Source of the DNA: a virus
Direction: 5' to 3' (one strand)
DNA length: 64,000 nucleotides
Virus record (IMG/VR): IMGVR_UViG_3300022890_000011
Coordinates: 32,001 to 96,000 of that record
Shown: in pieces, positions 1-64,000 of the stretch
Position numbering within the stretch: position 1 is the stretch's first letter
Layout of the letters: each line of letters starts with the position of its first letter
Translations under genes and position numbers: made by a program
Notes under the pieces: model-generated
Seen by the model: the letters and a program-made list of their open reading frames with translations, nothing else
The model's database searches: none
Told to the model about the DNA's origin: nothing

Positions 1-2
1 TT

Positions 3-2468
3 ACCTACACCCTCAGCCCATTCTTTACTAGGAATTTTAGTATCATCAAAAACACCAAATTGTGATAATATTCTACCAGAAAATGCAATTGCAAACGCAA
101 TACTAGACATAGAAGCAATAACTTCTTCTGGGTCATCAACATCAATAGTTTCATCCATTTCAGCCATTGATTTAGCAAAAATAGAAATTGCACCACCAAC
201 ACCTTCTGCCCATGATTTACTAGGAACTTTTGTATCATCAAATGAACCAAATTTATTAAATATTCTACCAACTATAATTAAACCAGCGGCTACACTAACC
301 ATAGAGCCTATAACTTCTTCTGGATCTTCAACATCAAGTGCCTCGTCCATATCTTTAATAGCAGTACTGAAAGATGCTAAAGAACCACCTACACCTTCAG
401 CCCATTTCTTACTAGGGACTTTTGTGTCATCAAATTTACCACCATATTTATTAAATACATCCCCTGCTGCAATAATAGCTAATGCTATAATTCTTGTTGC
501 TCCTATAATTTCACCTGGAGTATCTAGTCCCATATCATCAAAAGCTAATAACGCATTTGAAAATGTTGCAACCGCGGTTCCAACACCATCAGCCCATTTT
601 TTACTAGGGACTTTAGATTCATCGAAAGCACCTCCACTTCTATTAAATACATTTGCAGCGGTTACTAATGCCAATGATATTGTTATAATAAATTTATTTA
701 AGTCTACTTTACCGCCTCCAAAGAAACCAGAAAGAAGATCTAAATATGTCATTTGAACTAAGACATCAGAGAAAGTTTTAATTGCTAATGAGACACCAGA
801 AGCCCAGTCTAATGTAGGGTATTTATCATAATTTCCTCCACCTAATATTTTAGAAGCTTCTACAATAGAAGTTGCGACTATTAACATAGCTGCACCACCT
901 GCCGCCAACATAGCTAAACCAAATCCAAGTGTAGCAAAGATGAAAACTCCTAATAACATCATACCTGTGCCAAATACTAACATTGATAAACCAACACCAC
1001 CAGACCAATCAGCCGACGGATATTTATCATAACTACCTGCTCCTAAAATGTATGAAGTTGCTGTTATAGTAGCAGCAACAATTACAACAGCCAGTGCACC
1101 TAAAGCCAATGCGATAAAACCTGTACCACCACTAGCAAGTATTAATGCACCAAAAACCAATGTTGCACCACCAAATATTAACATAGATAAACCTACACCA
1201 CCAACCCAATCTAATGATGGATATTTTTCATAATTACCAAATGATATTAACCAACTTGATAACATTATTGCAGCAGATACCATTACTACGGCTAATGCCC
1301 CTAGAGCTATATCTTCTAATTTAACTTTTGATTTAGTTATTAATATAATTGTTGGCATCATTGCTAGTGTGGTCACACCAATAACAACACCAGTTAACAT
1401 TACATCAATTGGATTTTTAATTGGAGCTGTTAATTGTAATATCCAAGACGAAACTACAATACCAGCTGCTATTATTGGTAATACGGCAACTGTTAATAAT
1501 ATATCTTTAGGTGTAACTCCTTTTGTACCTTTTTTAGATGTTAGTTTTTTTAATTTTCCGGATTTATCAAATGATTCTAACACTTTATCATCCATAGTTC
1601 CACCTTTTAAAAGCTTGGCTAACATTAAAACGATTATTGCGGCAGGAGCCATTGCTATTGAAGCAAAAATTACATTTTTCATTGTTTCAAATGTCATTGG
1701 TGCAACTGCACTAAGAATATATGATGATAAAACAATCGCGCTTGCAACTATTGGCATTATAGTTGGTAACATCATCAATGATGCAACAGATTTATTGTCT
1801 AATTTTGTATCTTTTAATCCCCATAATATGAGAGCTACCGCTGCTGACATAGTAACACCAACGGCTACAATTGTTAATAATTCCATAAATCCAATAGTAT
1901 CAACCATATTTAAAAAATATGATGAAGCGAGAATTGCGAGTGCCATTATTGGAAAAATTGATGAAACCATAAGAACCTTTTCGTATGTTAAATCTTTTAT
2001 TGAAGCAACTTCAGCAAAAGCTTTTGCTACCGCTAACATACCTATTCCTAAAGCTATAACAGATAACACATCAACCTTGCCTATTAATTTAAAAGCCATA
2101 CCAATTGCTAATACACCACCAGCTATTAAAACTATTGCTGATATTCCTTCTACTATTTTCTTTTTGTTCTTTGTTTCGCCGACAGTTCCAAACATACCGG
2201 TTTCTTTTCTTTCCTTATCTTGTTCGACTGCTTTTTTTATAGTAGAGACATCAGTTTTCATTTCACCAATTTCTTTTGATTCAGAAATTGCTTTTTTAAC
2301 TTGATCTGTAATATTACTAAAAACTTCTGTGCTTAGTCCTTCAATTAATTTATCACTAACATCAGTTTCACTTCCTTTTGCTTGTTCTTTTAAAAGTTCA
2401 ACTACACTTTCTAATGATTTAGTAAAATTATCTAATTTTTCTACAAATTCTCTATCTATTTTAGCCAT
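3..2468 (-). CDS. Tape-measure-like multi-transmembrane protein (partial, runs off the window's left edge; missing from ORF track)
   Basis: ATG at 2468 (MAKIDREFVEKLDNFTKS...) with an open frame to the window edge; many Ala/Gly/Ile-rich hydrophobic helices, then Trp-anchored repeats (YDKYPSxDWxGGVG; FDDTKVPSKxWAEGVG). The + strand ORFs at 424-2604 are its antisense shadow. Confidence 0.6.
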   Translation of the reverse strand, partial: MAKIDREFVEKLDNFTKSLESVVELLKEQAKGSETDVSDKLIEGLSTEVFSNITDQVKKAISESKEIGEMKTDVSTIKKAVEQDKERKETGMFGTVGETKNKKKIVEGISAIVLIAGGVLAIGMAFKLIGKVDVLSVIALGIGMLAVAKAFAEVASIKDLTYEKVLMVSSIFPIMALAILASSYFLNMVDTIGFMELLTIVAVGVTMSAAVALILWGLKDTKLDNKSVASLMMLPTIMPIVASAIVLSSYILSAVAPMTFETMKNVIFASIAMAPAAIIVLMLAKLLKGGTMDDKVLESFDKSGKLKKLTSKKGTKGVTPKDILLTVAVLPIIAAGIVVSSWILQLTAPIKNPIDVMLTGVVIGVTTLAMMPTIILITKSKVKLEDIALGALAVVMVSAAIMLSSWLISFGNYEKYPSLDWVGGVGLSMLIFGGATLVFGALILASGGTGFIALALGALAVVIVAATITATSYILGAGSYDKYPSADWSGGVGLSMLVFGTGMMLLGVFIFATLGFGLAMLAAGGAAMLIVATSIVEASKILGGGNYDKYPTLDWASGVSLAIKTFSDVLVQMTYLDLLSGFFGGGKVDLNKFIITISLALVTAANVFNRSGGAFDESKVPSKKWADGVGTAVATFSNALLAFDDMGLDTPGEIIGATRIIALAIIAAGDVFNKYGGKFDDTKVPSKKWAEGVGGSLASFSTAIKDMDEALDVEDPEEVIGSMVSVAAGLIIVGRIFNKFGSFDDTKVPSKSWAEGVGGAISIFAKSMAEMDETIDVDDPEEVIASMSSIAFAIAFSGRILSQFGVFDDTKIPSKEWAEGVG

Positions 2469-2471
2469 TTA

Positions 2472-2846
2472 TTATTTCTCATTATCTTTTGTTATATCTT
2501 CTTGTTCTTCTTTTGCAGTACCAATTATTTTATCAAAGTCTTCGATATCTTGTTCAAGTTCATCCATTTTAGGTTCAATATCTTCAGAATCTATACCTTT
2601 TTGAAAGTCTTGTTTAATATCTTTTGTTGTGTCTTCGATTTTTTTACCTTGATCTTCAATTAAATCTGTACTATTTTTTAATTGATCTAATTTATCAGAA
2701 GTTGTATCTGGTTCAACATTTTCAATTTCTTCTGTTTCTTTTGATTTAGATTTTTGTTCTTCTTGATGTTTTTGAATTTTATTAGATAATTCACTTTTGA
2801 ATTCATCTGCGCTTTGTTCATTTAAGAATTCTATATAGGTTTTCAT
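2472..2846 (-). CDS. Acidic coiled-coil protein with capsid-targeting-like N-terminus (probable internal head protein)
   Basis: Starts MKTYIEFLNE, 7/10 identical to the T4 IPII/IPIII targeting sequence MKTYQEFIAE; TTAATATATA motif upstream. Confidence 0.6.
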   Translation of the reverse strand: MKTYIEFLNEQSADEFKSELSNKIQKHQEEQKSKSKETEEIENVEPDTTSDKLDQLKNSTDLIEDQGKKIEDTTKDIKQDFQKGIDSEDIEPKMDELEQDIEDFDKIIGTAKEEQEDITKDNEK

Positions 2847-2953
2847 ACTTGTTTATAGATTTGAAACTATATATTAAAATTAATAATTTAAAAAGAAAGA
2901 TTTTTTATTTAAAAAAATTTTCTTATATTAGGTTGAATTTAAAAAATATAAAT

Positions 2954-3469
2954 ATGAAGCAATCAATTTTATCATTTTACACTTTGGCAATTCTTTTTGG
3001 TTTTTTATTAACTATGGCATTACATTCATGTATTATACCACAATCAGAAGTTGGTGAGAAATTAGATGGTACACATAATTTAAAACAAACATCAGATGGT
3101 TATTATACCTATACTTTCACTAAAGTAGATGATTCGTATGAAATAAATAAAATAAACTTTTTCTGGAAAGATAGTTCTAATACTAATGTTATGACTAGAT
3201 TAAGACAAAGTGATATAAGAATTGAGTTGAATGATACTATTGAAACACCAATGGTTAAATTTAGATGGAATAGCGGTAGTTATGATAATAATTTAGAGAG
3301 ACTTGAAAACCATATTGTATATGCATTAATTATATGTAATGATGAATCGTTACCTGTGATGATTAATAAAATATCTAAATCAAAATATTTAGATTTAATA
3401 AAGGAACCTGAATTATTCTATGAAGCAGATTCAATTTCTAATGAAAAAGAAAATATAATTGAACTGTAA
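2954..3469 (+). CDS. Hypothetical membrane/lipoprotein
   Basis: Likely start MKQSILSF at 2954; hydrophobic N-terminal helix ending in lipobox-like LHSC. Confidence 0.5.
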   Translation: MKQSILSFYTLAILFGFLLTMALHSCIIPQSEVGEKLDGTHNLKQTSDGYYTYTFTKVDDSYEINKINFFWKDSSNTNVMTRLRQSDIRIELNDTIETPMVKFRWNSGSYDNNLERLENHIVYALIICNDESLPVMINKISKSKYLDLIKEPELFYEADSISNEKENIIEL

Positions 3470-3544
3470 ATTACAGAGATAAATTTTTATTTTTTGAAGA
3501 AATTTAGTATATTGATTTAAATAAACCACTAAAAAACAAAAATT

Positions 3545-4207
3545 ATGATAGATTTTAAAGAAATATTTGAAAAAATAGAAAAGAACGAAATGGTTGATAT
3601 TTACTTAGTTGAATCAACTCTGAATTATTTTATAGCTATTGAAGATTATAAAAAATGTATGGTTATTCAAAATCACATTAATTCTAAAGTTAACTCTGGT
3701 TATACAAACGACGAATATGAAATGATTAGAGAAATTGACGAACATAATAAGAAAATTGAATGGTTGGACAAAGAATTTGAAAAATCTTTAAATGGTGAAA
3801 AGGAAAAATATATTGGAAAACCAGGTAGTGAATTGTTTAAATTACATGAAATGATGTATAATTCATTGAGAGATTCTTCAACGAATAAGATTAAAAAATT
3901 ACAATCAAAATTAGATGGTACATTTGATTTTGAAGACGAAAAAAGAAAAGGTAAAGAAACAATGAAAGACTTTTTTGTTAAATGTAAAGGTATGTTAAAC
4001 GAAGAATTTGATAGAAATGTACGTGATTTGTCAAAGAATATACAAAAAGAAAAAGATGATATTGAAACTTTAGAAAAAAGTAAAACGGGAGACAAAAATC
4101 TTGATAGATTGTTAGATGAACATGTATCATCAATTAGAAAAAAGAAAGTTAAACTTGAAGAAGAGTTGTTAGAAATACAAACAATGAAAAATAAAATAAA
4201 CGAATAA
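3545..4207 (+). CDS. Coiled-coil hypothetical protein (UVR-like N-terminal motif)
   Basis: 220 aa ORF; IAIEDYKKCMVIQ motif followed by E/K-rich helices. Confidence 0.5.
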   Translation: MIDFKEIFEKIEKNEMVDIYLVESTLNYFIAIEDYKKCMVIQNHINSKVNSGYTNDEYEMIREIDEHNKKIEWLDKEFEKSLNGEKEKYIGKPGSELFKLHEMMYNSLRDSSTNKIKKLQSKLDGTFDFEDEKRKGKETMKDFFVKCKGMLNEEFDRNVRDLSKNIQKEKDDIETLEKSKTGDKNLDRLLDEHVSSIRKKKVKLEEELLEIQTMKNKINE

Positions 4208-4233
4208 AAAAAGAGAGTTTGACTCTCTTTTTT
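4206..4233. terminator. Bidirectional intrinsic terminator
   Basis: aaaaaaagagagt-ttg-actctctttttt hairpin between convergent genes. Confidence 0.75.
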
Positions 4234-4236
4234 GTT

Positions 4237-4989
4237 TTATTGTTGAGTTTTTATTCCTTGTGGTGTTGTTATTTGTTGTCCTTGTGTTAATTGTTTAGTT
4301 TGTGATTGAACTTGTTGTGATTGAACTCGAACAGTACTTGATTCTTTTGCTATATCCTTAATTTTAGAAAAAATATCACTTTCTTGTGTTTGTTGTGAAT
4401 CTTTAACTGGTAAATCAACATATTGATACAAACTCTTCCAATTTATTCCTATAATACTACCACCAAATGGTTTAAGTGAATTTTTATATGGTTTTCCTTG
4501 AACAGTATTTTCATCAACATCTTGTCCCTGTATATCTAAATTTGTTAATTCAATAATACTTCTATCACCATCTTGATTTTGGTATATGTATGAATTACCA
4601 ACTTTTAGTATATTTTTCCCGGTGCATTGTTTAGGTTGTGATAATTGATCTTTACTTCTACCGACAGGCCCGTTAATTTTACCTTCTTTATTTTTATATT
4701 TCAATTGATAAATATCACCATCAATTTTAACAAGCAATGCTGTAACTTTCATACCCTTATTTTTATAAGTATATAAATTACCTTCTTTAAATTCACTTGT
4801 AGTTGCAGGTAATGTTTGAGTTTGTGGTTGTGATTTTATAGGTAATGTTTGACCCCCTTTATTAATATGTTCTTGTCTTTTAGCTATATTTACTTGTGAT
4901 TGTGACGCACCACTTTTTCCTGATGCTATCTGTGATGTAGCTTCTTTAGCACCTGTATTTTCTTTAATAAAATTACTAAATTTTTTCAT
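4237..4989 (-). CDS. Gln-rich hypothetical protein with CTS-like N-terminus
   Basis: MKKFSNFIKE start; 250 aa. Confidence 0.6.
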   Translation of the reverse strand: MKKFSNFIKENTGAKEATSQIASGKSGASQSQVNIAKRQEHINKGGQTLPIKSQPQTQTLPATTSEFKEGNLYTYKNKGMKVTALLVKIDGDIYQLKYKNKEGKINGPVGRSKDQLSQPKQCTGKNILKVGNSYIYQNQDGDRSIIELTNLDIQGQDVDENTVQGKPYKNSLKPFGGSIIGINWKSLYQYVDLPVKDSQQTQESDIFSKIKDIAKESSTVRVQSQQVQSQTKQLTQGQQITTPQGIKTQQ

Positions 4990-4994
4990 ATTTT

Positions 4995-7517
4995 TTATTT
5001 ATTTGGTTTATATCCATAAGAATCACCAGCATTTATTTTTTTACCATTTAGTGCGTCTTTTAAATAAATAGAGGAAGAATTTATTATCATTCTTCTCAAA
5101 TCCTCCTCATCCCATGGACTTGTAAAGTCATTGTCTCCTGGTGAAGTTTTATATACTGGACAACTTCTAAAATTAAAAATATTACCTTTTTCACCAATAG
5201 AAATAAGTTTTATATATTCATCAACAGTGACATATTTACCATTACTAAAAACACCAATGTTATCTTTATTTATAACTATTGTGTCTTTTTCATCTTTGTT
5301 AACTTTAGCTTTTTGATATGTTTTGTTAATTTTTATTAAGATTGATCCTTGACCACCAACACCAGCATTTTTATCTATAGAAGTTTTATTAATGAAAACA
5401 ACATAAATATTATCTTTAAAGTCATTTGAACCAAATTTAAAATAATTAGAAGCATAAATTTTAAATTCATTTTCACTATTATCAGAATTGTATTTGTCAT
5501 TGTAATAGTATTTAGAAAGAAAATTTATTGGATTTTCACCTTTTTTTACTTCTTTTAATTTTTTAAAATCAATAAAACCTTCAATTAAAAAACAAATATT
5601 TTCCTTTTTACCAAAAATACTTTGGCTATCATCAGTTGGTGACATTAATCTACCAACTACCCCGTAATTATCAAGGGCTATTATATATGTAGAATCCATA
5701 CTTTTTGTATTTGCATTCTCCGTAACATGAAAAACATCACTTATTATATCAGAATTTTTATCTACATCTACAACATCCATACTTCCTGATGCATTAGTAA
5801 CATTTGGATTTGTATAATCTTCTTTTGCAAACATAGCAGATTCACCATTATATATTGAGAAAGGATTAACATCTTTCCATGTTAAATAATTTTGAAATAA
5901 TTGTCCAATATTTCTAATTAATGTTTTCCATTTTTTTTCTAATTTTTCTCTATCTCTAGGTTTAACTGTGAAATTTTGTCTTACATTTGGTTCATATCCT
6001 TCTCTTCTTTTATTTACAAATGTGCTTTTGTTGTCATATAACAGTAAAGCAGCTTCTTGTATTTCAGCAATTTTTATTTTATTTAATTCATTTTTTGAAG
6101 CATGTTCCTGTGGAGTTGGTGAGACATTTCGTAGACCATTAAATTTTTCTAAAACTTTCTTGTCACTTAATAATGCAGCATTTAAATTACTAAATTCTGA
6201 TTTTGGTAAAGAATCACCTAATATTTCACCAAGTCTATTTCCTTTACTAAATAATTTTTTAGCAATTTTAGATTGTTTTTTAGAACCTTCTACTTTAATG
6301 TCTTTAGCCTCTAGAATAAGAGATTCATTTTGTTGTGAATTAATTACATCGTCTATTTTTTCTATAATTCCTTTAAATTTATCATCACTATAATTAACAT
6401 CAAATCCAAATTGATCATTAACATATTTCTTAAGTTCATCTATATTTTTATAATCACCTTTAAGATCTTTATATTCTTTTAATTTGTTTTTAATAGTATT
6501 TCTAAAATTAGAATATATTGATTTTAACCATTCTTTATTTGTATCATCATTAAAATATTGTGTATTACTAATAATTTTAGAAATACTTTTTTCTATTATG
6601 AATCGTGAACATTTCAACAAGTACATATTTTGTGCTGATTGATCTGCAACTACTAAATTTGATATTTCTTTAGTAAATTCTTCTGTTATTTTTTTAATAA
6701 AGTTATATTGTGGTTGTACTTGTTGTACTTGTTGTTGATTTTGTGATTCATATTTTGTAGTACTAAATAAATCTAAATGATTACAACTATAAAGTCTATT
6801 TAGTGTTAAATTAATCCAACTTAACGCTTTTTGGTCATTTGGTTTCATCACTTTAAAATCTGGTTCATCAATCATTTCTTTAATATCTTCAGGTTTAGTT
6901 TCATTAATGTTTATAGAAGATACATTTTTTATGTAAATATCTTCAATTTTATCTGATTTTTGTTTTAAAATATCTACATTATATAAATTGTATTCTTCTG
7001 GTATCTTTATATCTGTTTTATAATCAAATGAAGTTGTATCACCTCCAGATAATAAAAATAGTCCGTATGCTATACTAAAATCTGAAGCAATATCATTTAT
7101 ATCATAAATATCATTTTTAGTAAACATTTTATTTTTAATAAATAATTGAATTTTTTCAGTTAAAGCTTTTTCAGCTTCTTTAAATGTTGATATAGCTTGT
7201 TCCATCGTTTCTTTTTCATCTTTCATTAAACCTTCTATAGTATTAACACCAGCTTTTAAGAATGTTCTAAATATAGCAGCCAAATATTCATTCTCTAATT
7301 GTCTTGAATACATAACCAATGTAGCAGTATGTTTTTTTCTTTTCATAAAACTAAAAACAGAATTAATAGCTCTACCTACCAATGATTCACTAAACCCAGT
7401 TTTATTACTGAAATCTAAAGTTTCGAATAATTTATGATCTTCATATAAATCTTCATATGAAGATTTATTTTCATAGACTTTTTTAAATTCTTTTGATGTA
7501 AAAAGGTTTTTTAACAT
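4995..7517 (-). CDS. Large hypothetical (probable virion internal) protein
   Basis: 840 aa; MLKNLFTSKEFKKVYE start; internal KLFE and LILE motifs resemble head-protease cleavage sites. Confidence 0.55.
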   Translation of the reverse strand: MLKNLFTSKEFKKVYENKSSYEDLYEDHKLFETLDFSNKTGFSESLVGRAINSVFSFMKRKKHTATLVMYSRQLENEYLAAIFRTFLKAGVNTIEGLMKDEKETMEQAISTFKEAEKALTEKIQLFIKNKMFTKNDIYDINDIASDFSIAYGLFLLSGGDTTSFDYKTDIKIPEEYNLYNVDILKQKSDKIEDIYIKNVSSININETKPEDIKEMIDEPDFKVMKPNDQKALSWINLTLNRLYSCNHLDLFSTTKYESQNQQQVQQVQPQYNFIKKITEEFTKEISNLVVADQSAQNMYLLKCSRFIIEKSISKIISNTQYFNDDTNKEWLKSIYSNFRNTIKNKLKEYKDLKGDYKNIDELKKYVNDQFGFDVNYSDDKFKGIIEKIDDVINSQQNESLILEAKDIKVEGSKKQSKIAKKLFSKGNRLGEILGDSLPKSEFSNLNAALLSDKKVLEKFNGLRNVSPTPQEHASKNELNKIKIAEIQEAALLLYDNKSTFVNKRREGYEPNVRQNFTVKPRDREKLEKKWKTLIRNIGQLFQNYLTWKDVNPFSIYNGESAMFAKEDYTNPNVTNASGSMDVVDVDKNSDIISDVFHVTENANTKSMDSTYIIALDNYGVVGRLMSPTDDSQSIFGKKENICFLIEGFIDFKKLKEVKKGENPINFLSKYYYNDKYNSDNSENEFKIYASNYFKFGSNDFKDNIYVVFINKTSIDKNAGVGGQGSILIKINKTYQKAKVNKDEKDTIVINKDNIGVFSNGKYVTVDEYIKLISIGEKGNIFNFRSCPVYKTSPGDNDFTSPWDEEDLRRMIINSSSIYLKDALNGKKINAGDSYGYKPNK

Positions 7518-7519
7518 TA

Positions 7520-7906
7520 CTATTTAATTTTTTTTAGTCTGATACCAGTATATTCATACTTTTTATCATTTATTCTAAATCCATCTTCCTCGTATTCAAT
7601 AGGATTGCCATTTGTAAAAATGATTTTACCATTTTTTAATATTTGGCAAGACTTATTTTTAAAAAGATATTCTTGTAATATTTCTTTTGGTGATTTGGAT
7701 ATTATTTCTGTATTGGAAACCCCTTGTTTTTTATCAACCTTAACAATTTTTTCAACATTCTCTACAATCTTTTCTTCTTTTAAAACAGGTTTATAACCTT
7801 TCTTTTTAGCAGTTACTGGTAATAAACTTACTTTTTCTCCTTTATCATTTAAATATAAGTATGTCGTTTTACCTGATTTTGTTGGTTTTCCTTCGATTAG
7901 TTTCAT
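7520..7906 (-). CDS. Basic hypothetical protein
   Basis: 128 aa ORF in tight operon spacing. Confidence 0.55.
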   Translation of the reverse strand: MKLIEGKPTKSGKTTYLYLNDKGEKVSLLPVTAKKKGYKPVLKEEKIVENVEKIVKVDKKQGVSNTEIISKSPKEILQEYLFKNKSCQILKNGKIIFTNGNPIEYEEDGFRINDKKYEYTGIRLKKIK

Positions 7907-7911
7907 AGTTT

Positions 7912-8058
7912 TTAGTTTAATTCTTTATCTGATACGTCTTTGATTAATTCTCCTTCATCTTCGTATTCAATAACTTCTTTTAAGATAGGTGCATCTTCGC
8001 TTTTCTTTTTAAGTAGTTCTTTTTTCTCTTTCTTTTTTTTCTTCTTATTATCATTCAT
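7912..8058 (-). CDS. Small charged protein (48 aa, not in ORF track)
   Basis: MNDNKKKKKKEKKELL...DKELN*, downstream of a TTAATATATA motif at 8079-8088 (-). Confidence 0.45.
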   Translation of the reverse strand: MNDNKKKKKKEKKELLKKKSEDAPILKEVIEYEDEGELIKDVSDKELN

Positions 8059-8162
8059 AACTTAATTTCATTTTTTTCTATATATTAAAATACTATGTCG
8101 GATTTTTTAATTTAAAATGAAAATTATATGTTAATATATAGTGATATAAAATGAAATGAAAA

Positions 8163-8936
8163 ATGAAAAGATTACTCAGCTACGATAGATTCAATTTTGT
8201 TAAAGAACATATGATTACTGAAGATACTGAATTTAACCAGTATCAATTCGGTGTTGGTAATGCAAGTCCGTTGGGACCAGGTTATGGTTTTGCTGTTGAT
8301 CCAAGTTTGGGTATTTATACTGACCGAGATAGCCCATATACCGATTACTACTCTAGAACTTCAGGCTTAGTTAAAGATTTAATGGATGTTATTGATTATA
8401 CTAGAGGTAGCAAGGCCATGTCAGATGTTAAGTTTGATTATTTCATTGATGATATTTCAAAATATGAAAATATGAAAATATTAAGAATAAATGAAAATGG
8501 TAGTGGTTGGATGGATATTTTTATATCTTTTGATTTTGATGGTCAAGATTTTTTTGGTGTTTATAAAGATTTTAATAAACCATATATGAAACCAGTTTTA
8601 GAAAGTGAAATTATTTCTGGTAGACATTATGACTATATGGATAAAGAATATTATTTAAAATTAGATAATTATTTATTTAAAATATTAGAAAATTGGTTCT
8701 CACCTAAGAAAGGATTTTATAAGAATCATAAAGAATTATTACCAGTAAGAGATTCAATGGGACAAGAATATGATATTAAAAAAAATAAAGTTATTGAAAT
8801 TGTTGGTCAATATACAGACGAGAATTCAAAACAATATTTAGAAATGAAAATTGACGGTGAATTGTTTAGATTGGCTGGAAATAAATATTTTTATTTTAAT
8901 TACTGGTTTGAAGCCCTTCCAAAATTTGAATTATAA
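8163..8936 (+). CDS. Hypothetical protein with CTS-like N-terminus
   Basis: MKRLLSYDRFNFVKE; TTAATATATA at 8131-8140. Confidence 0.6.
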   Translation: MKRLLSYDRFNFVKEHMITEDTEFNQYQFGVGNASPLGPGYGFAVDPSLGIYTDRDSPYTDYYSRTSGLVKDLMDVIDYTRGSKAMSDVKFDYFIDDISKYENMKILRINENGSGWMDIFISFDFDGQDFFGVYKDFNKPYMKPVLESEIISGRHYDYMDKEYYLKLDNYLFKILENWFSPKKGFYKNHKELLPVRDSMGQEYDIKKNKVIEIVGQYTDENSKQYLEMKIDGELFRLAGNKYFYFNYWFEALPKFEL

Positions 8937-8937
8937 T

Positions 8938-9390
8938 ATGAAATATCTTAAAGATTATAATTCATGGGATAATAAATTATTAAAAGAATTTTACGAAGAA
9001 ACAGATAATTTAGAAGAACTTAAAAAAAGATGTGAATATTTAATTGATAAGTTTGGAAAACCCTCACTTGGTGTACCTGATAAGGATTATTTAAGTATTT
9101 TGATACCATTATCAAATCATGAAATTATTGATTTTTTGTGTGATATTGAAAATATTAAATCTTTTTCTCTTGAAATTTTAAGACCACCTATTACACTAGA
9201 TTATAAATTTAAAATATATTTTTTAAATGAAAATAACCCTAACGATAACTATGAAATATTTGCAATTTCAAGAGAAAAAGATTTAATTTTAATTGATTCA
9301 TCATATGAACAATATAAAATTATTGAAAATATTATTTTATTTGGAGATGTTGAACAAAGAATAACTACAAATCAAATGGGTTTACTTTAA
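8938..9390 (+). CDS. Dual-tagged hypothetical protein (MKYLKDY... / ...NQMGLL)
   Basis: True start ATG 8938 directly after the upstream stop; both terminal motifs present. Confidence 0.65.
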   Translation: MKYLKDYNSWDNKLLKEFYEETDNLEELKKRCEYLIDKFGKPSLGVPDKDYLSILIPLSNHEIIDFLCDIENIKSFSLEILRPPITLDYKFKIYFLNENNPNDNYEIFAISREKDLILIDSSYEQYKIIENIILFGDVEQRITTNQMGLL

Positions 9391-9647
9391 CCTGTATTCG
9401 AAACTGTAGAACCAATAGGATTTTTACTTAATAACCCTTTAGTATATTCACCGAAAGTATTAACTGGTGGTATTTCTTTATCATCTTCTAAATTATTATG
9501 AATCTGTTTTCTTAATATTTCAAATTCTTCTGGTGTTAAATCTCTATTTAGTAATTCCATTTGTTTATCAACTGTGTGTTGAAGTATATCTTCATCAGAA
9601 GGTGTTATTTGAGTTTCAAATTGTTTATATGTTTTTATATGTTTCAT
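9387..9647 (-). CDS. Small CTS-tagged protein
   Basis: MKHIKTYKQFE; ATGA overlap with upstream gene. Confidence 0.6.
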   Translation of the reverse strand: MKHIKTYKQFETQITPSDEDILQHTVDKQMELLNRDLTPEEFEILRKQIHNNLEDDKEIPPVNTFGEYTKGLLSKNPIGSTVSNTG

Positions 9648-10057
9648 AATATTCCTAGATTAATTCCGTTTTTCGCCCATTCTAAATTTTTTAGAAGTGG
9701 TGTTAAAATTGTTTTTTTAAATTTTTTGATTTTTATTAAACTTTTCCCATCATAACCCCCAGAAGAAAAATTCATAGATGTTGGATTATTGAAATCTTTT
9801 TCTAACTTAGATAAATATTTTAGATTTTCTGTTAAAAATTCATCCAATCTTTTATAATCAGTGTGACTTTTTTTTATATTAGGTATCCATTCTATAAATG
9901 GTGCAGAATCAGACTCATCATCACGAAATATATAATATAAATTTGGGAAATCACCGCCAATATCGCCAATAAAAAAACAAAAATGTTTATGATAATATGA
10001 TTCTACCATTGGTAGTTTGTTAAATTCAAAATTTTCGTATGTTTTTAAATATTTCAT
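9644..10057 (-). CDS. Dual-tagged hypothetical protein (MKYLKTYENFE... / ...INLGIL)
   Basis: Terminal motifs. Confidence 0.65.
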   Translation of the reverse strand: MKYLKTYENFEFNKLPMVESYYHKHFCFFIGDIGGDFPNLYYIFRDDESDSAPFIEWIPNIKKSHTDYKRLDEFLTENLKYLSKLEKDFNNPTSMNFSSGGYDGKSLIKIKKFKKTILTPLLKNLEWAKNGINLGIL

Positions 10058-10060
10058 AAT

Positions 10061-10414
10061 TTAGTCTAGATCATCAATTGCATCCCAAAGTTTGTTTTGT
10101 TGTATTTTTTTATGTCTCCAATGAAAAGGATCATTTTCTTCCATTTCAATTGTATATTTTTCAAAGTTCTCAACAAAATCATTAGTCAATTTAGCTTGAT
10201 CTAATGCAAATAATAATTGTTCATAGAATTGATCTGGATTATAATCTTCTTCACAAGCCTCTATTTCAGGAAAAACATCTTTAAATGGTTCTCTACCATA
10301 CTTAAAATTAAGTAATTCTACTAACTGATAAACATCAAGAAACCCAATTATATCTTCCCATGAGTTAATATCTTCATATTCATATGCTTCATTAAATTTT
10401 CTTAAATGTTTCAT
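10061..10414 (-). CDS. CTS-tagged acidic protein
   Basis: MKHLRKFNE. Confidence 0.6.
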   Translation of the reverse strand: MKHLRKFNEAYEYEDINSWEDIIGFLDVYQLVELLNFKYGREPFKDVFPEIEACEEDYNPDQFYEQLLFALDQAKLTNDFVENFEKYTIEMEENDPFHWRHKKIQQNKLWDAIDDLD

Positions 10415-10980
10415 AAATTATATTTAATTTTAACTTCTTTTAAAGCTTCTTTATATGTATTATTTTGTGGATATTTATCACATAACATTTGTATAGATTG
10501 TGTAATTTTTAATTTATTTCCTTTAGATGACATACCTCTCCCAATAATAGTATATGAAAATCCATCAATAATTTTATTAGCTGATAAATTACAATTATTA
10601 ATATCTTCTAGATCTTCATTATTTGGTAATCTATATGATGTATATGTAAATATTTTAGGTTTACATTTTTCTATAATATCAGTTAAATCTAAAGGATAAA
10701 TAGCATTTAAATGTTCTGCACAAAATTGATATCTAGAATCTTTTTTCTCAAATTCTAATATAATTGTTTTATATGTGTCATTGTGTTCACTTATAAAATT
10801 GTCAAGATAACTTTTAATTTTATCATAATTTGTAAAATCTTTTTCAGATATTCTATTTTCTTCTGTAAGAATGTGCATCCAGTAGCTTCTAACATTATCT
10901 TCATAAGGCCATTCTGGTGGTTTAATACCTAATCCAGTCCAGTTATTATTTTCATTTAAAAATTGGTCAAATTTTTTCAT
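10411..10980 (-). CDS. CTS-tagged hypothetical protein
   Basis: MKKFDQFLNE ... KIKYNL. Confidence 0.6.
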   Translation of the reverse strand: MKKFDQFLNENNNWTGLGIKPPEWPYEDNVRSYWMHILTEENRISEKDFTNYDKIKSYLDNFISEHNDTYKTIILEFEKKDSRYQFCAEHLNAIYPLDLTDIIEKCKPKIFTYTSYRLPNNEDLEDINNCNLSANKIIDGFSYTIIGRGMSSKGNKLKITQSIQMLCDKYPQNNTYKEALKEVKIKYNL

Positions 10981-11864
10981 AATAAGTTCATTTTTTCAAT
11001 AAAAACATAAATATCCATACTTGTTTTACCTCTTACTCTTTTATGTTTATCTATTTCATCAGCAGTAAATGCTTCAATAGTTTTATATGTTCCTTTTAAT
11101 TCTTTGTTATCAAAGACTTTTACACTTTTATTTATAGTACCTATGGCACCAATTAAGAATATCCAATTATCACCTAGAACACTTTTCATAATAGATATTT
11201 TAAGTAATTTATCATCACCAACTTGCTTTCTAGTTTCTTGCATTAATTCAGTTGCCCAAGGATTGTAAAGATCTATCATTTGATCTGTATCTTTAATATC
11301 AATTTTAGTGATAGTAGTTTCTTTACCAATTGTTGTTTTTTCTTCTGATTCAATTTTACCAGATTGTATAAGTTTATTTTGATTTCTTCTTATTTCGTTA
11401 AAATCAGCTTTTTGTATTGTCCTTTCTGACATCACTCTATCATTCATTTTATAATCTTTGGGTGGTAATCTAAAGAAGTTTCCTGTGAATGTCATATGTT
11501 CTATATTTGATACATTGAATAACCTCCAAACTTTTTCATTACTTCCACCACCACTATGAGAGTAACCTTGAACATGCCATCCTCTTAAAAGTGTATTCTT
11601 TGTATTTTTATTAATACCTAAATTCATTGGATATATAACTCTTTCTCCACCTCCACCTTTATCATCTTCACCTTCATATTTTATTAGTATTATCATGCCA
11701 TTTTTAATAGCTTGAATAAGTTTTGCTTCATTATATGGTATTCTTTTATTGATAGGGAAATTTGGAACAATATCCATAATTTCTTGTGATTCAAATACTC
11801 TATATTTTGGAACGAAAATTGAATCGTTTTTTGTAGATTCTTTATGTTGTTTAAATTTTTTCAT
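10977..11864 (-). CDS. WYL-like (SH3-fold) domain protein with CTS-like N-terminus
   Basis: IKYEG...ERVIYPMNLG...LLRGW...WRLFNVSNI pattern resembles a WYL domain; ends EKMNLL. Confidence 0.5.
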   Translation of the reverse strand: MKKFKQHKESTKNDSIFVPKYRVFESQEIMDIVPNFPINKRIPYNEAKLIQAIKNGMIILIKYEGEDDKGGGGERVIYPMNLGINKNTKNTLLRGWHVQGYSHSGGGSNEKVWRLFNVSNIEHMTFTGNFFRLPPKDYKMNDRVMSERTIQKADFNEIRRNQNKLIQSGKIESEEKTTIGKETTITKIDIKDTDQMIDLYNPWATELMQETRKQVGDDKLLKISIMKSVLGDNWIFLIGAIGTINKSVKVFDNKELKGTYKTIEAFTADEIDKHKRVRGKTSMDIYVFIEKMNLL

Positions 11865-12969
11865 TAAAAATAAAATTCATTTTTTCTTCTATATTATCAG
11901 TATATTTAATCCTTAAAAGTTTAATATTTTTCTCTTCGCAGAATTTTGTTTTAATTTTATCGTGTTTTTTCACGTAGTTTAAATTTTCGACACCACCAAA
12001 ATATTCAATTGGTTTAAAATGTTGTATGCCATCATATTCTATACACATGTTTAAATTATCAAGATAAAAATCAAATGGTAATTTATTTTTATCAATACAA
12101 TCATTAAATTTTTTTTGTTTAGTATAGTTAAGATTGTTCTTTTTTAAAAATTTTGTTATAAATTTTTCTCCTTTACTTTCTTTACAAACAGGACAACCGT
12201 GTCCAGATAGATGTGAGTTTGGTGTTTGTTCAAATACACCATGTTTTTTACAAATAATTTTAACTTTTGTTGTTGCATTAAAATAATCAACCATTGAATA
12301 GTTATATTTATGTTCATGTGTTTTGATTGAATCTTTTATGAATTGTGTATTTGATTTTTTAAGTTTAATATGTGTGGATTCATTTCCACATAAATCACAA
12401 CCAAAACCTTTATGGTGATTTGATGGTGTTTGTTCAAAAATGCCATGTTTAGGACAAATTATTTTCACATTTACTTTTGCTGTAATATATTTTACTAAAA
12501 AATAATCGTATTTATTTCCGTGTATTTTTCTTGATTTATTAATGAAATGGTTTGAATCTTTCGAATATTTTGTTGAAAGATTTTCATATGAACATTTTTT
12601 ACAACCAGACATATTACTAATATGAGATTTTGGTGTTTGTTTAAAAATACCATGTTTTTTACATATAATTTTAACTTTGGTGTTGTAATTAATATAATTA
12701 ACTTTTGAATAATCGTATTTATCGCCATGTATATTTTTAGATTTTTCAATAAATTCTTCTGTCGTTAATTTTTTATTACCATTACATTTTGAGCAACCAC
12801 TTGTTCTTAAATGTTTATTTGGTGTTTGTTCAAAAATACCATGTATTTTACATATAATTTTAACTTTAGTATTATAATTAACATAATTTACTAAAGAGTA
12901 ATCATATTTATCACCATGTATTTTAATAGATTCATTTATGAATTCTTCTATTGTTTTCTTTTTTCTCAT
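11851..12969 (-). mobile_element. Free-standing homing-type endonuclease (repeated Zn-binding modules + Vsr/PD-(D/E)XK-like nuclease)
   Basis: Four repeats of HGDKYDYSxVxY..KVKIICxxHGxFEQTPxxH...GCxxC, then FDFYL...CIEYDGIQHF. Confidence 0.75.
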
Positions 12970-13001
12970 AATAATATATATTTTAATTTAAAAATGAAAT
13001 A

Positions 13002-13721
13002 TTATAATTTATTGGTCTTCATCATTTCTTTAACAAGTAAAGAATCAATAATATCATCAAAAGGTTTCGGTATTGTTTTTGTTGTTAGTATTTCTTTTTG
13101 GTTTTCTTCACAAAATTTAAATGCAGGACTATTTATATCACCTTCTAACATAGCTAAAAACATTTCTTTTTTATTAAATTCACCACCACTAATTCCTTGT
13201 TTATTTGTCGCAGGTGGTTGTGTTTTTAATGGTTCTCCAGTTCTTTTATTTAAAAGAACTTCGGGTTTACCATATACCATCTCACATGTTAGAGTTTTTA
13301 ATCTTTTTGGTGATATAACTCTAAAGTCTTTTATTTTTGGTATATTTTCGAAAATTTTTAATCTTATTGATTGTCCTAAACCAACTAAATCAATTATTGG
13401 ACCAGGAGAAGATTTGAAACCATATGAATATCCTTCAATACCTATATTTGTATTTTCATTTAAATCTATAACTGAAAGTATGTCTTTCAATACCATTTCA
13501 GAAATTTGACTAAATGTTTGTAATTTATAGAATTCACTTTCACTATAAATATCAGATGTATAATAAGTAAATTGTGTGTATTTAATTTGGTCTTTTGTTT
13601 TTTTAATCCATTTATAACCTAAATCTTTTGTAGTATAATTAAAAAGAAAGTCACCTTTATTAGATTCAACTGAAATAGCTGTTGAAGCTTTTGATGGATC
13701 AATTCCGATGTAATTGTTCAT
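13002..13721 (-). CDS. RuvC-like Holliday junction resolvase
   Basis: YIGIDPS, IGIEGYSY and DDIIDS acidic catalytic motifs of the RNase H/RuvC fold. Confidence 0.7.
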   Translation of the reverse strand: MNNYIGIDPSKASTAISVESNKGDFLFNYTTKDLGYKWIKKTKDQIKYTQFTYYTSDIYSESEFYKLQTFSQISEMVLKDILSVIDLNENTNIGIEGYSYGFKSSPGPIIDLVGLGQSIRLKIFENIPKIKDFRVISPKRLKTLTCEMVYGKPEVLLNKRTGEPLKTQPPATNKQGISGGEFNKKEMFLAMLEGDINSPAFKFCEENQKEILTTKTIPKPFDDIIDSLLVKEMMKTNKL

Positions 13722-13772
13722 ATTTCGTATTTATTTTTAAATATATATTATTAAATACCAATCTAAATAAAA

Positions 13773-14243
13773 ATGATTATAAATTTTAATAATTTTATAA
13801 ATGAAAAATTAGATATTTCTGATATTGAATTATATAATACTACTATGTATGATATTGAAACTGAAATTACAAATTTAGAATATGAAATTGAAGAATTAAA
13901 AACAAAAAAAGAAGAATTCAAGGATCTACATAAGAAATTATTTTTAGAAATTATAGATCTAACAGTTAAATATGGTGAAAAATTAGATTCAGATTGTTAT
14001 AATTTAAAAATTAAAGGTATAGGAGAGTTTGATAAAATAACAATATATTTAGAAAAAGAAACAAATATTGAGGATTCTTATATAGAATTAGAAACATTTA
14101 AAAATAATAAACCTGGACCTAGTGCATCAGGTAGTGTTTATGATTTTGAAGTAGATGGTCTTGAAATTTTATATAAATATTTTTGCAATTTACCAGAAGA
14201 CTTAACACCTTATTTAGAAGCAGGAAAAATGGGACTAATGTAA
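13773..14243 (+). CDS. Dual-tagged hypothetical protein (MIINFNNFINE... / ...EAGKMGLM)
   Basis: Terminal motifs. Confidence 0.65.
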   Translation: MIINFNNFINEKLDISDIELYNTTMYDIETEITNLEYEIEELKTKKEEFKDLHKKLFLEIIDLTVKYGEKLDSDCYNLKIKGIGEFDKITIYLEKETNIEDSYIELETFKNNKPGPSASGSVYDFEVDGLEILYKYFCNLPEDLTPYLEAGKMGLM

Positions 14244-14245
14244 TA

Positions 14246-14536
14246 TTAAGAGTGTAATTTTTCTAATAATTTTTCATTTAAAAATTTTTCAATTAAATTG
14301 CATAAATGTAACCTGCCAACAAGATTTTCATCTTCATTTATACATCTAAAACCAGAACCATTATAACAAAATAAATCAATATTTTCAGTTAGTTTGATAC
14401 CTTTAAATAATAAATGAGCTAGTTGTTCATTATTACAATCTATTATTAAATCTCTAAGTTTTTTATTTATCTTAGTGTCATAATTTTTGTGATATAATTC
14501 ATGTAATACTTCTCTTATCATTTCAATATTATCCAT
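14246..14536 (-). CDS. Hypothetical protein
   Basis: 96 aa ORF coupled to the large upstream gene. Confidence 0.5.
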   Translation of the reverse strand: MDNIEMIREVLHELYHKNYDTKINKKLRDLIIDCNNEQLAHLLFKGIKLTENIDLFCYNGSGFRCINEDENLVGRLHLCNLIEKFLNEKLLEKLHS

Positions 14537-14537
14537 T

Positions 14538-17500
14538 TTAGTAATCTAGATTTTCATCAACATACAAGTAACCTTTTTCATCAAAGAAATAATATCCACC
14601 TCCTACATTAATATAAGGATAACTATCACCAGATGCGATAGCTGATATTCTTAAATTATTATTTATTAGATGTAGATTTCTTGCTAATTTTGTATTATAC
14701 ATTTCATTATTAGTCATTCCGATACCATCTTCATTATAGTAATTTGTTTCAATATAGATATAAGGATCTACATCTTTATTTATTACGAAACTATATGGTT
14801 CTAAATCATTTTTTTGTAATTTTATATATTGTTCTGGTGCTAGTTTTAAACTACCAATAGAGTCATTTTTATATTCCTCCATCATTTCTGGATACCATGT
14901 TCCTATTGGTTGTACTTCTGAACTAACCCAATCTTCTTCTTCAATAACTTCATATATTTCTCTTGTATCATTTAAACTGAATGTTTTAATTTTACAAGTC
15001 CATCCACTTGGGATAAAATTGTCATTGGTATAAAAATTCAATGTTGTTAAATAACTTTCACCAAAGTTTTGTGTTAATGTTTTGTAAAAATGCACTACAG
15101 ATGTTGTTCTGGTAACATCAAAAGCCATTGATTGATTACTAACATCATTATTAAGATATAAATTTGTATTTGTTGTAGCAACCCCCGTTATGTCAATTAT
15201 ATTTGTTGATAATGGTAATATATTTCTTTTTAACCATCTTTTTAATCCATTTAATTTATATAATGCTTCATCAAATGTATACATTTCAACATTATCTCCA
15301 TTTTCATCAGTTAATTTATAAGCAAGATTAAATAGATTCGTTTTTTTCATGACTTCCTTTTCTTTAGGAGTTCTAATATAGTCATAAGTGTTCCAACCCT
15401 CAACACTATTATCAAAAATATCAGGTATTAAGACTTTATGTAATTTTTCATACATTGGAGATGTAGGATCAGCAGTACGATAATATTCATATAATTCTAG
15501 ATCATTATATCCGAAATAATTAATTGCATTGATTAAAGCTTTATAAGAACCTACATAATTCCATATTTCTGGATATACGGCTAACATTTCTTTTCTTTTT
15601 CTATTTAAAAGAATGTAATCTATTCCTTGTTCTTTAACATCAGATTCTTTAAAAATATATTCTAATTCTTCGCCTATGTCAACACCAATATTATGTAATC
15701 CTATATCAAATCTAATATCTTCAACTTCTGTTTGACCATAAATTGGACATCTTAAAATAGTCTTAGGTTCAACTTTAATTTTAAATTTATAACCATTTGT
15801 ATTTCCACTAGAATTAAATATAGTGAATCCAGTTATTCCTGTTAATTGTATTTCAACTTTTCCTGCCGTTATTATTTTATACTCTTGAGGATTTTCAAAA
15901 ATAGTTTCACCGGTTGTTGACAAATCATCAAATCTAAGTGACACAAATTGATCTTTTTCAAAACCTAATTTAACAAAACTAAAATTTGGTTGATTAGGAT
16001 TTGTTATTCTTAATAAACCAGTTTCATCTAATGAAAATTGTATACTATTATTATTTTCATCATTATTTGTTGTTCCACTATAAATAATATTTTCAATTTT
16101 CTCTAATAGTAAAACATTATTAGTAACACCTTCATTTTCTCCCTTAAAACCAACAAATGTTTGTAATGGTATTGGAATATAATTAGCATTACTAGAATCA
16201 TATTGATCTAAAAGATATTTAACTTCTTCGAATACTGTTTGTTGTCTTGATGGGTCATTAACATAATTAATATCCATATTTGGATACCAGTTTAGATATA
16301 AATTATTTGGGTTATTTTTATCAAATAATGGTTTTGAACCTGTATACATTCTTGTTGTTATCGTATTTCCTGTTGTGTCTACAGGTGGATAATTTTCTAA
16401 TTGTTCTCCTGAAAAATCATATAAAAACATTGAACTATCATAATCTTCTTCCCATCTAAATCTATAATAAATATCTTTATAATAACTTTCTCTAGGTTTT
16501 CTTAAAAATTCTCTAGATTGTATTATAGTATGTTCTGAACTTGAAAATATATTGAAATCATTATTAAATGAATTATCAAACGAATATCGTGTGGTTGTAT
16601 AATGTCCTTGGTATGATAATTGCATTATAGTTTCTGATAAACCAATAATATTATATTCGTGATTATTAGTAAAGAATGTATCACCACTGATAGCAACAAT
16701 CATTCCTGTTGAAAATCTTTTATCAAAGAAAGTTGTACTACCTGTAGGTGGTAATGTTCTTATTTCACTTCCTGTCACAATTATTCCTTGTGATTGTATT
16801 TCTGATAATATTTCATAATTAGAAAATGTATTAACATTTATTTCAAGATTCCAAACAGATATATTTGGATATTGTCCTTGAATAGTTAATGTATCAGCAG
16901 AACTTGATAAATTAAATCCTTTAGTAGTAAATGCATTTTGATATTCATCAATAAAATCAGTTAATGTTTGTTCTGTATTTGCACTAAACGAAATATAACT
17001 TTCCATGTTATTTAAGTTAATCCTAAATCCATATTCTTGATTATTAGTTGATAAGTCAAATTGTATTTGAGTACTGTATACTTGCGCATTTTCAGCACTA
17101 TAAACAGGCAACCATTGGCTATATAATTTATCTTGCATTTTAATATAGTATCTAGGTAATGTTGAACCTGTAAAAGTTATACCAGAATCGTCATTGATAT
17201 ATAATTTTAAATTATCGAAATATAATTCATAACTATTATCATAACTATATAAAGATTCGACTGTTATTTCTGTGTCTCCTGATGTACCACCACTATAAAC
17301 ATCTATGCCATATCTATTATTTAATAATGTTTTATATTTAATATTAAATGCTTCGATAGTATTTGCGTAAGTATCTAATACTTCTTGTGTGAATTCTACT
17401 TTAGTATCAGCTAAATAACAAATTGCATCACCAGTAAAATCAGAAGATTCTACTGTTGTAGTATCACAAATTAATTTATCTATTTTAGGTCTTTTTAACC

Positions 17501-19022
17501 TAAACATATATTCTTGTGAGTTTTCTTCTATAATATAATTAGTTAATTCATATCTTGTTGTTCTTAAATTATAAGGAACTGGATTTTTATTTGTTGTTCC
17601 GTCTGATTTGGTATATGTTAATGATTCATTTTCAATTGTATATAAATCAATTGTTCTGTACATCCAGATAGCATCTAAACTTTTTTGTTCAATGTATGTA
17701 TTTCCTCTGTCTTGTGCTTTTGCAACAACACTATCTTTCCATACTTTACTGCCTTCAATTCTACTCTCCCAATATTCAATTCTTAGATCTTTCCATTTCT
17801 TAACTGTGTTAAATGTTATTGTTCTATTATTTAATTGACTGGTTATACCAGAAAAAATAAATTGATCTCCAGTACTAAAAAAATCTTCATTTGTTAATCC
17901 TGATAGTTCAATATAGTAATCATATGTTTGATATTTTCTTGGCATTGTAGATGGTGGTGTAGTTGGATTTGTTGAAACCATCGGAAAACTTCTATTGTTG
18001 TTAAAACTTTTTGATCTAGAAGCCGAATCATTATATTCTTTTATGAATGTAACAGCAGTTGTTAAAATATTATCATATTCAACAACTTCTATAACTTTAT
18101 AAATTGGATTTGAAGCAAATGTTAAATCACCAGTATAATCTTCAAACATTATTTCTTGTCCTTCTTGTAATTCTAATATTTCTTTATCTGTGTTTAATAA
18201 TGAATTTAACCCTAAATCAAATAATATTACAGCAGTTGTGCCAGTTCCATATGATGTATTATCAATTGTAACACCACCTTTATAAACAGTTGGTCTTTCA
18301 GTTCTAACATCGAATTCTAATTTTAATTCATTTCCTGTTTGTCCTGTTGGTAATGAACAATAGTTCTGGTAAAATATTTCTGTTAAACCTATATCTAAAA
18401 CATCATTTAATCCATCATTTGTATCTGATCCAACAATCGTCAATGTTTGACCACTATAAATATTAAATCCTAAAAAATCTGTAGCAGTATCACCAGAGTA
18501 ATCATTCCATGCAATATAATTGAGACTATCTAGAGCCCATGTATTTGCACTATATGAATATGTATATAAATCATTTTGAGTTTGTGTTAAAACTGAAACT
18601 GCACCAGGTCTTGTGTCAACTATTGTATAAAAATCTTTATTAAAATCTGATGTTAAGCTAGGTCCACTGAATTTCACTATTGTTCCGATAGGATACTTTC
18701 TATCGAAATTTTCTCCAAAAATCCATTTCGAATGAAAATCACTACTTTCATTAATCTTTTGTATATTTGTAATTGTGTTTCCGCTATATGTTTCACCGAA
18801 AAATCTTATACCGTCGTAGTTATATAGTTCTATATTTCGAAATTCAAATGTATCTTCATATGTTATTGGTCTTACAGTTTCGAAAGTGTAGAATGATAAT
18901 GTTTTGAATGTATCGTTACTATTTACTGGAAAAAATAATTTTCCATTATATCTATCTGCTTCTGCATCATAAATAAAATTGTACGGATATCCTTTAGAAT
19001 TAAAGAAAAGTAAATTTTTCAC
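14538..19022 (-). CDS. Large virion structural protein, baseplate-wedge-like
   Basis: 1494 aa, T/S/N/Y-rich beta character; C-terminal YVGSYKALINAINYFGY segment reminiscent of wedge proteins; TTAATATATA at 19045-19054 (-). Confidence 0.55.
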   Translation of the reverse strand: MKNLLFFNSKGYPYNFIYDAEADRYNGKLFFPVNSNDTFKTLSFYTFETVRPITYEDTFEFRNIELYNYDGIRFFGETYSGNTITNIQKINESSDFHSKWIFGENFDRKYPIGTIVKFSGPSLTSDFNKDFYTIVDTRPGAVSVLTQTQNDLYTYSYSANTWALDSLNYIAWNDYSGDTATDFLGFNIYSGQTLTIVGSDTNDGLNDVLDIGLTEIFYQNYCSLPTGQTGNELKLEFDVRTERPTVYKGGVTIDNTSYGTGTTAVILFDLGLNSLLNTDKEILELQEGQEIMFEDYTGDLTFASNPIYKVIEVVEYDNILTTAVTFIKEYNDSASRSKSFNNNRSFPMVSTNPTTPPSTMPRKYQTYDYYIELSGLTNEDFFSTGDQFIFSGITSQLNNRTITFNTVKKWKDLRIEYWESRIEGSKVWKDSVVAKAQDRGNTYIEQKSLDAIWMYRTIDLYTIENESLTYTKSDGTTNKNPVPYNLRTTRYELTNYIIEENSQEYMFRLKRPKIDKLICDTTTVESSDFTGDAICYLADTKVEFTQEVLDTYANTIEAFNIKYKTLLNNRYGIDVYSGGTSGDTEITVESLYSYDNSYELYFDNLKLYINDDSGITFTGSTLPRYYIKMQDKLYSQWLPVYSAENAQVYSTQIQFDLSTNNQEYGFRINLNNMESYISFSANTEQTLTDFIDEYQNAFTTKGFNLSSSADTLTIQGQYPNISVWNLEINVNTFSNYEILSEIQSQGIIVTGSEIRTLPPTGSTTFFDKRFSTGMIVAISGDTFFTNNHEYNIIGLSETIMQLSYQGHYTTTRYSFDNSFNNDFNIFSSSEHTIIQSREFLRKPRESYYKDIYYRFRWEEDYDSSMFLYDFSGEQLENYPPVDTTGNTITTRMYTGSKPLFDKNNPNNLYLNWYPNMDINYVNDPSRQQTVFEEVKYLLDQYDSSNANYIPIPLQTFVGFKGENEGVTNNVLLLEKIENIIYSGTTNNDENNNSIQFSLDETGLLRITNPNQPNFSFVKLGFEKDQFVSLRFDDLSTTGETIFENPQEYKIITAGKVEIQLTGITGFTIFNSSGNTNGYKFKIKVEPKTILRCPIYGQTEVEDIRFDIGLHNIGVDIGEELEYIFKESDVKEQGIDYILLNRKRKEMLAVYPEIWNYVGSYKALINAINYFGYNDLELYEYYRTADPTSPMYEKLHKVLIPDIFDNSVEGWNTYDYIRTPKEKEVMKKTNLFNLAYKLTDENGDNVEMYTFDEALYKLNGLKRWLKRNILPLSTNIIDITGVATTNTNLYLNNDVSNQSMAFDVTRTTSVVHFYKTLTQNFGESYLTTLNFYTNDNFIPSGWTCKIKTFSLNDTREIYEVIEEEDWVSSEVQPIGTWYPEMMEEYKNDSIGSLKLAPEQYIKLQKNDLEPYSFVINKDVDPYIYIETNYYNEDGIGMTNNEMYNTKLARNLHLINNNLRISAIASGDSYPYINVGGGYYFFDEKGYLYVDENLDY

Positions 19023-19147
19023 AAATCTTAATTTGATTTTTACTTATATATTAAATATGATTCACTAAAACAAATTAATATTTCTTATAGAAAAAATAAA
19101 CTTTTTGGGTGTTGTCTTTTATAAGTAACAAAATAAATACATTTTGA

Positions 19148-19426
19148 ATGGAAATAAATTTAAGAGATAACATCATTTTTTGCAAATATACTAATTATAC
19201 AGACATGAAGAAAGTAATATTAAAATTTATAATGGATTCTAAAACTGATAGAATTTTATATAAAGGTAACCCTAGTGATGTTAATTACAAATTATTGAAA
19301 AAAGTGTTACCAGAAAAAAATGATGATTTTTATAATCATGTCGAAGAAGGTGAAACAATAAGAGATACTTTTAATAATTTTATTAATTTAATTGAATGTG
19401 AATATTGTTTAATTTATAAAAAGTAA
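19148..19426 (+). CDS. Hypothetical protein
   Basis: 92 aa ORF. Confidence 0.45.
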   Translation: MEINLRDNIIFCKYTNYTDMKKVILKFIMDSKTDRILYKGNPSDVNYKLLKKVLPEKNDDFYNHVEEGETIRDTFNNFINLIECEYCLIYKK

Positions 19427-19477
19427 GTATTCGTATAATCATTTTTTAATATATAGATAAAATTGAATTTTTTTATT

Positions 19478-21610
19478 ATGACAGGAATGACTCTTACTGA
19501 TCTAGCTCAATATATTGAAGACTGGGTTTATACTAATAATACTGGTGCAATTACAGGTGATATCCTTCAACAAGTACTACAAGAAGTAACATGGACAATA
19601 CCTTTATCTGGTGCAACAAATTTTAATATAAATGGATTAACAACCGGTGAAACACTAGTTTATGATGGTTCTCAATGGATTAATTCAGGCAGAACAGAAG
19701 TTATAGGATTAACTGATTTAACTGATGTAACATTAAGTGGAGTAACATCAGATGAGACATTAGTTTATGATGGTTCTCAATGGATTAATAGTGCTGTAAC
19801 ATTAATTGATGGTTCTACTTTTGAGATACAGGTTAATTCCGGTGGTTCTTTTACAACAGATTCTGGTTTTACATATAATTTTGATACATATTCATTTACA
19901 GGTGGTGTTAATAGTGTAGCAGCAAGTGCTCACACATTCGCATTTGGTAAAGGTAATACTGCAAGTGGAGATCAATCAGCAACTTTAGGTGGATATTTAA
20001 ATACTGCAAGTGGTTTATATAGTATTGCTATTGGTGGTACACACAACATTGCAAGTGGTATGCATTCATTTGCTGCTGGTGGTGGTTCTACGACAAGTGG
20101 TGATGATGCTTTCTCGTTTGGTGCAGGTAATGAAGCAAGTGGAAATTATTGCGTTTCTTTTGGTGGTACCGCAAGTGGTACTTACTCATTCGCTGGAGGT
20201 AGTACTGGTAATGTGTCAGCAAGTGCCTATACTTTCGCTTTTGGTAAAGATAATACATCAAGTGGAGATTATTCAGTTGTTTTTTGTAAAGATAATATTG
20301 CGAGTGGAACTGCTTCATTTGTAACTGGTTCAGGAAATACGGCAGAAGCTTTACATTCAGCGATAATAGGTGGTAGAAATAATTCTATAGAACCATTAAA
20401 TAATAGTTATAATGTTATTTTGGGTTCTTTAGATTCATCTATTTTATCAAAATCTAGTTCTTCATTTATTTTTAGTTCAATTAATTCAAATGTTTTTGGA
20501 TTTTCTTCTGGTATATTAGCAAGTTCTTCTTCTGAAATTGGTGGAATTTCTTCTTCTCGTTGTCTTATATTAGGTGGTATTTCTAATATAATATCTGGTA
20601 CTAGTTCAAATACTAATAATTCACTGATTTCTTCATCTGAGTGTGATATTTTATCATCAAGTTATTGTAGTATGGTAGGTACTAGAAGTAGTTTGATAGA
20701 TGGTGGAACATATAGTGTAATATTAGGTGGTATGTCAAATGTTAATACTGGTAGAAGTTGTGTTGTAGGTGGTGAAAATTCATCAGTGGGTGGTACTATG
20801 TCATTTGCTTTCGGGGATACTTGTATATCGAGTGGTTCTTTATCATTTGCATTTGGTAAAAATAGTATATCAAGTGAAGATTATTCAACAGTATTAGGTG
20901 GTTTAAATAATACAGCAAGTGGAATGTATAGTGTTGCTATTGGTGGTGTAAGTAATACTGCAAGTGGTATGCATTCATTTGCTGCTGGTGGTGGTTCTAC
21001 GACAAGTGGTGACGATGCTTTCTCGTTTGGTGCAGGTAATGAAGCAAGTGGAAATTATAGTGTTTCTTTTGGTGGTACTGCAAGTGGTATGCATTCATTC
21101 GCTGGAGGTGGAGGTGATAGTGTAGCAGCAAATGCTCACACATTCGCTTTTGGTAAAAGTAACACAGCAAGTGGTGATGGTTCAATTGCAGTAGGTAATA
21201 CTACAACAGTAAGTGGTTCATATTCTCAAGCTTTTGGTATAGGTGTATTAATAAGTGGAAATTATTCAACGGGGTTTGGTAAAGATAATACTGCAAGTGG
21301 TTATTATTCATTCGTAGGTGGTCAAAGTTCAGTAGCAGCGAGTGCTTATACATTTGCTTTTGGTAAAAATAATACATCAAGTGGTGATTATTCAGTATCA
21401 TTAGGTGGTATTAATAACGCTGCTATTCATGAAGGTTCAATTATTTTAGGTGGTTCTGGTTTAACATCTCTAGCAATAGATACGGTTTATATTCCATCAT
21501 TTGAGATTACAACATCAGGTGAAACTTGTTTCATTATGAAAGATGCTTATTCTGGTGATAGATATAAAATGATTTTAAGTGGTGGTACATTAGTAGCACA
21601 AGCAGTATAA
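19478..21610 (+). CDS. Tail fibre/spike with YadA-head-like (ASGxxSxAxG) repeats
   Basis: Many ~14-aa NxASGxYSxAxG repeats; N-terminal LTDLTDV / LVYDGSQWINS fibre motifs; likely ATG 19478. Confidence 0.7.
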   Translation: MTGMTLTDLAQYIEDWVYTNNTGAITGDILQQVLQEVTWTIPLSGATNFNINGLTTGETLVYDGSQWINSGRTEVIGLTDLTDVTLSGVTSDETLVYDGSQWINSAVTLIDGSTFEIQVNSGGSFTTDSGFTYNFDTYSFTGGVNSVAASAHTFAFGKGNTASGDQSATLGGYLNTASGLYSIAIGGTHNIASGMHSFAAGGGSTTSGDDAFSFGAGNEASGNYCVSFGGTASGTYSFAGGSTGNVSASAYTFAFGKDNTSSGDYSVVFCKDNIASGTASFVTGSGNTAEALHSAIIGGRNNSIEPLNNSYNVILGSLDSSILSKSSSSFIFSSINSNVFGFSSGILASSSSEIGGISSSRCLILGGISNIISGTSSNTNNSLISSSECDILSSSYCSMVGTRSSLIDGGTYSVILGGMSNVNTGRSCVVGGENSSVGGTMSFAFGDTCISSGSLSFAFGKNSISSEDYSTVLGGLNNTASGMYSVAIGGVSNTASGMHSFAAGGGSTTSGDDAFSFGAGNEASGNYSVSFGGTASGMHSFAGGGGDSVAANAHTFAFGKSNTASGDGSIAVGNTTTVSGSYSQAFGIGVLISGNYSTGFGKDNTASGYYSFVGGQSSVAASAYTFAFGKNNTSSGDYSVSLGGINNAAIHEGSIILGGSGLTSLAIDTVYIPSFEITTSGETCFIMKDAYSGDRYKMILSGGTLVAQAV
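20050..21089 (+). repeat. Near-identical ~130 bp internal duplication in the fibre gene (20050-20180 and 20959-21089)
   Basis: tgcaagtggtatgcattcatttgctgctggtggtggttctacgacaagtggtga[t/c]gatgctttctcgtttggtgcaggtaatgaagcaagtggaaattat present twice. Confidence 0.85.
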
Positions 21611-21686
21611 TGTTTAATTTTAGTAGAAAAATGGACATTAATTAAACTTTTAGTTTAAATTAAAGTAAATACCAAAAATACACAAA

Positions 21687-22502
21687 ATGGAAATTTTTTA
21701 CAATAGCTCATTACCTAGAGCTGGTAGTTCTTTATTGCAAAATATAATTGGACAAAATCCTGATTTTTATGTAACTCCAACATCTGGTTTATTAGAACTA
21801 GTTTTTACAGCAAAAAACACATTTACAAATCTTATTGAATTTAAAGCACAAGACCAAACACAAATGGAAGATGCTTTTATATCATTTTGTAAAGGTGGTA
21901 TGGAAGGATATTTTAAACCTTTGACTGATAAAAAATATGCTCTTGATAAGTCTAGAGGGTGGTTTATAAATTATAATTTATTAGATAAGATTTTCCCTAA
22001 TCCAAAAATAGTGTGTATGATTAGAGATATACGAGATGTTATTGCTTCTATGGAAACAAAATATAGAGAAAACCCACTTCATTTTGAACAACTTCAAAAT
22101 TTTGCAGAATTAAAAGGAACCACAACTGGAAAAAGAGCGCAATTATTTTTAAATAGTTTACCAGTTGGATTGGCATTAGATAGATTAAAAGATTCTTTAG
22201 AACAAGGAATAAATAAAAATGTATTTTACATTAAAATAGAAAATCTAATTGATAGACCATTTGATACAATGTTCGCATTATATTCTTATCTTGGTGTACC
22301 ATATTTTAAACATAATTTTAAAGATATTAAACAAATTACAATTGAAGATGATAAATGGTATGGTATTTATGGTGATCATAAAACTCACAGTAAATTGGAA
22401 AAACCTAAAACCAATTGGAAAGATATATTGGGTGAAGAATTAGGTGGTTATATTTATAATGATTATAAGTGGTTTTTTCAAACATTTGAATATGAAAAAT
22501 AA
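21687..22502 (+). CDS. Sulfotransferase family protein
   Basis: SLPRAGSSLL PAPS-binding loop; DKSRGW; IRDIRDVIAS 3'-phosphate motif. Confidence 0.8.
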   Translation: MEIFYNSSLPRAGSSLLQNIIGQNPDFYVTPTSGLLELVFTAKNTFTNLIEFKAQDQTQMEDAFISFCKGGMEGYFKPLTDKKYALDKSRGWFINYNLLDKIFPNPKIVCMIRDIRDVIASMETKYRENPLHFEQLQNFAELKGTTTGKRAQLFLNSLPVGLALDRLKDSLEQGINKNVFYIKIENLIDRPFDTMFALYSYLGVPYFKHNFKDIKQITIEDDKWYGIYGDHKTHSKLEKPKTNWKDILGEELGGYIYNDYKWFFQTFEYEK

Positions 22503-22555
22503 ATAATTAAACAGAACTTAAATTTTCTTATATATAGGTAAAATATATTTTTATT

Positions 22556-22774
22556 ATGGAAATTGAAGATATCCGAAAACAAAGACAATCAAAAGGAAAA
22601 TCATTTTGGTATTATCCTGCAATATTTTGGAAATGGCTTAAAAAGAATAAATGGAAGATTCTTATTACAGCCATTATCGCAATTCTATTAATTAGTCCAA
22701 GTTGGGCTGGTACTACAATAGGAACATGGATTACTGATTTTATTGGTAATTTAGTAAATTCAATTAGTATTTAA
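22556..22774 (+). CDS. Small membrane protein
   Basis: Basic N-terminus plus hydrophobic helix. Confidence 0.5.
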   Translation: MEIEDIRKQRQSKGKSFWYYPAIFWKWLKKNKWKILITAIIAILLISPSWAGTTIGTWITDFIGNLVNSISI

Positions 22775-23109
22775 TGACTTGGGAAGATGTAGAAAATGCT
22801 AATTCAATTTCGAAGAGAGAAAAGTTAGAAGAAAAGTATTATATAGAACAAGTTAAAATTCTGGATTGGTTAAAAACTGAAGGTGATCAAAAAATTAGAT
22901 TCTTAGACAGAATAGAATATAAAGTTGATGGTAAACCACATAGATTAGATGGACCAGCCGTAGAACCAATTGAAGGAAATCCTACCGGTACTTTACCATT
23001 AGAAGAATATTGGATTAATGGTGAAAAATTTAGTGATCATAAAGAATGGTTACCCGTAGCACAAAGATTAGATAGAAAATTAAAATTAGAAAGAGTTAAA
23101 GGTGAATAA
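22774..23109 (+). CDS. HRLDGPA-motif protein with RKxKL C-terminal tag
   Basis: PHRLDGPAVE...YWINGE; ends RLDRKLKLERVKGE. Confidence 0.6.
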   Translation: MTWEDVENANSISKREKLEEKYYIEQVKILDWLKTEGDQKIRFLDRIEYKVDGKPHRLDGPAVEPIEGNPTGTLPLEEYWINGEKFSDHKEWLPVAQRLDRKLKLERVKGE

Positions 23110-23566
23110 TATATTTGAAGAAGCAAAAAATAAAGATATTATAGAAAATTTACCAAAAGGTTATGATGTAGATTATAATTATATGATAAGATTATGGCCA
23201 AAATATATTAAATACTACATTATTGATAAAGAAAAAATAGAAGTTGATGATAAGGTGATATTATTATTTTCGAAAAATAAATATAGAAATAATGTAACTT
23301 ACGTTTATTGTGAAAATACAACTTCTATTTATGAATATTATCTAAAAGGTGGATTATTACATAATCTTGATGGATATGCTTATAGACATTATTATAAACC
23401 GAATAAAAGATTACAAATAATGTATTATTTGGACGGATATTATCATGAAGAAAAACCTGATGAAATTTTCAATTCAGTTACTCCTATATGGGTAGAAGAT
23501 AAAAGAGTAATAAGACATCAGAGAAAAAGTAAATTAGAAAAAATTAAGTTGAAACAGAACCCATAG
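23102..23566 (+). CDS. LHNLDG-motif protein with RKxKL C-terminal tag
   Basis: LLHNLDGYAY...YYLDG; ends RHQRKSKLEKIK. Confidence 0.6.
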   Translation: MNNIFEEAKNKDIIENLPKGYDVDYNYMIRLWPKYIKYYIIDKEKIEVDDKVILLFSKNKYRNNVTYVYCENTTSIYEYYLKGGLLHNLDGYAYRHYYKPNKRLQIMYYLDGYYHEEKPDEIFNSVTPIWVEDKRVIRHQRKSKLEKIKLKQNP

Positions 23567-25223
23567 TCCCGTTCACAAATGTTCCATTTAACCAAGTTCC
23601 TTGTAGAAAATCTCCATTTTCCCAAGTACCGTTTATCCATAATCCATTTTCCCAGGTTCCATTGTACCAAGTAGGTGATGTATAATAAAATACTCTTAAA
23701 CCAATATTGTATAATTTAGCATACATATCAAAAACTGGTGACATATATTCATATTTATAATTGGTAGTTCCATAAAGGAAAAACATTTGATCATCATTAA
23801 ATAATTCTGAAGTTAGATTTGATATCCAAGTTGTTTGTGTAGAACCTGTACCTTCTATCCAGTAATTCTCAAATCTACCATAATAAATTGTCTGTTTATC
23901 AGAAGTGAAGAAATCTGTTTGTGTTGCATAATTAGAGCCTGATGCTGGTATATTATAATTATACATACTAACTACATTATCAGTTGTACCACCTAAAGTT
24001 GTATTATAATAAGCACTTCTTTCTATTTTTGTTTGCATTCCTGTAATAGTTGAACCTGAAGGAAGATCAAAACTATTTCCATTAGTATCTCTCCAATTAC
24101 CAAAAGATAAAATATTACTATATGTCCATCCACTAGTTAATAATGAAACACCAGTCGTTTGTAAATAGGCATATTCATCTGTATAACCTGTTAGATTTTC
24201 TGTATAAGTCCATTGTGTGTTTCCTGTTTCATGTATTAATGCAAGATTTGGATAGTACCAATTTTCAGTTACCCATGTACCCCATATACCATCTTTCCAT
24301 GTTCCTGTGATCCAATCACCTTGTTCAAATTGACCACCATACCATATACCGCCTTTAAATGTTCCTTCATACCATCTAGATGATAGATGTTCTTCTGAAG
24401 GAAATGTTATACCACTAATTTCTTTTAGACCAGAATGAAATTCTCCAGCTAAGAAAATCCCATCATACCATCTAGAAACAATATAACCATTTCCACTATT
24501 TATTCCAAATCTACTTAAATTATCACCAATTTCTGTAAAAATACCATCATACCATTTTCCTTGTAGAAAATCTCCACCATACCATTTTCCAGTTATCCAG
24601 GTATGATCTTCGAATGTTCCATTATAAAAAAGTCCATTTTCCCACCATGAATTAATCATTTTACCATTATAAAAATTGCCATATTCCCATCTAGAATTAA
24701 TAAAAATACCATCTAAAAAATTACCATATTTCCAAATACAATTACTTTCAGTAGTATCCCAATCTAAATTATAGTTTGTTAAAACAGTATAATTAATATC
24801 ATATTTAGTTTGTGTATCCCAGTAATTTTCATTTAGACCAAATGTACCATTATGATGTGTACCATATATCCAAGTTCCTGATAAAAAATGTGAATTATCA
24901 TTACTTGCATCATCTTCAATATATAACACACCATTTCTAGCTTGTGATAAGTCTAATTGATAAGAATACCAATCACCATTTCTCCAAATACCTTGATGAA
25001 AAACTCCAGAATACCAGTAACCATCAAACCATTCTCCACATAACCATTCACCTGAATACCAAATTAATTTGTTATCTGTACTTTCACCTATGATAGCATT
25101 TTTGATTCTAGCATTCAACAACCAACCATATCTTAATCTAACTTTGTCTAGGTCTAGGCCGTTAGTAAATTTGATATTTTGGAAACCAAAATCTAAAACT
25201 TCTCTTTTTATATTAACTTTCAT
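23544..25223 (-). CDS. G-x-[WF]-x-x pentapeptide-repeat (beta-solenoid) protein, probably virion-associated
   Basis: Long runs such as WYSGEWLCGEWFDGYWYSGVFHQGIWRNGDW and WYNGTWENGLWINGTWENG. Confidence 0.6.
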   Translation of the reverse strand: MKVNIKREVLDFGFQNIKFTNGLDLDKVRLRYGWLLNARIKNAIIGESTDNKLIWYSGEWLCGEWFDGYWYSGVFHQGIWRNGDWYSYQLDLSQARNGVLYIEDDASNDNSHFLSGTWIYGTHHNGTFGLNENYWDTQTKYDINYTVLTNYNLDWDTTESNCIWKYGNFLDGIFINSRWEYGNFYNGKMINSWWENGLFYNGTFEDHTWITGKWYGGDFLQGKWYDGIFTEIGDNLSRFGINSGNGYIVSRWYDGIFLAGEFHSGLKEISGITFPSEEHLSSRWYEGTFKGGIWYGGQFEQGDWITGTWKDGIWGTWVTENWYYPNLALIHETGNTQWTYTENLTGYTDEYAYLQTTGVSLLTSGWTYSNILSFGNWRDTNGNSFDLPSGSTITGMQTKIERSAYYNTTLGGTTDNVVSMYNYNIPASGSNYATQTDFFTSDKQTIYYGRFENYWIEGTGSTQTTWISNLTSELFNDDQMFFLYGTTNYKYEYMSPVFDMYAKLYNIGLRVFYYTSPTWYNGTWENGLWINGTWENGDFLQGTWLNGTFVNGTMGSVST

Positions 25224-25226
25224 AAT

Positions 25227-27140
25227 TTAACTTTCATATTCAAAATCATCATCAAATAGAAATAATGGAAACATTGTCTTTAAATCAGTTCCAATTCCTA
25301 CTAAATCTGATGGATAATATGTTAATTTTTCATCGTCTTTATTATATATCTTAAAAATAAATCTGTTGTCATTTCTATGTATTATACCACTGCTATAATT
25401 TCTAACAGTAGAATCTTCACTTAATATTTGACCATAAGCACCAGCAACATTTTTATAAACATTATTTGGTAATGATGTAGTAAAACCACTATAAAGAAGA
25501 TTAGAAATATCTCCTAATGTATTTATATTTGTAATTATTGATAAATTTGTGACTCCAGATTCTACTAATAAATAAGTATCATATTTTTTTAATATTAATG
25601 ATACAATTGAGCTAGACAAACCACTTAATGTAACATATGTAGATTGTCTGAAATACTCCATTTCATCAACATTATCTGGTGTTATTTTAGTATAACCACT
25701 TAAACTTATGTCTAATGTAAATGCACTTAATGCAAAACTATTATATGTTGTATATGATGTCGTAAAACCACTATATATTCTTTCCATGAATGGTTGTAAC
25801 TGATAGTTTATATAATTATTATATGTATTAAATGTATAACTACTTGGTGTAAATGTGAATGTTAATCCATCATAGTCAAAATAATTTAAATAATTGTAAG
25901 TTGTAGCTGTTAATGTCATTGTTGTGCTATTATAATATACAGCAGATATAAATTTATTAAATGGTGATGAGTTAATTGCATCTACAATAGTAGATGTATC
26001 ATCATTATTTGTATATTGTAAATTTTCAATTTCATATGTTATTGCTGTATTGTGTATTGGTTCATATAATACATGATTTGGTATATAATCTTTTAAAGCT
26101 ATAATTGTACTAGTGGATAAACTAGAATCTATAAATCCTTTATAATCTAAGTATGTGTAACCACTAGAATCATAAATTTTTAGATTAATATAAAAATCAT
26201 CATTTTTAATAAAATTAGTTGCAGTAGTTACATATGTTGTACCAGAATCATTATAAATATTTGCAGTTGTTGTTGCGGATGTTGTATTTGTATAACCTGA
26301 AACATAATTATAATCAATTGAACTATAACCACTATTTACAATAATATATGATATATCTTCATATAAAATATAATTTGTAGAACCAGTTTCAATAGTTATT
26401 GTTAATTCATTATATAATGAACTATTTTCTGATAATTGTTTTCTAGCTAAATCATAATCAGTAAATATTATTTTAGCACAATCACCAGATGTTTGACCTG
26501 TTAGCATTATGTCATAATCAACAAAATGTCTAAGTAAAAATGATTCACTTTCAACAAAATACATACTTTCACCAGAAATTGGAAAATATGTGGCGCCAGT
26601 AGATCCAGATAATGTGAATTGTTTATCTTTATATGTACCACTTTTACAATAGGTTTTAAATCTATATGATTGTTCTCGTGTATCAAGTAGATTTGTTGGG
26701 TTTAAAAAATATGTATTACCAACTGTATAAATTAAATTTTCTGTTGAATCAACTTGGTTTATAAATTGAATTCTATATCCAGGTTTAATAATGACATTAT
26801 CAAATTTATAAAATTGTTTAGTTAAATCTGTATCTTCGTCTACTATAATATCAACTGCATAGAAATTTGGAAAAAATTCTTCAATTGAATCGTATTCTGT
26901 ATAAACATTATAATTACTATATCCATCACCAGTATAAAGATCTACTTTATAAATATCTTCAAGACTATTAATATATGACCAACATGTACCAGATAAACAT
27001 TTATTATATCTAAAAGTTTCATATGTTGTATCTATTACATCTCTTACATAATATTGTTGTCTATTTTTTTGATAGTAGTATGTATTTCCTGAACTTGTGT
27101 CTAAAGTCCAGTCAAATTCTTGTTTCCAAATATCAATCAT
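25227..27140 (-). CDS. Probable virion structural protein
   Basis: 637 aa, T/Y/S-rich; co-transcribed with the repeat protein. Confidence 0.5.
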   Translation of the reverse strand: MIDIWKQEFDWTLDTSSGNTYYYQKNRQQYYVRDVIDTTYETFRYNKCLSGTCWSYINSLEDIYKVDLYTGDGYSNYNVYTEYDSIEEFFPNFYAVDIIVDEDTDLTKQFYKFDNVIIKPGYRIQFINQVDSTENLIYTVGNTYFLNPTNLLDTREQSYRFKTYCKSGTYKDKQFTLSGSTGATYFPISGESMYFVESESFLLRHFVDYDIMLTGQTSGDCAKIIFTDYDLARKQLSENSSLYNELTITIETGSTNYILYEDISYIIVNSGYSSIDYNYVSGYTNTTSATTTANIYNDSGTTYVTTATNFIKNDDFYINLKIYDSSGYTYLDYKGFIDSSLSTSTIIALKDYIPNHVLYEPIHNTAITYEIENLQYTNNDDTSTIVDAINSSPFNKFISAVYYNSTTMTLTATTYNYLNYFDYDGLTFTFTPSSYTFNTYNNYINYQLQPFMERIYSGFTTSYTTYNSFALSAFTLDISLSGYTKITPDNVDEMEYFRQSTYVTLSGLSSSIVSLILKKYDTYLLVESGVTNLSIITNINTLGDISNLLYSGFTTSLPNNVYKNVAGAYGQILSEDSTVRNYSSGIIHRNDNRFIFKIYNKDDEKLTYYPSDLVGIGTDLKTMFPLFLFDDDFEYES

Positions 27141-27306
27141 TTAATGAATTCTTTTTATAAGAGTATATATAAAATCATTGATATTGAAAATGAATTTTTT
27201 AATCCCATAAAAAATCTTATTCTAAAATTAGAACCTGTCTTGATTTGAACGTTAATTTTTTATTTAGAATTTTAAAGTTATATTTATGTAAATAATAATA
27301 TTAAAT

Positions 27307-27789
27307 ATGGAATTAAACAAATTAGTAGAGAAGATGATTTCTGATTATCCATATTTATATGGACATAGAAATCAGGTTTTACATTATATTTATTGTGTTT
27401 TACCAAATGAATTTATATGGAAAAATGGAAAAATTTTTTGTGAAAATTTCTTAGAATCAAATACAATTACACAAAGAATTGATAAACATTTAAAAATGTT
27501 TCCTGATAATATTAAGGAAGAATTAATAAGTGAAGAATATGAGGAAATGAAAGATTTAAAGAATGGTAAGTTTTATATTTTTCCTTTAACAAAACAATGT
27601 AATTTATATAATATTCCAAATAATGTTTCAAAAGATTATTTGGATGGTGCATATGAAATAATAAATATTTTAAAAGGTATGGATAAAGATTATCATAAAA
27701 TTTATACTAGGCAAGAAGAACAAAATTATTATTATAAGAATATATTAATAATTAGTGAAATTGACAAAAATCTAATTGATAGATTTTAA
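27307..27789 (+). CDS. Hypothetical protein
   Basis: 160 aa ORF. Confidence 0.55.
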   Translation: MELNKLVEKMISDYPYLYGHRNQVLHYIYCVLPNEFIWKNGKIFCENFLESNTITQRIDKHLKMFPDNIKEELISEEYEEMKDLKNGKFYIFPLTKQCNLYNIPNNVSKDYLDGAYEIINILKGMDKDYHKIYTRQEEQNYYYKNILIISEIDKNLIDRF

Positions 27790-27814
27790 TATTTTTTTAT
27801 TAAAGAATTTTAAC

Positions 27815-27822
27815 TATATTTG
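27815..27822 (+). promoter_or_regulatory. Bacteroidota-type -7 promoter element (TAnnTTTG)
   Basis: TATATTTG 35 nt upstream of the 27857 start; similar TATATT[G/A/T] elements precede 2954, 3545, 27307 and dnaJ. Confidence 0.4.
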
Positions 27823-27856
27823 ATATAATTGTAAATTAAAATTAAAAAACTTAAAA

Positions 27857-28459
27857 ATGACAGAAAAAACTACTACAATTGAAAAAAATTACGATTTACC
27901 AGATGATATTGTTGGAATAAAGGATGATAAAATCTATAAGAGATTAGCTAAAGAAGTACTTGATAGTGATTTACCTGGTCCCGATTATTTAGAATTTAGA
28001 CAACAATTAATGAGTATGCAAGATTTAGATGTAGATATAGATCCTGATAAATTAGAAGAATTTATTTTCAAAGCCGCATATAAAATTGTTAAAGGCGGTG
28101 ATAATTCATTAACAAAACAAATATTAATGAATTCATTAACACATTATATTAAAATAGTTAAAGATCAAGAAAAATCATTTAATAAGGAATTTAATGAACA
28201 AGTGAAAGTGAAAATTGGTGCAAAGTTTGAAAAAATTGATAATTTAGATGAAGAAACAGAAAAAATATTGACACAAATAGAGGAATTAAAAGATAGATTG
28301 GAAAGTATCAAAGAGGATAAAAAGATAACTATCGCTGATGTTGATATTGAAAAGAAAAAATTATCAAAGGTTAAATCTAATTTTAAAGCTACTGCTTCAG
28401 AATTGGTTGGTAAATTAGAAGAAGATAAATTAAAAATTGACAAATATATTAAAGATTAA
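27857..28459 (+). CDS. Coiled-coil protein, partner of PspA-like gene
   Basis: 200 aa helical; co-oriented with the next gene and shares its terminator. Confidence 0.55.
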   Translation: MTEKTTTIEKNYDLPDDIVGIKDDKIYKRLAKEVLDSDLPGPDYLEFRQQLMSMQDLDVDIDPDKLEEFIFKAAYKIVKGGDNSLTKQILMNSLTHYIKIVKDQEKSFNKEFNEQVKVKIGAKFEKIDNLDEETEKILTQIEELKDRLESIKEDKKITIADVDIEKKKLSKVKSNFKATASELVGKLEEDKLKIDKYIKD

Positions 28460-28476
28460 TTAATTAAAACAGAACT

Positions 28477-29529
28477 ATGAATTTAGAAAAAGAAAAACGA
28501 AGAGGTTTTTTTAAAAAACCAGAAGGAAAAACAGGATTATTATTTATGGCTGGATTAATTATTGGTGGTGGTTTATTAGCATGGAAATTTCTTCCATTTA
28601 TAATTGGATTATTTTCAAACTTAATAACAGCTGGTTTAATGGTTATAGGTATTGGTGCAGTTTTATGGATTGCAACAAGAAAACAAACTCGAAATCTGGC
28701 ATGGTTTGGTTTTAAAATGATAATGAAAAGAGTAACAAGTTGGTTTGTGAAAATTGATCCAATTGCAATTATTGAAACGTACATTGAAGATTTGAAGAAA
28801 AGCCTTCAACAAATGGATGAAAATATTGTGAAATTGAGAACTCAAATGGTTTCATTAAAAAGGATTATAGATTCAAATAATGATGAAATTGAAGAATCAA
28901 TGAAAATTATGCAAGCGGCTCAGAAAAAAGGTAACCGTGACGAGTTTAGATTAAAATCAAGAAAAGCAGGTCGTACTAAAGACTCTAATGTTAAATTAAC
29001 AGAAATGTATAATAAAATGTTTAAGTTATATAAAGCTTTAACAAGAATGTATGAAGTTTCAGGTTATGTTGTTGAAGATTTGGAAGACGATATGAAGAAT
29101 AAGAAAATTGAACATAAGGCACTTAAAGCTGGTCATTCAGCCATGAAATCTGGTATTAGAGCGATGATGGGTGATCCTGACAAAAGAGCAATATTTGAAC
29201 AAACATTGGAATCGATGGAAGAAGATGCGGCTAAAAAGATTGGTGAAATGGAAAGATTTATGGAAATGTCAACATCGTTCATTAATAACATTGATTTAAA
29301 AAACGGTATCTATGAAGAAGAAGGATATGCGATGTTAGAAGAGTGGGAGAAAAGTGGATTTGATATTATGATGGGAGATTTTGATACTCAACAAAAAGCT
29401 TCTAAATCTGGTCAAAAAGCTCTTGAATCTGGAGAAACTAAAGAAGTAGAGAAAGAATTAGAATTAGTAGCTGTTGAAAGAGATAGTGGTAGTTCAGAAG
29501 CTCCTAAAAAATGGGGAGATATGTTTTAA
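28477..29529 (+). CDS. Membrane-anchored PspA/IM30-like coiled-coil protein
   Basis: Two N-terminal TM helices, then IDPIAIIETYIEDLKK and a long coiled coil. Confidence 0.5.
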   Translation: MNLEKEKRRGFFKKPEGKTGLLFMAGLIIGGGLLAWKFLPFIIGLFSNLITAGLMVIGIGAVLWIATRKQTRNLAWFGFKMIMKRVTSWFVKIDPIAIIETYIEDLKKSLQQMDENIVKLRTQMVSLKRIIDSNNDEIEESMKIMQAAQKKGNRDEFRLKSRKAGRTKDSNVKLTEMYNKMFKLYKALTRMYEVSGYVVEDLEDDMKNKKIEHKALKAGHSAMKSGIRAMMGDPDKRAIFEQTLESMEEDAAKKIGEMERFMEMSTSFINNIDLKNGIYEEEGYAMLEEWEKSGFDIMMGDFDTQQKASKSGQKALESGETKEVEKELELVAVERDSGSSEAPKKWGDMF

Positions 29530-29551
29530 TCTAATTAAATAATCAAGTAAG

Positions 29552-29580
29552 AAAGCCATTCAGAAATGAATGGCTTTTTT
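29552..29580 (+). terminator. Intrinsic terminator
   Basis: aaagccattca-gaaa-tgaatggcttt followed by a T run. Confidence 0.85.
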
Positions 29581-29626
29581 TGTTTTATATTTTTAATATA
29601 TAATGGTGTTAAAAATAAAATTACTG

Positions 29627-30817
29627 ATGAAACATTTAAAAACATATGATGATTTAATAAATGAATCAATATTTGATTTTGGTTTTCTTAAAGGTGTTAA
29701 AGATTTTGTTTCAAATTTTTTTAGTGGAAAAGCAAATGCTAAAGAGATTACTATTAATTTAACAAATGCATTGAGAAATTATCAAAAAGAAGTATTACAC
29801 AATCCTTATAAACTTGATAGATTATCTATTAATAGTATGTTGAAAAAAATTAAAGATATAGTTGGTGAAGAATTATTAATTGATCTTAATTTAGATTCAT
29901 TTTTCAGGGGACTTTATAGTGTATCTGTTTTAAAAGGAGATAGACATGAAAATATTATAGATTATTTCAATTCTTATATTGATTTATTATCACAAAGAGT
30001 ACAAAAATTATATAAGAAAAAGAAAGATGTTGATTATGAAGAAGAAGAATTTGAAGAAGTAAAAAAATTGAAGAAAAAAGCCATTCAAAAAATGACTAAT
30101 AAAGAGTTTAGAAAGAAAAAAACTCCTCTTCAAATTGAATTATTAAAATTACAAAATTGGTTATATAGAAAAGATAAAAGATTAGCTGTTCTTTTTGAAG
30201 GTAGAGATGCTGCAGGAAAAGGTTCAGCAATCAAGACCATTATTGAATTTCTAGACCCAAAATTATTTAAAGTGGCTACGTTTGGTATACCAACAGAAGA
30301 AGAAAAATTAAATTGGTTTGAAAGATATACTAAGAAATTACCAAAACCTGGTAAAATATCATTTTTTGATAGAAGTTGGTATAATAGAGCAGTAAATGAC
30401 CCTGTTATGGGTTATTGTACAAAAGAACAATATAATGAATTTATAGAAGAAGTTATTCCATTTGAAGATCAATTAATTGATAATGGATTATATTTATTTA
30501 AATTTTGGTTCTCAGTGAGCCAAGAAACTCAAGAATTAAGGTTTCAAATTAGACAAGCAAATCCATTAAAGACCTGGAAATTTAGTGAAAATGATTTATT
30601 AACTATGAATAAATGGGATAAATTTACAGCATATAAAGAGAGAATGTTTTTACAAACTTCTACAGAAAAATCACCTTGGGTAATTGTTGATTCTAATGAT
30701 AAGAAATTGGCTCAAATTAACATAATGAAATATATTTTAGAACAGATACCATATAAAAATAAAGATGTTAAAAGAGTTGGTCATCCATTACCAGAAATCG
30801 TAATACCTTTGAAATGA
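29627..30817 (+). CDS. ppk2: Polyphosphate kinase 2 with N-terminal extension carrying a CTS-like tag
   Basis: FEGRDAAGKG Walker A and FDRSWYNR motif; likely start MKHLKTYDDLINE at 29627. Confidence 0.9.
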   Translation: MKHLKTYDDLINESIFDFGFLKGVKDFVSNFFSGKANAKEITINLTNALRNYQKEVLHNPYKLDRLSINSMLKKIKDIVGEELLIDLNLDSFFRGLYSVSVLKGDRHENIIDYFNSYIDLLSQRVQKLYKKKKDVDYEEEEFEEVKKLKKKAIQKMTNKEFRKKKTPLQIELLKLQNWLYRKDKRLAVLFEGRDAAGKGSAIKTIIEFLDPKLFKVATFGIPTEEEKLNWFERYTKKLPKPGKISFFDRSWYNRAVNDPVMGYCTKEQYNEFIEEVIPFEDQLIDNGLYLFKFWFSVSQETQELRFQIRQANPLKTWKFSENDLLTMNKWDKFTAYKERMFLQTSTEKSPWVIVDSNDKKLAQINIMKYILEQIPYKNKDVKRVGHPLPEIVIPLK

Positions 30818-31230
30818 AATATTTAAAAAAATTTGAAGATATTATTACTACTACTTATGATAATATTGATATACCTATTGATTATACAGATGATATATTA
30901 TTTGATTTAGATTTTGAAACATTTAAATCAGTTTTAAATCTTATAAATATTGGTAGGCCACTTAATGCTTTAAAAAGTATTAAACATAAATTAGATTATG
31001 GTTTAAAACAATGCAAAGATTTGATGGGGAGAATGTGTTCTCTATTAGGTTATGATAGATTTAATATTAAATCTAATGAAAATGATCAATTTAATTATCA
31101 AGATGAAATAATAGATAAATATCCAGAATTAATATCATTAATTAGTAATTCAGAAAGATTTAATTTATTACCAGAAATAAGAGAAATATATGATGATTTA
31201 ATTCAAGGAAGTGAGTTGGGATTATTGTAA
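30814..31230 (+). CDS. Dual-tagged hypothetical protein (MKYLKKFE... / ...GSELGLL)
   Basis: Terminal motifs. Confidence 0.65.
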   Translation: MKYLKKFEDIITTTYDNIDIPIDYTDDILFDLDFETFKSVLNLINIGRPLNALKSIKHKLDYGLKQCKDLMGRMCSLLGYDRFNIKSNENDQFNYQDEIIDKYPELISLISNSERFNLLPEIREIYDDLIQGSELGLL

Positions 31231-31270
31231 TTTTAAAATTTAATATATAATAAAAAATTAACGAAATATA

Positions 31271-32152
31271 ATGAAAGAATTAAAAAATCTATCAAGTTAT
31301 AAAGATTTCTTATTAGAAGCTACAAATACTTATCAAGTTAAATGTAATGATAAAGTAACTGGTTCATTAGGAAATTATAAAGATACATTAAAAGTTTTTA
31401 AACAATCTTGTGAAGGTGGTAAAGATGGTGATGAAATTCAAATGATAAAAATTAAAGATAATAAAGGTAAAGATGTTAATGTTGTTAGTAAAACTAAAAC
31501 TATTGGAGGATCATCTAAGAAAGATACTAAAACAAAAGATGTTAGTTCAACTTCTATGTCAAAATCAACAAAAAATGTTGGTGTTGGTGAATTTAAGAAA
31601 GCATTAAAAGATCAATTATTAGATTTATTTGAACCACCTGCAAAAGATGTTAAATATGAATATGATAATGAAGGTAAACCAATTAAGATTACTTGTTTAG
31701 TAAATGCTAAAGATTGTGTTAATAAAATTAATCCAGATGAACAATTAAAAAATTTCAGTTTTGGTGTAAGTAAGAAAAAACCTTATTTAGTTACAGTTGG
31801 AAATGTTATCGTTGATGATGAAACAACAAGTAAAGCTAAAGATTCAGTTGTAACAAGTGGTGATGCAGCAGATAAAGATAGAATTTATAAAATTTCTTAT
31901 CCTATTTCTTATAAATCGAATAAAGAATTTGGTAAGAAGAAAGAAGAATTAGAAAGAAATTTTGATAAAGATTCATCACCACAATTAAAATCTAAGTTAA
32001 AATCAGATAAATACTCAGAAAAACAAAAAGATGAAATGAGAGACATTTTAAAGGAAAGAGGTGTTAGGATTAGAAGTGAATTTGAGGAAGATTATAAAAC
32101 AGATAAAGAAATGGAAAAAGAAGCTGAAGAAGCAGTAAAAAAAGTTAAATAA
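31271..32152 (+). CDS. Lys-rich CTS-tagged protein
   Basis: MKELKNLSSYKDFLLE; TTAATATATA at 31240-31249. Confidence 0.6.
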   Translation: MKELKNLSSYKDFLLEATNTYQVKCNDKVTGSLGNYKDTLKVFKQSCEGGKDGDEIQMIKIKDNKGKDVNVVSKTKTIGGSSKKDTKTKDVSSTSMSKSTKNVGVGEFKKALKDQLLDLFEPPAKDVKYEYDNEGKPIKITCLVNAKDCVNKINPDEQLKNFSFGVSKKKPYLVTVGNVIVDDETTSKAKDSVVTSGDAADKDRIYKISYPISYKSNKEFGKKKEELERNFDKDSSPQLKSKLKSDKYSEKQKDEMRDILKERGVRIRSEFEEDYKTDKEMEKEAEEAVKKVK

Positions 32153-32776
32153 ATGTTAACATATAAACTATTTTTAGAATCCACGCATTGTTTTAATTGC
32201 GTGGATTGTCATAAAAAGATAAAAGTAAATACCAAAGATTATTATATGGTACATGATCATATTTGGGAAGAAGGAGTACAAGAAGAAAATAGAGGTAATT
32301 TAATATGTTTAGATTGTTTAGAAAAAAGATTGGGTAGGAAGTTAAAGATAGAAGATTTTACAGATTATCCTGTTAATGAACCAATTAAAGATGAATTGAA
32401 TGAAGGTTTATTTACTGATTATAAAAAGAAGTTTAAGACAAAATACGAAGATTTATTAAAAGAACACTTACATGAAGATATAATTTTTATTGTTAAAGTA
32501 ATACAACGGAAAGGAATTAAACAAATAACTAAAAGATTAAGTGAAATACATAAAGTTAAAGCCAAAAATATTTTGGAAGTTTATTTAAAATTTCCTAAAA
32601 TATCACATATTTATTCTTATATGTCATATCATGATGAACATACGATGAATACACAAAAATTAAGAAATTTGATTCTTCTTTTAAAAGAACAAAAAACTCT
32701 TGGTGAAGAAATTTATTTCACAGAAAGTAATAATGGCTTGTGTATAAAATTATATATTGATAAAAATGGGAAATAA
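32153..32776 (+). CDS. CTS-tagged protein with Cys4 zinc-binding domain
   Basis: MLTYKLFLE; CVDC...YYMVHDHIW...LICLDCLEKRLGR. Confidence 0.6.
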   Translation: MLTYKLFLESTHCFNCVDCHKKIKVNTKDYYMVHDHIWEEGVQEENRGNLICLDCLEKRLGRKLKIEDFTDYPVNEPIKDELNEGLFTDYKKKFKTKYEDLLKEHLHEDIIFIVKVIQRKGIKQITKRLSEIHKVKAKNILEVYLKFPKISHIYSYMSYHDEHTMNTQKLRNLILLLKEQKTLGEEIYFTESNNGLCIKLYIDKNGK

Positions 32777-33098
32777 AATAAATCCAATTGCAATTAAATC
32801 GCTAAAAAAATTTTTAGAAGAATATTTTAAAAGATTTAGTATCTCACCTTTTTTAAGTTTTACACATGGTTCTTATTTTATTCAATGTAGAGTTGAAAAT
32901 AGTTTGAATTTTGATGAAACTCTTAAACTTATTGATATGGTTGAAACTTTAAATAGAGAAAACAATCTTTTACATCCTGCTATATTAGGTTGTATTGTCA
33001 ATTACCATCAACCTTCTATTGAATTAAGATTTTCAATAGATGCAGTAGAAACAAAATTTAGACATTTAATTGAAGCTGATAAAATGAATTTAATATAA
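32766..33098 (+). CDS. Hypothetical protein with C-terminal EADKMNLI tag
   Basis: Likely ATG 32766; variant of the C-terminal tag. Confidence 0.55.
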   Translation: MGNKINPIAIKSLKKFLEEYFKRFSISPFLSFTHGSYFIQCRVENSLNFDETLKLIDMVETLNRENNLLHPAILGCIVNYHQPSIELRFSIDAVETKFRHLIEADKMNLI

Positions 33099-33448
33099 TG
33101 AGACACCTAAAAACATATTTTGAGTCTTACGATGAATCGAATGACGAATTTAACGAAGAAATAATTGATAATTTTGATGAAGTTAGTGAAGAAATTATTG
33201 ACATAATTAAAAATATCGAAAATAAAACCACTGACATTGAAAGCGCGATGGAAAAATTAGACTTTATGATAGAAGGTTCTGGAGTAGAAACTATTAATAA
33301 GGGGGAAGAAGAGGATGATTATTGGTTAAATATAAAATCAATTTATGTTAATATTGGAGATCCTGATATGAAAACAATCTTTTATAATGTAGAAGATAGT
33401 GAGTGGTATTGTAAAAGTTACAATGAGTATATTAAAAAAGAGGATTAA
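33098..33448 (+). CDS. Acidic CTS-tagged protein
   Basis: MRHLKTYFE. Confidence 0.6.
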   Translation: MRHLKTYFESYDESNDEFNEEIIDNFDEVSEEIIDIIKNIENKTTDIESAMEKLDFMIEGSGVETINKGEEEDDYWLNIKSIYVNIGDPDMKTIFYNVEDSEWYCKSYNEYIKKED

Positions 33449-33459
33449 TCCTCTTTTTT
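33434..33459. terminator. 26-bp perfect palindrome centred on shared TTAA stops of convergent genes (likely bidirectional terminator)
   Basis: aaaaaagaggattaatcctctttttt. Confidence 0.6.
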
Positions 33460-34476
33460 TATTCTATTATAATCAATTATAATATTTATTTTAAACAATA
33501 ATGGTTGCCTTTGTTTTTTGGTTAATAATAAACCTTTGTTCTTTATTCTTATGATTTCTCCATTTTTTGTTTCTTTTGGAATAGTAAATTTATATTTTTT
33601 ATTGTCTAAATGTTTATGTTCATACTTATATCCATTAATAGCATCTTCATAATGTACATCTAATTGATAAATTAAACCATTTTTTAAAGGTTGATATTTT
33701 TCATCTGGAATATAATTAATAAGTAAAACTAAATTACCCACTTTACCTGGATAGTATTTAGAATGATGTCCATAACCTGATAAATATTCTTTACTTGAAC
33801 CTGTTAATTTGTATATATTATCTAAATTAAATTTAACTTGTTTTATTTTTACTTTATCACCGTTACAAGTTTTACAAGTGTCTGTAAAAATTTTTCCTAT
33901 ACCTTGACATTGAGGGCATTGTACGATCATTCTAGTTCCTTTAAATTTTGGGTCTTGTCCAGTGCCATCACAAACTTCACATATTTCTGAATGACCATTT
34001 TTATCAAACCCTGTTCCATCACAATCTTCACAACTTATATATCTTTGATAATCTACTTCAGTTGTTTTATTATTATAAACATCAGCAAGAGTTACATCAA
34101 TTTGTTGTTGTATATCTAAATCTTCTCTAAATCCTTGTTGATCTCTAAAACCTCTATTACCACCAAAAAATGAATCAAAAATATCTTGTGGACTTCCACC
34201 AAATGGATTAAAACCTCCACTACCTGGAAAACCAAATCCTCCCGTTGGGTTATAATTTGCACCATGGGGACTCATCATATCATACTGTTCTCTATTTTTA
34301 TTAAGAATAGTATTAGCTTCGTTAGCTTCTTTGAATTTTTCTTCTAATTCTTTGTCACCTTTTGTTTTGTCTGGATGATATTTTACAGCAAGTTTTCTGT
34401 AAGCTTTTTTAATATCTTCTTCTGAAGCGTCTTTTGTAACATCTAATATTTTGTAATAATCTTTATTTGGATCCAT
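33445..34476 (-). CDS. dnaJ: Chaperone DnaJ
   Basis: J-domain with HPD, G/F-rich linker, four CxxCxGxG-type zinc motifs, C-terminal domain. Confidence 0.92.
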   Translation of the reverse strand: MDPNKDYYKILDVTKDASEEDIKKAYRKLAVKYHPDKTKGDKELEEKFKEANEANTILNKNREQYDMMSPHGANYNPTGGFGFPGSGGFNPFGGSPQDIFDSFFGGNRGFRDQQGFREDLDIQQQIDVTLADVYNNKTTEVDYQRYISCEDCDGTGFDKNGHSEICEVCDGTGQDPKFKGTRMIVQCPQCQGIGKIFTDTCKTCNGDKVKIKQVKFNLDNIYKLTGSSKEYLSGYGHHSKYYPGKVGNLVLLINYIPDEKYQPLKNGLIYQLDVHYEDAINGYKYEHKHLDNKKYKFTIPKETKNGEIIRIKNKGLLLTKKQRQPLLFKINIIIDYNRIKKED

Positions 34477-34553
34477 AGTTTAATGATTTTCGTTATAATT
34501 TATATTATAGTACAATATAAGAAAAAAGTATGAATTTAAAAAATAAATTTATT

Positions 34554-34582
34554 AAAAAAGCCATTTTTAAAATGGCTTTTTT
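34554..34582. terminator. Intrinsic terminator after the T9SS-cargo operon
   Basis: aaaaaagccattt...aaatggctttttt hairpin. Confidence 0.75.
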
Positions 34583-34600
34583 ATTTATTATAAATAATTT

Positions 34601-37600
34601 TTATCTTATTACTGTTACAGCACCAACTTCTACATGTTCTACACCTAAATGGTCTTTAAATATACAATACCAAGCATATACACCATTTTTAACATAATCA
34701 TTTATTTTACCATCCCATGTTTCTTTTATATCAAAGGATTCAAAAATCATTTCACCCCATCTATCATATATGAGTAAATTAAAGTCATTATTTATATTTT
34801 TGCCATATACTCTAAAATAATCATTTATACCATCATTGTCTGGTGAAAATGCTGTTGGTGCATAAAATGTGTATTGGTCTTGAACCTGTATATCTGTGTA
34901 TATTGTATCTCTACAATCATGATTTGTTGTAACTATTAGTTGAAGTATATAAGTTCCAGAATAATATGGATATACATGTATTGGGTTAACAATCGTAGAA
35001 TATTTACCATCACCAAAAATCCAATAATTTGTGACATTTAATAATGACATATTATTTATATAAATAGTTGGATTTATTATATTTACTATTTCATTATCAA
35101 CAATAAATTTAGCAGTTGGTAATGGATATACAGTTATCATATTAGTAATTGTGTTTGTATTTGAACAACCTTCTGATGAAGTTACAGTTAATGATATATC
35201 ATATACACCATAATCTTCAAATGTGTATGTTGGTGAATTACTATATGAAAAATTATCTCCAAAATCCCAAACATATGTCTGATTACTATCTAGACTTATT
35301 TCAAGAAAATTAACAGTAAGTGGTTGACACCCGCTCATAATATTAGATGACATGCTTATTGTAGGTTTATCATACACATTTATTGTATATGATTGTGTAG
35401 CTGTTGAACCACAATTGTCTGTTACAGTAAAATTATATGTTGTTGTTTGACTAGGATATGTAATATACGGTGAACTTTCATTATTATTATTTATTAGTAT
35501 TGTATATGGTGGTACTCCTAATGAAGGTGAAATGTTTATAGTTGCAGGTTCCCCTGGACAAACATAATCAGTATTTGAAAATATTGATAGTTGTACTGAT
35601 GTAGAAACTCCTATTGTTGTTGAAACATAATTACTTAAACAACCATTAGCATCTTCAATATGAACTACATATGTTGTTTCTATTATAGGTGATACATCAA
35701 TATTATTTATGGTTGTACTTGTGTTACTCCAAACATAATTGAATGGTAGTATACCACCAATACTTGATACTGAAATATTTGTACTTTGACCATTACATAT
35801 AGTGTGATCAGGTGTCATTGAAATAATTATTTCTGTTGGTTCATCTATTGTAAAATTAGTTGTAATTGAACAATCATTTAAATCTGTTATTATAATTGTA
35901 TACATACCAGGTGTTAAATTATTAAAATTTCCTGTTGATTGTGATGTACCATTAATAGAATATGTTAATGGTTGAACTCCTCCAGAAGCATTAATATTTA
36001 TATTTCCATTATTATATCCATAACAAGTTATATTTGTTGATGATTGAGTATTTATTATAATTTCAGGTGGTTCGTTTATTATTATTGGACTTATTATAGT
36101 ACAACCATTTAAATCTGTTATCAAAACATCATAAGTATTTGCACTTAATCCAAAGAAACAACCACTTAAATTTGTAACTATTCCTATATTATATGTTAAT
36201 GGTGGTAAACCACCAGAGCCAGTTATTGTAATTGTACCATTATTATTTCCAAAACAATCAACATTAGTTGAAGATATAGAATTAACAGTTAATATAGTGT
36301 TTTCATATATTGTTGAAGTTATTGAATCAGTACAACCATTTGAATCTGTTACTGTTACATTTATATCGCCATCACAAAGATTTATAGCTGTTTGTGTGGT
36401 TTGTGAATCATTCCAAAAATATGTATAGTTTGGTGTTCCACCATTTACTGTTACTGTAGCATCACCATCACAAAAACCGAAACAAGTAATATTTGTTGTA
36501 GAAATTGTTGCAGTTGGTTCTTCAAATATTTCAATATCAAATATAGTTACATCATTACAAGAATTTAGTATTGCCGTTTGTGTAATTGAATATATGCCAG
36601 GTGTGTTCCAAGTTATTCCAGTTGGATTTTCTGTTGTATCGTTTAATATTGAACCACCTGGAAAAGACCAAGTCCAATGTATAATTCCTCCAGTATCACC
36701 AGTATTCGTAAAATCAAATGAATTACCATTTAAACATTGATTAGGGTTTGTAATAAAACCTGATATAACATTACCAGTAGCACCAACAGTAACTATTTCT
36801 GTTTCAGTACAACCATTATCATCTGTAATTGTGATAATATATGGTCCTGCTGATAAACTATCAAACACATTAGTAGAAACTTGTCCTGAGCCTATATCAT
36901 ATAATAATGGTGGTGTTCCGCCATTAACTATAATAGTTACACTACCATCAGATAGACCACAAGTTTCTGGTGTGTTTGTTGATGTTATAGTTAATAATAT
37001 AGGATCAATTATAGTTATACTTGTAGATCCTGTACAACCCATATCATCAGTTACTATTACAGTATAAGTTCCTGCATTTAATCCTGTTATATTTTGAGTT
37101 GTGTCTGTATTTGACCACAAATAAGTATAAGGACCTGTTCCTGTTGTCATATTTAGTATTCCGCCTGTTCCATCAAAACTCCCACAACATAAAGGATTAG
37201 TAAATATAGAATCAACTATTAAATCAGGTAAAACAGTAACAGTAGTTGGAAATCGACAACTTACAGGCATCCATCCACATGATAAGCCAGGATTAACTAT
37301 ATCAACTGTTGATGTTTGGCAAATCCAGTCAATTTCTGTATTAGTATCTGTATTCCCTATTCTTTGTAAACTTGTATTTACTCCAGAACAAGGTAAAATG
37401 GCACCATTACCAATCCACTCTGGTCCTATTGTAATATTAAAACCATTAATTGTGGTATTCATACTGGCTATTTCCGCAGCAGACCATCCCCAAACACAAA
37501 AATCTACAACATTACCAACATCATCAATAATAATTGACCAACTTTGACTTGTTCCATTCCAAAAAATATTATTTCCCCAGTAATTAGCTGGATATCCAGA

Positions 37601-38653
37601 ATCATCACATCTCCAAACAACTGAACATGCAGTAAATGAAGAAGGTAGTTGCCAAAGTATTGAGTTTACAGAATTTATATCAGAATAAGAATCGCTAACT
37701 GCAGCAACCCAACCTGTAGTATTAATAGTTGTAGAATATAAATTAGAAATTTCAAGATAATCTTCACTACCAGAACCTCCCATAAATCCTTCTAATCCAG
37801 ATTCTGTGATTAGTATTGTACCAACTGTAGATGTTTGTCCTGTGGTTTGTGTCCAATATGTTGTAGTTGTTGTTAATGGAGGTGTTGTATAAACACCTGT
37901 TGTATCTAAAAGATTACCACCAATTTGGTCACTCCACCATTCATAATTTCCTAAAAGACCAGTTGCTGTAAGTGTGGTAAAATCGCCTGCACAAAGAGTT
38001 GTATTTCCAGTAATAGTAGGTGCTGGAATTACTTCAATTAAAAATGTATCTGAAACAATAATTCCTGGACAAACATCACATCTAACTTCGATAGTAAAAG
38101 TTGTAGTAGTTGGAGGAGAAGCATAATAAACGGATGTTGTGCTCCATGGTTGTATCACAGTTGCACCGTCTAAAATTTGATATTCATAATTGCCTGTACA
38201 ACCACCATTAATGGTAAAATTAATCGTATCTTGACCACCACCACAATTCATTATTACTTGTGGGTCTGGAGTAACAGAAGTTGGTCCACATGGGGGAGGT
38301 GGACAGTTTGCGATAACATTATTAATATTTGCACTAACACTACCACTGCCAACTAGAGTCCCCTGACTATCAGTTAATGTAAAATGACATTCTGAGGTCC
38401 ATGAACCAATAGGGTTAAATATTATATCTATATCATCTCCAAGATTAACAGGAACATCATAACAGACAGGTCCTGACCCAGTAGTGAAAGCAGGGCCGTA
38501 AGTTGCAACTAATGCCCCATTTACAAAAACATCGATTGTGTTACCATTCCAGCCATCACCATAGTCATCTGTTAGACAAACCTCATAAATGCATTGACTA
38601 TTAACAATTAAAGTACTTAAAAATATTGCAATTAAAAAAATTATTTTTTTCAT
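34601..38653 (-). CDS. Secreted SprB-repeat/PKD adhesin-like protein with T9SS type-B (gliding-motility-associated) CTD
   Basis: Sec signal peptide; GGTPPYxY..W..GxYxVxVTDxNGC repeats; PKD WDFGD; C-terminal FYAPTAFSPDNDGINDYF...IYDRWGE...G.VTVIR. Confidence 0.85.
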   Translation of the reverse strand: MKKIIFLIAIFLSTLIVNSQCIYEVCLTDDYGDGWNGNTIDVFVNGALVATYGPAFTTGSGPVCYDVPVNLGDDIDIIFNPIGSWTSECHFTLTDSQGTLVGSGSVSANINNVIANCPPPPCGPTSVTPDPQVIMNCGGGQDTINFTINGGCTGNYEYQILDGATVIQPWSTTSVYYASPPTTTTFTIEVRCDVCPGIIVSDTFLIEVIPAPTITGNTTLCAGDFTTLTATGLLGNYEWWSDQIGGNLLDTTGVYTTPPLTTTTTYWTQTTGQTSTVGTILITESGLEGFMGGSGSEDYLEISNLYSTTINTTGWVAAVSDSYSDINSVNSILWQLPSSFTACSVVWRCDDSGYPANYWGNNIFWNGTSQSWSIIIDDVGNVVDFCVWGWSAAEIASMNTTINGFNITIGPEWIGNGAILPCSGVNTSLQRIGNTDTNTEIDWICQTSTVDIVNPGLSCGWMPVSCRFPTTVTVLPDLIVDSIFTNPLCCGSFDGTGGILNMTTGTGPYTYLWSNTDTTQNITGLNAGTYTVIVTDDMGCTGSTSITIIDPILLTITSTNTPETCGLSDGSVTIIVNGGTPPLLYDIGSGQVSTNVFDSLSAGPYIITITDDNGCTETEIVTVGATGNVISGFITNPNQCLNGNSFDFTNTGDTGGIIHWTWSFPGGSILNDTTENPTGITWNTPGIYSITQTAILNSCNDVTIFDIEIFEEPTATISTTNITCFGFCDGDATVTVNGGTPNYTYFWNDSQTTQTAINLCDGDINVTVTDSNGCTDSITSTIYENTILTVNSISSTNVDCFGNNNGTITITGSGGLPPLTYNIGIVTNLSGCFFGLSANTYDVLITDLNGCTIISPIIINEPPEIIINTQSSTNITCYGYNNGNININASGGVQPLTYSINGTSQSTGNFNNLTPGMYTIIITDLNDCSITTNFTIDEPTEIIISMTPDHTICNGQSTNISVSSIGGILPFNYVWSNTSTTINNIDVSPIIETTYVVHIEDANGCLSNYVSTTIGVSTSVQLSIFSNTDYVCPGEPATINISPSLGVPPYTILINNNNESSPYITYPSQTTTYNFTVTDNCGSTATQSYTINVYDKPTISMSSNIMSGCQPLTVNFLEISLDSNQTYVWDFGDNFSYSNSPTYTFEDYGVYDISLTVTSSEGCSNTNTITNMITVYPLPTAKFIVDNEIVNIINPTIYINNMSLLNVTNYWIFGDGKYSTIVNPIHVYPYYSGTYILQLIVTTNHDCRDTIYTDIQVQDQYTFYAPTAFSPDNDGINDYFRVYGKNINNDFNLLIYDRWGEMIFESFDIKETWDGKINDYVKNGVYAWYCIFKDHLGVEHVEVGAVTVIR

Positions 38654-38676
38654 TTTATTTATTTATTTATTTTTAT

Positions 38677-41600
38677 TTATCTAATTAGTGTTACTACACC
38701 TGTATGTTCATTATAGACATCGTTATCTAATTTAAATTTACATAACCAAGTATATACACCATTTTTTACTATTTCTTTACTATTATTTCTTACACGACCG
38801 TTCCAACCTTCATTTATATCATTAGTTTCAAATATAATTTCTCCCCATCTATCAAACACATATAATGTAAAATTACTTTTTGTATTTATACCATTACCAA
38901 AGACTCTAAAATAATCATTAATTCCATCAAAATCTGGTGAAAATGCTGTAGGTGCATAAAACGTATATTCATTTGTAATAGTTATTTCCATGTATACAGT
39001 ATCTCTACAACCTTTATCACTTTCCGCAATTAATTGTACATTATATGTACCTGTTGGGTATGTTGGATAAACATGATATGGATTTATCATAGTTGAACCT
39101 GATTCATCTCCAAAATCCCAGTAATATTTTATTGCACCTTCTGAATAATTATTAAAATATATAGTAGGATTTATAATACTAACTATTTGTGGATCTGCTA
39201 TAAATGCGGCTTTCGGTACTTTATATACATATATTAGATTATTTATTGTTTGTGTATTTACACAATTATTTGAATCAGATACTTGTAAAGTAACATCATA
39301 TATACCACTTTCATTATATTCGTATATTGGACTATTACTATAAGATACCGAGTTATCTCCAAAATTCCATAACAAATTACCATTATTTGAACTATTAAAT
39401 GATACTGTTAATGGTACACAACCACTTATTATATCACTTGAAAATGAAACTATAGGTAAATCATATACTGTAAAATCAATACTTGCATCATCAATAGAAC
39501 CACACATATCAGTTATTGTAAATGTTATAGTTTCACTTTGATTAGGATAATGAAAATATGGAGTAGTTATTGTATTACCATTATAAGTAATTACATATGG
39601 TGGTACTCCAGAAGAGCCAACTAATTCTATATATACTTTTTCTCCGATACAAAGACTTGCATCAGTAGGTATTACTGTTAAATTAACACCTGGTTGTATA
39701 TTAACAACTGTTGAAACTACATTACCAAGACAGCCATTAACGTCTGTAACTTGACATACATAACTTGTATTTGATGTTGGAGAAACTATAATATTTGGTG
39801 TATTATCCATATGAGCCCATAAATAATTATATGGTGGGTTACCGCCAATAATGGTAACAGAAATATTTGCGTTTGCACCATTGCATATTGTTTGATTAGG
39901 TGTAATATTTACAATTATTTCATCTGGTTCAATTAATGTAAATGGTGTAGTAATTGAACATCCATTATCATCTGTTATAGTTATATTATATATATCAGGA
40001 GATAAATTAACAAAATTACCACTTGTTGATGAATAAGAACCAAAATTATATGTTAATGTACCTATACCACCACTCGCATTAATAGTTATTGTTCCGTCAT
40101 CATAATTATAACAAGTTGAATTTGTAAATGATTGGTTATCAATAACTATTGCATTTGGTTCAGTAATTATAATTTCTTGTGTCACTGAACAATTATTACA
40201 ATCAGTTATAGTAACATTATATGTATCAGCACCTAAACCAAAAAATTGTCCTGTTTGATTAGTTATACCTCCAAGTGAGTATGTAATAGGAGAACAACCA
40301 CCTGATGCAATAGTAGTTATTGTTCCATCGATATTACCATTACAAGAAGGTTCTGTAAATAGAAAATTATCTATATTGATTGGATTTGCTGCATTAACAA
40401 TTCCATTATTTATTGATGTGCAATTATTTGCGTCAGTTATTGTAACATCATAATTATTAGGACATAAACCAATTATTGTTTGTGTTATATCTGTAGTATT
40501 CCATTCATATGTATAAGGATTATTTCCATTTAATGGATTTGCTGTTGCTGTTCCATCACATAAATTTACACAAGTTTCATCTGTAGTTATAACTGTTACA
40601 AATGGCATTTCAAACACTTCAATTGTTAATGTATCAGTATCGTTACAACCTCCAAGATGTGTTGTTTGCGTTACATCATATTGTCCGGGAATAGTCCATG
40701 TTACGCCTGTTGGATTTTCATTTGCTGAAGACGACGGTGTTCCACCTGAAAAAGACCATGTCCATGTAATTCCACCACCTGTATCTCCTGTATTTGTAAA
40801 ATTAAAAGAATTACCTATTAAACATTGATCTATACTGGTAGTAAAACCTGAAGCAACAGAACCACTTGTACCTACTGTTACTAATTCTGTGATAGTGCAA
40901 CCATTAACATCTGTAATTGTAATGGTGTATGGACCTGCAAGAAGACTTGTAAAATTGCCTGTTGCCTGTCCGCCTGAGCCAATATTATAGCTTAAAGCTC
41001 CTGTTCCTCCTGTTGCAGTAACAGATATTGCACCATCTGATGATCCACATACTTCCGGTGTAGAACCCGAAGAAGATACTGTTATTTCTGGAGGAATTGT
41101 AACACTGATATTTATTACGTTCGGTGCACAAGTTGGATCGGTTACTGTTAAAGTAATATTTGGCGTTGAACCAGATGTGGAATAAGTTACAGTATGTGGT
41201 CCAACTGTATTTGCTGTAGCTAGAGTTGCCCCTGTTCCAAAATTCCATACATAAGTAGCACCAGGGTCAACAGTTCCCGGAACATAAGTAAATGTAATAG
41301 GTGAATCATAACAGTCTGGTGTCGTTGCAGTAATACTACCGGGAGGCGTTACACAACCCATGCAAGGAGCAGGAGCAGTATATGTTATAGTATAATTACA
41401 ACCATCATCAGTAAAATAAGAGTATAAAGTATGTGTGAGACCATCAGCCGGAATACCAGTTATACTAAAATTAGTAGGACTAAAAAAGTTTGGAGTAGGT
41501 ATAAAAGAATCAAAAAAACCGGGACCTGCATCGTCTTCAATAATTAAACTTCCTGTTGCAGGTGGATTAATATATACAATCGTACCTGTAATATCATAAG

Positions 41601-42159
41601 TATTTGTAACAGGATCACATGGACCAACATTTACTGTAATATTTGTCATTGTACAAGGAACAACAATACTGCAATCAGTTTCGCCGGTACTTGTTCCAGA
41701 TGAAAATTCCACATCAGTTGTACTATTAGAATAATTTGTTAAAAGAAACATATAAAATTCACCAACTTGGGCATTTGGAATATAACAATCTTCCACAGAC
41801 GCTGTGCTATAGCTACAATCTACAGTGTTACCAGCTGTTAATCCTGCTGTACATGCACCTGTTGCAGTAGTAAATGGTCCCCAACATATAAAATCAATAT
41901 CATACACACCAGGAGTTGATTCCATATGAATATTAATATTTCCCGCTACAGAAATCTGTAAAAAATACCAAACCGGATTTGGTTGTGTTAACAAACAACC
42001 ATAGTCTGGTCCTGTTTCTGAAGATGTTCCGGTTGCTAAAGGATAGTTATAAACCGAATCTGTACAAAATGGCTCTGCATCATTGCAAAAGGGTTGCTGT
42101 GCGTAACTTGTTATTCCAAATACTAATAGTAATATTAGTAAATTAATTATTTTTTTCAT
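38677..42159 (-). CDS. Paralogous SprB-repeat/PKD protein with T9SS type-B CTD
   Basis: Signal peptide; same repeat types; FYAPTAFSPDFDGINDYF...VFDRWGE...GVVTLIR. Confidence 0.85.
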   Translation of the reverse strand: MKKIINLLILLLVFGITSYAQQPFCNDAEPFCTDSVYNYPLATGTSSETGPDYGCLLTQPNPVWYFLQISVAGNINIHMESTPGVYDIDFICWGPFTTATGACTAGLTAGNTVDCSYSTASVEDCYIPNAQVGEFYMFLLTNYSNSTTDVEFSSGTSTGETDCSIVVPCTMTNITVNVGPCDPVTNTYDITGTIVYINPPATGSLIIEDDAGPGFFDSFIPTPNFFSPTNFSITGIPADGLTHTLYSYFTDDGCNYTITYTAPAPCMGCVTPPGSITATTPDCYDSPITFTYVPGTVDPGATYVWNFGTGATLATANTVGPHTVTYSTSGSTPNITLTVTDPTCAPNVINISVTIPPEITVSSSGSTPEVCGSSDGAISVTATGGTGALSYNIGSGGQATGNFTSLLAGPYTITITDVNGCTITELVTVGTSGSVASGFTTSIDQCLIGNSFNFTNTGDTGGGITWTWSFSGGTPSSSANENPTGVTWTIPGQYDVTQTTHLGGCNDTDTLTIEVFEMPFVTVITTDETCVNLCDGTATANPLNGNNPYTYEWNTTDITQTIIGLCPNNYDVTITDANNCTSINNGIVNAANPINIDNFLFTEPSCNGNIDGTITTIASGGCSPITYSLGGITNQTGQFFGLGADTYNVTITDCNNCSVTQEIIITEPNAIVIDNQSFTNSTCYNYDDGTITINASGGIGTLTYNFGSYSSTSGNFVNLSPDIYNITITDDNGCSITTPFTLIEPDEIIVNITPNQTICNGANANISVTIIGGNPPYNYLWAHMDNTPNIIVSPTSNTSYVCQVTDVNGCLGNVVSTVVNIQPGVNLTVIPTDASLCIGEKVYIELVGSSGVPPYVITYNGNTITTPYFHYPNQSETITFTITDMCGSIDDASIDFTVYDLPIVSFSSDIISGCVPLTVSFNSSNNGNLLWNFGDNSVSYSNSPIYEYNESGIYDVTLQVSDSNNCVNTQTINNLIYVYKVPKAAFIADPQIVSIINPTIYFNNYSEGAIKYYWDFGDESGSTMINPYHVYPTYPTGTYNVQLIAESDKGCRDTVYMEITITNEYTFYAPTAFSPDFDGINDYFRVFGNGINTKSNFTLYVFDRWGEIIFETNDINEGWNGRVRNNSKEIVKNGVYTWLCKFKLDNDVYNEHTGVVTLIR

Positions 42160-42496
42160 TTCTTTCTTTTTTATTTAATTTTTCATCATACTTTTTTTCC
42201 ATGAATATATTTCTATCTTGAATTGCATCGTTTAATGCAGGTTTAAATGCATTTTCAATCCAGTCAAGTTTAAATGATTCTTTATATTCATCTTTACTAT
42301 ATAAAACATGTTCATACTTTTTAAGTACATCAGCAATTCTTTTATTATAATACTCTATTTTATTCATATTTGAATAGTCTTCATATTTATATTCTACTTT
42401 AGTCATTTCCCATAATTTTTCATTTATCTTATACTCTTGCGAATATAAAACTATTGAAAATATACATATTAGCATTATCATAATTATTTTTTTCAT
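42143..42496 (-). CDS. Small secreted protein
   Basis: MKKIIMIMLICIFSIVLYSQ signal peptide. Confidence 0.55.
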   Translation of the reverse strand: MKKIIMIMLICIFSIVLYSQEYKINEKLWEMTKVEYKYEDYSNMNKIEYYNKRIADVLKKYEHVLYSKDEYKESFKLDWIENAFKPALNDAIQDRNIFMEKKYDEKLNKKERNEKNN

Positions 42497-42505
42497 CTTT
42501 TTTAT

Positions 42506-43330
42506 TTATTTTTTAATTAATGTTACTGTTCCTTGTTTTTCTATCCATTTACCATTATCATCTTGAACTGATAAAATCCATACATATACACCTTTTATAT
42601 TATTTTTACCATCCCAACTAAAATCTGGGTTTACAGATTCAAATACTAATTCACCCCATCTATTATAAATCATAAGTTTATATCTTAAATATTCGAGATT
42701 TGTTCCTATAATATTAAATTCATCATTTTTACCATCATTATTTGGTGTGAATGCATTAGGCAAATAATAAGTAGGTGTTGGAGTATATACTACTATGGTT
42801 GTATCGATAAATATTGAATTATCATCTACTGAATCGAGTTTCAATTCAATATATAATTCTTCATTTTCTTTTAATTTATTTTCTTGAAGAAATTCTTCTA
42901 ATTCTTCTAATTCTTCTACTTCTAATTCTTCTACTTCTAATTCTTCTTCGAAATTAACATCAGTAAAAATAGGTTCTTCTAATTGTATTTCAATATTATT
43001 TTCAACTAAAGGTATAATTTCTTTTGAATTGGTTTTAAATTTAGTTGCAACTTCTTTTTTAACTTCAATTGGTGATAAATATATTTCTTTAAAAATTGGT
43101 ATTTTTGTTTCAACTATAGTTTTGGTTAGATTGATAGGTTTATAATTGTAATAGAATATACCACTAGTAATCAGAAGTATTGTAATAATTGAGTAAATTA
43201 TATATTTTGTGTTTTTATATTTTATGTTTTTATTAGGAAGTTTCTTTTTGAATTTTTTCCATGATGAATTATCATAAGGTGATTTGTAATTTTCTACTTT
43301 GTTTTTGATTATTGAATAAAATCCGTCCAT
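42506..43330 (-). CDS. Single-TM protein with T9SS type-B CTD (anti-sigma-like architecture)
   Basis: N-terminal YDNSSWKKFKKKL, TM helix, acidic linker, YYLPNAFTPNNDGKNDEF...IYNRWGE. Confidence 0.75.
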   Translation of the reverse strand: MDGFYSIIKNKVENYKSPYDNSSWKKFKKKLPNKNIKYKNTKYIIYSIITILLITSGIFYYNYKPINLTKTIVETKIPIFKEIYLSPIEVKKEVATKFKTNSKEIIPLVENNIEIQLEEPIFTDVNFEEELEVEELEVEELEELEEFLQENKLKENEELYIELKLDSVDDNSIFIDTTIVVYTPTPTYYLPNAFTPNNDGKNDEFNIIGTNLEYLRYKLMIYNRWGELVFESVNPDFSWDGKNNIKGVYVWILSVQDDNGKWIEKQGTVTLIKK

Positions 43331-43357
43331 GTTTAAAAATTTTTTACTTATATTATA

Positions 43358-43385
43358 TAGACGTAAAAATAAAATTTAGGTTGCC
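43358..43385 (-). promoter_or_regulatory. ECF-sigma-type promoter
   Basis: GGCAAC-N16-CGTCTA on the minus strand, 27 nt upstream of the 43330 ATG. Confidence 0.5.
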
Positions 43386-43411
43386 TTAAAAAATTTATTT
43401 ATTTTTATTTT

Positions 43412-43866
43412 TTACATTAATCCTAATTTATCAGCTTCCATTGTTGAATCATCTATTATTGAATCCATTAAAAATGATGTCAATTCAGACGAATTTATTG
43501 AAGATATTTTGTCGTGTTTATGAAATTTAAATAACCATCTTCATTTTCTTTAATTTCAATGAGTGAGTCCCAATCAAAATCAGGTAATTCTTCAACAACA
43601 TCAATATCATATTCATAGTATTTTGAATTATTAGATAGTAAGAGGATTCAAGAATTTTTATTTTCTTTAGGATATTGAATTAATATTTTATGATTTTTTA
43701 ATTTTCCTGGTATTCTTAATATAAAGATATCATGGTTTTTGTCTGAATCTTCTTCACTAAAAGTACTGAATTTTTCTAATTCCTTGATCCTGTTTATTAA
43801 TTCTTCATTTAGGTTTTTTATTTGATGATTATCATTGAATTCATAAAATTTAGTCTTCATCTTCAT
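43412..43866 (-). pseudogene. Disrupted dual-tagged gene (MKTKFYEFND... / ...MEADKLGLM)
   Basis: Frame continues past the TGA at 43648-43650 (ILLLSNNSKYYEYDIDVVEELPDFDW...), then a frameshift near 43530 leads to ...TMEADKLGLM* at 43412. Confidence 0.6.
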
Positions 43867-44179
43867 CTAATTTCTTTTTTAAATTCATTTGTAATAAAGC
43901 TTTAATTTTTTTAATAGCTTTCTTTCTTTTTTGACCTTCATTAGAAATTGGATTTTCTAGATTATCTTTCCATTTATCTTTGAATATACTACCTTTACTT
44001 GTAGCACCACCAGTTTTGTACCATTCTCCACCTATTTGTCCCCCCTGGCCACCAGCTACATTATCAGTAGATATTTGTGTTCTGTTATCGCCACTAAATT
44101 GTGTTAAATTTGGTCCGTTGTAAGTATCATATGGTACACCTTCATGTACTTTTTTATATTCTTTAAACTTTATAATCAT
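43850..44179 (-). CDS. CTS-tagged protein
   Basis: MIIKFKEYKKVHE. Confidence 0.6.
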   Translation of the reverse strand: MIIKFKEYKKVHEGVPYDTYNGPNLTQFSGDNRTQISTDNVAGGQGGQIGGEWYKTGGATSKGSIFKDKWKDNLENPISNEGQKRKKAIKKIKALLQMNLKKKLDEDED

Positions 44180-44254
44180 GTATATTTTTTAATTTTTTAA
44201 TTAAATCTTCATTATATTTAATCCTTAATAAATTTATATTTTCACTAAAATTCA

Positions 44255-44497
44255 TTATAATTTTAAATTATTCTTTTTAATTATATTTACTAAGATATTT
44301 TCAACTGATGTTAACCGTTTATCTATATTTTTGATATTACTATTAACTTTTTTAAAATTTGTTTCCATTGTTTTTCTTTGATAAGATAATTCAACTAAAA
44401 TTTTATCCATTTTATTTTCATTTAAAATATCTTCGTTTAATGTTAAATTTGGTACACCTTCATATACTTTTTTATATTCTTTAAATTTTATAATCAC
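44255..44497 (-). CDS. CTS-tagged chimeric coiled-coil protein
   Basis: N-terminus shared with 43850-44179, C-terminal part shared with 44502-44924. Confidence 0.6.
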   Translation of the reverse strand: MIIKFKEYKKVYEGVPNLTLNEDILNENKMDKILVELSYQRKTMETNFKKVNSNIKNIDKRLTSVENILVNIIKKNNLKL

Positions 44498-44501
44498 AAA
44501 A

Positions 44502-44924
44502 TTATTTTGTTTTTAAATTGTTTAAATGTATAATTTCAACTAAAAATTTATTAGTTGTATTAACATTTTGAATTGTTTCTTCTAGTCTTTTTTCAATTTT
44601 ATCAAATCTTTTTTCAAATGTTTTTCGTTGATATGATAATTCAATAAGTATTTTATCAAATTTTACATCTTCGGTTAATAAATCATATGCCTCATTTAAT
44701 TTTTCAAACATAGAACCTTCTCCTAAATTTACAATATGATTATAAACATCATTTTCAGACATATCTAATGTTTCTGCTGTATCTTCTAATGCTTGCCATA
44801 TATCACTAGATTTTTTAAATTCTTCATAATATGTATTATATACATTTTGAGATATTTTAATATCAGATTTTATTTCTGATTGTACTTGTGTTTCTAAAAA
44901 TTCGTATAATTTATGTATTTTCAT
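44502..44924 (-). CDS. CTS-tagged protein
   Basis: MKIHKLYEFLE. Confidence 0.6.
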   Translation of the reverse strand: MKIHKLYEFLETQVQSEIKSDIKISQNVYNTYYEEFKKSSDIWQALEDTAETLDMSENDVYNHIVNLGEGSMFEKLNEAYDLLTEDVKFDKILIELSYQRKTFEKRFDKIEKRLEETIQNVNTTNKFLVEIIHLNNLKTK

Positions 44925-44938
44925 AATTTTATATTATT

Positions 44939-45709
44939 TTAATCTAATTTTCGTGTAGTTTCTGCATCGAATAATTTCTCATTAATATAATCTATAAGTT
45001 CATTGTATTCATTGTTAGAAATAAATTTGTCAAATATTGTATTATAAAGATCATATTGATGAATAGCATTAAAAAATATATCACATTCTAATTCATCTAT
45101 ATCTTTTTCATATGAAATATTAATTCTATAAAATTCTTCTTCCATTCCTTCAAATTTAATATTATAATCACACATTTGTAGACCTGTGTCTTCAGATAAA
45201 TTGCGATTATCCATATCAACACTAACCACACCATCAATCATATTTATATCTTTTTTAATTTCGTGAAATTGTGTATTAAAATCTGATTCGTTTTCTATAT
45301 TCGATTTTATATTTTCATCTCCCCAAGTATAATTCGGTTCTGAGAAATAATTTTCAAATGTTTTTAAAAAATAATCCTCATTCATTGATTCTTTTGGATA
45401 ATCCCAGTCTGTATATTTGCTTATATACATTGTAGATTTATCTTCAGATTCATAACTTTCTTTTTTAGATTTTTTAGATTTTCTTTTAGATTTTGGTTTA
45501 TCTTTTTTCTTTTTCTTTTCATCTTTAGAAACTTGATGAGTTGAAGATCCAGCTGGAAGATCACCAGAACCTTTTATAGAACCTGCCACATCACCTGGAG
45601 TAGATGAAGGTTGAGGAGTAACCACTGCACCCATACCACCTGTATTTCCAGCGGTCGCCATTGCCATGCCTTCTTCATTTATAAAATCATTGTATCTTTT
45701 TATTTTCAT
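44939..45709 (-). CDS. CTS-tagged protein with Gly/Pro and Lys-rich segments
   Basis: MKIKRYNDFINE; internal YFLKTFE second tag-like motif. Confidence 0.6.
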   Translation of the reverse strand: MKIKRYNDFINEEGMAMATAGNTGGMGAVVTPQPSSTPGDVAGSIKGSGDLPAGSSTHQVSKDEKKKKKDKPKSKRKSKKSKKESYESEDKSTMYISKYTDWDYPKESMNEDYFLKTFENYFSEPNYTWGDENIKSNIENESDFNTQFHEIKKDINMIDGVVSVDMDNRNLSEDTGLQMCDYNIKFEGMEEEFYRINISYEKDIDELECDIFFNAIHQYDLYNTIFDKFISNNEYNELIDYINEKLFDAETTRKLD

Positions 45710-45734
45710 AATAATTTTTTAGCTTTTTCAGAAT

Positions 45735-46232
45735 TTAATAAATTTTATTTAAAATACCACGAGACTTAATATGATACCAATCTGTAAATGTTATTTCTTT
45801 ACTGGTTTCAGATCTATATGCATCAATATTTGACATTCTGTTTCCCATCCATCCATATTTTGAAAATTCACCTGATTTTGTTTTGACATATATTTCAATG
45901 AAAAAATCTTCACCATGATAATCATAACTTTTAGTAAAAGTTTCTAAAAAACTATTAATATCAATATTCAAATTGTAAAAATAACTAATAATCGAAATAT
46001 TATTTGAAATATCATAATCCATAATTCCATTTATATTTGTTATTATTAATTTAAAATTACTATCAGTTTCTCTTAATTTAATTTCTTCTTTAGGTTTACT
46101 AAAACCTTCTAATATAAAATCATCAAAAGATTTCATATTTCTCCAAACAGAACCAGGCACTTTTTTTGGTTGAGGAGTGACTATAGGTCCCATTCCACCT
46201 TGATTTCCTTTAGTACTATATGATTTACCCAT
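45735..46232 (-). CDS. Hypothetical protein with internal CTS-like motif
   Basis: MKSFDDFILE at residue 33; preceding GGMGPIVTPQP matches the neighbouring gene. Confidence 0.55.
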   Translation of the reverse strand: MGKSYSTKGNQGGMGPIVTPQPKKVPGSVWRNMKSFDDFILEGFSKPKEEIKLRETDSNFKLIITNINGIMDYDISNNISIISYFYNLNIDINSFLETFTKSYDYHGEDFFIEIYVKTKSGEFSKYGWMGNRMSNIDAYRSETSKEITFTDWYHIKSRGILNKIY

Positions 46233-46319
46233 AAAATTTATTTAATTTGATTTATATTAATGGTATATATAAAAATAGAATTTTCATTTAATATATAGTC
46301 TAAAAATAGAAATAATAAA

Positions 46320-46895
46320 ATGATAAAAATATATGAGAATTTTGTAGAACAAAATGCAATAGTTGAGAAACTTAATGCATTAATGAAAGGATTTATGAAA
46401 ACTATTAAACAATGGTTTACAACAGGTTCATTTTCAAAACACGGTCTCACATTATACGATCTTGAAGAAAGTTCGATTACAGATAAATTAGAAAAAAGTC
46501 TGATATTTTCATTTAGTGATGATAGCAACTTTTATCAAGTAGAATTTGTCATCAGATTAGCCGATTATCAAGAAGGAATATTCAAAAAAGCTTTTCTTAA
46601 AGTTAAAAAATATGCTCTACACGAACAACCAACTGATAGTTTATCTGGTATGATGGTTGATGTGTGGGATTCTAATGATCCAAATAATAATCCAAAAGGT
46701 GATGGTCAAATTGACATTTCTGAATTTACAGAAGATAAAATTATTGACATAATCTCTGAAATGGATAATGAGCCTCAAGCTCCTGGTACTAGTGAAGAAG
46801 GTACAAAATCTATGGAGGGTGATGTTGTTAAACAAGAATTACCACAACCTCAAACACAAGAAGGTGGTGAATTACAAGATGAATTTGAATTTTAA
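46320..46895 (+). CDS. CTS-tagged acidic protein
   Basis: MIKIYENFVE; TTAATATATA at 46288-46297. Confidence 0.6.
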   Translation: MIKIYENFVEQNAIVEKLNALMKGFMKTIKQWFTTGSFSKHGLTLYDLEESSITDKLEKSLIFSFSDDSNFYQVEFVIRLADYQEGIFKKAFLKVKKYALHEQPTDSLSGMMVDVWDSNDPNNNPKGDGQIDISEFTEDKIIDIISEMDNEPQAPGTSEEGTKSMEGDVVKQELPQPQTQEGGELQDEFEF

Positions 46896-46910
46896 AAATA
46901 ATATTTTTTT

Positions 46911-47429
46911 ATGAGTAAACTAAAACCATTAAAAATTGTTGCAAGTTCACAAGTATTAAGAATATTTTCAAAAATAGAAATATTTGTTCTCGATTTAGGT
47001 TTTAATTTAACAGGTCCTGTTGATTATAAGAAAAAGGAACCTATGAAAATTAAAATTTCAGACCCATTTATTAAAAAATATAAAGCTGATTATAACCGAT
47101 ATATACATAAATTTGGTGATATTGGTATATTAAAATTTTATAGTGATGAAAATTTACTTTTAAATGAAATGTATATTTTTGATGATGATAATATTTATGA
47201 AATAGAATTAGATATTACTGAAATTAAAAGAGAACCAAGAAAATATTTATCAGTAATCATAGAAAAAATTAATACTCATCAAAAAATGCCAAATATAATT
47301 TCAAGTCCTTTAAGTGAAGTTAAAGGTTATGGTAACGTGCCTGATGAATTAGAATCACCTAAACTAAGTTTACCAAAAGAGGAATTTATAAGACAAATGG
47401 TAGAGTATCATGAGAATCAATTTAAATAA
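46911..47429 (+). CDS. Hypothetical protein
   Basis: 172 aa ORF. Confidence 0.55.
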   Translation: MSKLKPLKIVASSQVLRIFSKIEIFVLDLGFNLTGPVDYKKKEPMKIKISDPFIKKYKADYNRYIHKFGDIGILKFYSDENLLLNEMYIFDDDNIYEIELDITEIKREPRKYLSVIIEKINTHQKMPNIISSPLSEVKGYGNVPDELESPKLSLPKEEFIRQMVEYHENQFK

Positions 47430-47452
47430 TTATAAAATCAATTTAAAATAAT

Positions 47453-48742
47453 ATGTCAAATAAGAAAGCAAAAACAGGTTTAATACAAGACCAAAAAGCC
47501 TTACATCCAGGATGGAGAAGCGGTGGACAAGGTAAACAAAAACAAACTGCAAATTTTATTGGTGATCAATTATATAAACCAACATCAACGGTTGAAACAC
47601 CTAAAGGTCAAAATGCATATAATCAACCAAATATTATTAGCGATAATGTTATAGATACTGATATGGATGCTTATAATCAACCAAATATTGAAGATGATAA
47701 TTTAATGCTATCTGATGAAGAAGTATATATTCAACCAAATATAGAAAATGATAATGTTCCAAATGATTATTTTGATGCCTATTCACAACCAAATATTGAA
47801 AATGATAACGTGATATCATCTAATGAAGATGCTTATATTCAACCAGATATTGAAGATGATAATTTAATGACTACGAATGAAGAAGTATATATTCAACCAG
47901 ATATTGAAAATGATAATTTAATGCCATCTAATGAAGATGCTTATTTACAACCGGAATTAATTGAAACTACTTTACAAGGTGATGTAGAGGTTTATGAACA
48001 ACCAACTGTTGTTTTTGATAATGAGATGGTAACTGGTTTAGATGCTTATTTACAACCTGAGTTAATTAAAGATAAATTTGAAGGTGATACAAAATCTTAT
48101 GAACAACCAGATATTCAATTAGATAAATATGATGGTGATAAAGATGTTTATAAACAACCAAATCCTTTAAAAACCGAATTTGAAAAAAATCCAATTTCTT
48201 ATAAACAACCTGAAATTGAAATAAATAAATTTGAAGGTGAAAGAGATGCATATACTCAACCTAATATTCAACAAATGATTGATGAAGAAATGGCTAAATT
48301 AGGTAATATATATAATGAAGTTACACTCAAAGCTATTAGAAGAAAATTAGAACATGAAATGGTTTATAAATTTCAACAAAAAAAGAAAAAAGTTGAATTG
48401 GGTAATATTGGTGTAACTAAAGAGAAAGAAGAAAAATTAGAAGATAAATTATATGCTGAAGGATATGATGAAAATACTATAAAAGCAATTGATAGAAAAT
48501 TACAAGGTGAAATTTTATATGAACAAAAGAGTTTAGAAAGTGCTAGAAAAAATATAATGGTTAAAAAATCTCTTGGTGATGTTACACAAAAAATTAATGT
48601 AGGGTTTAATTTAGGTAACATATATGATGAAACTATTATAACAAATGCAACTAAAAATCTAGATAATCAAAGATCAACATCAAATGATATTGAAGAAAAA
48701 ATTAAAGAAATCGCAAGAAAAAGGCAAATAGGAGAATTATAA
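47453..48742 (+). CDS. Acidic protein with 17-aa YxQP tandem repeats
   Basis: About 13-14 repeats such as DAYNQPNIEDDNLMLSD. Confidence 0.65.
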   Translation: MSNKKAKTGLIQDQKALHPGWRSGGQGKQKQTANFIGDQLYKPTSTVETPKGQNAYNQPNIISDNVIDTDMDAYNQPNIEDDNLMLSDEEVYIQPNIENDNVPNDYFDAYSQPNIENDNVISSNEDAYIQPDIEDDNLMTTNEEVYIQPDIENDNLMPSNEDAYLQPELIETTLQGDVEVYEQPTVVFDNEMVTGLDAYLQPELIKDKFEGDTKSYEQPDIQLDKYDGDKDVYKQPNPLKTEFEKNPISYKQPEIEINKFEGERDAYTQPNIQQMIDEEMAKLGNIYNEVTLKAIRRKLEHEMVYKFQQKKKKVELGNIGVTKEKEEKLEDKLYAEGYDENTIKAIDRKLQGEILYEQKSLESARKNIMVKKSLGDVTQKINVGFNLGNIYDETIITNATKNLDNQRSTSNDIEEKIKEIARKRQIGEL

Positions 48743-48952
48743 ATATGAACTTAAACGAAAATAATTTAAATATAAACATATCATTATTAGATTTTTGTAA
48801 ATTTATTAAAAAAGAACATATAGGTAAAGAAGATGATATAGTATATCATTATATAGAAAATTTTTTAAAAATTGAAGAATTTATAGATATTGATAATATT
48901 AAAGATTTATTAGAAAATCAATAAAAATAAACGTAAAAATAAAACAAAATTT

Positions 48953-49624
48953 ATGAAAAAAGGAATGATATCTAAATTGTTAAATAAATCAAAAAATAAA
49001 TGTAAAATTATGGCAAAATCTAAATGTAAAGTGTTATTGGATAATGGTCACGGTGGAATTATAAATGGCATTTATCAAACTGCTGGAAAAAGATCACCTG
49101 TTTGGCCTGATGGTAGACAATTATTTGAAGGTGAATTTAATAGAGCAATTGTTAGTAGAGTTGCAAAATTATTAGATGATAAAGGTATTGATAATATGAT
49201 ATTAGTACCTGAACTTAAAGATATATCTCTTGGAACTAGAGTTAGTAGAGCTAATAAAGAATATATACATGATAAAAGATGTATTTTTTTATCAGTTCAT
49301 GCAAATGCTGGAAAAGGTACTGGATTCGAAGTATTTACAAGTCCTGGAGAGACTAAATCAGATAAACATGCTACTATTTATTTTAATGAATATAAAAAAG
49401 AATTTCCTGAATTAAGAGCAAGACAAGATATAACTGATGGAGATCCAGACAAAGAGGCTAATTACTATGTATTAGTTCATACTTACATGCCCGCTTGTTT
49501 AATGGAATGTTCATTTATGGATACATTAGAACCAGATTGTGAGATGTTGTTTAGTGATGATGATAGAGATAGATTTGCTCAAGCTTTAGTTGATGGTATA
49601 TTAGAAATTGAAAAGACATATTAA
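48953..49624 (+). CDS. N-acetylmuramoyl-L-alanine amidase (Amidase_3), probable endolysin
   Basis: LDNGHG, EGEFN, SVHANA and LMEC zinc/catalytic motifs; start may be 49010. Confidence 0.88.
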   Translation: MKKGMISKLLNKSKNKCKIMAKSKCKVLLDNGHGGIINGIYQTAGKRSPVWPDGRQLFEGEFNRAIVSRVAKLLDDKGIDNMILVPELKDISLGTRVSRANKEYIHDKRCIFLSVHANAGKGTGFEVFTSPGETKSDKHATIYFNEYKKEFPELRARQDITDGDPDKEANYYVLVHTYMPACLMECSFMDTLEPDCEMLFSDDDRDRFAQALVDGILEIEKTY

Positions 49625-49629
49625 TTTTA

Positions 49630-49872
49630 ATGAACAAAATGATGAAATTTAAGCACTTTGTTAATGAAAACCTAACCGAAAAAAGATTTATTGATAATTT
49701 CAAGGAAAAATTCTTGTTTTATTTCAATAATAATGAACTATATAATAATAAATTTAAAAAGCATATAGATAAGAGGATATATTCATTTTTTATTGATTTA
49801 AAGAAACATTATAAAAATATGAGAGAACCAGGATGGAAAGACAAATATAATCTCACAGAACATGATAACTAA
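49630..49872 (+). CDS. CTS-tagged fragment paralogous to the C-terminus of the next gene
   Basis: MKFKHFVNE; FKKHIDKRIY vs FQKHIDKRLY. Confidence 0.5.
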   Translation: MNKMMKFKHFVNENLTEKRFIDNFKEKFLFYFNNNELYNNKFKKHIDKRIYSFFIDLKKHYKNMREPGWKDKYNLTEHDN

Positions 49873-50629
49873 ATTTAAATTATTCGAAAGAAGTGATATT
49901 GAACAAAGTGAAAAATTTGAAAAAATTTCTCGTTATATATTACGTGTTATTAAAAGACACTTCAATAAATGTATTAAGAATTTTTTAGATGATGATGACA
50001 AAGAACAATTAAATAATAATTTACAATCATTAAAATATAAAGATACCACTATACAACTTGTAAAAAATATGAATATTTCATATGCTAAAGACACTACTGG
50101 TAATAAATATTTAAATATAGGTTTAGAATCAATATTAGTATTAATAAAAGAAATAGAAACTGCTGCTAAACAAGGTAAATTAACAAAAGATTATATTAAA
50201 AATGTCAATATTTATAACTTATTAGATAAGTGGGAAAAATCTGCAATTATACATGAATTAACACACAAATCTGATGATGAAACATTTGATTTATTTGGTG
50301 ATCTCTTATTAAAGATTTATGGTAAAAAAGAACCAACAAAAGAAGAAATAGAAAAAGATTCTTTTGAAAAATATATGAAAATATATAATGATATTCCAAC
50401 TGAATATAATGCATATTTTATACAAATGACAAATGTAATTATAAATAAAATAAAAATAAATCCAAAAATATTAAATTCTTTTGGTGTATTTAAAAAATAC
50501 TTTTTAATATATTTTAAACATTATTCAAATGATTTATATGATAAAGGCAGGTTTCAAAAACATATTGATAAAAGATTATATTTATTGTACCAGAATCTTA
50601 CAGATAAAGAAAAAGTCAACATTAGTTGA
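49862..50629 (+). CDS. CTS-tagged HExxH (zincin-like) protein
   Basis: MITKFKLFE; AIIHELTH and a downstream PTEYNAY glutamate. Confidence 0.55.
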   Translation: MITKFKLFERSDIEQSEKFEKISRYILRVIKRHFNKCIKNFLDDDDKEQLNNNLQSLKYKDTTIQLVKNMNISYAKDTTGNKYLNIGLESILVLIKEIETAAKQGKLTKDYIKNVNIYNLLDKWEKSAIIHELTHKSDDETFDLFGDLLLKIYGKKEPTKEEIEKDSFEKYMKIYNDIPTEYNAYFIQMTNVIINKIKINPKILNSFGVFKKYFLIYFKHYSNDLYDKGRFQKHIDKRLYLLYQNLTDKEKVNIS

Positions 50630-50634
50630 CTTTT
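50611..50634. terminator. Hairpin between convergent genes
   Basis: aaaagtcaac-atta-gttgactttt. Confidence 0.55.
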
Positions 50635-50640
50635 CTTGTT

Positions 50641-52166
50641 TTAGAAATCATACCATTTACCATTTTTCTTTGTTTTGTGTAGTTCATTTATTTTAAAACT
50701 CCACGAATTAAAATCAAGTAATCTACAACCTGATTTTATGATAATTTTATGTACTTCTTTATAAATTTTCGCCTCCACTATCTGATAGGGGGCTTGGTAT
50801 CCATTACGATGGACCCATTCGACTCTCCAAAGTCGTAATCTACTTTTAGATTCCATGATTAAACAAGGAAATCATTAAGTATCTGGGTCTTTATATATAC
50901 ACCAAACTTCTTCTACATCATCTAAAACAGTTAATATTTCTGTAGTTGTATTATACACAAATTTATGTTTTGTTTTTAATTGATCTATATTATTAGTGAA
51001 AACTTCTGTAACAAAATCAGAATTAATAGTAAATAAACTATTATTATTAATAAGTGACTTTCTTTTAAGATTCGTCAGTTTCATCTATTATATTTTGTTT
51101 TTTAATTACAATCTCATTTAATATTGATATCATTCGTAGAAAAAATTCTTGATTTTGTTTAAAATTATCTAAGAATTCATCACTACCATATTCTTCAACT
51201 AATTGTTTTTTAGTTTCTAATATAACTGGATCTTTAACTTCATCGTTAAAAAATAAGACATAAAGTTGCTGCAATGTCATATGATAAAAATGCTCTGGTG
51301 CAATCTTACCATTTTCTTCATACAAAAACCAATCATATGTGTATATTTCTTCACCCTTATCAGTTATTAACTTTTTCGGTATTATTTTAATATATGCTTC
51401 CATTAGTATTTTAATTGTATTTCTTCTACATCAAATTCTTCTAAAAATTCATTGAACCAACTTTGCACTTCATTTATTATCTCTTGTTCTTTATCATCTT
51501 CATATGGTATTTTATAAGGTTCTTCATAATTCCATAGTGAACCCATTGATTTTTCTATATATTCAAATTCTAATAAACGATGATATACACCTTTTATTTT
51601 AAATGTTGTTTCAATAAATTCAGCAAATTCTGTTGCATCTATATAGTTATAAATCTTCATTAGTATTTTAATTGTATGTCTTCTTGAGGATTATTCCATA
51701 CTAAATCTATATGATCCATTGTATATAATTCTTCTAGATTTTCAGAATATCTATTTCCTGAAATTTTATACCATCTTCCATCTGGTGCTGCAAAATATAC
51801 ATAATTACCCCATGTAACATCCATATGAAATAAAATATCATATTCATCAAAATAATGTAATATTTCTTCCCAAGTTCTTCCTTTTCCTCCAAATTTAGGT
51901 TTTTCACATCTTTTTACAGGTATTCTTTCATTCATTAAAAATAACCATTTATATGCTTTTTCTCTTTGTTTTCTTGGTAAAATAGTAATTGTAGGTTCAA
52001 AATAATATTCACTTTCTTCTTCATGCTTTGATAAATACCCTTCATTTGATAAATCTACTAGTAGAGGATATTCTTCACTGTCTACTTTAAATTTTATTTG
52101 TTTTTTTCTTTTGTGATAATTGTTAACGAGTTTATATACATCTCGATGTTGATTTGTTATTTCCAT
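50641..52166 (-). CDS. Cluster of five small untagged hypothetical genes (50641-50856, 50875-51084, 51065-51403, 51403-51660, 51660-52166)
   Basis: Tightly coupled ORFs from the track. Confidence 0.55.
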
Positions 52167-52247
52167 TAGAATTTTTTATCTTTAAAAATATATATGTGAA
52201 AATTTTTTTTTTGTTTTTTATTAGAGGAGAAAGAATTTGTTCTCAGA

Positions 52248-52820
52248 CTACAATAACCCCATAGAAATTGAGTCAATTATTTGTTTACAATCTGGATCTT
52301 TTAAAATATTTGGATTTATATCTAGATCATTATTCATTAATAGTTTAAAAAATTCTAAGTTATTATTTATTAAATATTTTTGTATTACTTCTGTTTTAAA
52401 AAAATTACTTGAATATAAATTTTGATACATTCTATATGAAATTAATTTATCTAAACTAACTCTTTTATCTAATAAATAAATAAATTTTAAAACGTCTGAA
52501 TTATCAAATGCATCTACAACACCTAATTCTAAATCACTTTTAAGATAATATTCTGATACTTTCCATTTCTTACCACAATCTTCGGAAAAACAATCTTCAA
52601 TAAATACATTATCTCCAATAAATCTACCTTTTTTAAAATCTATTTTATTATCATATTTTTTCATAGATTCTATGAATTGTTCACCATGTAACCATCTAAT
52701 TAAATAAGATAAATTTGGCATTGAATTTGTAATATCTCTATCAAGAGGATCTTCAAATACAACACTAAAATGATCATGTTTTGCCCATTTATCTTCATTA
52801 TATTTCTTTAAATGATTCAT
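52248..52820 (-). CDS. Dual-tagged protein (MNHLKKYNE... / ...SISMGLL)
   Basis: Terminal motifs. Confidence 0.65.
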   Translation of the reverse strand: MNHLKKYNEDKWAKHDHFSVVFEDPLDRDITNSMPNLSYLIRWLHGEQFIESMKKYDNKIDFKKGRFIGDNVFIEDCFSEDCGKKWKVSEYYLKSDLELGVVDAFDNSDVLKFIYLLDKRVSLDKLISYRMYQNLYSSNFFKTEVIQKYLINNNLEFFKLLMNNDLDINPNILKDPDCKQIIDSISMGLL

Positions 52821-52981
52821 TATTTATTATATATATTTAAATTTCCTTTGAAAAAAGAATTAATTAGAAGTTAAAATAATATCATAATCTTGCACCAATT
52901 ACTTAATTGGTGGAATTTAGTTGCTGAAAATTCTACTAGTCGCTGAATTAGACGTTACTAACTATTAAATATTCATTTCAT

Positions 52982-53065
52982 TTAGTTTTTTATATCAACG
53001 AGAGCTTTATTATCAAAATCAATTTCGTCATAGATTTTTTCGTTATATTTTTTTAAGTATTTCAT
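52982..53065 (-). pseudogene. 27-aa CTS stub MKYLKKYNEKIYDEIDFDNKALVDIKN
   Basis: ATGA overlap with the upstream LGLL* gene; early stop. Confidence 0.55.
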
Positions 53066-53502
53066 AATAGTCCTAATTCACCTCCTTGTAGTATATATTC
53101 ATATTTATTTTCTTCTACCCAATTATAAAAATTATATTGAGTAGGATGATGTCCATTTGGATCTGAAAAATATATATCTTCTGTTTCAGCTGTTAATGTA
53201 TAATATAATGGTTCACTTTCTACACTTCCTTCATTTATTACAATAAACCAAATAAAATTTGGTTCTTTTTCAGCTTTAATTTTAATGTAATTTAAAAATT
53301 GTTGTTTTGTTCCTGATGTCATGTTTCTATTTCCAAAAACTATGATATCATCATTATAATGTTCACACATTAATTTAATTGCATTAACAATGTCTTTTCC
53401 TTTTATAAATTTATATCCCCATGATTTTTGATGATTTGTTGGTTTATCATTTTGTATAGGTTTCGATTTAAAAAAGCCTTCGTATGTTTTTAGATTATTC
53501 AT
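53062..53502 (-). CDS. Dual-tagged protein (MNNLKTYE... / ...GGELGLL)
   Basis: Terminal motifs. Confidence 0.65.
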   Translation of the reverse strand: MNNLKTYEGFFKSKPIQNDKPTNHQKSWGYKFIKGKDIVNAIKLMCEHYNDDIIVFGNRNMTSGTKQQFLNYIKIKAEKEPNFIWFIVINEGSVESEPLYYTLTAETEDIYFSDPNGHHPTQYNFYNWVEENKYEYILQGGELGLL

Positions 53503-53508
53503 TTAAAT

Positions 53509-53530
53509 TATATATTAATTTTAATATATA
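53509..53530. promoter_or_regulatory. Back-to-back TTAATATATA putative late promoters
   Basis: tatatattaa-tt-ttaatatata between divergent tagged genes. Confidence 0.6.
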
Positions 53531-53536
53531 ACAATA

Positions 53537-53962
53537 ATGAAATCATATGAAAAATATATAGAATTTAATAAAAAGATTGAATCTTTAAAAAGTGAAATGT
53601 GTATTGAACTTTATAATGAGTTATTAAAAATGAAAAAGTTTGGTGTTAAACCAGAGAGTAATAGTCAAGGTTTAGATCTTATAATACCTTTTAAAGTTAA
53701 AATTTATGATAATGATTATAATGGATTTGGTATTTATTATCACAGGGTACAAGGTAGAGAAAATATTAGTATATATGTTGGTATTGTAGATGATATTGAT
53801 AATTTTGGTTGGGAGGGGTTAATTATAACAGTTTCTGTTAAAGGTTATATTCAAGGAGATTTGATTGAAAATGAACAAAATAAACAATTTAAAATAATAT
53901 TTAAGTTTTTAATGGAAGATGCTCTGCCATATTTAGAGTCAAGAAATTTAGGATTAATGTAA
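53537..53962 (+). CDS. Dual-tagged protein (MKSYEKYIE... / ...SRNLGLM)
   Basis: Terminal motifs. Confidence 0.65.
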   Translation: MKSYEKYIEFNKKIESLKSEMCIELYNELLKMKKFGVKPESNSQGLDLIIPFKVKIYDNDYNGFGIYYHRVQGRENISIYVGIVDDIDNFGWEGLIITVSVKGYIQGDLIENEQNKQFKIIFKFLMEDALPYLESRNLGLM

Positions 53963-54502
53963 ATGAAGTATTTAAAAACATATTCAGAAAATCAATTAAT
54001 TAAAGACCATTTAAGTGATAATGGTAAAACATTAGATTTATCTAATTTAGATTTAACTGAATTACCTGAATTACCTGAAGGATTAGAAAGATTATATTGT
54101 GGTAATAACCAATTACCTGAATTACCTGAATTACTTAAAGAATTAAAAGTATTATATTGTTATAATAACCAATTAACTAAATTACCTGAATTACCTGAAG
54201 GATTAGAAAGATTATATTGTTATTATAACCAATTAACTAAATTACCTGAATTACCTAAAGGATTAAAAAGATTATATTGTTATTATAACCAATTAACTAA
54301 ATTACCTGAATTACCTAAAGGGTTAGAAGTATTATCTTGTTATTATAACCAATTAACTAAATTACCTGAATTACCTAAAGGGTTAAAAATATTAGATTGT
54401 GATTATAACCAATTAACATATAAAGATTTAGATGGTTATTGGAAATGGTTTTGGAAAGAAAATCCAGACCTTCATAATGCAAATAAAATGGGATTATATT
54501 AA
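53963..54502 (+). CDS. Dual-tagged leucine-rich-repeat protein (short 20-aa bacterial LRR)
   Basis: Six LPELPxGLxxLYCxxNQLTK repeats encoded by ~60-bp tandem DNA repeats; MKYLKTYSE ... NKMGLY. Confidence 0.85.
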   Translation: MKYLKTYSENQLIKDHLSDNGKTLDLSNLDLTELPELPEGLERLYCGNNQLPELPELLKELKVLYCYNNQLTKLPELPEGLERLYCYYNQLTKLPELPKGLKRLYCYYNQLTKLPELPKGLEVLSCYYNQLTKLPELPKGLKILDCDYNQLTYKDLDGYWKWFWKENPDLHNANKMGLY

Positions 54503-54901
54503 ATGAAGTATTTAAAAACATATGAAGAGTTGTTATATGTAAATTATAAGTATGTTATAGTTTGTAAAAATGAAAAAGAATTTGTTGATGTTCAAAAATA
54601 TATTAAAAAGAATGTACCACAGATAAAATTCAATTTTCAAAAATCTTATTATGATGTTAAAAATGATTTTATTAGTAGTTCAGATTTTAGTAGTAACAGA
54701 ACAATAGATGAAGTTTATCCTAATTTGAAAGATGAAAACTCACCTATTTTTCTTTATATTTTACCAGATTTAGAAATTATTACAGGTGATATTGATAAGT
54801 GGATTGAATATTATGATAAAAAAGGAATACCAGTTATAAAAGGCAATGATATTGAACAATTATCAGTATTTATAGAATCAAAAAAATTAGGACTAATGTA
54901 A
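54503..54901 (+). CDS. Dual-tagged protein (MKYLKTYEE... / ...SKKLGLM)
   Basis: Terminal motifs. Confidence 0.65.
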   Translation: MKYLKTYEELLYVNYKYVIVCKNEKEFVDVQKYIKKNVPQIKFNFQKSYYDVKNDFISSSDFSSNRTIDEVYPNLKDENSPIFLYILPDLEIITGDIDKWIEYYDKKGIPVIKGNDIEQLSVFIESKKLGLM

Positions 54902-54930
54902 TGAAGTATTTAAAAACATATGAAGATTAA
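54901..54930 (+). pseudogene. Empty 9-aa tag-only ORF MKYLKTYED*
   Basis: ATG AAG TAT TTA AAA ACA TAT GAA GAT TAA overlapping the upstream stop. Confidence 0.65.
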
Positions 54931-55118
54931 ATTAAACCTTTCTTTTTCAATTTTTTAATTTTACCTTTAATTTTACTATTTCCAATATTTAATAATTTTG
55001 AACAATAATCAACACCTTTTAAATAATTGTCTGTTAAAATTATTTCTTCTTCTTTTGTCCATTTATGGTTTTTATTTTCACTCAAAACGTGTATTTTTTT
55101 GTAAATTGATCTTTCATA

Positions 55119-55292
55119 TTATAATTTTATTTTAGAAATATCTAATTCACATTTTTTAAAATATTCAAATAAAGCAAATTCAATATATCTTGATCTATTT
55201 GTGGTATTTTCTTCTAATTTAGAATGAATTTCTGGAGAAATTGAAATAGAAATTCTTATTCTTTTATTTTTATTGTTTTTTAACCTTTTCAT
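55119..55292 (-). CDS. Ribbon-helix-helix (CopG/Arc-like) protein
   Basis: RIRISISISPEIHSKL...NRSRYIEFAL; likely ATG 55292. Confidence 0.6.
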   Translation of the reverse strand: MKRLKNNKNKRIRISISISPEIHSKLEENTTNRSRYIEFALFEYFKKCELDISKIKL

Positions 55293-55379
55293 ATTGTATA
55301 TATATAAAAATATAAAAGTCATAAAATGACATTTTTTCATCAACATTTTAATTAATTTAAAATAAATAAAATTATAATT

Positions 55380-55556
55380 ATGCCAAGAAATAAAATGAAA
55401 CCGGAAGAAAAAAAAATTAGTTTTGGTATTACACTTGACCCTTTAATTGTTAAATTGTTAAATGAACAATCAGAACTGGAAGGAAAATCTAAATCAAAAT
55501 TAATAGAAGATGTCGTTAAAGAACATTTTAAAAATATAAATTTAGAAGATGACTAA
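55380..55556 (+). CDS. Ribbon-helix-helix protein (58 aa, not in ORF track)
   Basis: MPRNKMKPEEKKISFGITLDPLIVKLL...SKSKLIEDVVKEHF. Confidence 0.6.
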   Translation: MPRNKMKPEEKKISFGITLDPLIVKLLNEQSELEGKSKSKLIEDVVKEHFKNINLEDD

Positions 55557-58500
55557 AATAGTACATTTAGCAGATATACATATCGTAAATAATCCACATG
55601 AACATTTTAAATATAGAGAACAATTTAAAAAATTATATGATGAACTTGATAAAATTAAACCAACTAAGATAGTTTTAGTTGGTGATACATTAGATAATTT
55701 TATTGAAATATCTCTAGAAGCAGAATTATTAACTTCAGAATTTTTGAACAAATTATCTACATATTGTGAAGTTATTGTTGTATTAGGCAATCATGAAATT
55801 AGGAAAAAAGATTTATCTAGAAAATCTTCAATAGGTTCTATTATTAAGATGATAAATAATAAAAATATTACATTTTTTGAAAAATCTGGTTTTTATGATG
55901 ATTCAACTGAAGATATAGTATGGGTAAATTATTCACATCTTGAAAAAACAATAATCCCTTGGAAAGATATTAAACACAACAAAACAAATAAAACATATAT
56001 TGGGTTATATCATGATCCTATTTATGGTTGTAAATTACCAAGTGGTTTAAGTATGAATAAAAAAAAGTTGCCTAAATTTGAAGATTTTTCCAATAATGAT
56101 TTAAATTTGTTTGGTGATATACATTTGCGTCAATTTTTTGATGATAAATGTGCTTTTTGTGGATCTTTCATGCAATTGAATTTTGGTGAAAAAGTAGAAA
56201 ATCATGGGTTTTTGTTATGGGAAATTGACAATGGTGAAATATCAGTTAAAGAATATAATTTGGAAAATGAATACAATTTTATAAATTTGTGTGTTGGAAG
56301 TGGCGTGAATTATGATAATTTAAATATATTAACAAAACATGCGAAAAAACATTCAAAATTCAAGGTACATTGGAAAGAATTAAGTTCTCAAATTAATCTT
56401 GAAAATGAGGTTAAAATAAGAAATTATATAGGTTCTAAATATAATATAGATCCAAATAAAATTAAGATTGATAAAGAATTTTTATATACATCAATAATAG
56501 AATCACAAATGCTAAGTGAAAGTGTTGACATAACAGATAAAACTATTCAACATGAAATTTTTAATGAATATCTCGAAAATAAAGGATATAGTGAAGAACA
56601 AATTAAACAAATATTAGAAATAGATGATATTGTTGATGAAAGGTTAGAATTAAAACCTATTTTAAATAACATTAATTATTCACTTGATGAATTATGGATA
56701 GATAATTTTAAGTCATATGGTTTAAAAAATAATTTACCATGGAAAGACAGTAATGGAGTTATTCAAATAACAGGAGAAAATCAACAAGGAAAAACAACAA
56801 TAATTGATGCAATAACATATTTATTTTTTGGAACTACAATGGCCACAAATATTTTAGGTGGTGGTAAAAAAGAAAAATTTGGAGATCAAAGATATATTAA
56901 TAATAAAAACAAACATGATTATTGCAAAGTTGATGGTAAAATAACAATTGATGGTGAAACATTAACATTAAAAAGAAGAACTGATAGACAATGGACAAAA
57001 AATAATACAGTTAAGGCTTGTCCTACAATTTTCACTATTTTAAATGATCAAGGATTGCCTTTAAATGAAGAAACAAGAGCTAAAACCCAGAGAAAACTTG
57101 ATTCTATATTGGGTACATTTGATGATTTTGTTAGAATGATTTTAACAAATGCTGATAATTTAAATGCTTTGTTATCTTTGAACAGGTCTATTTTTATAGA
57201 TTCTTTAATTAAAGATGCAGGTTATGATGTATTTGATAAGAAATTAAAAGAGTTTAAATCTTATAAAAAAGAAGAGGAAGAGTCTGAAGAAACTATTAAT
57301 ATAAATATTATTGATGTTGAATCAGATATTAAAGAATCTGAAGAAGAAATATCAGATTATGAAGATTTAAATACAACTAATTTGGATAAAATAGAAATTA
57401 TAGATATAAAACTTAAAACTTCATTTAATGAAAGAGACGAAGAAATTAAGAAATTACATAAGATTGATGCTGAAATTGTAGAGTTAGATATTGATGAGTT
57501 AAATCAAAGACTTGAACAATATAAAGAAGCAATTATAACTAATCAAAATAAACAAACTAAAAATTCTGAATATATGAAGAATCTAAAACAAGAGTTTGAT
57601 GAAGATAAGTTAAAATCTTTGTATAAAGAAGTTCAAAATATAGATAAATCCGTGATGGATATTCAGTTATCTATCAAAGATACAGATAATAAAATATCAA
57701 AAGAAAATCAAGTTATTGATAAAGTAGATGATAAAATTGATAATATGAAAGATAAAGAGATTGATAGAAAGAGATCTTTGATTGATGATATTAATGATAA
57801 AATAAATAATTTAGATTCACTATATCAAAAAGCGGTTGACGATAAGGTTAAAGATGTTGAAAAAGAAGTTAATAGTATTAATAGTGAAATTAAATTAACT
57901 AAGTCTGAATTAAAACATATTAGAGAAACAGGTATTGGTAAGAAGAAAGAGATTTCTAAATTAGAAAAAGAAATTGAAGATTTAGAAGATAGTAAAGTTT
58001 GTCCTACATGTAATAGAGAGTGGGATGATGAAGATAAACAGAAACATATTAGAAATTGGGTAGATAAATATAGAGATAATATAAAAATTTTAGATCAAGA
58101 AATTCAGGGTTTATTTGATAAAGTTAAACCAGAACAAAGTAAATTAATGACATTAAAAAGTTTGATGTTAGAGAAAGAGGAAAAAGTTTTTGATTTAAAG
58201 AATGATATTATAAGTGGATTCAGTGATTTAGAGATATTAAAGGAAGATCATTTAAAGAAGAAAGAGGAATTAGTGGATAATATAACTTCTATTGAGGTTA
58301 TAATTAATGAGATTAAGGATGGTGATTATAAGAATGTCAAAATTCTAGAAGAAAATATACTTAAGGGTTTAACAGTAAAAGAAAATTCTTTAAAACAAAT
58401 TAGAATTTTTCAATTAGAAAATAAAGAAAAAGTACAGCTAATTAAGGATAAAAAATCTGAGATTGAAACTGTCGAAATGGATATAAATCTCTTAGAGAAA

Positions 58501-59295
58501 GAGCAAGAACAAGTTAAGAAATGGCAAGTTCTTTTTAATGATAATGAAAAACTTAAATTAGAGATTGATAAATACAGACTTACTATTGAGAAATTTAATG
58601 AGAAGTTCAAAAGATATAATGAGCATCTTAATTATATTGAAGACAATAAGAAGATTGAGTTATTGATTTCTGATATTGAATTTTCTATATCTGATAATGA
58701 AGATCGTAAAAAATTATTAACAGATAAGATTTCTAATAATAGTATTGAAATTAATATTTATAAAAAAGAAATAGAGAAAAATCTTAAAAAAATTGAAATA
58801 TTTAAAGAACAAGAAAGGAGAAAATCTTTATGGAAAGAATATGAAACACTTGTTCACAGAGACGGATTACCAAGTTACTTACTCAAAAAGTCAATACATT
58901 TAATAAATCATAAATTGAGTGAAATGTTAGGTGGTGTTGATTTTGATGTTTATTTTAACGAAGATTTAAATCTTAGAATGTTTATGAAATCTAGTCCAGA
59001 TGTAGAGCAAAATGCAATTGAAAGTTCAGGTAAGGAGCGAGTTTTTATCGCTGTTGCGTTAAAATCAGCATTAAGACACATAAATAATAGAAGTAAAATT
59101 AATATGTTGTTATTGGATGAGATTATGGGAAAATTATTGAATAAATCTGTTGATGAATTTAGAAATTTACTATTGAATCTAAAAAATGATATCGACAAGA
59201 TAGTTATCATAGAACATATACATCCAATACAACCTGATTATATCATTGATGTAATTAAAAATGAAGATGGAATTAGTTCATTTAATTTAAGTTAA
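55549..59295 (+). CDS. Fused SbcD/Mre11 nuclease - SbcC/Rad50 ATPase (T4 gp47-gp46 equivalent)
   Basis: HLADIH, VGD, GNHE and GDIH phosphoesterase motifs; Walker A GENQQGKTT; coiled coil with CPTC zinc hook; SSGKE signature; LLLDE Walker B; IEH. Confidence 0.9.
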   Translation: MTKIVHLADIHIVNNPHEHFKYREQFKKLYDELDKIKPTKIVLVGDTLDNFIEISLEAELLTSEFLNKLSTYCEVIVVLGNHEIRKKDLSRKSSIGSIIKMINNKNITFFEKSGFYDDSTEDIVWVNYSHLEKTIIPWKDIKHNKTNKTYIGLYHDPIYGCKLPSGLSMNKKKLPKFEDFSNNDLNLFGDIHLRQFFDDKCAFCGSFMQLNFGEKVENHGFLLWEIDNGEISVKEYNLENEYNFINLCVGSGVNYDNLNILTKHAKKHSKFKVHWKELSSQINLENEVKIRNYIGSKYNIDPNKIKIDKEFLYTSIIESQMLSESVDITDKTIQHEIFNEYLENKGYSEEQIKQILEIDDIVDERLELKPILNNINYSLDELWIDNFKSYGLKNNLPWKDSNGVIQITGENQQGKTTIIDAITYLFFGTTMATNILGGGKKEKFGDQRYINNKNKHDYCKVDGKITIDGETLTLKRRTDRQWTKNNTVKACPTIFTILNDQGLPLNEETRAKTQRKLDSILGTFDDFVRMILTNADNLNALLSLNRSIFIDSLIKDAGYDVFDKKLKEFKSYKKEEEESEETININIIDVESDIKESEEEISDYEDLNTTNLDKIEIIDIKLKTSFNERDEEIKKLHKIDAEIVELDIDELNQRLEQYKEAIITNQNKQTKNSEYMKNLKQEFDEDKLKSLYKEVQNIDKSVMDIQLSIKDTDNKISKENQVIDKVDDKIDNMKDKEIDRKRSLIDDINDKINNLDSLYQKAVDDKVKDVEKEVNSINSEIKLTKSELKHIRETGIGKKKEISKLEKEIEDLEDSKVCPTCNREWDDEDKQKHIRNWVDKYRDNIKILDQEIQGLFDKVKPEQSKLMTLKSLMLEKEEKVFDLKNDIISGFSDLEILKEDHLKKKEELVDNITSIEVIINEIKDGDYKNVKILEENILKGLTVKENSLKQIRIFQLENKEKVQLIKDKKSEIETVEMDINLLEKEQEQVKKWQVLFNDNEKLKLEIDKYRLTIEKFNEKFKRYNEHLNYIEDNKKIELLISDIEFSISDNEDRKKLLTDKISNNSIEINIYKKEIEKNLKKIEIFKEQERRKSLWKEYETLVHRDGLPSYLLKKSIHLINHKLSEMLGGVDFDVYFNEDLNLRMFMKSSPDVEQNAIESSGKERVFIAVALKSALRHINNRSKINMLLLDEIMGKLLNKSVDEFRNLLLNLKNDIDKIVIIEHIHPIQPDYIIDVIKNEDGISSFNLS

Positions 59296-59516
59296 AATCT
59301 TTTTCACTTTTATAGTTTTTAGTACTGTTTAAAGTTTTTTTAGTTATACACAAATTATTTATTCCACCTATTATAATTGGTAGAATGTTATATTTTCATA
59401 CTTATATATATTAAAAATAAAAACCAAAAAGTATAAAATTAGTATAAAAATTGAAAAAATACTTAATTTAAACATTAATTAAATAATTATATATAATATA
59501 AAATGAAATTATATTC

Positions 59517-59699
59517 ATGAGGAAGAAGATCCCAGATGAGAAAAAGAAGAAAAAAACTGCTGTTTCTATTGACAAGGAATTATCAATTATTTTAATAGAT
59601 TTTTTAAAAGATAAGAATTTAAAAAGATCTAAATATATAGAAAATCTTATCAGAAATGATATGGAAAAACGAGGCAAGGGAATAGAAAGGGAATTCTAA
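59517..59699 (+). CDS. Ribbon-helix-helix protein
   Basis: KTAVSIDKEL...KRSKYIENLIRNDM. Confidence 0.6.
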   Translation: MRKKIPDEKKKKKTAVSIDKELSIILIDFLKDKNLKRSKYIENLIRNDMEKRGKGIEREF

Positions 59700-59721
59700 C
59701 ATTTACATTTACATTTGGATA

Positions 59722-62700
59722 ATGGAAGTATATAACGTAAAATATTATAAGAGTGGAATTTATGAAGGTATATACACTTTAAAAATAGAAGAAGAAGTTG
59801 TGTCTGGTCTTTTAATAGGCAATCATCAAGTAACACCAAGTGAAATAAAACATAAATTTACATTAATTAAAGATGATAATTTAATAGATGAATATTTAGA
59901 TCAATGGGAATCAAACTACATTTTTAAAAATGACCGAAGTAATAGAGATATTAGATTTGAGAATCAATTTTTAGAAGTTGAATTGACAAGACCTATTTTA
60001 AAATCTATTTGTGAAGATGTTGATAACGGTGTTTATGAATATGAATATCAACAAGATTATTACTCAATGAATTTTGATGTTGATAAATATCAAAAGTATC
60101 TTATTAGAAAAGAAAGAAAAAATAAATTAGATAGAATACGTGAATCCGATAAATAATTTTATTATGAGTCTTAATATTAAAGAAAAATATAATGATATTT
60201 ATAAGTTGATTTTAGAATATGATTTGAATATTTTATTAAAACCAAATAATTCAAATATTGAATTTGTTATTGAATATGATGGTTATCAAATAGAGATAAA
60301 ACAAGGTATAACTGAAAAAGAATTTCAAAAGAAAATTATAAAGTTTCTTAGAAAGATTAAAATGAAGAGGTTGAAAAGTGAATAGAGAGTTTTTAAATGA
60401 TAATAAACAATTAATCAGAGAATATTTGTGTGATTTATGTACTTGTGATGTTGATGTTATTGAATTTTTTTTATATCCTGAAGATGGTAGGTGGAGAGTT
60501 ATGTATATGAATATTGAACTTGATTATTTTAATTATGATAGGATAAAATTAAATGAAAATGATGTTATTAAATATATTAGGAAACGTAAAATAGAGAGGG
60601 TAAAAGACAATGATAACAAATGAACAATATCTTAGTACAAAGTATGGTAAGAAATTAATCGAAATTATTGAAGATGATGATGACTGTTGTGTTTATGTGT
60701 TAGATATAAATGGTATTATCATTGTTCAGAAGTTGGTTTTGTCAGATGAGGATAAAAAAGAGTATTTAAGAATTAGTAGAAAACTAAAATTAGAGAGGGT
60801 AAAAGATGTTTGATTGGAATATAGTTGATGATATGTTAGATCGGTTAGATTTACACATGAGTATTATAAATTTTAATGGTAATGATAATATAGTTTTTCA
60901 GTATAAGGTTGAAAAAATAAGTACTAAAAATATACGGAAATTTAATTCTGATCATGATTTATTAAAATATCTTCAAAGATTAGAACGAAAACTTAAATTA
61001 GATAGAGTTAATGATAAATAGAGAATATTATTTTGATGAATTATGGCCTGAAAAACCTTTGCCATCACCACAAGGAAAAATAATATATCTTGATTATGTA
61101 TATCCTAATTTTAATATAATAGAAATAGAGAAAAACATAATAGAAAGGTTAAATGGAAAACTGGATTGAAGTAAGTGATAGATTAGATACAAAGACGAAA
61201 TATATTTAGTATTGGAGTATGTAGGTAATTCTAGAATAGATGATTTGCCAATTTATAGAATTGGATATAGTAATATTTTGTGTAATACAAATGAATTAAA
61301 TAAATATATTAGATATAATTATGTCAAATCCATTTCTGAGGCTCATACTAACATTACTAGTATTGAGCAAAATGTGATACGTAGATTCACTTTAAATAAT
61401 ATGATTATTAAGATTTATAAATATAATAAAGATGTACTAAATGAAAATTAAGGAAATAACAAAAGAATTGATGACTGAAGCATTTCAAGAAATTCTTAAA
61501 AAATATGATTTAAATGATATTGTAAATGGCGATTTTAAAGAAATGGGATTTGTAATGGATTATCCAGTTAAACTTAATGAAGAAGTTGAAGAGGATGATT
61601 TATATACTATTATAGAGGAAGAAATTATTGAAAAGTTCAAAGATAGATCTGGAATGAAAGAAAAGATTAAAGAAATTAAACGTAAAGAAAGGAAAGATAA
61701 AATTGAGAGACTTAGAAACGAGTAATTTATTAGATATTTATAATTATTGTAAGAGTTATTTGGATGACACATTTTCAGTTTTACAATTAATTAAATCATA
61801 TTGTGTTATTCAAAATAAAGAGTTATTTTTAACAATGAATATTGATGATAATGCATTTGAAAATTTAAGTGAAAAAGTACGATATATTTGTGAGAAGGTT
61901 ATTTCTAAAATTTATCCATCTTTTGATTTAAATCTTATAACTATAAATATAACAAAATCTGATTTTGATTCGATAAATGTTGATTTTGAGTTTAATAAAC
62001 CGGTTCTTAAAGATGCATTATGTAAAGAATTTACATCTAAGGAGTTTATTAGATTAGATAGAAAACGTAAACTTAAAAGAGTTAAATATGGAAGATAATT
62101 TAATATTTGTAGAAGGATATGTTATTAAATATTTACATGATAATATTAATATATTAAGTAATGAGTTAAAAGTACAATTAAATTATTTAGATTCTCAGAA
62201 TTTGAAATATTTTTTTGAGATTATAATTAGTGGTGGTGCTTATTCTTTGCAAGTTAATGAAATGGATTGTAACTTAGAATTTATACCAGATAAAGAATTT
62301 TTAAGATATGTTAGAAAAGAAAAACTAAAAAGAATTAAAGATGCTAGATAAAGATATTATATTATTAATGATTCAATATACTGATAAACAAATTGATGAA
62401 AAATTTAATGAATGTGAAATTGATTTACCAACTGAATCTTTAGAATATAATTATGAAGTTGATTTAGTTAAATCTAAAATAGAGAGATTAAATAGATTAC
62501 AAGAGTCAATTGTAGAAGCTAAAGAAGTATTAAATTATAGATTAACTGAAAATAAATTGACAAATGAATCTATAATTAATTGTTTAGTAGAATGTGAAAG
62601 AATAGACGGTTCTGTTTATTGTAATTATCATTCATTTGATTTTGATGAAAAGAGGTATAATAGAATTATGAGAAAATTAAAATTGAAAAGAGTTAGAGGA

Positions 62701-63153
62701 ATATGAATCAGAAAATAGTTAATAAATTAAATAAAGCTGCTCATAAATTACATCAAAGGTCAATGTACGGTGCAGCTAATCATATTATAGTTAGCGAAGA
62801 ATATATGGAAGTTGTTCAATTGATGTTTGATATTCAAACAATAGAACAAAATATAATAGAAAGATTAAATGATAAGTGGAACAGTGATTAAAAAGTATAA
62901 AGAATTAGGTATTAGGTCTATTATGATTAATGGTAATGATACAATGTTTGTTTATATTGATGATTGGTATTTATTTAAAGATTGGTGTGATTTTCCATTC
63001 ATGGTTATTTCTACTGAAAAAAATTGGAATATGAATTCAATAACCAACAATCCTTGGAGTATTCAAATAGAAGATCCTGAAACTAAATTAAAACTTTTTG
63101 ATAGAAAACTCAGGAAGTTAAAAATAAAAAGAATTAAAAATGAAGAAATTTAA
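59722..63153 (+). CDS. Array of small overlapping ORFs, ten ending in an RKxK[LIM]xR[IVL] tag (59722, 60140, 60378, 60610, 60806, 61441, 61703, 62088, 62341, 62869)
   Basis: Translationally coupled ORFs with unrelated bodies and a shared basic C-terminus. Confidence 0.7.
61011..61169 (+). CDS. 52-aa ORF with major-capsid-like peptide (not in ORF track)
   Basis: MINREYYFDELWPEKPLPSPQGKIIYLDYVYPNFNIIEIEKNIIERLNGKLD*. Confidence 0.5.
   Translation: MINREYYFDELWPEKPLPSPQGKIIYLDYVYPNFNIIEIEKNIIERLNGKLD
62703..62891 (+). CDS. 62-aa ORF with major-capsid-like peptide
   Basis: KLNKAAHKLHQRSMYGAANHIIVS; C-terminal IEQNIIERLN shared with the 61011 ORF. Confidence 0.5.
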   Translation: MNQKIVNKLNKAAHKLHQRSMYGAANHIIVSEEYMEVVQLMFDIQTIEQNIIERLNDKWNSD

Positions 63154-63316
63154 AGTAACAAAAGGCAACGGAGAACCAGTAATCATGGAAGAAACTGAAA
63201 TTTATCCTATGATAGAACAAAGATCATCAGCATTTGCTGGTATGTTAAAAGGATTAAAGGTTGGAGAAGGAGTATATTCTAATGATACAATGACAAATTT
63301 CGAAAGAGTGGAATAA
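63140..63316 (+). CDS. Small hypothetical protein (58 aa, not in track)
   Basis: MKKFKVTKGNGEPVIMEE...FERVE*, coupled on both sides. Confidence 0.5.
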   Translation: MKKFKVTKGNGEPVIMEETEIYPMIEQRSSAFAGMLKGLKVGEGVYSNDTMTNFERVE

Positions 63317-63723
63317 TGAAACAGAATATTGAAATAGGAAATGGTCGAAGTTATCATGTTGACACATTTGACATGGTGGCTGATCCTTCTTTTAAAAATT
63401 CTACTTTAGGAGAAATTGAACATCCTGTACTATCATATACAGAACATTTAGCAAATTGTATTGAAACTAATATTTCATATAATGAGTATATCGTAGAACG
63501 AACGAAAATTAATATACCATATAAAGATAAACAAATATGGAAACCGTTGATTGAAGATTATGTTGATAAACCGTGTTCTTCTTTTTGTCAAGAAAAATTT
63601 TTCAAACAACCAATTAATTTCATTAAAAGTTTTTTTGTTAAAGAAAAAGTTGATTTTTCAATTAAAGATATTAGAAATAATGTTGAAAGAAATAGAAAAG
63701 AAATAAAAAACTTAGAATTATAA
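63316..63723 (+). CDS. Protein with prohead-protease-like peptide
   Basis: TFDMVADPSFKNSTL and LSYTEHLA/ISYNEYIVE segments. Confidence 0.45.
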   Translation: MKQNIEIGNGRSYHVDTFDMVADPSFKNSTLGEIEHPVLSYTEHLANCIETNISYNEYIVERTKINIPYKDKQIWKPLIEDYVDKPCSSFCQEKFFKQPINFIKSFFVKEKVDFSIKDIRNNVERNRKEIKNLEL

Positions 63724-64000
63724 TGGATAAGAATATTGAAGATTTACAAAAGAAATTAGAACAGTTCGGTATGTTATCTGAACCTAAAATAGAACACAAA
63801 GAAGAAAATATTCCACTTGAAAAAAAGTATATTTTTGCTGATGATAAAAATGCAATAATAGTTTCTTCTTCTAAGAAAGAATTTTTTAGAATTACCAATG
63901 AAGGTGAATTTATAGTTAATGGTGAAAAAATTGATGTAGATAAAGAATTTATACAATCTTTCACAATTGTATTAGAAGAGTTATTAGGAGAATCTCATGG
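63723..64000 (+). CDS. Hypothetical protein (partial, runs off right edge)
   Basis: MDKNIEDLQKKLEQFG... open to the window end. Confidence 0.5.
   Translation, partial: MDKNIEDLQKKLEQFGMLSEPKIEHKEENIPLEKKYIFADDKNAIIVSSSKKEFFRITNEGEFIVNGEKIDVDKEFIQSFTIVLEELLGESH

Follow-up and report, generated by a model that had tools for sequence, protein, structure and literature searches.

Unrelated proteins of an uncultured giant phage share a short N-terminal tag that resembles the head-loading signal of T4 and the scaffold repeats of related phages

In bacteriophage T4, the internal proteins IPI-III and Alt carry a capsid-targeting sequence (CTS; sequence given in PMC8442874), which is removed by the prohead protease gp21 and is able to carry foreign proteins into heads (PMC3012670). 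Giant phages of the phiKZ and SPN3US type carry a large mass of ejected head proteins, with about 50 different proteins in SPN3US-type heads (PMC7411985) and processing of head and ejection proteins by a gp21-related protease that cuts after Glu (PMC7411985, PMC10052503, PMC5694885). P1-type polyvalent and Dar-type packaged anti-restriction proteins are also virion-borne and enter with the DNA (PMC5512222, PMC9024508), as few very large multidomain proteins or through a dedicated loading hierarchy.

Here, we describe a tag of 8–13 residues at protein starts in an uncultured giant phage, represented by a 166.6-kb contig about 58% complete and holding 250 ORFs. A literature search found no publication describing such a tag. 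Like the T4 CTS, it is a leader of about ten residues at the extreme N-terminus of unrelated, fast-changing accessory proteins, with the same aromatic/aliphatic spacing and a Glu end. It differs from the T4 system in its number of bearers (54 tagged ORFs over 166 kb, where T4 has only a few), in its dominant form, M-K-Y-L-K-T-Y-x-E, with Asn preferred before Glu, and in a second, C-terminal tag carried by about 40% of the tagged proteins. The original prediction of a cargo set far larger than that of T4 is fair in this respect, although heads as rich as those of SPN3US were already on record (PMC7411985). As for the P1 and Dar proteins, accessory and conflict-related proteins are proposed here to travel in the virion, but as many small single-domain proteins under one common peptide.

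The window, i.e. the whole stretch of 64,000 nucleotides analysed here, belongs to this contig, and the N-termini listed in the original prediction were all found at ORF starts. A short form of the tag, M-K-[YH]-[LI]-K-[TK]-[YF]-(x)-E, and a long form that adds or substitutes [FY]-x-x-[FY]-[ILV]-x-E, the pattern of the T4 CTS, constitute one continuum. The core four-residue motif [LI][KRN][KTSL][YF] started at residue 4 in 28 of the 250 contig ORFs, where its frequency in the remaining proteome predicts 0.48, a strong positional enrichment; only 4 of 910 internal Met residues of the contig carried it. A position matrix built from the strict tag set, circular for its own members but with an informative null, scored at least 6 bits at 31/250 N-termini versus 13/45,936 internal windows of the contig, and the second form ([FY]xx[FY][ILVF]xE, starting at residues 4–7) was found in 11 of the 250 ORFs (1.1 expected). 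The curated tagged set of 54 ORFs amounts to 9,402 aa, 18% of the coding capacity of the contig and about one fifth of its genes. Between positions 2472 and 54930 of the window, 25 tagged ORFs and two truncated remnants were counted, so that the 'about 30' first proposed was slightly high for a set that is nonetheless real. Once the first 14 residues were cut off, 46/54 tagged ORFs resembled no other contig ORF (blastp, E<1e-4), the exceptions being four leucine-rich-repeat (LRR) paralogues and two small pairs; the absence of other similarity thus holds for most of the set. In the structural model of the LRR protein, residues 1–6 have a pLDDT below 50 and the repeat body above 90, placing the tag outside the predicted fold.

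Tagged genes occur on both strands of the window, singly and in arrays. On the minus strand, gene 2472..2846 encodes a 124-aa acidic protein with the long-form tag MKTYIEFLNE, which shares 7 of its 10 residues with the T4 tag; the gene lies 21 nt downstream of a promoter-like motif and leads an operon with a 1044-aa protein that extends past the window start. A 250-aa long-form protein (4237..4989, minus), for which no Pfam family was found, closes an operon containing an 840-aa protein. Two loosely tagged proteins follow on the plus strand, one of 257 aa whose first Glu is residue 15 (8163..8936) and one of 150 aa with a short-form MKYLKDY start, overlapped by a TTG-extended ORF (8938..9390). 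Four consecutive tagged genes of 86, 137, 117 and 189 aa (9387..10980, minus; three short-form, one long-form) have overlapping stop and start codons, and a 156-aa long-form protein (13773..14243, plus) ends in K-M-G-L-M. The predicted polyphosphate kinase 2 (396 aa; 29627..30817, plus) was borne out by Pfam (PF03976, 268 bits); its 13-residue tag combines both forms, and translation truly begins at the second Met, 24 nt past a promoter-like motif. Adjacent to it, four tagged genes (138, 293, 207 and 116 aa) and an untagged 113-aa gene form two operons (30814..33448, plus). Further along are three small tagged genes of 109, 80 and 140 aa, partly related among themselves (43850..44924, minus), a 191-aa long-form operon leader (46320..46895, plus) and two tagged genes of 77 and 255 aa (49639..50629, plus). 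The second of these (49862–50629) is the announced HExxH protein: it has a bare HELTH motif and no family match. The 'WYL-like' protein was not found. Two tagged genes of 190 and 146 aa, both with a C-terminal G-L-L end (52248..53502, minus), are accompanied by a 27-codon remnant that begins with the tag at 53065. Finally, the tagged LRR protein (179 aa), likewise identified as predicted (Pfam LRR_4, 96 bits), and a tagged 132-aa protein are both C-terminally tagged (53963..54901, plus) and precede a nine-codon remnant made of the tag and a stop (54901..54930, plus). The window also encodes a PspA/IM30-like protein (28477–29529) with a coiled-coil neighbour, and the contig encodes ClpP (215 bits), a two-ring ClpC/ClpB-like ATPase and an M41-domain FtsH-like protein.

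The tag endings look like the cut sites of T4-type head proteases. A hydrophobic-x-Glu end closes 41/54 tags, where chance gives 27%, and the hydrophobic residue is frequently Tyr or Phe instead of Leu or Ile; 19/54 end in hydrophobic-Asn-Glu (2.6% by chance, p 5e-17). Two positions before Glu, 50/54 tags have Y, T, L, F or I; 13/54 have Thr, Lys or Gln there (the K-T-Y-E form) and are off the T4 rule. Propeptides of phiKZ and SPN3US, by contrast, are reportedly long and dissimilar, with a small residue (Ser/Ala/Gly) two before Glu at the cleavage sites, unlike the single short tag shared here, in which this position is aromatic, aliphatic or Thr. In T4, gp22, gp21, gp67, gp68 and gp24 also begin with short leaders ending in [LI]-x-E. 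At the other end of the proteins, the G-L-L tag co-occurs with the N-terminal one (21/54 tagged versus 11/196 untagged ORFs).

Capsid, portal and protease genes were not found in the 58%-complete contig, either with Pfam or by BLAST with T4, PTm1 and G002 proteins, and because the contig is without head genes the link to T4 rests on relatives. These resemble T4 in encoding a protease of gp21 type, a capsid protein of gp23 type and a portal of gp20 type. The related genome G002, which has only 19 of the 250 contig proteins in common, bears 29 strict tags and encodes a T4 portal (227 bits), an 811-aa protease-domain protein and a Gp23-family capsid protein (95 bits) that is 64% identical to the one of LR756501, a genome placed in the Mahaphage clade (PMC7162821). 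A profile of the protease domain of the G002-type protein matched only T4 gp21 (PDB 5JBL, E 1e-6), and gp21 His85 and Ser140 are invariant in this domain. Protease and scaffold were found together in the tag-bearing relatives G002, G005 and LR756501; unlike in T4, they are fused, the scaffold part consisting of 11–14 tandem 14-residue repeats around Y-S-E-Y-[IL]-A-E that resemble the tag. In G002, the protease-scaffold holds 13 matches to the long-tag pattern; no other protein among the 511 has more than 2. The same type of ending recurs in the capsid precursors of six relatives, with [MIL]-N-E-N after a conserved E-Y-A-E, and at the protease-scaffold junction of relatives (L-N-E-S and F-N-E-S); the capsid-precursor cut site is deduced from conservation and, in our alignment, is out of register with the known T4 gp23 site. 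In another relative, G004, a contig of 348 kb with a rating of complete, about 20 tags occur alongside neck and tail genes of PTm1 type, but no capsid, portal or protease gene was detectable. The cultured relative PTm1 had no such tags in the 45 kb examined.

Small genes of the contig copy pieces of head genes. A 256-aa protein (44939..45709, minus) carries a 12-residue long-form tag ending in I-N-E, directly followed by a stretch resembling residues 43–89 of the T4-type capsid protein of G002 (E 8e-7); this look-alike of the capsid N-arm starts at the capsid-precursor motif of the relatives and gives way to a Lys-rich linker and an unrelated domain. The first gene of this operon encodes an untagged 165-aa protein in which the same capsid-N-arm-like stretch forms the very N-terminus (45735..46232, minus). 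An untagged 135-aa protein (63316..63723, plus) combines a conserved piece of T4-type head protease with scaffold-like repeats (phmmer E 2e-5 to the G002 protease-scaffold), which suggests that the head genes of the phage itself would be of the T4 type.

A promoter-like motif (e.g. AATATATA at 29595..29602, plus strand) usually lies 17–30 nt ahead of the start codon; further copies end at 8140, 13747, 31249 and 46297 on the plus strand and at 2868, 13742, 19045 and 52830 on the minus strand. Operons led by ATATATA include 48/54 tagged versus 57/196 untagged genes of the contig (p 1e-15), and 42/60 versus 138/451 in G002. In G002, the motif is also found ahead of the genes for capsid, protease-scaffold, portal, sheath, neck and terminase, pointing to a strong link of tagged genes with the promoter class of the relatives' head genes. 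The motif is not exclusive to virion genes and stands ahead of ClpC-like and GuaC-like genes (G002) and TnpB genes (contig) as well. Apart from this motif of operon leaders, nothing common to tagged genes was found upstream of their start codons.

With modest confidence, we consider that the tag is best read as a removable N-terminal address label, serving capsid loading and cleaved off by proteolysis. Since it is like the head-loading tag of T4 and has a protease-like end, the tagged proteins are probably packed into the capsid. They would be made at the same time as the head proteins, and the tag, approximating one unit of the relatives' scaffold repeat, would draw them into the core scaffold as the prohead grows. 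Cleavage after the tag Glu would follow, by an S77 prohead protease of T4 type, as for the scaffold and the capsid precursor, and the mature proteins would stay in the head and probably exit with the DNA. We infer the presence of this protease in the phage, as well as tag binding, cutting, packaging and injection. The interpretation originally put forward is retained in part. The likeness to T4 capsid targeting is real and extends beyond what the sequence alone could reveal: a common pattern joins the tag to the scaffold repeats and the capsid-precursor motif of relatives, and tagged genes stand behind the promoter-like motif of the relatives' head genes. On the other side, the contig has none of the genes for capsid, portal or head protease, roughly one tag in four is off the hydrophobic-x-Glu rule, and the phage's own Clp/FtsH-type machinery could read terminal tags. 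A cargo set of about one fifth of all genes is also very large, which counts against capsid loading.

The same machinery opens an alternative that we judge unlikely, namely that the tag is a degron or adaptor handle through which the ClpP, two-ring ClpC-like or FtsH-like proteins would act on the tagged proteins at a given moment, whether to unfold them, degrade them or pass them on, with the C-terminal G-L-L as a second such signal. Substrates of ClpXP, ClpAP and FtsH are usually recognised through terminal peptides, portable between proteins as the tag is here, and the cognate enzyme classes are phage-encoded. The co-occurrence of both tags and the ClpC-like gene, present in all three tag-bearing genomes compared (43–44% identity in G002 and G004), agree with such a role; three related genomes, however, bring no independent co-occurrence evidence, and searches of G002 and G004 gave no ClpP. 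In favour of such a role, it has been suggested that jumbo-phage ClpA/ClpX-like proteins may be translocases or serve virion assembly (Iyer et al., PMC7824862). A degron would leave unexplained the Glu at fixed distance, the hydrophobic-Asn-Glu end as in capsid precursors, the scaffold-repeat likeness, the tag-plus-capsid-arm protein at 44939–45709 and the head-gene promoter link. We know of no degrons that share motifs with capsid precursors or scaffolds. It seems quite unlikely that the tag, cleaved or not, is an assembly or localisation label outside the capsid interior, for the tail, a fibre or a membrane structure formed by the PspA/IM30-like protein. Several tagged genes close operons that hold very large fibre-like proteins, the PspA-like protein has its coiled-coil neighbour, and G004 is tagged without detectable T4-type head genes. 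Yet no candidate receptor resembles the tag, as the head scaffold does, and G004 carries T4/PTm1-like neck and tail genes; its head module is therefore probably missing by incompleteness, rather than replaced by another head type.

A reading in which the common start is chiefly a property of the DNA or mRNA, either a conserved 5' cassette spreading by recombination between gene starts or a help for the initiation of translation in a genome so rich in AT, and in which the peptide has no role, appears very improbable. The tandem arrays with overlapping stop and start codons, the tag-only remnants at 54901 and 53065 and the common use of Lys as second residue in this genome agree with it, as does the tag Thr codon: all 18 are ACA (9.7 expected), which points to spread as DNA. 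Synonymous codons for K, Y, L, E and N nevertheless follow genome-wide usage in the tag, whose residues are kept, replacements are conservative (L/I, Y/F, K/R), and upstream of the start only the operon-leader motif is in common. Polyphosphate kinase 2 orthologues, only about 50% identical, have a conserved body and a tag varying around one consensus, present in at least 27/64 short forms versus 0/56 cellular-length forms; the orthologue of the 735-kb genome LR756501 is tagged too, and the peptide consensus persists in contigs of 20–42% GC. Selection thus acts on the tag at the protein level, and recombination via tag-coding DNA would be compatible with the preferred reading of a capsid-loading label too. 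From database searches, the tag is restricted to viral DNA: the short-form DNA pattern gave 54 stretches in IMG/VR, nearly all starting ORFs of at least 60 aa, and 22 occurrences in 596 Gb of prokaryote genomes, of which only about 4 were tag-like, all in metagenome-bin contigs of 20–24% GC.

If capsid loading is right, the largest known phages would deliver a ready-made proteome with their DNA, beyond a few internal proteins, and many 'hypothetical' genes, as well as polyphosphate kinase and LRR proteins, would become candidates for effectors that act on host defence or metabolism within the first minute. The huge accessory gene sets of giant phages would then read differently, and the tag would provide a sequence rule for virion-cargo prediction in uncultured phages. 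Its match with the scaffold repeat suggests how the T4 targeting sequence, whose mechanism is still not settled, may work, and the tag would make available a short peptide with which foreign proteins could be loaded into large capsids. Should the tags instead be degrons, they would indicate timed proteolysis under phage control, more extensive than any so far described. More tentatively, and as a possibility that we would not yet call probable, the tag may be a single copy of the scaffold repeat, such that any protein with one unit co-assembles with the scaffold and is freed by the same protease. With so simple and portable a code, Mahaphage-type phages could load and inject roughly a hundred different proteins, about one fifth of their gene set, a second, lineage-specific C-terminal tag (G-L-L; K-Y-N-I or K-F-N-I) sorting or docking a subset of the cargo.

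Along the contig, tagged genes are absent from a 90-gene stretch between 87 and 136 kb. The C-terminal tag of other lineages is K-Y-N-I or K-F-N-I, versus G-L-L in this phage.

The contig studied here, a 166.6-kb IMG/VR record (25% G+C; CheckV completeness 58%) whose bases 32001-96000 form the window, was divided by a simple longest-ORF caller into 250 ORFs spanning 94% of its length. All the N-termini on which the original prediction of a shared tag was built were recovered at ORF starts. This tag, a peptide of 8-13 residues, occurs in a short form, M-K-[YH]-[LI]-K-[TK]-[YF]-(x)-E, and a long form, [FY]-x-x-[FY]-[ILV]-x-E, at frequencies far above chance: among the 250 contig ORFs, the core 4-mer [LI][KRN][KTSL][YF] was found at residue 4 in 28 (0.48 expected), and the second form, searched as [FY]xx[FY][ILVF]xE beginning at residues 4-7, in 11 (1.1 expected). 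Only 4 of 910 internal methionines bore the core 4-mer, and nearly all of its occurrences in six-frame space lay at the head of a real ORF. The two forms grade into each other, the polyphosphate kinase at 29627 holding both within 13 residues. The observation of a shared N-terminal tag is thus confirmed, with a curated set of 54 ORFs representing 18% of the coding capacity of the contig. Between positions 2472 and 54930, where about 30 tagged proteins had been announced, we counted 25, plus two truncated remnants, and their reported lack of any other similarity held for 46 of the 54 tagged proteins (BLAST against the rest of the contig, first 14 residues removed) and failed for the remaining 8. 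The first Glu lies at residues 8-11 in 43 of the 54, versus a flat distribution of its position in untagged proteins. PPK2 and LRR domains were retrieved among the tagged proteins as expected; the supposed HExxH protein displayed the bare motif and nothing beyond it, and no WYL-like protein was found.

The coding sequence of the tag and its distribution among polyphosphate kinases show it to be a portable peptide under selection, the kinases being the most telling case. Of the 120 best homologues of the kinase, 64 are 410 aa or shorter; at least 27 of these begin with a tag of a single consensus (roughly M-[KN]-x-L-K-x-Y-D-D-F-[VIL]-N-E), and another dozen of these short forms have near variants of it. 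The other 56, of 521-546 aa, are all untagged, and one of them is named from a Flammeovirgaceae bin. Full-length matches in the phage collection were confined to Mahaphage genomes of 634-735 kb, and the kinase of the 735-kb genome starts with a long-form tag. Within the tag, synonymous usage for K, Y, L, E, N and H is that of the genome, the exception being Thr, encoded by ACA in 18 of 18 cases (9.7 expected). A pure DNA cassette devoid of any peptide role is made unlikely by this synonymous variation, even though the invariant ACA, the arrays of tagged genes in tandem and the remnants reduced to a tag speak in its favor; these same features show that duplication or recombination also propagates tag-coding DNA, as happens at the T4 internal-protein locus. 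The upstream DNA of tagged genes is not common to them, apart from a promoter-like motif ahead of the genes that lead operons. Beyond this contig, the 21-base pattern encoding the short form was detected in 54 IMG/VR stretches, nearly all heading ORFs of at least 60 aa with Glu next, on contigs of 20-42% G+C. The same pattern gave 22 matches in 596 Gb of prokaryote genomes, mostly in short or out-of-context ORFs; roughly four were tag-like, on 20-24% G+C contigs of metagenome bins with other tagged ORFs nearby.

Under the main reading, tagged proteins would be loaded into the head and the tag cut off after its Glu, as in T4. The contig itself gave no match to the T4 protease gp21, capsid protein gp23 or portal gp20 with Pfam models (Peptidase_S77, Gp23, Portal_T4), nor to the head proteins of T4, the cultured Tenacibaculum phage PTm1 or the viral contig G002 by BLAST. 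The 350-aa protein at 28477-29529 was considered as a capsid protein and that at 27307-27789 as a protease; both were rejected after empty Pfam, PHROGs and PDB sequence searches. In the Atlas, the 350-aa protein resembles PspA/IM30 and its 637-aa neighbor fibre-like proteins, leaving the window without a head module; a search for loci related to that of the 350-aa protein led to one distant contig, in which the leader is a different one, M-I-T-T-[IL]-K-E-F. The link with T4 therefore rests on related contigs and on three small genes of this one.

Among these relatives, G002 (344 kb, 25% G+C) has 29 strict tags and shares with our contig both the C-terminal tag and the promoter-like motif. Its genes specify a capsid protein of the Gp23 family, a portal of T4 type and a protease-scaffold of 811 aa. 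In BLAST, the G002 protease domain matched T4 gp21 at E 5e-4 and, at E 6e-19, the 'prohead core scaffolding protein and protease' of PTm1; used as a single sequence, it found no match in the PDB, and a four-domain profile found 5JBL, the T4 protease, as its sole match (E 1e-6). His85 and Ser140 of gp21 are invariant among the protease domains of the relatives. The G002 capsid protein shares 64% identity with that of LR756501 (735 kb), a genome of the Mahaphage clade, whose hosts are predicted to be Bacteroidetes (PMC7162821), and the tag-bearing contigs G005, G007, G010 and G011 also possess full-length Gp23-type capsid genes. Another viral contig, G004 (348 kb, loci L094-L111), examined because it might contradict the link, contains about 20 tags with PTm1-like neck and tail genes; no capsid, portal or protease gene was detected in it, and Pfam searches on ten of its large proteins gave no head type. 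Its 100% completeness rating, derived from inverted terminal repeats, looks doubtful because those genes were not detected, and we think that this contig is incomplete.

A likeness to the tag is seen in the scaffold half of the protease-scaffold of G002, G005 and LR756501, where a 14-residue unit built around Y-S-E-Y-[IL]-A-E is repeated 11-14 times in tandem; this core is very close to the Y-Q-E-F-I-A-E of the T4 tag. Such fusions occupy 5467-7902 (-), 1435-3351 (+) and 17499-19922 (+) of the Mahaphage-type loci L065, L063 and L135, respectively. The long-tag pattern matches 13 times in the G002 protease-scaffold versus at most twice in any other G002 protein. PTm1 likewise has its protease fused to the scaffold, but with different repeats, and no such tags were seen in the 45 kb examined. 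In T4, the scaffold gp22 begins M-L-K-E-Q-L-I-A-E, and gp21, gp67, gp68 and gp24 also begin with short leaders ending [LI]-x-E. Here, the tag ends in hydrophobic-x-Glu in 41 of 54 proteins. It ends in hydrophobic-Asn-Glu in 19 of 54 (2.6% per tag by chance, p 5e-17), and the commonest residue after its Glu is Asn. Each of six relatives has E-Y-A-E-x-H-x-[MIL]-N-E-N some 40 residues into its capsid precursor, a candidate cut site that our alignment places out of line with the cut known for T4 gp23; the protease-scaffold junction holds L-N-E-S and F-N-E-S. In the protein at 44939-45709, a 12-residue tag ending I-N-E is directly followed by a stretch aligning with capsid residues 43-89 (E 8e-7), which begins at the N-E-N motif; its upstream neighbor, 45735-46232 (-), starts with the same capsid N-arm-like stretch and no tag. 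Two more small genes, located at 63316-63723 (+) and contig 8689-8970 (+), copy pieces of the protease and scaffold repeats, which suggests that the phage's own head genes are of the G002 type. Similar capsid-fragment mini-ORFs were observed in six other viral contigs (G003, G004, G005, G007, G009 and G010).

Expression signals provide a further link. Of 87 genes that lead operons, 27 have ATATATA 10-40 nt upstream of their start, against a mean of 6.0 and a maximum of 13 in shuffled upstream regions. Operons led by it (5-40 nt) contain 48 of the 54 tagged genes and 57 of the 196 untagged ones (p 1e-15). The corresponding figures in G002 are 42 of 60 and 138 of 451, and there the motif stands ahead of genes for the capsid protein, protease-scaffold, portal, sheath, neck and terminase, as well as of ClpC-like and GuaC-like genes. 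On our contig, the giant fibre-like genes have it upstream; the genes for DNA polymerase, CTP synthase, ClpP and the ClpC-like and FtsH-like proteins lack it, and the 87-136 kb region holds no tagged gene among 90. The association of tagged genes with ATATATA operons and its presence before the G002 head genes argue that tagged genes share the promoter class apparently driving virion genes, a class whose timing we infer.

The phage has a bona fide ClpP of its own (L005:18107-18766 (+), contig 128.1 kb), a two-ring ClpC/ClpB-like ATPase without N-domain (L005:3199-5205 (+), 113.2 kb), whose gene is also present in G002 and G004, and an FtsH-like protein with M41 domain (L004:14229-16508 (+), 108.2 kb). 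The terminal tags could therefore instead be degrons or unfoldase handles. This alternative leaves unexplained the Glu, the likeness to capsid and scaffold, and the promoter link. Under it, a second signal of this kind would be the C-terminal tag, [KN]-[ML]-G-L-[LIMY], present in 21 of 54 N-tagged versus 11 of 196 other proteins, with window examples at 9644-10057 (-), 13773-14243 (+), 30814-31230 (+), 52248-52820 (-), 53062-53502 (-) and 53963-54901 (+). Each tag is also found singly, and the C-terminal one varies by lineage (K-Y-N-I or K-F-N-I in other viral lineages) while the N-terminal one is constant. The proposed loading into the head with removal of the tag is now supported by specific sequence links; this T4-like reading is the best available, and we give it slightly better than even chances of being right. 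AlphaFold models the tagged LRR protein at pLDDT 91 overall, with residues 1-6 below 50, as would be expected of a detachable leader. One copy each of the 54 tagged proteins amounts to about 1 MDa; internal-protein molecules number about 1000 in T4 (PMC3012670), and in SPN3US the head contains about 50 proteins, with an ejected protein mass above 40 MDa (PMC7411985), so that such a load is physically plausible. In the literature on huge phages, we found no paper linking them with a capsid-targeting tag.

Several other genes were observed. The PspA/IM30 (ESCRT-III-like) look-alike follows a 200-aa coiled-coil protein (window 27857-29529 (+) for the pair) and has relatives in Lak megaphages, Ralstonia phage RsoM2USA and Bacteroidota bins. 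The window also contains a DnaJ-like gene (33445-34476 (-)), three genes with Bacteroidota-style signal peptides (34601-42496 (-); 1350, 1160 and 117 aa), the two largest being paralogues of each other and of a 274-aa neighbor, and, at 19463-22502 (+), a probable fibre of 715 aa, with repeats of the YadA-head and ice-binding beta-roll types, followed by a sulfotransferase. A TnpB-like 388-aa protein (contig 165429-166595 (+)) is 100% identical in the 348-kb contig G001 (L010), with which few other genes are in common, and has two further paralogues at contig 5783-6982 and 126078-127301. Outside the window, at contig 99-108 kb and 147.5 kb, about nine proteins begin M-K-I-R-x-G-F-V-S-N-S-S-S-S-S, a leader family separate from the tag.

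Follow-up and report, generated by a model that had tools for sequence, protein, structure and literature searches.

Encapsulin peptides and the capsid tag of phage T4 are both already used for protein targeting, and the capsid targeting sequence of the T4 type is cleaved at an (L/I)-x-E site. The targeting peptides of Family 1 encapsulins are C-terminal cargo tags of the GSLxIGSLK type (PMC10960027), and in phage T4 about ten N-terminal residues of internal proteins form a capsid targeting sequence that is removed by the prohead protease (PMC7697877). The tail described here recalls both and differs from both: it stands at the extreme C-terminus of many small megaphage proteins and ends K-[ML]-G-L-[LM]-COOH. 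The tail is a module borne by small accessory proteins, soluble and acidic, which make up a very large set with rapid turnover. We interpret it as a docking or recognition peptide common to its bearers, whose single reader evolves along with the phage, an interpretation to which we give a probability of about one half. The tail would then act as an address or adaptor label, separate from each bearer's own fold.

The window is a stretch of 64,000 nucleotides from virus record IMGVR_UViG_3300022890_000011 (G000; 247 genes), which was analysed together with three sister records (G001, G002 and G003). The initial annotation had listed 11 C-termini of this kind, besides the looser variants EKMNLL (10977) and KIKYNL (10411), and all of these ends were found as it had written them. 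The tagged genes and the leader-only genes beside them are as follows:

8938..9390, + strand: 150-aa gene, N-leader MKYLKDYN, C-tail ..TTNQMGLL; the next gene is convergent
9644..10057, - strand: 137-aa gene, N-leader MKYLKTYE, C-tail ..NGINLGIL
9387-9647: N-leader-only gene, its start overlapping the stop of the 9644..10057 (-) gene
10411..10980, - strand: 189-aa gene with the end ..KIKYNL; this KYNL form typifies the sister lineage
10977..11864, - strand: 295-aa gene ending ..IEKMNLL, with Asn for Gly
13773..14243, + strand: 156-aa gene, variant leader MIINFNNFINE, C-tail ..YLEAGKMGLM; no downstream gene start
30814..31230, + strand: 138-aa gene, leader MKYLKKFE, C-tail ..LIQGSELGLL; overlaps at its start with the PPK2 gene's end
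32766..33098, + strand: 110-aa gene without N-leader, C-tail ..LIEADKMNLI; an N-leader-only gene follows at 33098
43412..43483, - strand: remnant tail ..STMEADKLGLM-stop of a frameshifted, decayed gene
52248..52820, - strand: 190-aa gene, leader MNHLKKYNE, C-tail ..DSISMGLL, with GGG as the Gly codon
53062..53502, - strand: 146-aa gene, leader MNNLKTYEG, C-tail ..LQGGELGLL
52982-53065: 27-aa leader-only stub after the 53062..53502 (-) gene
53537..53962, + strand: 141-aa gene, variant leader MKSYEKYIEF, C-tail ..YLESRNLGLM
53963..54502, + strand: 179-aa leucine-rich-repeat (LRR) protein, leader MKYLKTYS, C-tail ..NANKMGLY
54503..54901, + strand: 132-aa gene, leader MKYLKTYE, C-tail ..FIESKKLGLM
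54901-54930: 9-codon leader-only stub MKYLKTYED-stop after the 54503..54901 (+) gene

Under a strict definition of the motif, [ML]G[LI][LMIY]-stop, 9 of the 84 window genes carry it where chance predicts 0.02, and genome-wide it is found in 25 of the 247 genes of G000 (0.06 expected), a C-terminal enrichment of about 400-fold; under a column-shuffle null the mean count was 0.67 and the highest 4. Inside proteins the same motif is no commoner than by chance, with 11 occurrences for 12.9 expected, so the enrichment is confined to the terminus. These four residues are the tip of a longer module that extends 16-28 residues upstream, with the consensus [DE][LI]xx[YF][IL]E[AGS]xK[ML]GL[LM]-stop and a layout of helix, Gly/Asn cap and one or two hydrophobic residues. 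The final residue is L, M, I, Y or F and the penultimate one L, I or V (Asn in the FNL type), and within each lineage the distance of the motif to the C-terminus is constant. In predicted models of two unrelated folds the tail is a confident helix (pLDDT about 90) up to the last 3-4 residues, which are the only non-helical ones, and the N-leader is of low confidence (below 50 at residues 1-10 in one model and at residues 1-5 in the other). The model of the LRR protein at 53963..54502, in which residues 1-5 have a pLDDT below 50 (mean of 52 over block 1-10), places helices at 156-166 and 168-175, followed by the non-helical MGLY end. No chain matching the tail profile was found among solved structures. 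A 30-column tail profile, too short for significance on single tags, was also run against 1.84 billion proteins; its sole match, P0123, is a 1650-aa secreted-looking repeat protein with FIEGAKMGLK nine times in internal helices, which we judged to be a chance resemblance.

The tag is present in 29-32 of the 247 genes of G000 (about 1 in 8), and in about 95-105 of 569 genes in G001 and 101 of 591 in G003 (about 17%, or one in six). Consistent with the initial annotation, which had called the tagged proteins unrelated, the cores of the window bearers show no relationship by BLASTP except for one LRR family of four; on the larger scale, BLAST sorts 240 bearers into about 180 distinct core families, and only 1 of 153 profile-profile comparisons of cores exceeded 90% probability. 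The core folds include LRR, ankyrin, methyltransferase, a DMP19-like domain and an SH3-like barrel. The bearers are small, soluble and acidic, without membrane-like segments, and many of the larger ones are protein-binding repeat proteins. A homologue search with one window bearer returned a single relative, which marks the cores as orphans. For the SH3-like family, fold searches of a model in PDB and BFVD gave only a weak chromo-barrel/SH3-like likeness and no functional lead. Tagged genes lie in tandem arrays concentrated in a hyperplastic region of about 140 kb, where stubs and one frameshifted copy indicate a birth-and-death process, and paralogues retain the tail once their family has acquired it.

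The type of tag depends on the phage: it is KMGLL in this lineage and KFNL/KYNI in a sister lineage, with 105 of 105 tags in G001 of the GLL type and 101 of 103 in G003 of the FNL type. In all three core families common to both lineages the tail type switches with the genome. Because tag type tracks the phage and not the protein family, one co-evolving reader is implied. These lineage variants are the best clue to what the tail does; the initial annotation had missed them, as it had the number of tagged genes per genome. The bearers' genomes form one low-GC subclade of Mahaphage-type megaphages, probably with Bacteroidota as hosts, that has a T4-like capsid protein and a putative prohead protease. 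A giant-virus origin was rejected: the NCLDV capsid gene is absent, and promoter boxes of the host type, overlaps in operon style and a T9SS signal domain all indicate a Bacteroidota phage. The tag was absent from all published complete relatives tested. Among cultured relatives whose head module is annotated, Tenacibaculum phage PTm1 is the nearest; it has neither tag, so it cannot serve as a test system for the two. Phyletic profiling of tag-bearing against tag-less genomes yielded four candidate readers, the best of which was a TnpB/IS605 transposase, and was set aside, the partial records having too few genes in common.

We conclude that the tail is selected as protein, is strictly terminal and sits on unrelated folds. 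The codons of the tag do vary, as the initial annotation had noted: Gly is written with all four of its codons and Leu with several. Conservation is no higher for the DNA than for the protein, and the identity of codons for the same residue lies near the expectation from codon usage (0.48 versus 0.46 at Gly in G001). Substitutions in the tail are conservative (A/G/S, M/L, G/N), keeping residue class and not bases. In agreement with the initial annotation, the tail is not a ribosome-binding site for the next gene: no Shine-Dalgarno signal is seen in this genome, where G is depleted upstream of starts, and the 12 residues before the defining four are as well conserved in tags without a downstream start (score +9.7 versus -21 bits for the null, p = 2.5e-24) as in coupled tags. 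Tag ends that are convergent or intergenic show the same conservation across these 12 residues. Some influence at the nucleotide level does exist, since GGA is the Gly codon in about 70% of tags versus about 30% genome-wide and this bias is stronger at coupled than at uncoupled starts (87% versus 50% in G000, Fisher p = 0.09; 78% versus 56% in G001, p = 0.04).

The N-terminal leader that accompanies many tails is a different matter. The initial annotation had credited ten of the 11 genes with it, which is an over-generous count: seven leaders are clear and two are variants, one gene (32766) is without a leader and one is a pseudogene. The further statement that the C-tag occurs almost only on proteins with this leader, a putative capsid tag, was mistaken, as many families in G000 and G001 have the C-tag only. 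With paralogues removed, 17 families in G000 have both tags, 12 the C-tag only and 16 the N-leader only; in G001 the corresponding numbers are 28, 53 and 40, so that two thirds of the tagged families there are without a leader. The predicted statistical association between the two tags is significant (odds ratios 5-24) but far from exclusive, and because of the tandem arrays it could come by descent and not function. Of the two outcomes that would have spoken against the initial annotation, absence of this association and better conservation of the DNA, neither occurred. The leader would be a second signal, independent of the C-terminal tail.

What might read the tail? The prohead interior, either the scaffold-protease core or the gp23-like shell, is a possible though doubtful reader, in which case the tail would be a cargo-loading signal. 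This record, which is 58% complete, contains no capsid or prohead-protease gene. G002, which has the same tag, encodes a Gp23-type capsid protein (E = 4.7e-25) and an 811-aa protease-scaffold fusion whose S77 match is weak (E = 5.7e-6, below the family cut-off), and two doubly tagged genes lie just downstream of its capsid operon. Against capsid cargo stand the acidity of the bearers, their number (12-18% of all genes) and the scarcity of the leader among tagged families of G001. A bipartite box upstream of capsid and protease genes is confined to a few head genes and is absent before tagged genes. A "late" promoter common to tagged and head genes was considered and rejected, the ATATATAWY box preceding 18% of tagged genes (versus 22%). 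The combination of Glu at tail position -8, present in only about 50% of tags, with I/L before it at -9 is by itself no pointer to cleavage by the prohead protease.

Alternatively, the tail could be a C-terminal degron or adaptor tail read by a ClpA/C-like unfoldase and ClpP of the phage, which we regard as unlikely. Tagged proteins would then either be turned over on schedule or use their binding domains (ankyrin, LRR, DNA-mimic-like) to hand host proteins over for destruction; the latter has analogies in the SspB tail with ClpX and in poxvirus ankyrin/F-box proteins with SCF ligases. G000 does have a gene for a bona fide ClpP (E = 1e-63) and one for a 668-aa double AAA+ protein of the ClpA/C type without N-domain, the tail is strictly terminal with hydrophobic final residues, the larger bearers are often protein-binding repeat proteins, and a phage-encoded reader would account for the variation of the tag by phage lineage. 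However, ClpP is also encoded by five tag-less relatives (LR756502, LR756504, LR745206, LR756500 and Lak-B5) and the AAA+ protein has a 42%-identical homologue in tag-less LR756501, so there is no phyletic link of Clp to the tag, and the co-distribution of ClpP, common among tag-less relatives, was rejected as support. Known ClpX and ClpA degrons of the ssrA type are short and unstructured, whereas the conserved module here spans 16-28 residues and is predicted as a confident helix. Such weight as the prohead interior and the Clp machine do not take would fall to another hub.

One could also envision a tail with no dedicated reader, a single ancestral cassette frame having spread in tandem arrays and kept its ends for generic reasons, as a folding cap or for stability or expression, as the middles diverged or were replaced. 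The arrays of the 140-kb region, the stubs and frameshifted copy, and the persistence of the tail among paralogues of a tailed family would all fit, as would the helix-cap pattern, Gly or Asn followed by a hydrophobic residue being a common helix ending. We nonetheless hold this to be quite improbable: LRR, ankyrin, methyltransferase and SH3-like cores cannot have a single ancestor, the motif has no internal enrichment, and a simultaneous change of about 100 genes from KFNL to KMGLL along a phage lineage is not what a generic cap would undergo unless the DNA were homogenised, of which no sign was seen.

That the conservation lies at the DNA or RNA level, with the tail-leader junction acting as a recombination handle or translational-coupling signal, is very improbable and already largely refuted by the codon identities, the class-preserving substitutions and the equal conservation of uncoupled tags, even though junction DNA (tail end plus MKYLKTY start) recurs genome-wide at 79-94% identity, many tag stops share bases with the next start (ATGA or TAATG), GGA is favoured where the next gene is coupled, and junction repeats of about 40 nt could aid cassette movement as a by-product.

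A recognition peptide with one co-evolving partner, our preferred reading, can tentatively be widened to a protein-sorting code of the megaphage's own, in which the C-terminal label and the independent N-leader, spread over about 100 unrelated effector-like proteins per genome, would be served by a phage-encoded, co-evolving receptor; we doubt this wider form more than the narrower one. The combination of labels (N only, C only or both) would set the fate of each protein, for instance whether it is packed beforehand into the giant capsid to be injected, or instead acts, or is removed on schedule, in the cell. Phages of the Mahaphage type have the largest known phage genomes, with most genes lacking an assigned function, and one terminal label on 12-18% of the proteins offers a handle on hundreds of orphan genes. 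The identity of the reader would reveal where tagged proteins go (capsid, protease or another hub), and the destination would in turn show to what use a giant phage puts the ankyrin, LRR and DNA-mimic-like proteins of its accessory arsenal. In the lineage-wide switch of the tag, nature offers a clean experiment on how a short motif and its receptor co-evolve, and because the tail is short and portable, with variants that may not cross-react, it could become a protein-targeting tool once its reader is known.

Literature searches for the motifs, the tags and the clade returned no description of the tail, and among known systems the likenesses are partial. A ribosome-binding or coupling element should show nucleotide conservation and depend on a downstream start, and the tail does neither. 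With ssrA/SspB it shares a strictly C-terminal position and a hydrophobic end (last residue L/M/I/Y/F), a two-part layout of upstream segment and terminal tip is conceivable, and the phage encodes ClpP and a ClpA/C-like unfoldase; however, sequence likeness is absent, the tail is predicted to be helical and not disordered, and the AAA+ protease, with Clp genes in tag-less relatives, is not co-distributed with the tag. To our knowledge, no phage tags a sixth of its proteome with a signal for an AAA+ protease. In the ankyrin/PRANC proteins of poxviruses, and in other multigene families whose docking end is constant, binding domains (ankyrin, LRR) likewise vary while the C-terminal docking element stays the same, and the genes form large, lineage-specific, quickly turning-over arrays in accessory regions. 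PRANC, however, folds as an F-box-like domain for binding eukaryotic Skp1 and has no homology to the tail, the megaphage lives in a bacterium, and repeat proteins are a minority of the bearers.

The two systems named at the outset also resemble the tail in part. The T4 tag, too, is portable and terminal and marks small, hypervariable phage proteins that are otherwise unrelated; the tagged clade has a capsid gene and a putative prohead-protease gene of the T4 type, and the co-occurring N-leader MKYLKTYE is like a capsid targeting sequence in place and style. The T4 tag is N-terminal, however, whereas the megaphage motif stands at the extreme C-terminus in every bearer, and T4 has a handful of tagged proteins, the abundant ones basic, where the megaphage has about 100, and acidic; we know of no described C-terminal counterpart of the T4 tag. 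Encapsulin cargo peptides differ in consensus, with no profile match found, and are 7-12 residues long and extended on flexible linkers, whereas the megaphage tip follows a predicted helix; their cargo is of one or a few types encoded beside the shell gene, and, apart from the two tagged genes that follow the G002 capsid operon, the roughly 50-100 tagged genes per megaphage genome lie in distant arrays. Like the tail, they are short modular peptides at the extreme C-terminus, with Leu/Ile around Gly and Lys nearby, portable among unrelated cargo proteins, and they are read by the inner face of an HK97-fold shell, the fold of this clade's gp23-like capsid protein. Set beside these systems, the tail looks like an undescribed protein address label, and the sorting code, if true, would be a virus-encoded counterpart of cellular signal-peptide systems.

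All 11 C-termini listed by the initial annotation, together with both of its looser variants, are present in the sequence, and the strict motif, [ML]G[LI][LMIY]-stop, ends 9 of the 84 genes in the window (0.02 expected) and 25 of the 247 genes in the whole parent record, G000 (0.06 expected). Because it occurs 11 times at internal positions against 12.9 expected, this ~400-fold enrichment is purely terminal. With Asn permitted at the Gly position, 29-32 G000 genes carry the motif. The four residues originally described are too short, however; the conserved stretch is [DE][DE][LI]xx[YLF][IL]E[AGS]NK[ML]GL[LM], and many bearers have an extra aromatic-rich helix upstream, giving a 25-28-residue helix-turn-helix look.

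With both ends trimmed, the G000 bearers show no mutual relation by BLASTP except for one LRR family of four. Two related records were taken whole for comparison: G001 (348 kb), with 95-105 bearers among 569 genes, and G003 (330 kb), with 101 among 591. The G003 tail ends K[FY]N[LI] (FNL type); once the two are anchored on the Lys, its columns line up one for one with those of the KMGLL form (GLL type). The 240 pooled bearers make up ~180 BLAST-distinct families, and profile-profile comparison of the cores related 1 of 153 family pairs. Identified cores are LRR, ankyrin (at least 8 proteins), class I methyltransferase, DMP19-like and ExoX-like_C domains, and an SH3/chromo-barrel-like fold. Bearers, with a median length of 114-138 aa, are small, lack membrane-like segments and are more acidic than other small proteins: their net charge per 100 residues is about -4 versus 0 in G001 and G003, and the gap narrows in G000 (-2.6 versus -2.3). 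Their genes cluster in a roughly 140-kb array-rich region. Array genes undergo birth and decay, as two stubs and one frameshifted copy in the window demonstrate:

54901-54930 (+): leader-only stub of 9 codons, MKYLKTYED-stop
52982-53065 (-): leader-only stub of 27 aa
43412-43483 (-): frameshifted gene retaining the ending ..EADKLGLM-stop

Elsewhere in the window, the stop of a polyphosphate kinase 2 gene (29603-30817, +) overlaps a tagged gene, an HNH homing endonuclease (11851-12969, -) lies amid tagged genes, and a 1248-aa Mre11-Rad50 fusion is encoded at 55549-59295 (+). A TnpB/IS605 OrfB-type transposase-like gene (OrfB_IS605, Cas12f1-like TNB domain; G000:126087-127301, or L176:16087-17301 by locus) has copies in G001 and G003 and none in LR756501, a published 735-kb phage genome.

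The tail had been described as occurring almost only on proteins with an MKYLKTYE-like N-terminal leader, then called a capsid tag. We built a scoring matrix from strict MKYLKTY-type starts, applied it to N-termini (threshold, the 99th percentile of internal positions) and, after paralogue removal, found a strong association (odds ratio 16, p=1e-9 in G000; 5, p=7e-8 in G001; 24, p=8e-26 in G003), but each end is also found alone: families with both ends, tail only and leader only number 17, 12 and 16 in G000, 28, 53 and 40 in G001, and 44, 27 and 28 in G003. The leader is older and wider in range than the tail. It is present in higher-GC contigs that lack the tail, and ~30 LR756501 genes (loci L119-L155) begin with a variant, MI[KT]K[FY]..FE, the C-tail being absent from that genome. 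Several of these genes end DPYGEEEW (e.g., record positions 130076-130471 and 501253-501699), which may be the C-terminal label of another lineage.

G000 is a 166.6-kb record of 25% GC (window, bases 32001-96000), and no capsid or prohead-protease gene was found in it, its estimated completeness being 58%; an NCLDV capsid gene was looked for and none was found. In G002, a 344-kb record with the same tail, the capsid protein is of the Gp23 type (PF07068, E=4.7e-25), and the prohead protease is represented by an 811-aa fusion that matches T4-type S77 proteases weakly (E=5.7e-6), short of the family cut-off. By tblastn, this capsid protein is 64% identical to the one in LR756501; identity is 49-51% for 634-642-kb genomes, 29% for the Lak phages of Prevotella and 27% for PTm1, a Tenacibaculum phage. 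These relatives form the Mahaphage clade, for which Bacteroidetes are the predicted hosts (PMC7162821). Three lines of our data agree with a Bacteroidota host: type IX signal domains, the absence of a Shine-Dalgarno signal 5' of genes in G000, and enrichment there of the Bacteroidota -7 box TAnnTTTG. The signal domains occur in a pair of phage genes that bear a Bacteroidota secretion signal:

34601-38653 (-): 1350-aa protein with SprB/PKD repeats and a CHU_C type IX secretion signal domain
38677-42159 (-): 1160-aa protein of the same composition

G001 and G002, two IMG/VR records from different samples, yield identical matches at shifted coordinates (e.g., an AAA+ gene located at G001:66107 and at G002:151582). 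The records overlap, and a single phage of roughly 700 kb is probably behind both.

Pattern counts against reversed-pattern controls gave 51 versus 2 for the GLL type in G002 and 14 versus 0 for the FNL type in the related record G005. LR756500-504, LR745206 and Lak-B5 gave background counts only for both patterns, and a separate ORF-by-ORF scan of PTm1 found neither tag; the tail is therefore limited to a low-GC (19-26%) subclade known from metagenomic contigs only.

Family alignments were used to model two bearers unrelated to each other (pLDDT 82 and 94). The leader is low-confidence in both (SH3-like, residues 1-10 below 50; LRR, residues 1-5, block 1-10 mean 52), and the tail is a confident helix ending 3-4 residues short of the C-terminus. 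Helices classically end in a C-cap made of Gly or Asn and then a hydrophobic residue, a pattern that accounts for the G/N interchange in the tail. Protease-scaffold fusions of 807-811 aa also end in a conserved helix (L114:5467-7902 (-), ..QLDRFYNRLKNI; LR756501 73913-76336, ..QIEAYLKRLQR), whose hydrophobic spacing loosely recalls the tail, a likeness too weak to call.

We give a probability of about 50% to the tail being a shared docking or recognition peptide. As its reader, one could tentatively envision the prohead interior, because the head genes of the clade are T4-like, the N-terminal targeting sequence of T4 is portable (PMC7697877), the HK97-fold shells of encapsulins take up cargo through C-terminal peptides (PMC10960027), and a pair of doubly tagged genes lies directly 3' of the G002 capsid operon. 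Against this, bearers are acidic, very numerous, often leaderless and without the upstream box of head genes. An ATATATAWY promoter-like box peaks 15-25 nt 5' of start codons in G000, G001, G003 and LR756501; capsid and protease genes have an additional conserved box, GGAAAAAA(T/C)AG..TTTT (L114:5330-5466, L114:7903-8009), which is not present before tagged genes. The host-type TAnnTTTG box is also rarer before tagged genes (7%) than others (17%, p=0.02).

The phage's own Clp machine is a second, less likely candidate reader, and G000 encodes both components outside the window:

G000:113199-115205 (L176:3199-5205): 668-aa ClpA/C-type double AAA+ protein without the usual N-domain
G000:128107-128766 (L176:18107-18766): ClpP (PF00574, E=1e-63)

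Against this candidate, ClpP is equally present in five tag-less relatives (2-3 copies in LR756502, LR756504, LR745206, LR756500 and Lak-B5) and absent from LR756501, and the tail is predicted not to be disordered.

Tag type tracks the phage rather than the protein: 105/105 are GLL-type in G001 and 101/103 FNL-type in G003, and all three core families shared across lineages (LRR, 13+2; a family of ankyrin proteins, 1+10; and a further one, 1+1) change their tail according to the genome they are in. G000 holds intermediates (KMNLL, KLNLL, KYNL). Because this switching occurs without DNA homogenisation, one common reader drifting along with its roughly 100 ligands would be the simplest reading of these sequences; that the tail has no dedicated reader seems unlikely.

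A DNA-level cause of tail conservation is very improbable, as five lines of evidence place conservation at the protein level. For tag pairs from different families with the same residue, G001 codon identity matches genomic codon usage (Gly, 0.48 versus 0.46 expected; next Leu, 0.50 versus 0.47; Lys, 0.78 versus 0.77), exceeding expectation at the last tail codon only; substitutions stay in residue class (A/G/S, M/L, G/N, L/I/M/Y); 5' of starts, G is depleted and GGA/AGGA is not enriched, bearing out the initial annotation's view that the motif is not just a ribosome-binding site; conservation of the 12 residues that precede the defining four is equal in 42 G001 tags without a downstream start and 63 coupled tags; and the genome-constant feature is tail type, not tail codons. 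A residual nucleotide-level oddity, in a genome without Shine-Dalgarno use, is that GGA encodes the tail Gly in about 70% of tags versus about 30% genome-wide (G000, G001), more so where the next start overlaps or abuts the stop than where it does not (87% versus 50% in G000; 78% versus 56% in G001).

The literature searched yielded no account of the motif, of the leader or of a comparable tag system. Portable terminal targeting peptides are of an already known kind; what is new is a C-terminal tag carried by one in six genes of a phage and differing in form between lineages. In contrast to the T4 targeting sequence, which is N-terminal and portable, the tail is a candidate cargo signal at the C-terminus, where the cargo peptides of encapsulins, with their HK97-fold shell, are likewise found.

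Follow-up and report, generated by a model that had tools for sequence, protein, structure and literature searches.

A cationic C-terminal tail on unrelated small proteins of giant phages looks like a portable handle for one partner

Results

Small genes that end in a common tail

The window analyzed here is a 64,000-nt stretch of viral DNA, bases 32001-96000 of a source record of 166,601 bp. A six-frame regular-expression scan for the strict pattern R-K-x-K-[LIM]-x-[RK]-[IVL] finds 12 matches in the window and no further strict match outside those sites. All 12 are on the + strand, with all three frames represented, and they lie inside ORFs of 67-154 aa at 3-6 residues ahead of the stop codon. 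Ten fall in an array at 59722-63153 and the other two are at 23074-23097 and 23522-23545, which confirms the original prediction that 12 proteins share this ending, ten in the array and two outside it. We refer to the shared ending as the RK tail. The genes that carry it in the window are:

22774..23109, +, 111-aa MORN-repeat protein; RK motif 23074-23097, 3 residues before the stop
23102..23566, +, 154-aa MORN-like protein with a GTG start (127 aa from the ATG at 23183); RK tail 23522-23545
59722..60156, +, 144-aa acidic protein, first gene of the array; RK tail 60115-60138
60140..60385, +, 81-aa protein with a GTG start; RK tail 60350-60373
60378..60623, +, 81-aa protein with a GTG start; RK tail 60579-60602
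60610..60813, +, 67-aa acidic protein; RK tail 60778-60801
60806..61021, +, 71-aa protein; RK tail 60986-61009
61441..61725, +, 94-aa acidic protein; RK tail 61690-61713, no ATG or GTG start behind the motif
61703..62098, +, 131-aa protein with a TTG start (87 aa from the ATG at 61835); RK tail 62060-62083
62088..62351, +, 87-aa acidic protein; RK tail 62313-62336
62341..62706, +, 121-aa acidic protein; RK tail 62671-62694
62869..63153, +, 94-aa protein with the final tail of the array inside the window; RK tail 63112-63135

Called ORFs of the whole record contain 21 strict matches; of these, 20 are within 8 residues of the stop codon. In 300 residue shuffles of the proteome, the mean number of matches expected by chance is 0.12, with 0.007 at the C-terminus against the 20 observed. 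The occurrence of the RK tail on 20 small, otherwise unrelated phage proteins is a real observation.

Sequence and predicted structure of the tail

The conserved stretch is approximately 17 residues long, with the consensus K(-7)-x-hydrophobic-hydrophobic-R(-3)-x-x-R-K-x-K-L-[E/D/K]-R-[V/I]-[K/R]-[N/G/D] followed by 1-3 arbitrary residues. Among 35 distinct tails, Arg 0, Lys +1, and Lys +3 are invariant (35/35), position +4 is Leu in 28, Ile in 6, and Met in 1, position +7 is Val in 18, Ile in 14, and Leu in 3, and position +5 is acidic in 63%. At the three invariant positions arginine and lysine are never swapped even though a single base change would suffice. This residue specificity argues for a stereospecific partner. 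In 34 of the 35 tails, 1-6 residues follow the Val or Ile at +7. In two orthologous pairs of proteins that are 59-60% identical, all motif residues are kept and the differences are at the x positions and in the linker.

The conserved positions are -7, -3, 0, +1, +3, +4, +7, and +8, and positions +2, -1, and -2 vary freely. In our reading, the conserved positions would occupy heptad a/d/e/g-like places, the pattern of a helix-helix packing face. This heptad reading depends on just two hydrophobic positions. The mean net charge of the tail is +6 over 18 residues, and its mean hydrophobic moment is 0.23, versus 0.33-0.61 for the membrane helices of MinD and FtsA computed in the same way. The original prediction of a shared amphipathic docking helix needs correction in that the helix is strongly cationic but weakly amphipathic. 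An AlphaFold2 model of a 161-aa tail protein, made with a 45-sequence alignment, is confident (mean pLDDT 96.8) and places residues 136-160, including the tail, in one continuous helix; a single-sequence AlphaFold2 model of the 121-aa tail protein is unusable (pLDDT 41.5). Other explanations of the tail were considered and dropped: homo-oligomerization because of the basic residues at its core positions, an arrest peptide at the stop codon because the distance from motif to stop varies from 0 to 6 residues, and an integron-type core site in the tail DNA because the Val codon is too variable.

The tail is an appended module on unrelated bodies

With the tails removed, an all-against-all BLASTP comparison of the bodies finds a single similarity, the MORN-type repeats shared by three of the proteins, and no body has a Pfam or PHROG match. 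The bodies are thus dissimilar, as first described. They were also described as acidic, which is true of 18 of the 20 (pI 4.1-6.8); the other two are basic. There may be a fourth MORN tail protein, provided that a MORN ORF immediately beyond the window forms one gene with the tail ORF that follows it. The 161-aa protein is informative in that its body is of a 5,504-protein family whose members typically have 130-150 aa and stop short of the tail; within this family only the closest relative of the 161-aa protein retains the tail. Fold searches with the confident model of this protein yield nothing clearly related (best E = 0.42 with Foldseek; best Z = 2.8 with VIA). In a second example, from a related megaphage, a leucine-rich-repeat body carries the RK tail while its paralogues end in a Gly-Leu-Leu tag. 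The BLASTP comparison, the tail-less family, and the tag swap in the megaphage support the view of the tail as a module common to unrelated bodies, and we conclude that it is an appended, portable protein module, as judged from these sequence comparisons.

A different view is that the tail proteins form one diverged paralogue family in which the C-terminal helix is structural and not a tag. The tail genes do stand in tandem arrays and have similar sizes, and fast-evolving phage families may lose detectable similarity. However, the tail is found on at least four plainly distinct kinds of body (MORN repeats, leucine-rich repeats, a widespread 130-aa domain normally found without a tail, and a protein with a serine-rich leader), and we consider common descent of the bodies very improbable.

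Selection acts on the peptide

The codons at conserved tail residues follow genome usage. Arginine is written as AGA, AGG, CGA, or CGT and leucine as TTA, CTT, CTA, CTC, or TTG, the synonymous variation on which the original prediction based its claim of protein-level selection, and identical tail residues share a codon in 65.6% of pairs versus 67.5% expected by chance. Mean DNA identity between tails is 59.5% over 48 nt, and information per codon position is highest at position 2, followed by 1 and then 3. A DNA matrix for the tail has matches solely in frame at protein ends, with none out of frame, in intergenic DNA, or on the opposite strand. These results support the claim: the conserved tail is kept by selection at the protein level.

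The original prediction named an initiation signal for the next gene as the explanation that would refute it. This explanation, in which gene packing creates an A-rich initiation or coupling signal that serves the next, overlapping gene while the peptide is an incidental by-product, was checked and does not explain the motif. It draws on a real arrangement, in that 12 of 20 tails are followed within 1-8 nt by the next ATG, whose offset is almost constant (+1, +4, or +7, most often +4), overlaps of 8-11 nt are found for 8 of 13 tail genes with a neighbor versus 9 of 123 other genes, and GAG encodes 5 of 8 Glu residues at +5 versus 10% in the genome. However, a Shine-Dalgarno signal is absent genome-wide (G is depleted upstream of starts and an SD-like core is found in 19 of 248 genes), and every copy of the motif shares its reading frame with the upstream protein. 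A start is missing at that place behind at least four tails in the record, including the 154-aa protein, whose next gene is convergent, and behind 3 of 10 in the megaphage. Position +4 is preferred simply as the earliest site behind the constrained codons that can accommodate an out-of-frame ATG. With synonymous codons used as elsewhere in the genome, we give this explanation next to no chance. The near-fixed offset of the next ATG does indicate that the overlapping start shapes the 2-6 residues that come behind the motif. Asn or Asp at +9 supplies the A-T of this ATG and is also common where no gene follows. Given the tightly placed next start, the tail may have an added role in translational coupling.

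Distribution and other tag classes

On the basis of sequence searches, the RK tail appears only in a small clade of giant phages with 25% GC, whose host is probably a member of the Bacteroidota. DNA-pattern scans of IMG/VR and a metagenome collection find true tails in one megaphage lineage and three fragments only; the other matches are mostly unrelated repeats. Searching 1.84 billion clustered proteins with the tail profile, which is too short for a database of that size, gives 7 matches at E <= 0.001. Judged by their lengths, which equal those of the record's own tail proteins, we take these to be self-hits. Beyond these presumed self-hits, the tail has no counterpart in that database, in Pfam, in PHROGs, or, one marginal match aside, in the PDB, and we found no description of such a C-terminal tail in the literature. 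Homologs of the record's 248 ORFs number 28 in the tail-sharing megaphage contig, 20 in an overlapping sister contig, and 30 in either; according to Pfam, the proteins common to record and megaphage are metabolic and DNA enzymes with no obvious hub. T4 capsid and sheath families were not found in the record, whose completeness is about 58% only. Upstream of genes there is no enrichment of the Bacteroidota -7 promoter motif, and a host search by way of an identical transposase returned just short, probably mis-binned contigs.

Besides the RK helix, the clade genomes have at least three other tag classes: an M-K-Y-L-K-T-Y leader, a serine-rich leader, and a Gly-Leu-Leu-COOH end. The original prediction held that RK-tail proteins never carry the capsid tag and that their class and the N-tag/GLL class are mutually exclusive. 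The first statement is literally true, with an M-K-Y-L-K-T-Y-type capsid leader on 0 of the 20 tail proteins, but this absence is not significant (Fisher P = 0.23), and since either tag has to occupy the C-terminus, mutual exclusion with the Gly-Leu-Leu end is trivial. One RK-tail protein carries the serine-rich leader.

Discussion

A common handle for one partner

With the motif, its conservation as protein, its modularity, and its restricted distribution in hand, we infer a docking role for the helix, the nature of its partner, and an adaptor logic as follows. Our preferred reading, to which we assign a probability of about 0.45, is that the tail is a common handle that docks varied bodies onto one shared negatively charged site, probably a protein surface. 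The variable body would recognize some target, and the constant helix would dock the protein on one shared negatively charged macromolecular site; we favor a surface on a host or phage protein into which the helix would pack as into a groove. If so, the tail proteins would make up an adaptor or effector library directed to a single hub. Several of the bodies have binder-type folds (MORN repeats, leucine-rich repeats). A predicted complex of the tail (alignment of 20 rows) and the phage ClpC (40 rows) scored 0.00, a "no answer" that speaks neither for nor against binding.

The tail might instead be a membrane address, a polybasic helix that attaches to anionic phospholipids and keeps proteins at the inner surface of the cytoplasmic membrane, in the manner of the cationic anchor segments of monotopic enzymes. 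The net charge of the tail would suit this role, as would the three, perhaps four, tail proteins with MORN-type repeats, a repeat that is often membrane-associated in eukaryotes. A search of solved structures with the tail profile gives one match, 1z2t (E = 0.071, marginal), which is the anchor peptide Ser65-Leu87 of the Acholeplasma laidlawii monoglucosyldiacylglycerol synthase (alMGS). Of 14 aligned positions, 10 agree, among them K(-7), the aromatic residue, R(-3), and R-K-x-K-L. That the sole solved-structure match is a lipid-anchoring peptide points to the membrane and away from protein docking, and alMGS itself binds anionic lipids via positively charged segments (PMC7650269). However, the match is a marginal one within lysine-rich, low-GC sequence, and the tail lacks the high hydrophobic moment with a broad apolar face that marks membrane-targeting amphipathic helices: its moment is below those of MinD and FtsA, its conserved hydrophobic residues number two to three only, and +5 is often acidic. 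Electrostatic lipid binding also needs no strict identity of arginine versus lysine at three positions. On balance we regard a membrane address as unlikely.

In a second alternative, the basic helix would be a nucleic-acid handle, recognizing a particular RNA or DNA element much as an arginine-rich motif does and linking the bodies to the genome, a transcript, or the ribosome. The high positive charge beside mostly acidic bodies is consistent with this, and residue-specific conservation suits a structured nucleic-acid site as well as it does a protein. Known RNA-binding peptides of this kind are arginine-dominated, however, and the two invariant lysines of the tail never become arginine; conservation of Leu and of a beta-branched residue hints at a hydrophobic pocket. 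We consider this alternative distinctly unlikely.

A third alternative is that the tail is a degron or protease tether, marking proteins or their cargo for the phage ClpC-ClpP, a soluble AAA-M41 protease, or the host ClpXP. The record encodes ClpC (with an IGF loop and no Clp_N domain), ClpP, an AAA-M41 fusion, and DnaJ, and ClpC is among the few proteins common to the record and the tail-sharing megaphage. Basic C-terminal degrons (PMC12723719) and C-terminal tethering peptides (PMC9963277) are both established for ClpX. Against this, the motif is a 17-residue helix with 2-6 further residues behind it, unlike an extreme C-terminus that lacks structure; RK tails are absent from four Al-Shayeb-type huge phages whose ClpC homologs are closer or similar (52-64% identical); and no ClpX zinc-binding domain was found in phages of the clade. 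A degron is, in our view, decidedly improbable.

A broader speculation, which we consider a long shot, is that the clade runs several orthogonal address labels, with the RK helix docking leucine-rich-repeat, MORN, and other binders on an AAA+ protease or a host hub so that the tail proteins would deliver chosen host proteins for destruction or sequestration. If true, this would be a bacterial-virus counterpart of the viral hijacking of degradation machinery.

Returning to the handle, the RK tail looks like a previously undescribed, portable means of plugging many heads into one partner. Finding the reader of the tail would make two dozen orphan genes per genome interpretable at once, and would provide a compact, transferable targeting peptide for Bacteroidota-type cells.

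Comparison with known systems

Shared short routing peptides are known in few phage systems, for example, capsid-targeting leaders and clamp-binding tails. The capsid-targeting sequence of T-even internal proteins is N-terminal and cleaved, and the clamp-binding peptides of T4 gp43, gp33, and gp55 are acidic or hydrophobic extreme C-termini. Each is one short peptide on unrelated phage proteins with one phage reader, a concept that the RK tail would share. They are unlike the RK helix in sequence, and the RK tail is C-terminal rather than a T4-type N-terminal leader cleaved after Glu by the prohead protease. The alMGS anchor has in common with the RK tail a K-x-aromatic-hydrophobic-R-K-x-R-K-L-K-L pattern and a high positive charge. 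The anchor, however, is internal and preceded by a strongly hydrophobic half, whereas the RK tail is C-terminal with a low moment and often an acidic +5. The C-motif-2 degron of MuA (PMC12723719) likewise places an Arg/Lys cluster and then an aliphatic residue near the C-terminus of a phage protein. The MuA signal sits at the very end and is unstructured; the RK tail, not being an extreme unstructured C-terminus, has 17 conserved residues in a predicted helix with 2-6 more after them. In a final example, the SspB adaptor tail (PMC9963277) also alternates basic and aliphatic residues near its end. The SspB segment is much shorter and follows a disordered linker, whereas the one confident model shows the RK tail as a long helix that runs on from the body, and SspB binds the ClpX N-domain, which was not found in RK-tail phages. 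What SspB and the RK proteins would have in common is the architecture, a variable recognition domain joined to a short constant C-terminal tether to a hub.

Occurrence of the RK tail

A six-frame scan of the window returns exactly the 12 C-terminal matches to R-K-x-K-[LIM]-x-[RK]-[IVL] of the original prediction, all on the plus strand, with all three frames represented. In each of these 12 ORFs (67-154 residues) the motif, which we call the RK tail, lies 3-6 residues from the stop. Across the whole record (166,601 bp, with the window at bases 32001-96000; 25.5% G+C, estimated ~58% complete) 20 called ORFs end in an RK tail and a single internal copy falls within a P-loop protein; 300 residue shuffles of every protein give a chance expectation of 0.12 matches, 0.007 of them C-terminal. 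One perfect motif lies just past the window, in a short ORF overlapping a stopped MORN-repeat ORF in another frame (record 96880-97260), an arrangement due either to a frameshift in the gene or to an error in sequencing.

By scanning records for the pattern and searching them with a profile, we find RK tails in two overlapping 345-kb contigs of a 25%-GC megaphage (~49% complete), in one further contig of that phage and in a few short fragments. Four phages of 484-735 kb with the fused Mre11-Rad50-like gene or a ClpC lack the tail. Few genes are common to the record and the megaphage: of the record's 248 ORFs, 28 match one megaphage contig and 20 its overlapping sister.

A cationic helix as a putative docking handle

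The record itself, the contigs of the megaphage and four fragments supply 35 distinct tails, whose alignment gives the consensus K(-7)-x-hydrophobic-hydrophobic-R(-3)-x-x-R-K-x-K-L-[E/D/K]-R-[V/I]-[K/R]-[N/G/D], numbered from the first Arg of the motif. Even a relaxed search returns no variation at Arg 0, Lys +1 and Lys +3, while position +4 is Leu, Ile or Met (28, 6 and 1 tails) and +7 is Val, Ile or Leu (18, 14 and 3). In the AlphaFold2 model of a 161-residue protein, the only tail protein with a deep alignment (pLDDT 96.8), residues 136-160 form one continuous helix. We read the conserved places as probable a/d/e/g-like heptad positions and the free ones as b/c/f. The helix first proposed is amphipathic; with a mean net charge of +6 per 18 residues and a mean hydrophobic moment of 0.23, the tail is cationic and not amphipathic in the classic sense.

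Residue-specific conservation on one helical face, binder-type bodies and free swapping with another end tag lead us to propose that the tail would be a docking handle recognised by one defined site. Its partner may be a protein (probability roughly 0.45). Binding to a membrane is possible though unlikely: the high positive charge and the sole PDB match of the tail, the peptide that anchors alMGS to lipid (E = 0.071), favour such an address, but the low moment and the strict Arg/Lys identities do not. We hold binding to nucleic acid to be quite unlikely. An improbable further role is that of a degron or tether for host ClpXP or for the phage's own ClpC-ClpP or AAA-M41, which belong to a proteostasis kit:

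record 113199-115205, ClpC, with the IGF loop retained and without a Clp_N domain
record 128107-128766, a true ClpP
record 108229-110508, AAA-M41 protease, soluble, with HEAGH and without membrane helices
window 33445-34476, minus strand, DnaJ

Bodies and other tags

That the tail proteins are one diverged paralogue family is poorly supported and highly improbable. As predicted, their bodies are acidic (18 of 20) and dissimilar, similarity after removal of the tails being confined to three MORN-repeat proteins, and no body has a match in Pfam or PHROGs. The body of the modelled 161-residue protein belongs to an uncharacterised family of 5,504 proteins, mostly of 130-150 residues and ending short of the tail, with an invariant M-G-T-R-S start and Y-C-H-W-D-G-Y and R-D-R-G-E motifs. 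Within this family only the 161-residue protein and its closest relative (59% identical) carry the tail; the relative sits in a syntenic fragment, where the adjoining gene also retains it. In both of these orthologue pairs all motif residues are kept while the x positions and the linker differ. The very confident model has no clear match among solved folds. In the megaphage, a protein of LPX-type leucine-rich repeats has an RK tail, and all its paralogues have an N-terminal leader and a Gly-Leu-Leu end. These multi-copy proteins are ~70% identical between the two phages, and their repeats are similar to the domains with which some effectors secreted by bacteria recognise their targets. One RK tail protein of this record begins with a serine-rich leader.

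The second end tag, [E/N]-x-x-[K/R]-[L/M]-G-L-[L/M/I/Y]-COOH, outnumbers the RK tail (32 ORFs of the record, 93 of the 348-kb megaphage contig), and about half of its ORFs also begin with an M-K-Y-L-K-T-Y-type leader. It resembles beta-clamp-binding, ssrA-like or encapsulin cargo peptides. Two mini-proteins inside the RK array share a third ending, I-E-[K/Q]-N-I-I-E-R-L-N, which the end of a 70-residue protein on the megaphage contig resembles. The 60-residue protein that heads the array after a 221-bp gap has a paralogue at record 121284-121466 and could regulate the array.

record 104757-105242 (L003:10757-11239, a locus of this record), 161-residue RK tail protein
G002:11743-12345 (megaphage contig) and paralogues; record 17058-17597, 85963-86502, 160520-161059, LPX-type proteins with N-leader and Gly-Leu-Leu-type end
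window 8938-9390, 9644-10057, 13773-14243, 30814-31230, 53062-53502, 53537-54901, examples of Gly-Leu-Leu-type ends
window 55549-59295, fusion protein of 1,248 residues that joins an Mre11/SbcD-type phosphoesterase to a coiled-coil ATPase of Rad50/SbcC type; an uncultured phage of 735 kb has a gene with 44% identity
window 59517-59699, 60-residue protein, ribbon-helix-helix-like as judged by eye
window 61011-61169 and 62703-62891, mini-proteins of 52 and 62 residues

Selection on the peptide

The original prediction named an initiation signal for the next gene as the finding that would overturn it, and the spacing is indeed regular: for 12 of the 20 tails the next ATG falls 1-8 nt past the motif, with +4 the commonest place, and overlaps of 8-11 nt involve 8 of 13 tail genes versus 9 of 123 others. 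Codon, frame and Shine-Dalgarno data nevertheless favour the peptide. No Shine-Dalgarno signal exists among the genome's 248 genes (a similar core precedes 19; A is enriched and G depleted ahead of starts). Conserved Arg, Lys, Leu and Val codons follow genome usage, same-codon pairs at identical residues are no excess (65.6%, 67.5% expected by chance), tail DNA averages 59.5% identity over 48 nt, and codon information content falls from position 2 to 1 to 3. A DNA weight matrix of the motif finds no extra copy in other frames, intergenic DNA or the opposite strand. At least four tails here, one of them preceding a convergent gene, and 3 of 10 in the megaphage have no start codon at the expected place. 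The +4 preference arises because this is the first site for an out-of-frame ATG after the constrained codons, with A-T supplied by Asn or Asp at +9, frequent also where no gene follows. Selection therefore acts on the tail peptide. Gene overlap gives rise to the 2-6 residues behind the motif as a by-product; that the motif itself is such a by-product is poorly supported and scarcely credible, although the tail may have an additional, secondary role in translational coupling.

A possible shared host

One 388-residue transposase is 100% identical between this phage and the otherwise distant megaphage:

L006:17429-18592 (this record's side) and G002:259161-260327 (megaphage contig)

This identity suggests recent mobile-element exchange in a shared host or common host pool. 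The contigs that hold relatives of the transposase are short, and their assignment to archaea and other groups is probably a binning error. The lack of Shine-Dalgarno signals and a ClpC 73-77% identical to that of Bacteroidota point to a Bacteroidota host.

Comparison with known systems

Database families and the literature yielded no match to, or description of, the RK tail. The tail does not clearly share the features that define the tether of SspB, the C-motif-2 degron of MuA, the T4 peptides for targeting and clamp binding or the cationic anchors of membrane proteins, although it resembles each of these systems in its logic.

Follow-up and report, generated by a model that had tools for sequence, protein, structure and literature searches.

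The 64-kb window analyzed here (64,000 nucleotides of viral DNA) is part of a 166.6-kb record from a huge Bacteroidota-type phage, a relative of which is the 735-kb phage LR756501. We designated four short ORFs on its plus strand A, B, C, and D; the first three are surrounded by an array of small genes (Table 1). The genes are coupled, and the stretch that encodes the tail of one gene also serves as the start region of the gene downstream. The strict form of the array's C-terminal pattern was matched by 17 ORFs of the genome, and A, B, and C were not among them. The next plus-strand copy of the promoter-like element T[AT]ATATATA lies at about position 69690, which places A to D within one long translationally coupled unit. 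All four are real small genes within a long translationally coupled operon. The preliminary description of this DNA had listed three of these mini-ORFs (A, C, and D) with quoted peptides, all of which were found on the plus strand at the coordinates it gave; ORF B was absent from its list.

A copy of T[AT]ATATATA is present within 70 nt upstream of 37 ORFs, in many cases 28 to 36 nt before the start codon, and in LR756501 it is also present ahead of the genes for the portal and the protease. Its frequency is not above that expected from base composition, and it precedes genes of several functional classes. Therefore, the attempt to deduce the timing of the operon from this element was dropped.

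Table 1. Positions of the mini-ORFs and associated features in the 64-kb window
Feature	Position	Strand	Remarks
Promoter-like T[AT]ATATATA element	59487..59495	+	30 nt upstream of ATG at 59517
Array of small coupled genes ending RKxKLxR[VI]K	59722..63153	+	Surroundings of A to C
ORF A, 52 aa	61011..61169	+	ATG overlaps end of upstream gene
MCP piece in A, residues 14-36, motif KPLPSPQGKIIYLDYVY	61050..61118	+	Clade MCP profile 107-129
Tail IEKNIIERLN of A	61125..61154	+	Form in A of the tail shared by A, B, and C
ORF B, 79 aa, TTG start	61212..61451	+	Residues 1-17 EYVGNSRIDDLPIYRI match MCP EFLGFSRIDG.PMFRI
ORF C, 62 aa	62703..62891	+	ATGA overlap with upstream gene
MCP piece in C, residues 2-41	62706..62825	+	Clade MCP profile 424-463
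Tail IEQNIIERLN of C	62841..62870	+	Last codons contain start region of next gene
ORF D, 135 aa	63316..63723	+	1-nt start/stop overlap with both adjoining ORFs
Protease piece in D, TFDMVADPSFKNS	63364..63402	+	Matches clade protease TYD.VADPGF
Scaffold-type repeats in D, 2-3 (LSYTEHLAN, NISYNEYIVE)	63406..63528	+	Like NIxYSEYIAE repeats of the scaffold part

All ranks within the genome refer to the 871 ORFs of the record (74,885 residues). The phage's own major capsid protein (MCP) and protease were not found in searches of the 166.6-kb record, in which neither the Pfam Gp23 model nor a clade protease-domain profile had a match. The comparisons below are therefore with proteins of the clade, the true parents being absent from the record. 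Relatives encode an MCP of the Gp23 family and an S77-like protease that continues into a scaffold of repeats; the clade profiles were built from 48 MCPs and 51 protease-scaffold proteins. The region had no blastn match among GenBank phages, nor did C with tblastn. IMG/VR scans for close relatives with C, D, and a Rad50-like protein yielded nothing useful, and two matches from a scan with D were discarded as a chance occurrence of the word NISYNEYIV in a 501-aa protein.

ORF A reproduces the returning strand of the best-conserved stretch in the MCP, the counterpart of T4 gp23 residues 114 to 131. Among the 871 ORFs it was the top match to a profile of the A-type mini-proteins of relatives (E, 1.2e-5; runner-up, 0.28); its match to the clade MCP profile (rank 6; E, 1.7) was by itself not significant. 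The A-type family was defined here by the motif P-x-(S)P-x-G-x-h-h-Y-h-D-[FY]-x-Y in a protein of less than about 200 aa plus a profile match, and A belongs to it by both the alignment of the motif and its profile score. Pfam searches with A and B detected no match to Gp23 (PF07068). However, when 10 members of the A-type family were tested, Gp23 was the top Pfam match for all 10 and the sole match for 8, at model positions 4 to 62, with 4 of the 10 exceeding the gathering cutoff. This location within the first 60 positions of the Gp23 model agrees with the earlier link of A to the Gol area of gp23.

The pieces in B and C come from further along the same protein. The piece in B, an MCP insertion-domain hairpin, ranked third of 871 against the clade MCP profile (E, 0.004), with a shuffle test P value of 0.001. 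Residues 51 to 59 of B form a tail-like IEQNVIRRF, sharing the motif IEQN[IV]I[ER]R with the tails of A and C, and a read-through stub comes after them; the gene has a partly decayed look. The piece in C comprises an A-domain helix and then an NFIIAS strand, with T4 gp23 residues 352 to 389 as its counterpart. C was the top ORF for a profile of the A-domain pieces of relatives (E, 3.5e-5; runner-up, 0.32); matches to the clade MCP profile (rank 5; E, 1.1, by itself not significant) and to positions 223 to 258 of Pfam Gp23 (12.4 bits, below the gathering cutoff of 24.4 bits; E, 0.1) were weak. Another weak match of C, phrog_18782, was absent from five relatives and was set aside. A, B, and C stand in the same order as their counterparts in the MCP. 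Positions 61441 to 61725, considered as a capsid spine-helix piece that would bring the pieces in MCP order to four, were not detected by a spine-piece profile.

As the preliminary description had noticed, A and C end in the same tail: their last 25 residues are 56% identical (E, 2e-4, within the 871 ORFs of the genome). A-type mini-proteins of relatives carry RK-type tails, whereas A has IEKNIIERLN instead, with only h-E-R-[LV]-[NK] in common. A profile of RK tails did not detect the tails of A, B, and C and thus gave no support to the idea that the tail of A and C is a detectable RK tail.

ORF D resembles the protease-scaffold protein: it runs from the motif of the last protease strand into two or three repeats of the scaffold. 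It ranked second of 871 against the clade protease-scaffold profile (E, 4e-5), and phmmer aligned it with the LR756501 protease-scaffold protein at an E value of 6e-11; its E value with phrog_207 was 0.13. The clade protease motif TYD.VADPGF is nearly invariant, with variation only at the fourth residue (A, C, or L). The motif of gp21-type proteases noted earlier for D (DxVADPS) is indeed there: D.VADP occurs once in the 74,885 ORF residues of the record, in D, against an expectation of 0.007 per shuffled proteome. In all 21 relatives D matched within the protease-scaffold repeat region, and it also matched one LR756501 mini-ORF with a DPYGEE tail. The alignment covers only profile positions 152 to 164 and then the scaffold repeats, leaving D without the catalytic His (GEFDHP) and Ser (VSSRAAG) regions, and there was no Pfam match to Peptidase_S77 (PF03420) over the catalytic domain. 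The sequence GEIEHP in D more probably marks where its repeats begin. On these alignments, D is a collapsed copy of the protease-scaffold junction without the catalytic part.

Comparison with T4 itself was less informative. The gp23 and gp21 segments named in the preliminary description exist and are the best local alignments of the mini-ORFs, but BLASTP against T4 gp23, gp24, and gp21 (E, 0.11 to 6.5) and shuffle tests against T4 (P values of 0.017, 0.067, and 0.066) were not significant, and phmmer searches of PDB sequences with A, C, and D returned only noise. These T4 results, and the fact that weak Pfam matches with E values of about 0.1 are common for these ORFs, might suggest that the likeness to head proteins is a chance product of an AT-rich proteome. 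The profile results contradict this: the ranks were obtained without bias among all 871 ORFs, family profiles gave E values of about 1e-5, and the protease motif is unique. We consider chance resemblance very improbable. Judging from these matches, each of A to D carries a stretch homologous to a strongly conserved part of the clade's own head proteins. The earlier view of fragments of gp23-type capsid and gp21-type protease proteins, for which alignment to capsid and protease profiles had been suggested as a check, therefore stands, with the clade's own proteins, not those of T4, as the parents. The pieces cannot form the full fold, since each accounts for just 17 to 40 residues of a capsid protein of about 600 residues (aligned stretches of 23 in A, 17 to 56 in B, and 40 in C). 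An AlphaFold2 model of a clade capsid protein (mean pLDDT, 48) was too poor for piece mapping or fold searches.

The ORFs of this phage are members of a larger population. Small open frames containing MCP pieces were numerous among the 21 relatives surveyed, with E values down to 2e-29, and protease pieces were found in 6 of the 21. All of the small-ORF pieces in the relatives searched were joined to lineage-specific tails (RK, RK-FPEF, or DPYGEExW). For example, LR756501 has 41 ORFs with DPYGEExW ends, the heads of which match the MCP, the protease-scaffold protein, and both ends of the tail sheath; it was in LR756501 that sheath pieces were found. The preliminary description mentioned neither the spread of such genes through the clade nor sheath pieces. 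The commonest piece is the Gol-type region. The A-type profile matched 1,225 clusters in public data at E values of 0.001 or less; 146 of the best 150 are no longer than 250 aa. Many A-type members also copy the N-terminal part of gp23, the two parts together amounting to about its first quarter. By these profile and motif matches, the class extends across the clade, each protein combining a fragment of some virion structural protein with a shared tail, and capsid-piece mini-genes with shared tails are apparently an undescribed class.

It is possible that the pieces are mostly nonfunctional debris of a duplicated head module, shattered by cassette insertion and by recombination at tail-coding junctions, with the frames staying open by chance or just as carriers of the start junction of the next gene. 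The collinearity of A, B, and C with the MCP fits such an origin, as do two adjacent LR756501 mini-ORFs that are one MCP stretch (418-551) split by a tail and a stop, the dual use of tail codons as start regions, the TTG start and tail read-through of B, and a protease piece with three stops in one relative. The decayed-looking B and this interrupted piece do indicate turnover with some dead copies. However, tails are in frame behind each piece in several lineages, the A-type clusters consist of intact short proteins with a conserved motif, and two relatives have their pieces in an order other than that of the MCP. The dN/dS ratio of piece genes was 0.4 to 0.8, compared with 0.15 to 0.2 in a neighboring gene, corresponding to three to five times faster evolution; values near 0.6 to 0.8 are compatible with weak constraint too. 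The copied motif and the tail are kept in orthologous pairs at a dS of 0.4 to 0.75. In these pairwise comparisons the piece genes are thus shown to evolve fast yet to retain the copied motif and tail, and we regard debris as a distinctly unlikely explanation for most of the class.

We read the mini-proteins as selected mimics, which probably compete with the full-length proteins for a binding partner. The copied stretch would bind the partner of the same stretch in the full-length protein, and the shared tail would add a common second function. A-type proteins would bind either EF-Tu or a sensor of the gp23 Gol region. In T4, EF-Tu is bound by the first quarter of gp23, and no region of gp23 is more conserved than Gol (PMC3014915); Avs7 senses the MCP together with EF-Tu (PMC13581612). 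The partners of the other pieces may be neighboring subunits, scaffold, or chaperones. Taken as a whole, an account of real coupled genes in a clade-wide piece-plus-tail class whose products act as competitive mimics is the one that we favor, at slightly better than even confidence.

A special case of such mimicry, and the one put forward in the preliminary description, is a strict immune decoy, which would occupy a host sensor of capsid, protease-scaffold, or sheath proteins, or the EF-Tu site, without activation and so shield the real proteins. The MCP is a reported trigger of CapRel, Avs7/Dsr1, Lit, and TIR systems, and capsid scaffold or MCP is a reported trigger of CBASS (PMC13581612, PMC13728456, PMC3014915). 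The predominance of the Gol-type piece would suit decoys, as would fast-evolving, lineage-variable genes in arrays of small accessory genes. However, the Gol peptide alone activates Lit in T4 (PMC3014915), so a gp23 copy might trigger a defense rather than blunt it. Furthermore, some pieces, among them the C type and the spine helix, are buried core elements and hence poor mimics of a folded surface, and the literature searched held no example of a protein-fragment decoy. It is therefore only tentatively that we suggest that mini-proteins of this kind, made in abundance, might blind sensors of nascent or unassembled capsid, scaffold, and sheath proteins, and strict decoys are a doubtful reading of the class. 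Such a class of mini-proteins would be a property of huge phages and possibly of other gp23-type phages too.

Alternatively, the pieces may be assembly factors or virion components that dock on capsid, scaffold, or sheath subunits of the phage itself and serve as caps, chaperones, or minor proteins of the lattice. Many of the pieces (from the MCP N-arm, the E-loop-type hairpin, and the sheath ends) would presumably be inter-subunit connectors in HK97-fold capsids and contractile sheaths, and scaffold repeats are copied too. D could be cargo brought into the prohead via its scaffold-type repeats, which resemble the head-address tags of this genome, are internal (residues 39 to 61), and are followed by one I-V-E site of the type cut by the T4 protease. 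In one subclade, an inactive protease-like gene and a mini-MCP gene are adjacent, beside a clamp-loader-like gene; the conserved module in which some relatives combine inactive protease and mini-MCP genes with a 94-aa gene was not found on the 166.6-kb record. Assembly factors would not be expected to have a repertoire that is not conserved across the clade, to be encoded outside the head and tail modules, or to evolve so much faster than a neighboring gene, and we consider this explanation unlikely.

The mini-ORFs have partial parallels in known systems. What the A family copies is homologous to the stretch involved in the Gol/Lit/EF-Tu system of T4 gp23 (PMC3014915), the best-conserved one, close to the beginning of gp23-type proteins, but in this clade it forms a gene by itself, with a tail and in many copies and variants, and EF-Tu binding and any link to a Lit-like protease are putative. 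D can be compared with the T4 internal proteins, which have a capsid-targeting sequence cut by gp21, in that it carries scaffold-type repeats like the head-address tags of this genome and a possible I-x-E cut site; the T4 address is N-terminal, whereas the repeats of D are internal, behind the copy of the protease's last strand. The partial duplicates alt.-1 and alt.-2 of the T4 annotation are likewise short ORFs from part of a virion-protein gene, but they lie beside the parent gene without a shared tail, whereas the ORFs here lie in accessory arrays, with a common tail, and form large families. PeSL-type small-gene cassettes are also coupled, with a tail-coding junction that is the downstream start region, but in the present genes the variable heads have a recognizable origin in structural proteins. 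The proposed logic, competition for a host factor, is that of phage anti-defense mimics and sponges, although no reviewed example consists of part of a structural protein of the phage itself (PMC13728456).

Many bacterial defenses are triggered by capsid, scaffold, and tail proteins, and how phages with unchangeable core proteins cope is a question to which these genes may be relevant. If sensors are blinded, the mini-proteins would be the first protein-fragment decoys in phage counter-defense. If they instead control assembly, they would represent a new route of gene making, in which a phage's own structural proteins are cut up and a common tail is fitted to each piece. Either way, the candidate set is defined by sequence, the Gol-type piece of the capsid protein by itself accounting for 1,225 clusters, and the candidate partner EF-Tu, for which T4 provides a precedent, is directly testable.

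The three ORFs taken for capsid and prohead protease mini-genes in the preliminary description, and the peptides quoted from them, are present in the window. When they were compared with the T4 gp23, gp24, and gp21 sequences, the T4 segments named there were found to exist and to be the best local alignments, but these alignments were not significant (BLASTP E values of 0.11 to 6.5; shuffling p values of 0.017, 0.067, and 0.066). Because the ORFs had been selected from about a hundred, these values are no evidence. The Pfam Gp23 score of ORF C (12.4 bits) and the phrog_207 match of ORF D (E = 0.13) lie within the noise level of the AT-rich ORFs here. Within the genome, the last 25 residues of ORFs A and C are 56% identical (E = 2e-4).

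The window covers bases 32001 to 96000 of its source, an IMG/VR virus record (166,601 bases; ca. 24% GC). The record is an estimated 58% complete (CheckV), and its family-B DNA polymerase is 54 to 66% identical to that of LR756501 (735 kb) and relatives, which are huge uncultured phages. Neither a capsid protein gene nor a prohead protease gene was found in the 166,601 bases, and thus the head genes of the phage itself lie on missing sequence. LR756501 and LR756502 encode a Gp23-family capsid protein and, just upstream, a fusion of an S77-like protease with a scaffold of NIxYSEYIAE repeats. The LR756501 capsid protein as the query yielded 68 loci from IMG/VR, and profiles from 48 capsid and 51 protease-scaffold proteins were searched against all 871 ORFs of at least 35 aa in the record. 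Unlike the T4 comparison, the clade profiles supported local alignment: ORF B ranked third (E = 0.004; profile positions 207 to 261), C fifth (E = 1.1; 424 to 463), and A sixth (E = 1.7; 107 to 129) for the capsid, and D ranked second for the protease-scaffold (E = 4e-5). A, B, and C had been grouped by tail alone, and by our own arithmetic three predefined ORFs would all rank sixth or better among 871 with a probability of about 2e-7. The most invariant stretches of the capsid protein include those copied in the mini-ORFs. The N termini of the two best capsid matches of the record copy profile positions 42 to 84 (GMGAVV.PQPS..PG...GSGD), interpreted here as the mature protein's N-arm. Similar proteins in relatives combine a head-address tag, an N-arm-like segment, and a basic tail.

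Across all ORFs of the record, D contains the single instance of the motif D.VADP (0.007 expected), and in LR756501 the strict form of this motif is found only in the protease. With D as the query, every one of the 21 relatives had a match in its protease-scaffold gene, at the scaffold repeats; one DPYGEE-tailed mini-ORF of LR756501 was the sole additional match. The catalytic His and Ser regions of the clade protease-scaffold are absent from D, which reads as the last strand of the protease joined directly to the first repeats. The top match to the protease-scaffold profile (E = 2e-6) was a separate 93-aa ORF.

Table. Positions of the features discussed (window coordinates unless preceded by G000, the whole record, or L123, a related locus)
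Feature	Position	Strand	Remarks
ORF A	61011-61169	+	Capsid piece; tail in common with C
ORF B	61212-61451	+	Third tail-bearing ORF; IEQNVIRRF motif
ORF C	62703-62891	+	Capsid piece; tail in common with A
Two best capsid-profile matches of the record	44939-45709 and 45735-46232	-	256 and 165 aa; E = 5e-6 and 3e-5
93-aa ORF	G000 8689-8970	+	Two scaffold-type repeats at start (YIEYIAEN..IKYANYLAE); 23 kb before window
Protease-like 156-aa protein	L123:1960-2430	-	Catalytic His replaced; internal RK motif; beside clamp-loader-like gene
Mini-capsid protein, 166 aa	L123:1446-1946	-	After protease-like protein; then well-conserved 94-aa gene
Mre11-type phosphoesterase and Rad50-type ATPase fusion	55549-59295	+	1248 aa; zinc hook; directly before small-gene operon
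Two large SprB/PKD proteins	34601-42159	-	CHU_C type IX secretion signals; stretch more GC-rich than flanks
RK-tailed neighbor	62341-62706	+	Internal KSKIERLN (residues 44-51) resembles A/C tail

Similar pieces are widespread in the clade. Besides true capsid genes, 21 related records contain many short capsid-profile matches (E values down to 2e-29) in open frames of 73 to 460 aa, covering almost every part of the protein, and six of the 21 contain protease-domain pieces, one of which is interrupted by stops and another of which is inactive, with its His replaced. Behind each piece, in the same reading frame, comes a locally shared tail: seven records have the RK type (RKKKLxEIFPEF, DRKSKLDKIN...), and LR756501 and one other record have DPYGEExW. 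DPYGEExW ends 41 LR756501 ORFs and is internal in 55 more (for example, 552409-556034, minus strand, and 145582-146127, plus strand); among the heads of the 41 are matches to the capsid protein, to the protease-scaffold, to a fiber-like protein, and to the N- and C-ends of the tail sheath. In the record under study, the single top matches of profiles made only from mini-ORFs of relatives were A (E = 1.2e-5) and C (E = 3.5e-5). The gene order of locus L123 is kept in L122, and L121 has the same arrangement without a protease-like match.

Among 1.84 billion representatives, a profile of the A-type family (capsid Gol-type piece plus tail) matched 1,225 clusters (threshold, E ≤ 0.001). Within the top 150 of these, 146 do not exceed 250 aa and 141 begin with Met. 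Pfam Gp23 was the top-scoring Pfam match of all 10 members tested (the sole one in 8; model positions 4 to 62), with its cutoff exceeded by 4. Six of these members matched phrog_28442 (unknown function) and five matched phrog_138 (major head protein). Many A-type members also copy the N-terminal part of the capsid protein.

Some pieces may have arisen by the breakup of a duplicated head gene, as hinted by the order of A, B, and C, which is that along the capsid protein, and by two LR756501 mini-ORFs that are a single capsid stretch divided by a tail and stop. Two other genomes do not follow this order. Copies also die, as indicated by B, which has a TTG start and read-through, and by the stop-ridden protease piece. 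That the pieces are debris is improbable in our estimation. For orthologous piece genes, dN/dS is 0.4 to 0.8 versus 0.15 to 0.2 for an adjacent conserved gene, and their copied motif and tail are conserved while the remainder drifts.

The ends of the sheath, the N-arm of the capsid protein, and the hairpin would serve to connect subunits. In T4, EF-Tu is bound by the first quarter of gp23 (PMC3014915), and Avs7 senses the capsid protein together with EF-Tu (PMC13581612). On these grounds we favor, as somewhat probable, that the pieces would act as competitive mimics of the full-length proteins. Within such mimicry, the immune decoy role proposed in the preliminary description and, at slightly lower odds, assembly or cargo roles are low-probability options; no precedent for fragment decoys was found in the published literature searched.

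A to D lie within a run of small plus-strand genes with overlapping stops and starts, in a window that also encodes T9SS-type adhesins of Bacteroidota. The run starts at 59517, 30 nt past a T[AT]ATATATA element whose next plus-strand copy is about 10 kb off. This is likely a general promoter element. Copies are located no more than 70 nt before the start codons of 37 ORFs, mostly at -28 to -36 (for example, 8132, 19447, 29594, 31241, 46289, 53522, and 59487); in LR756501, the portal and protease genes have the same element upstream. Most neighbors of A to D end in RKxKLxR[VI]K, and the varying Arg and Leu codons of this tail point to constraint at the peptide level. Past the window end, at least eight proteins at window coordinates 67067-75607 (G000 99067-107607) start with MKIRxGFVSNSSSSS, and a P-loop ATPase-like ORF (window coordinates 73785-74153; G000 105785-106153) with an internal ARKLKMDRIK ranked 17th among the matches to the RK-tail profile (E = 5e-4).
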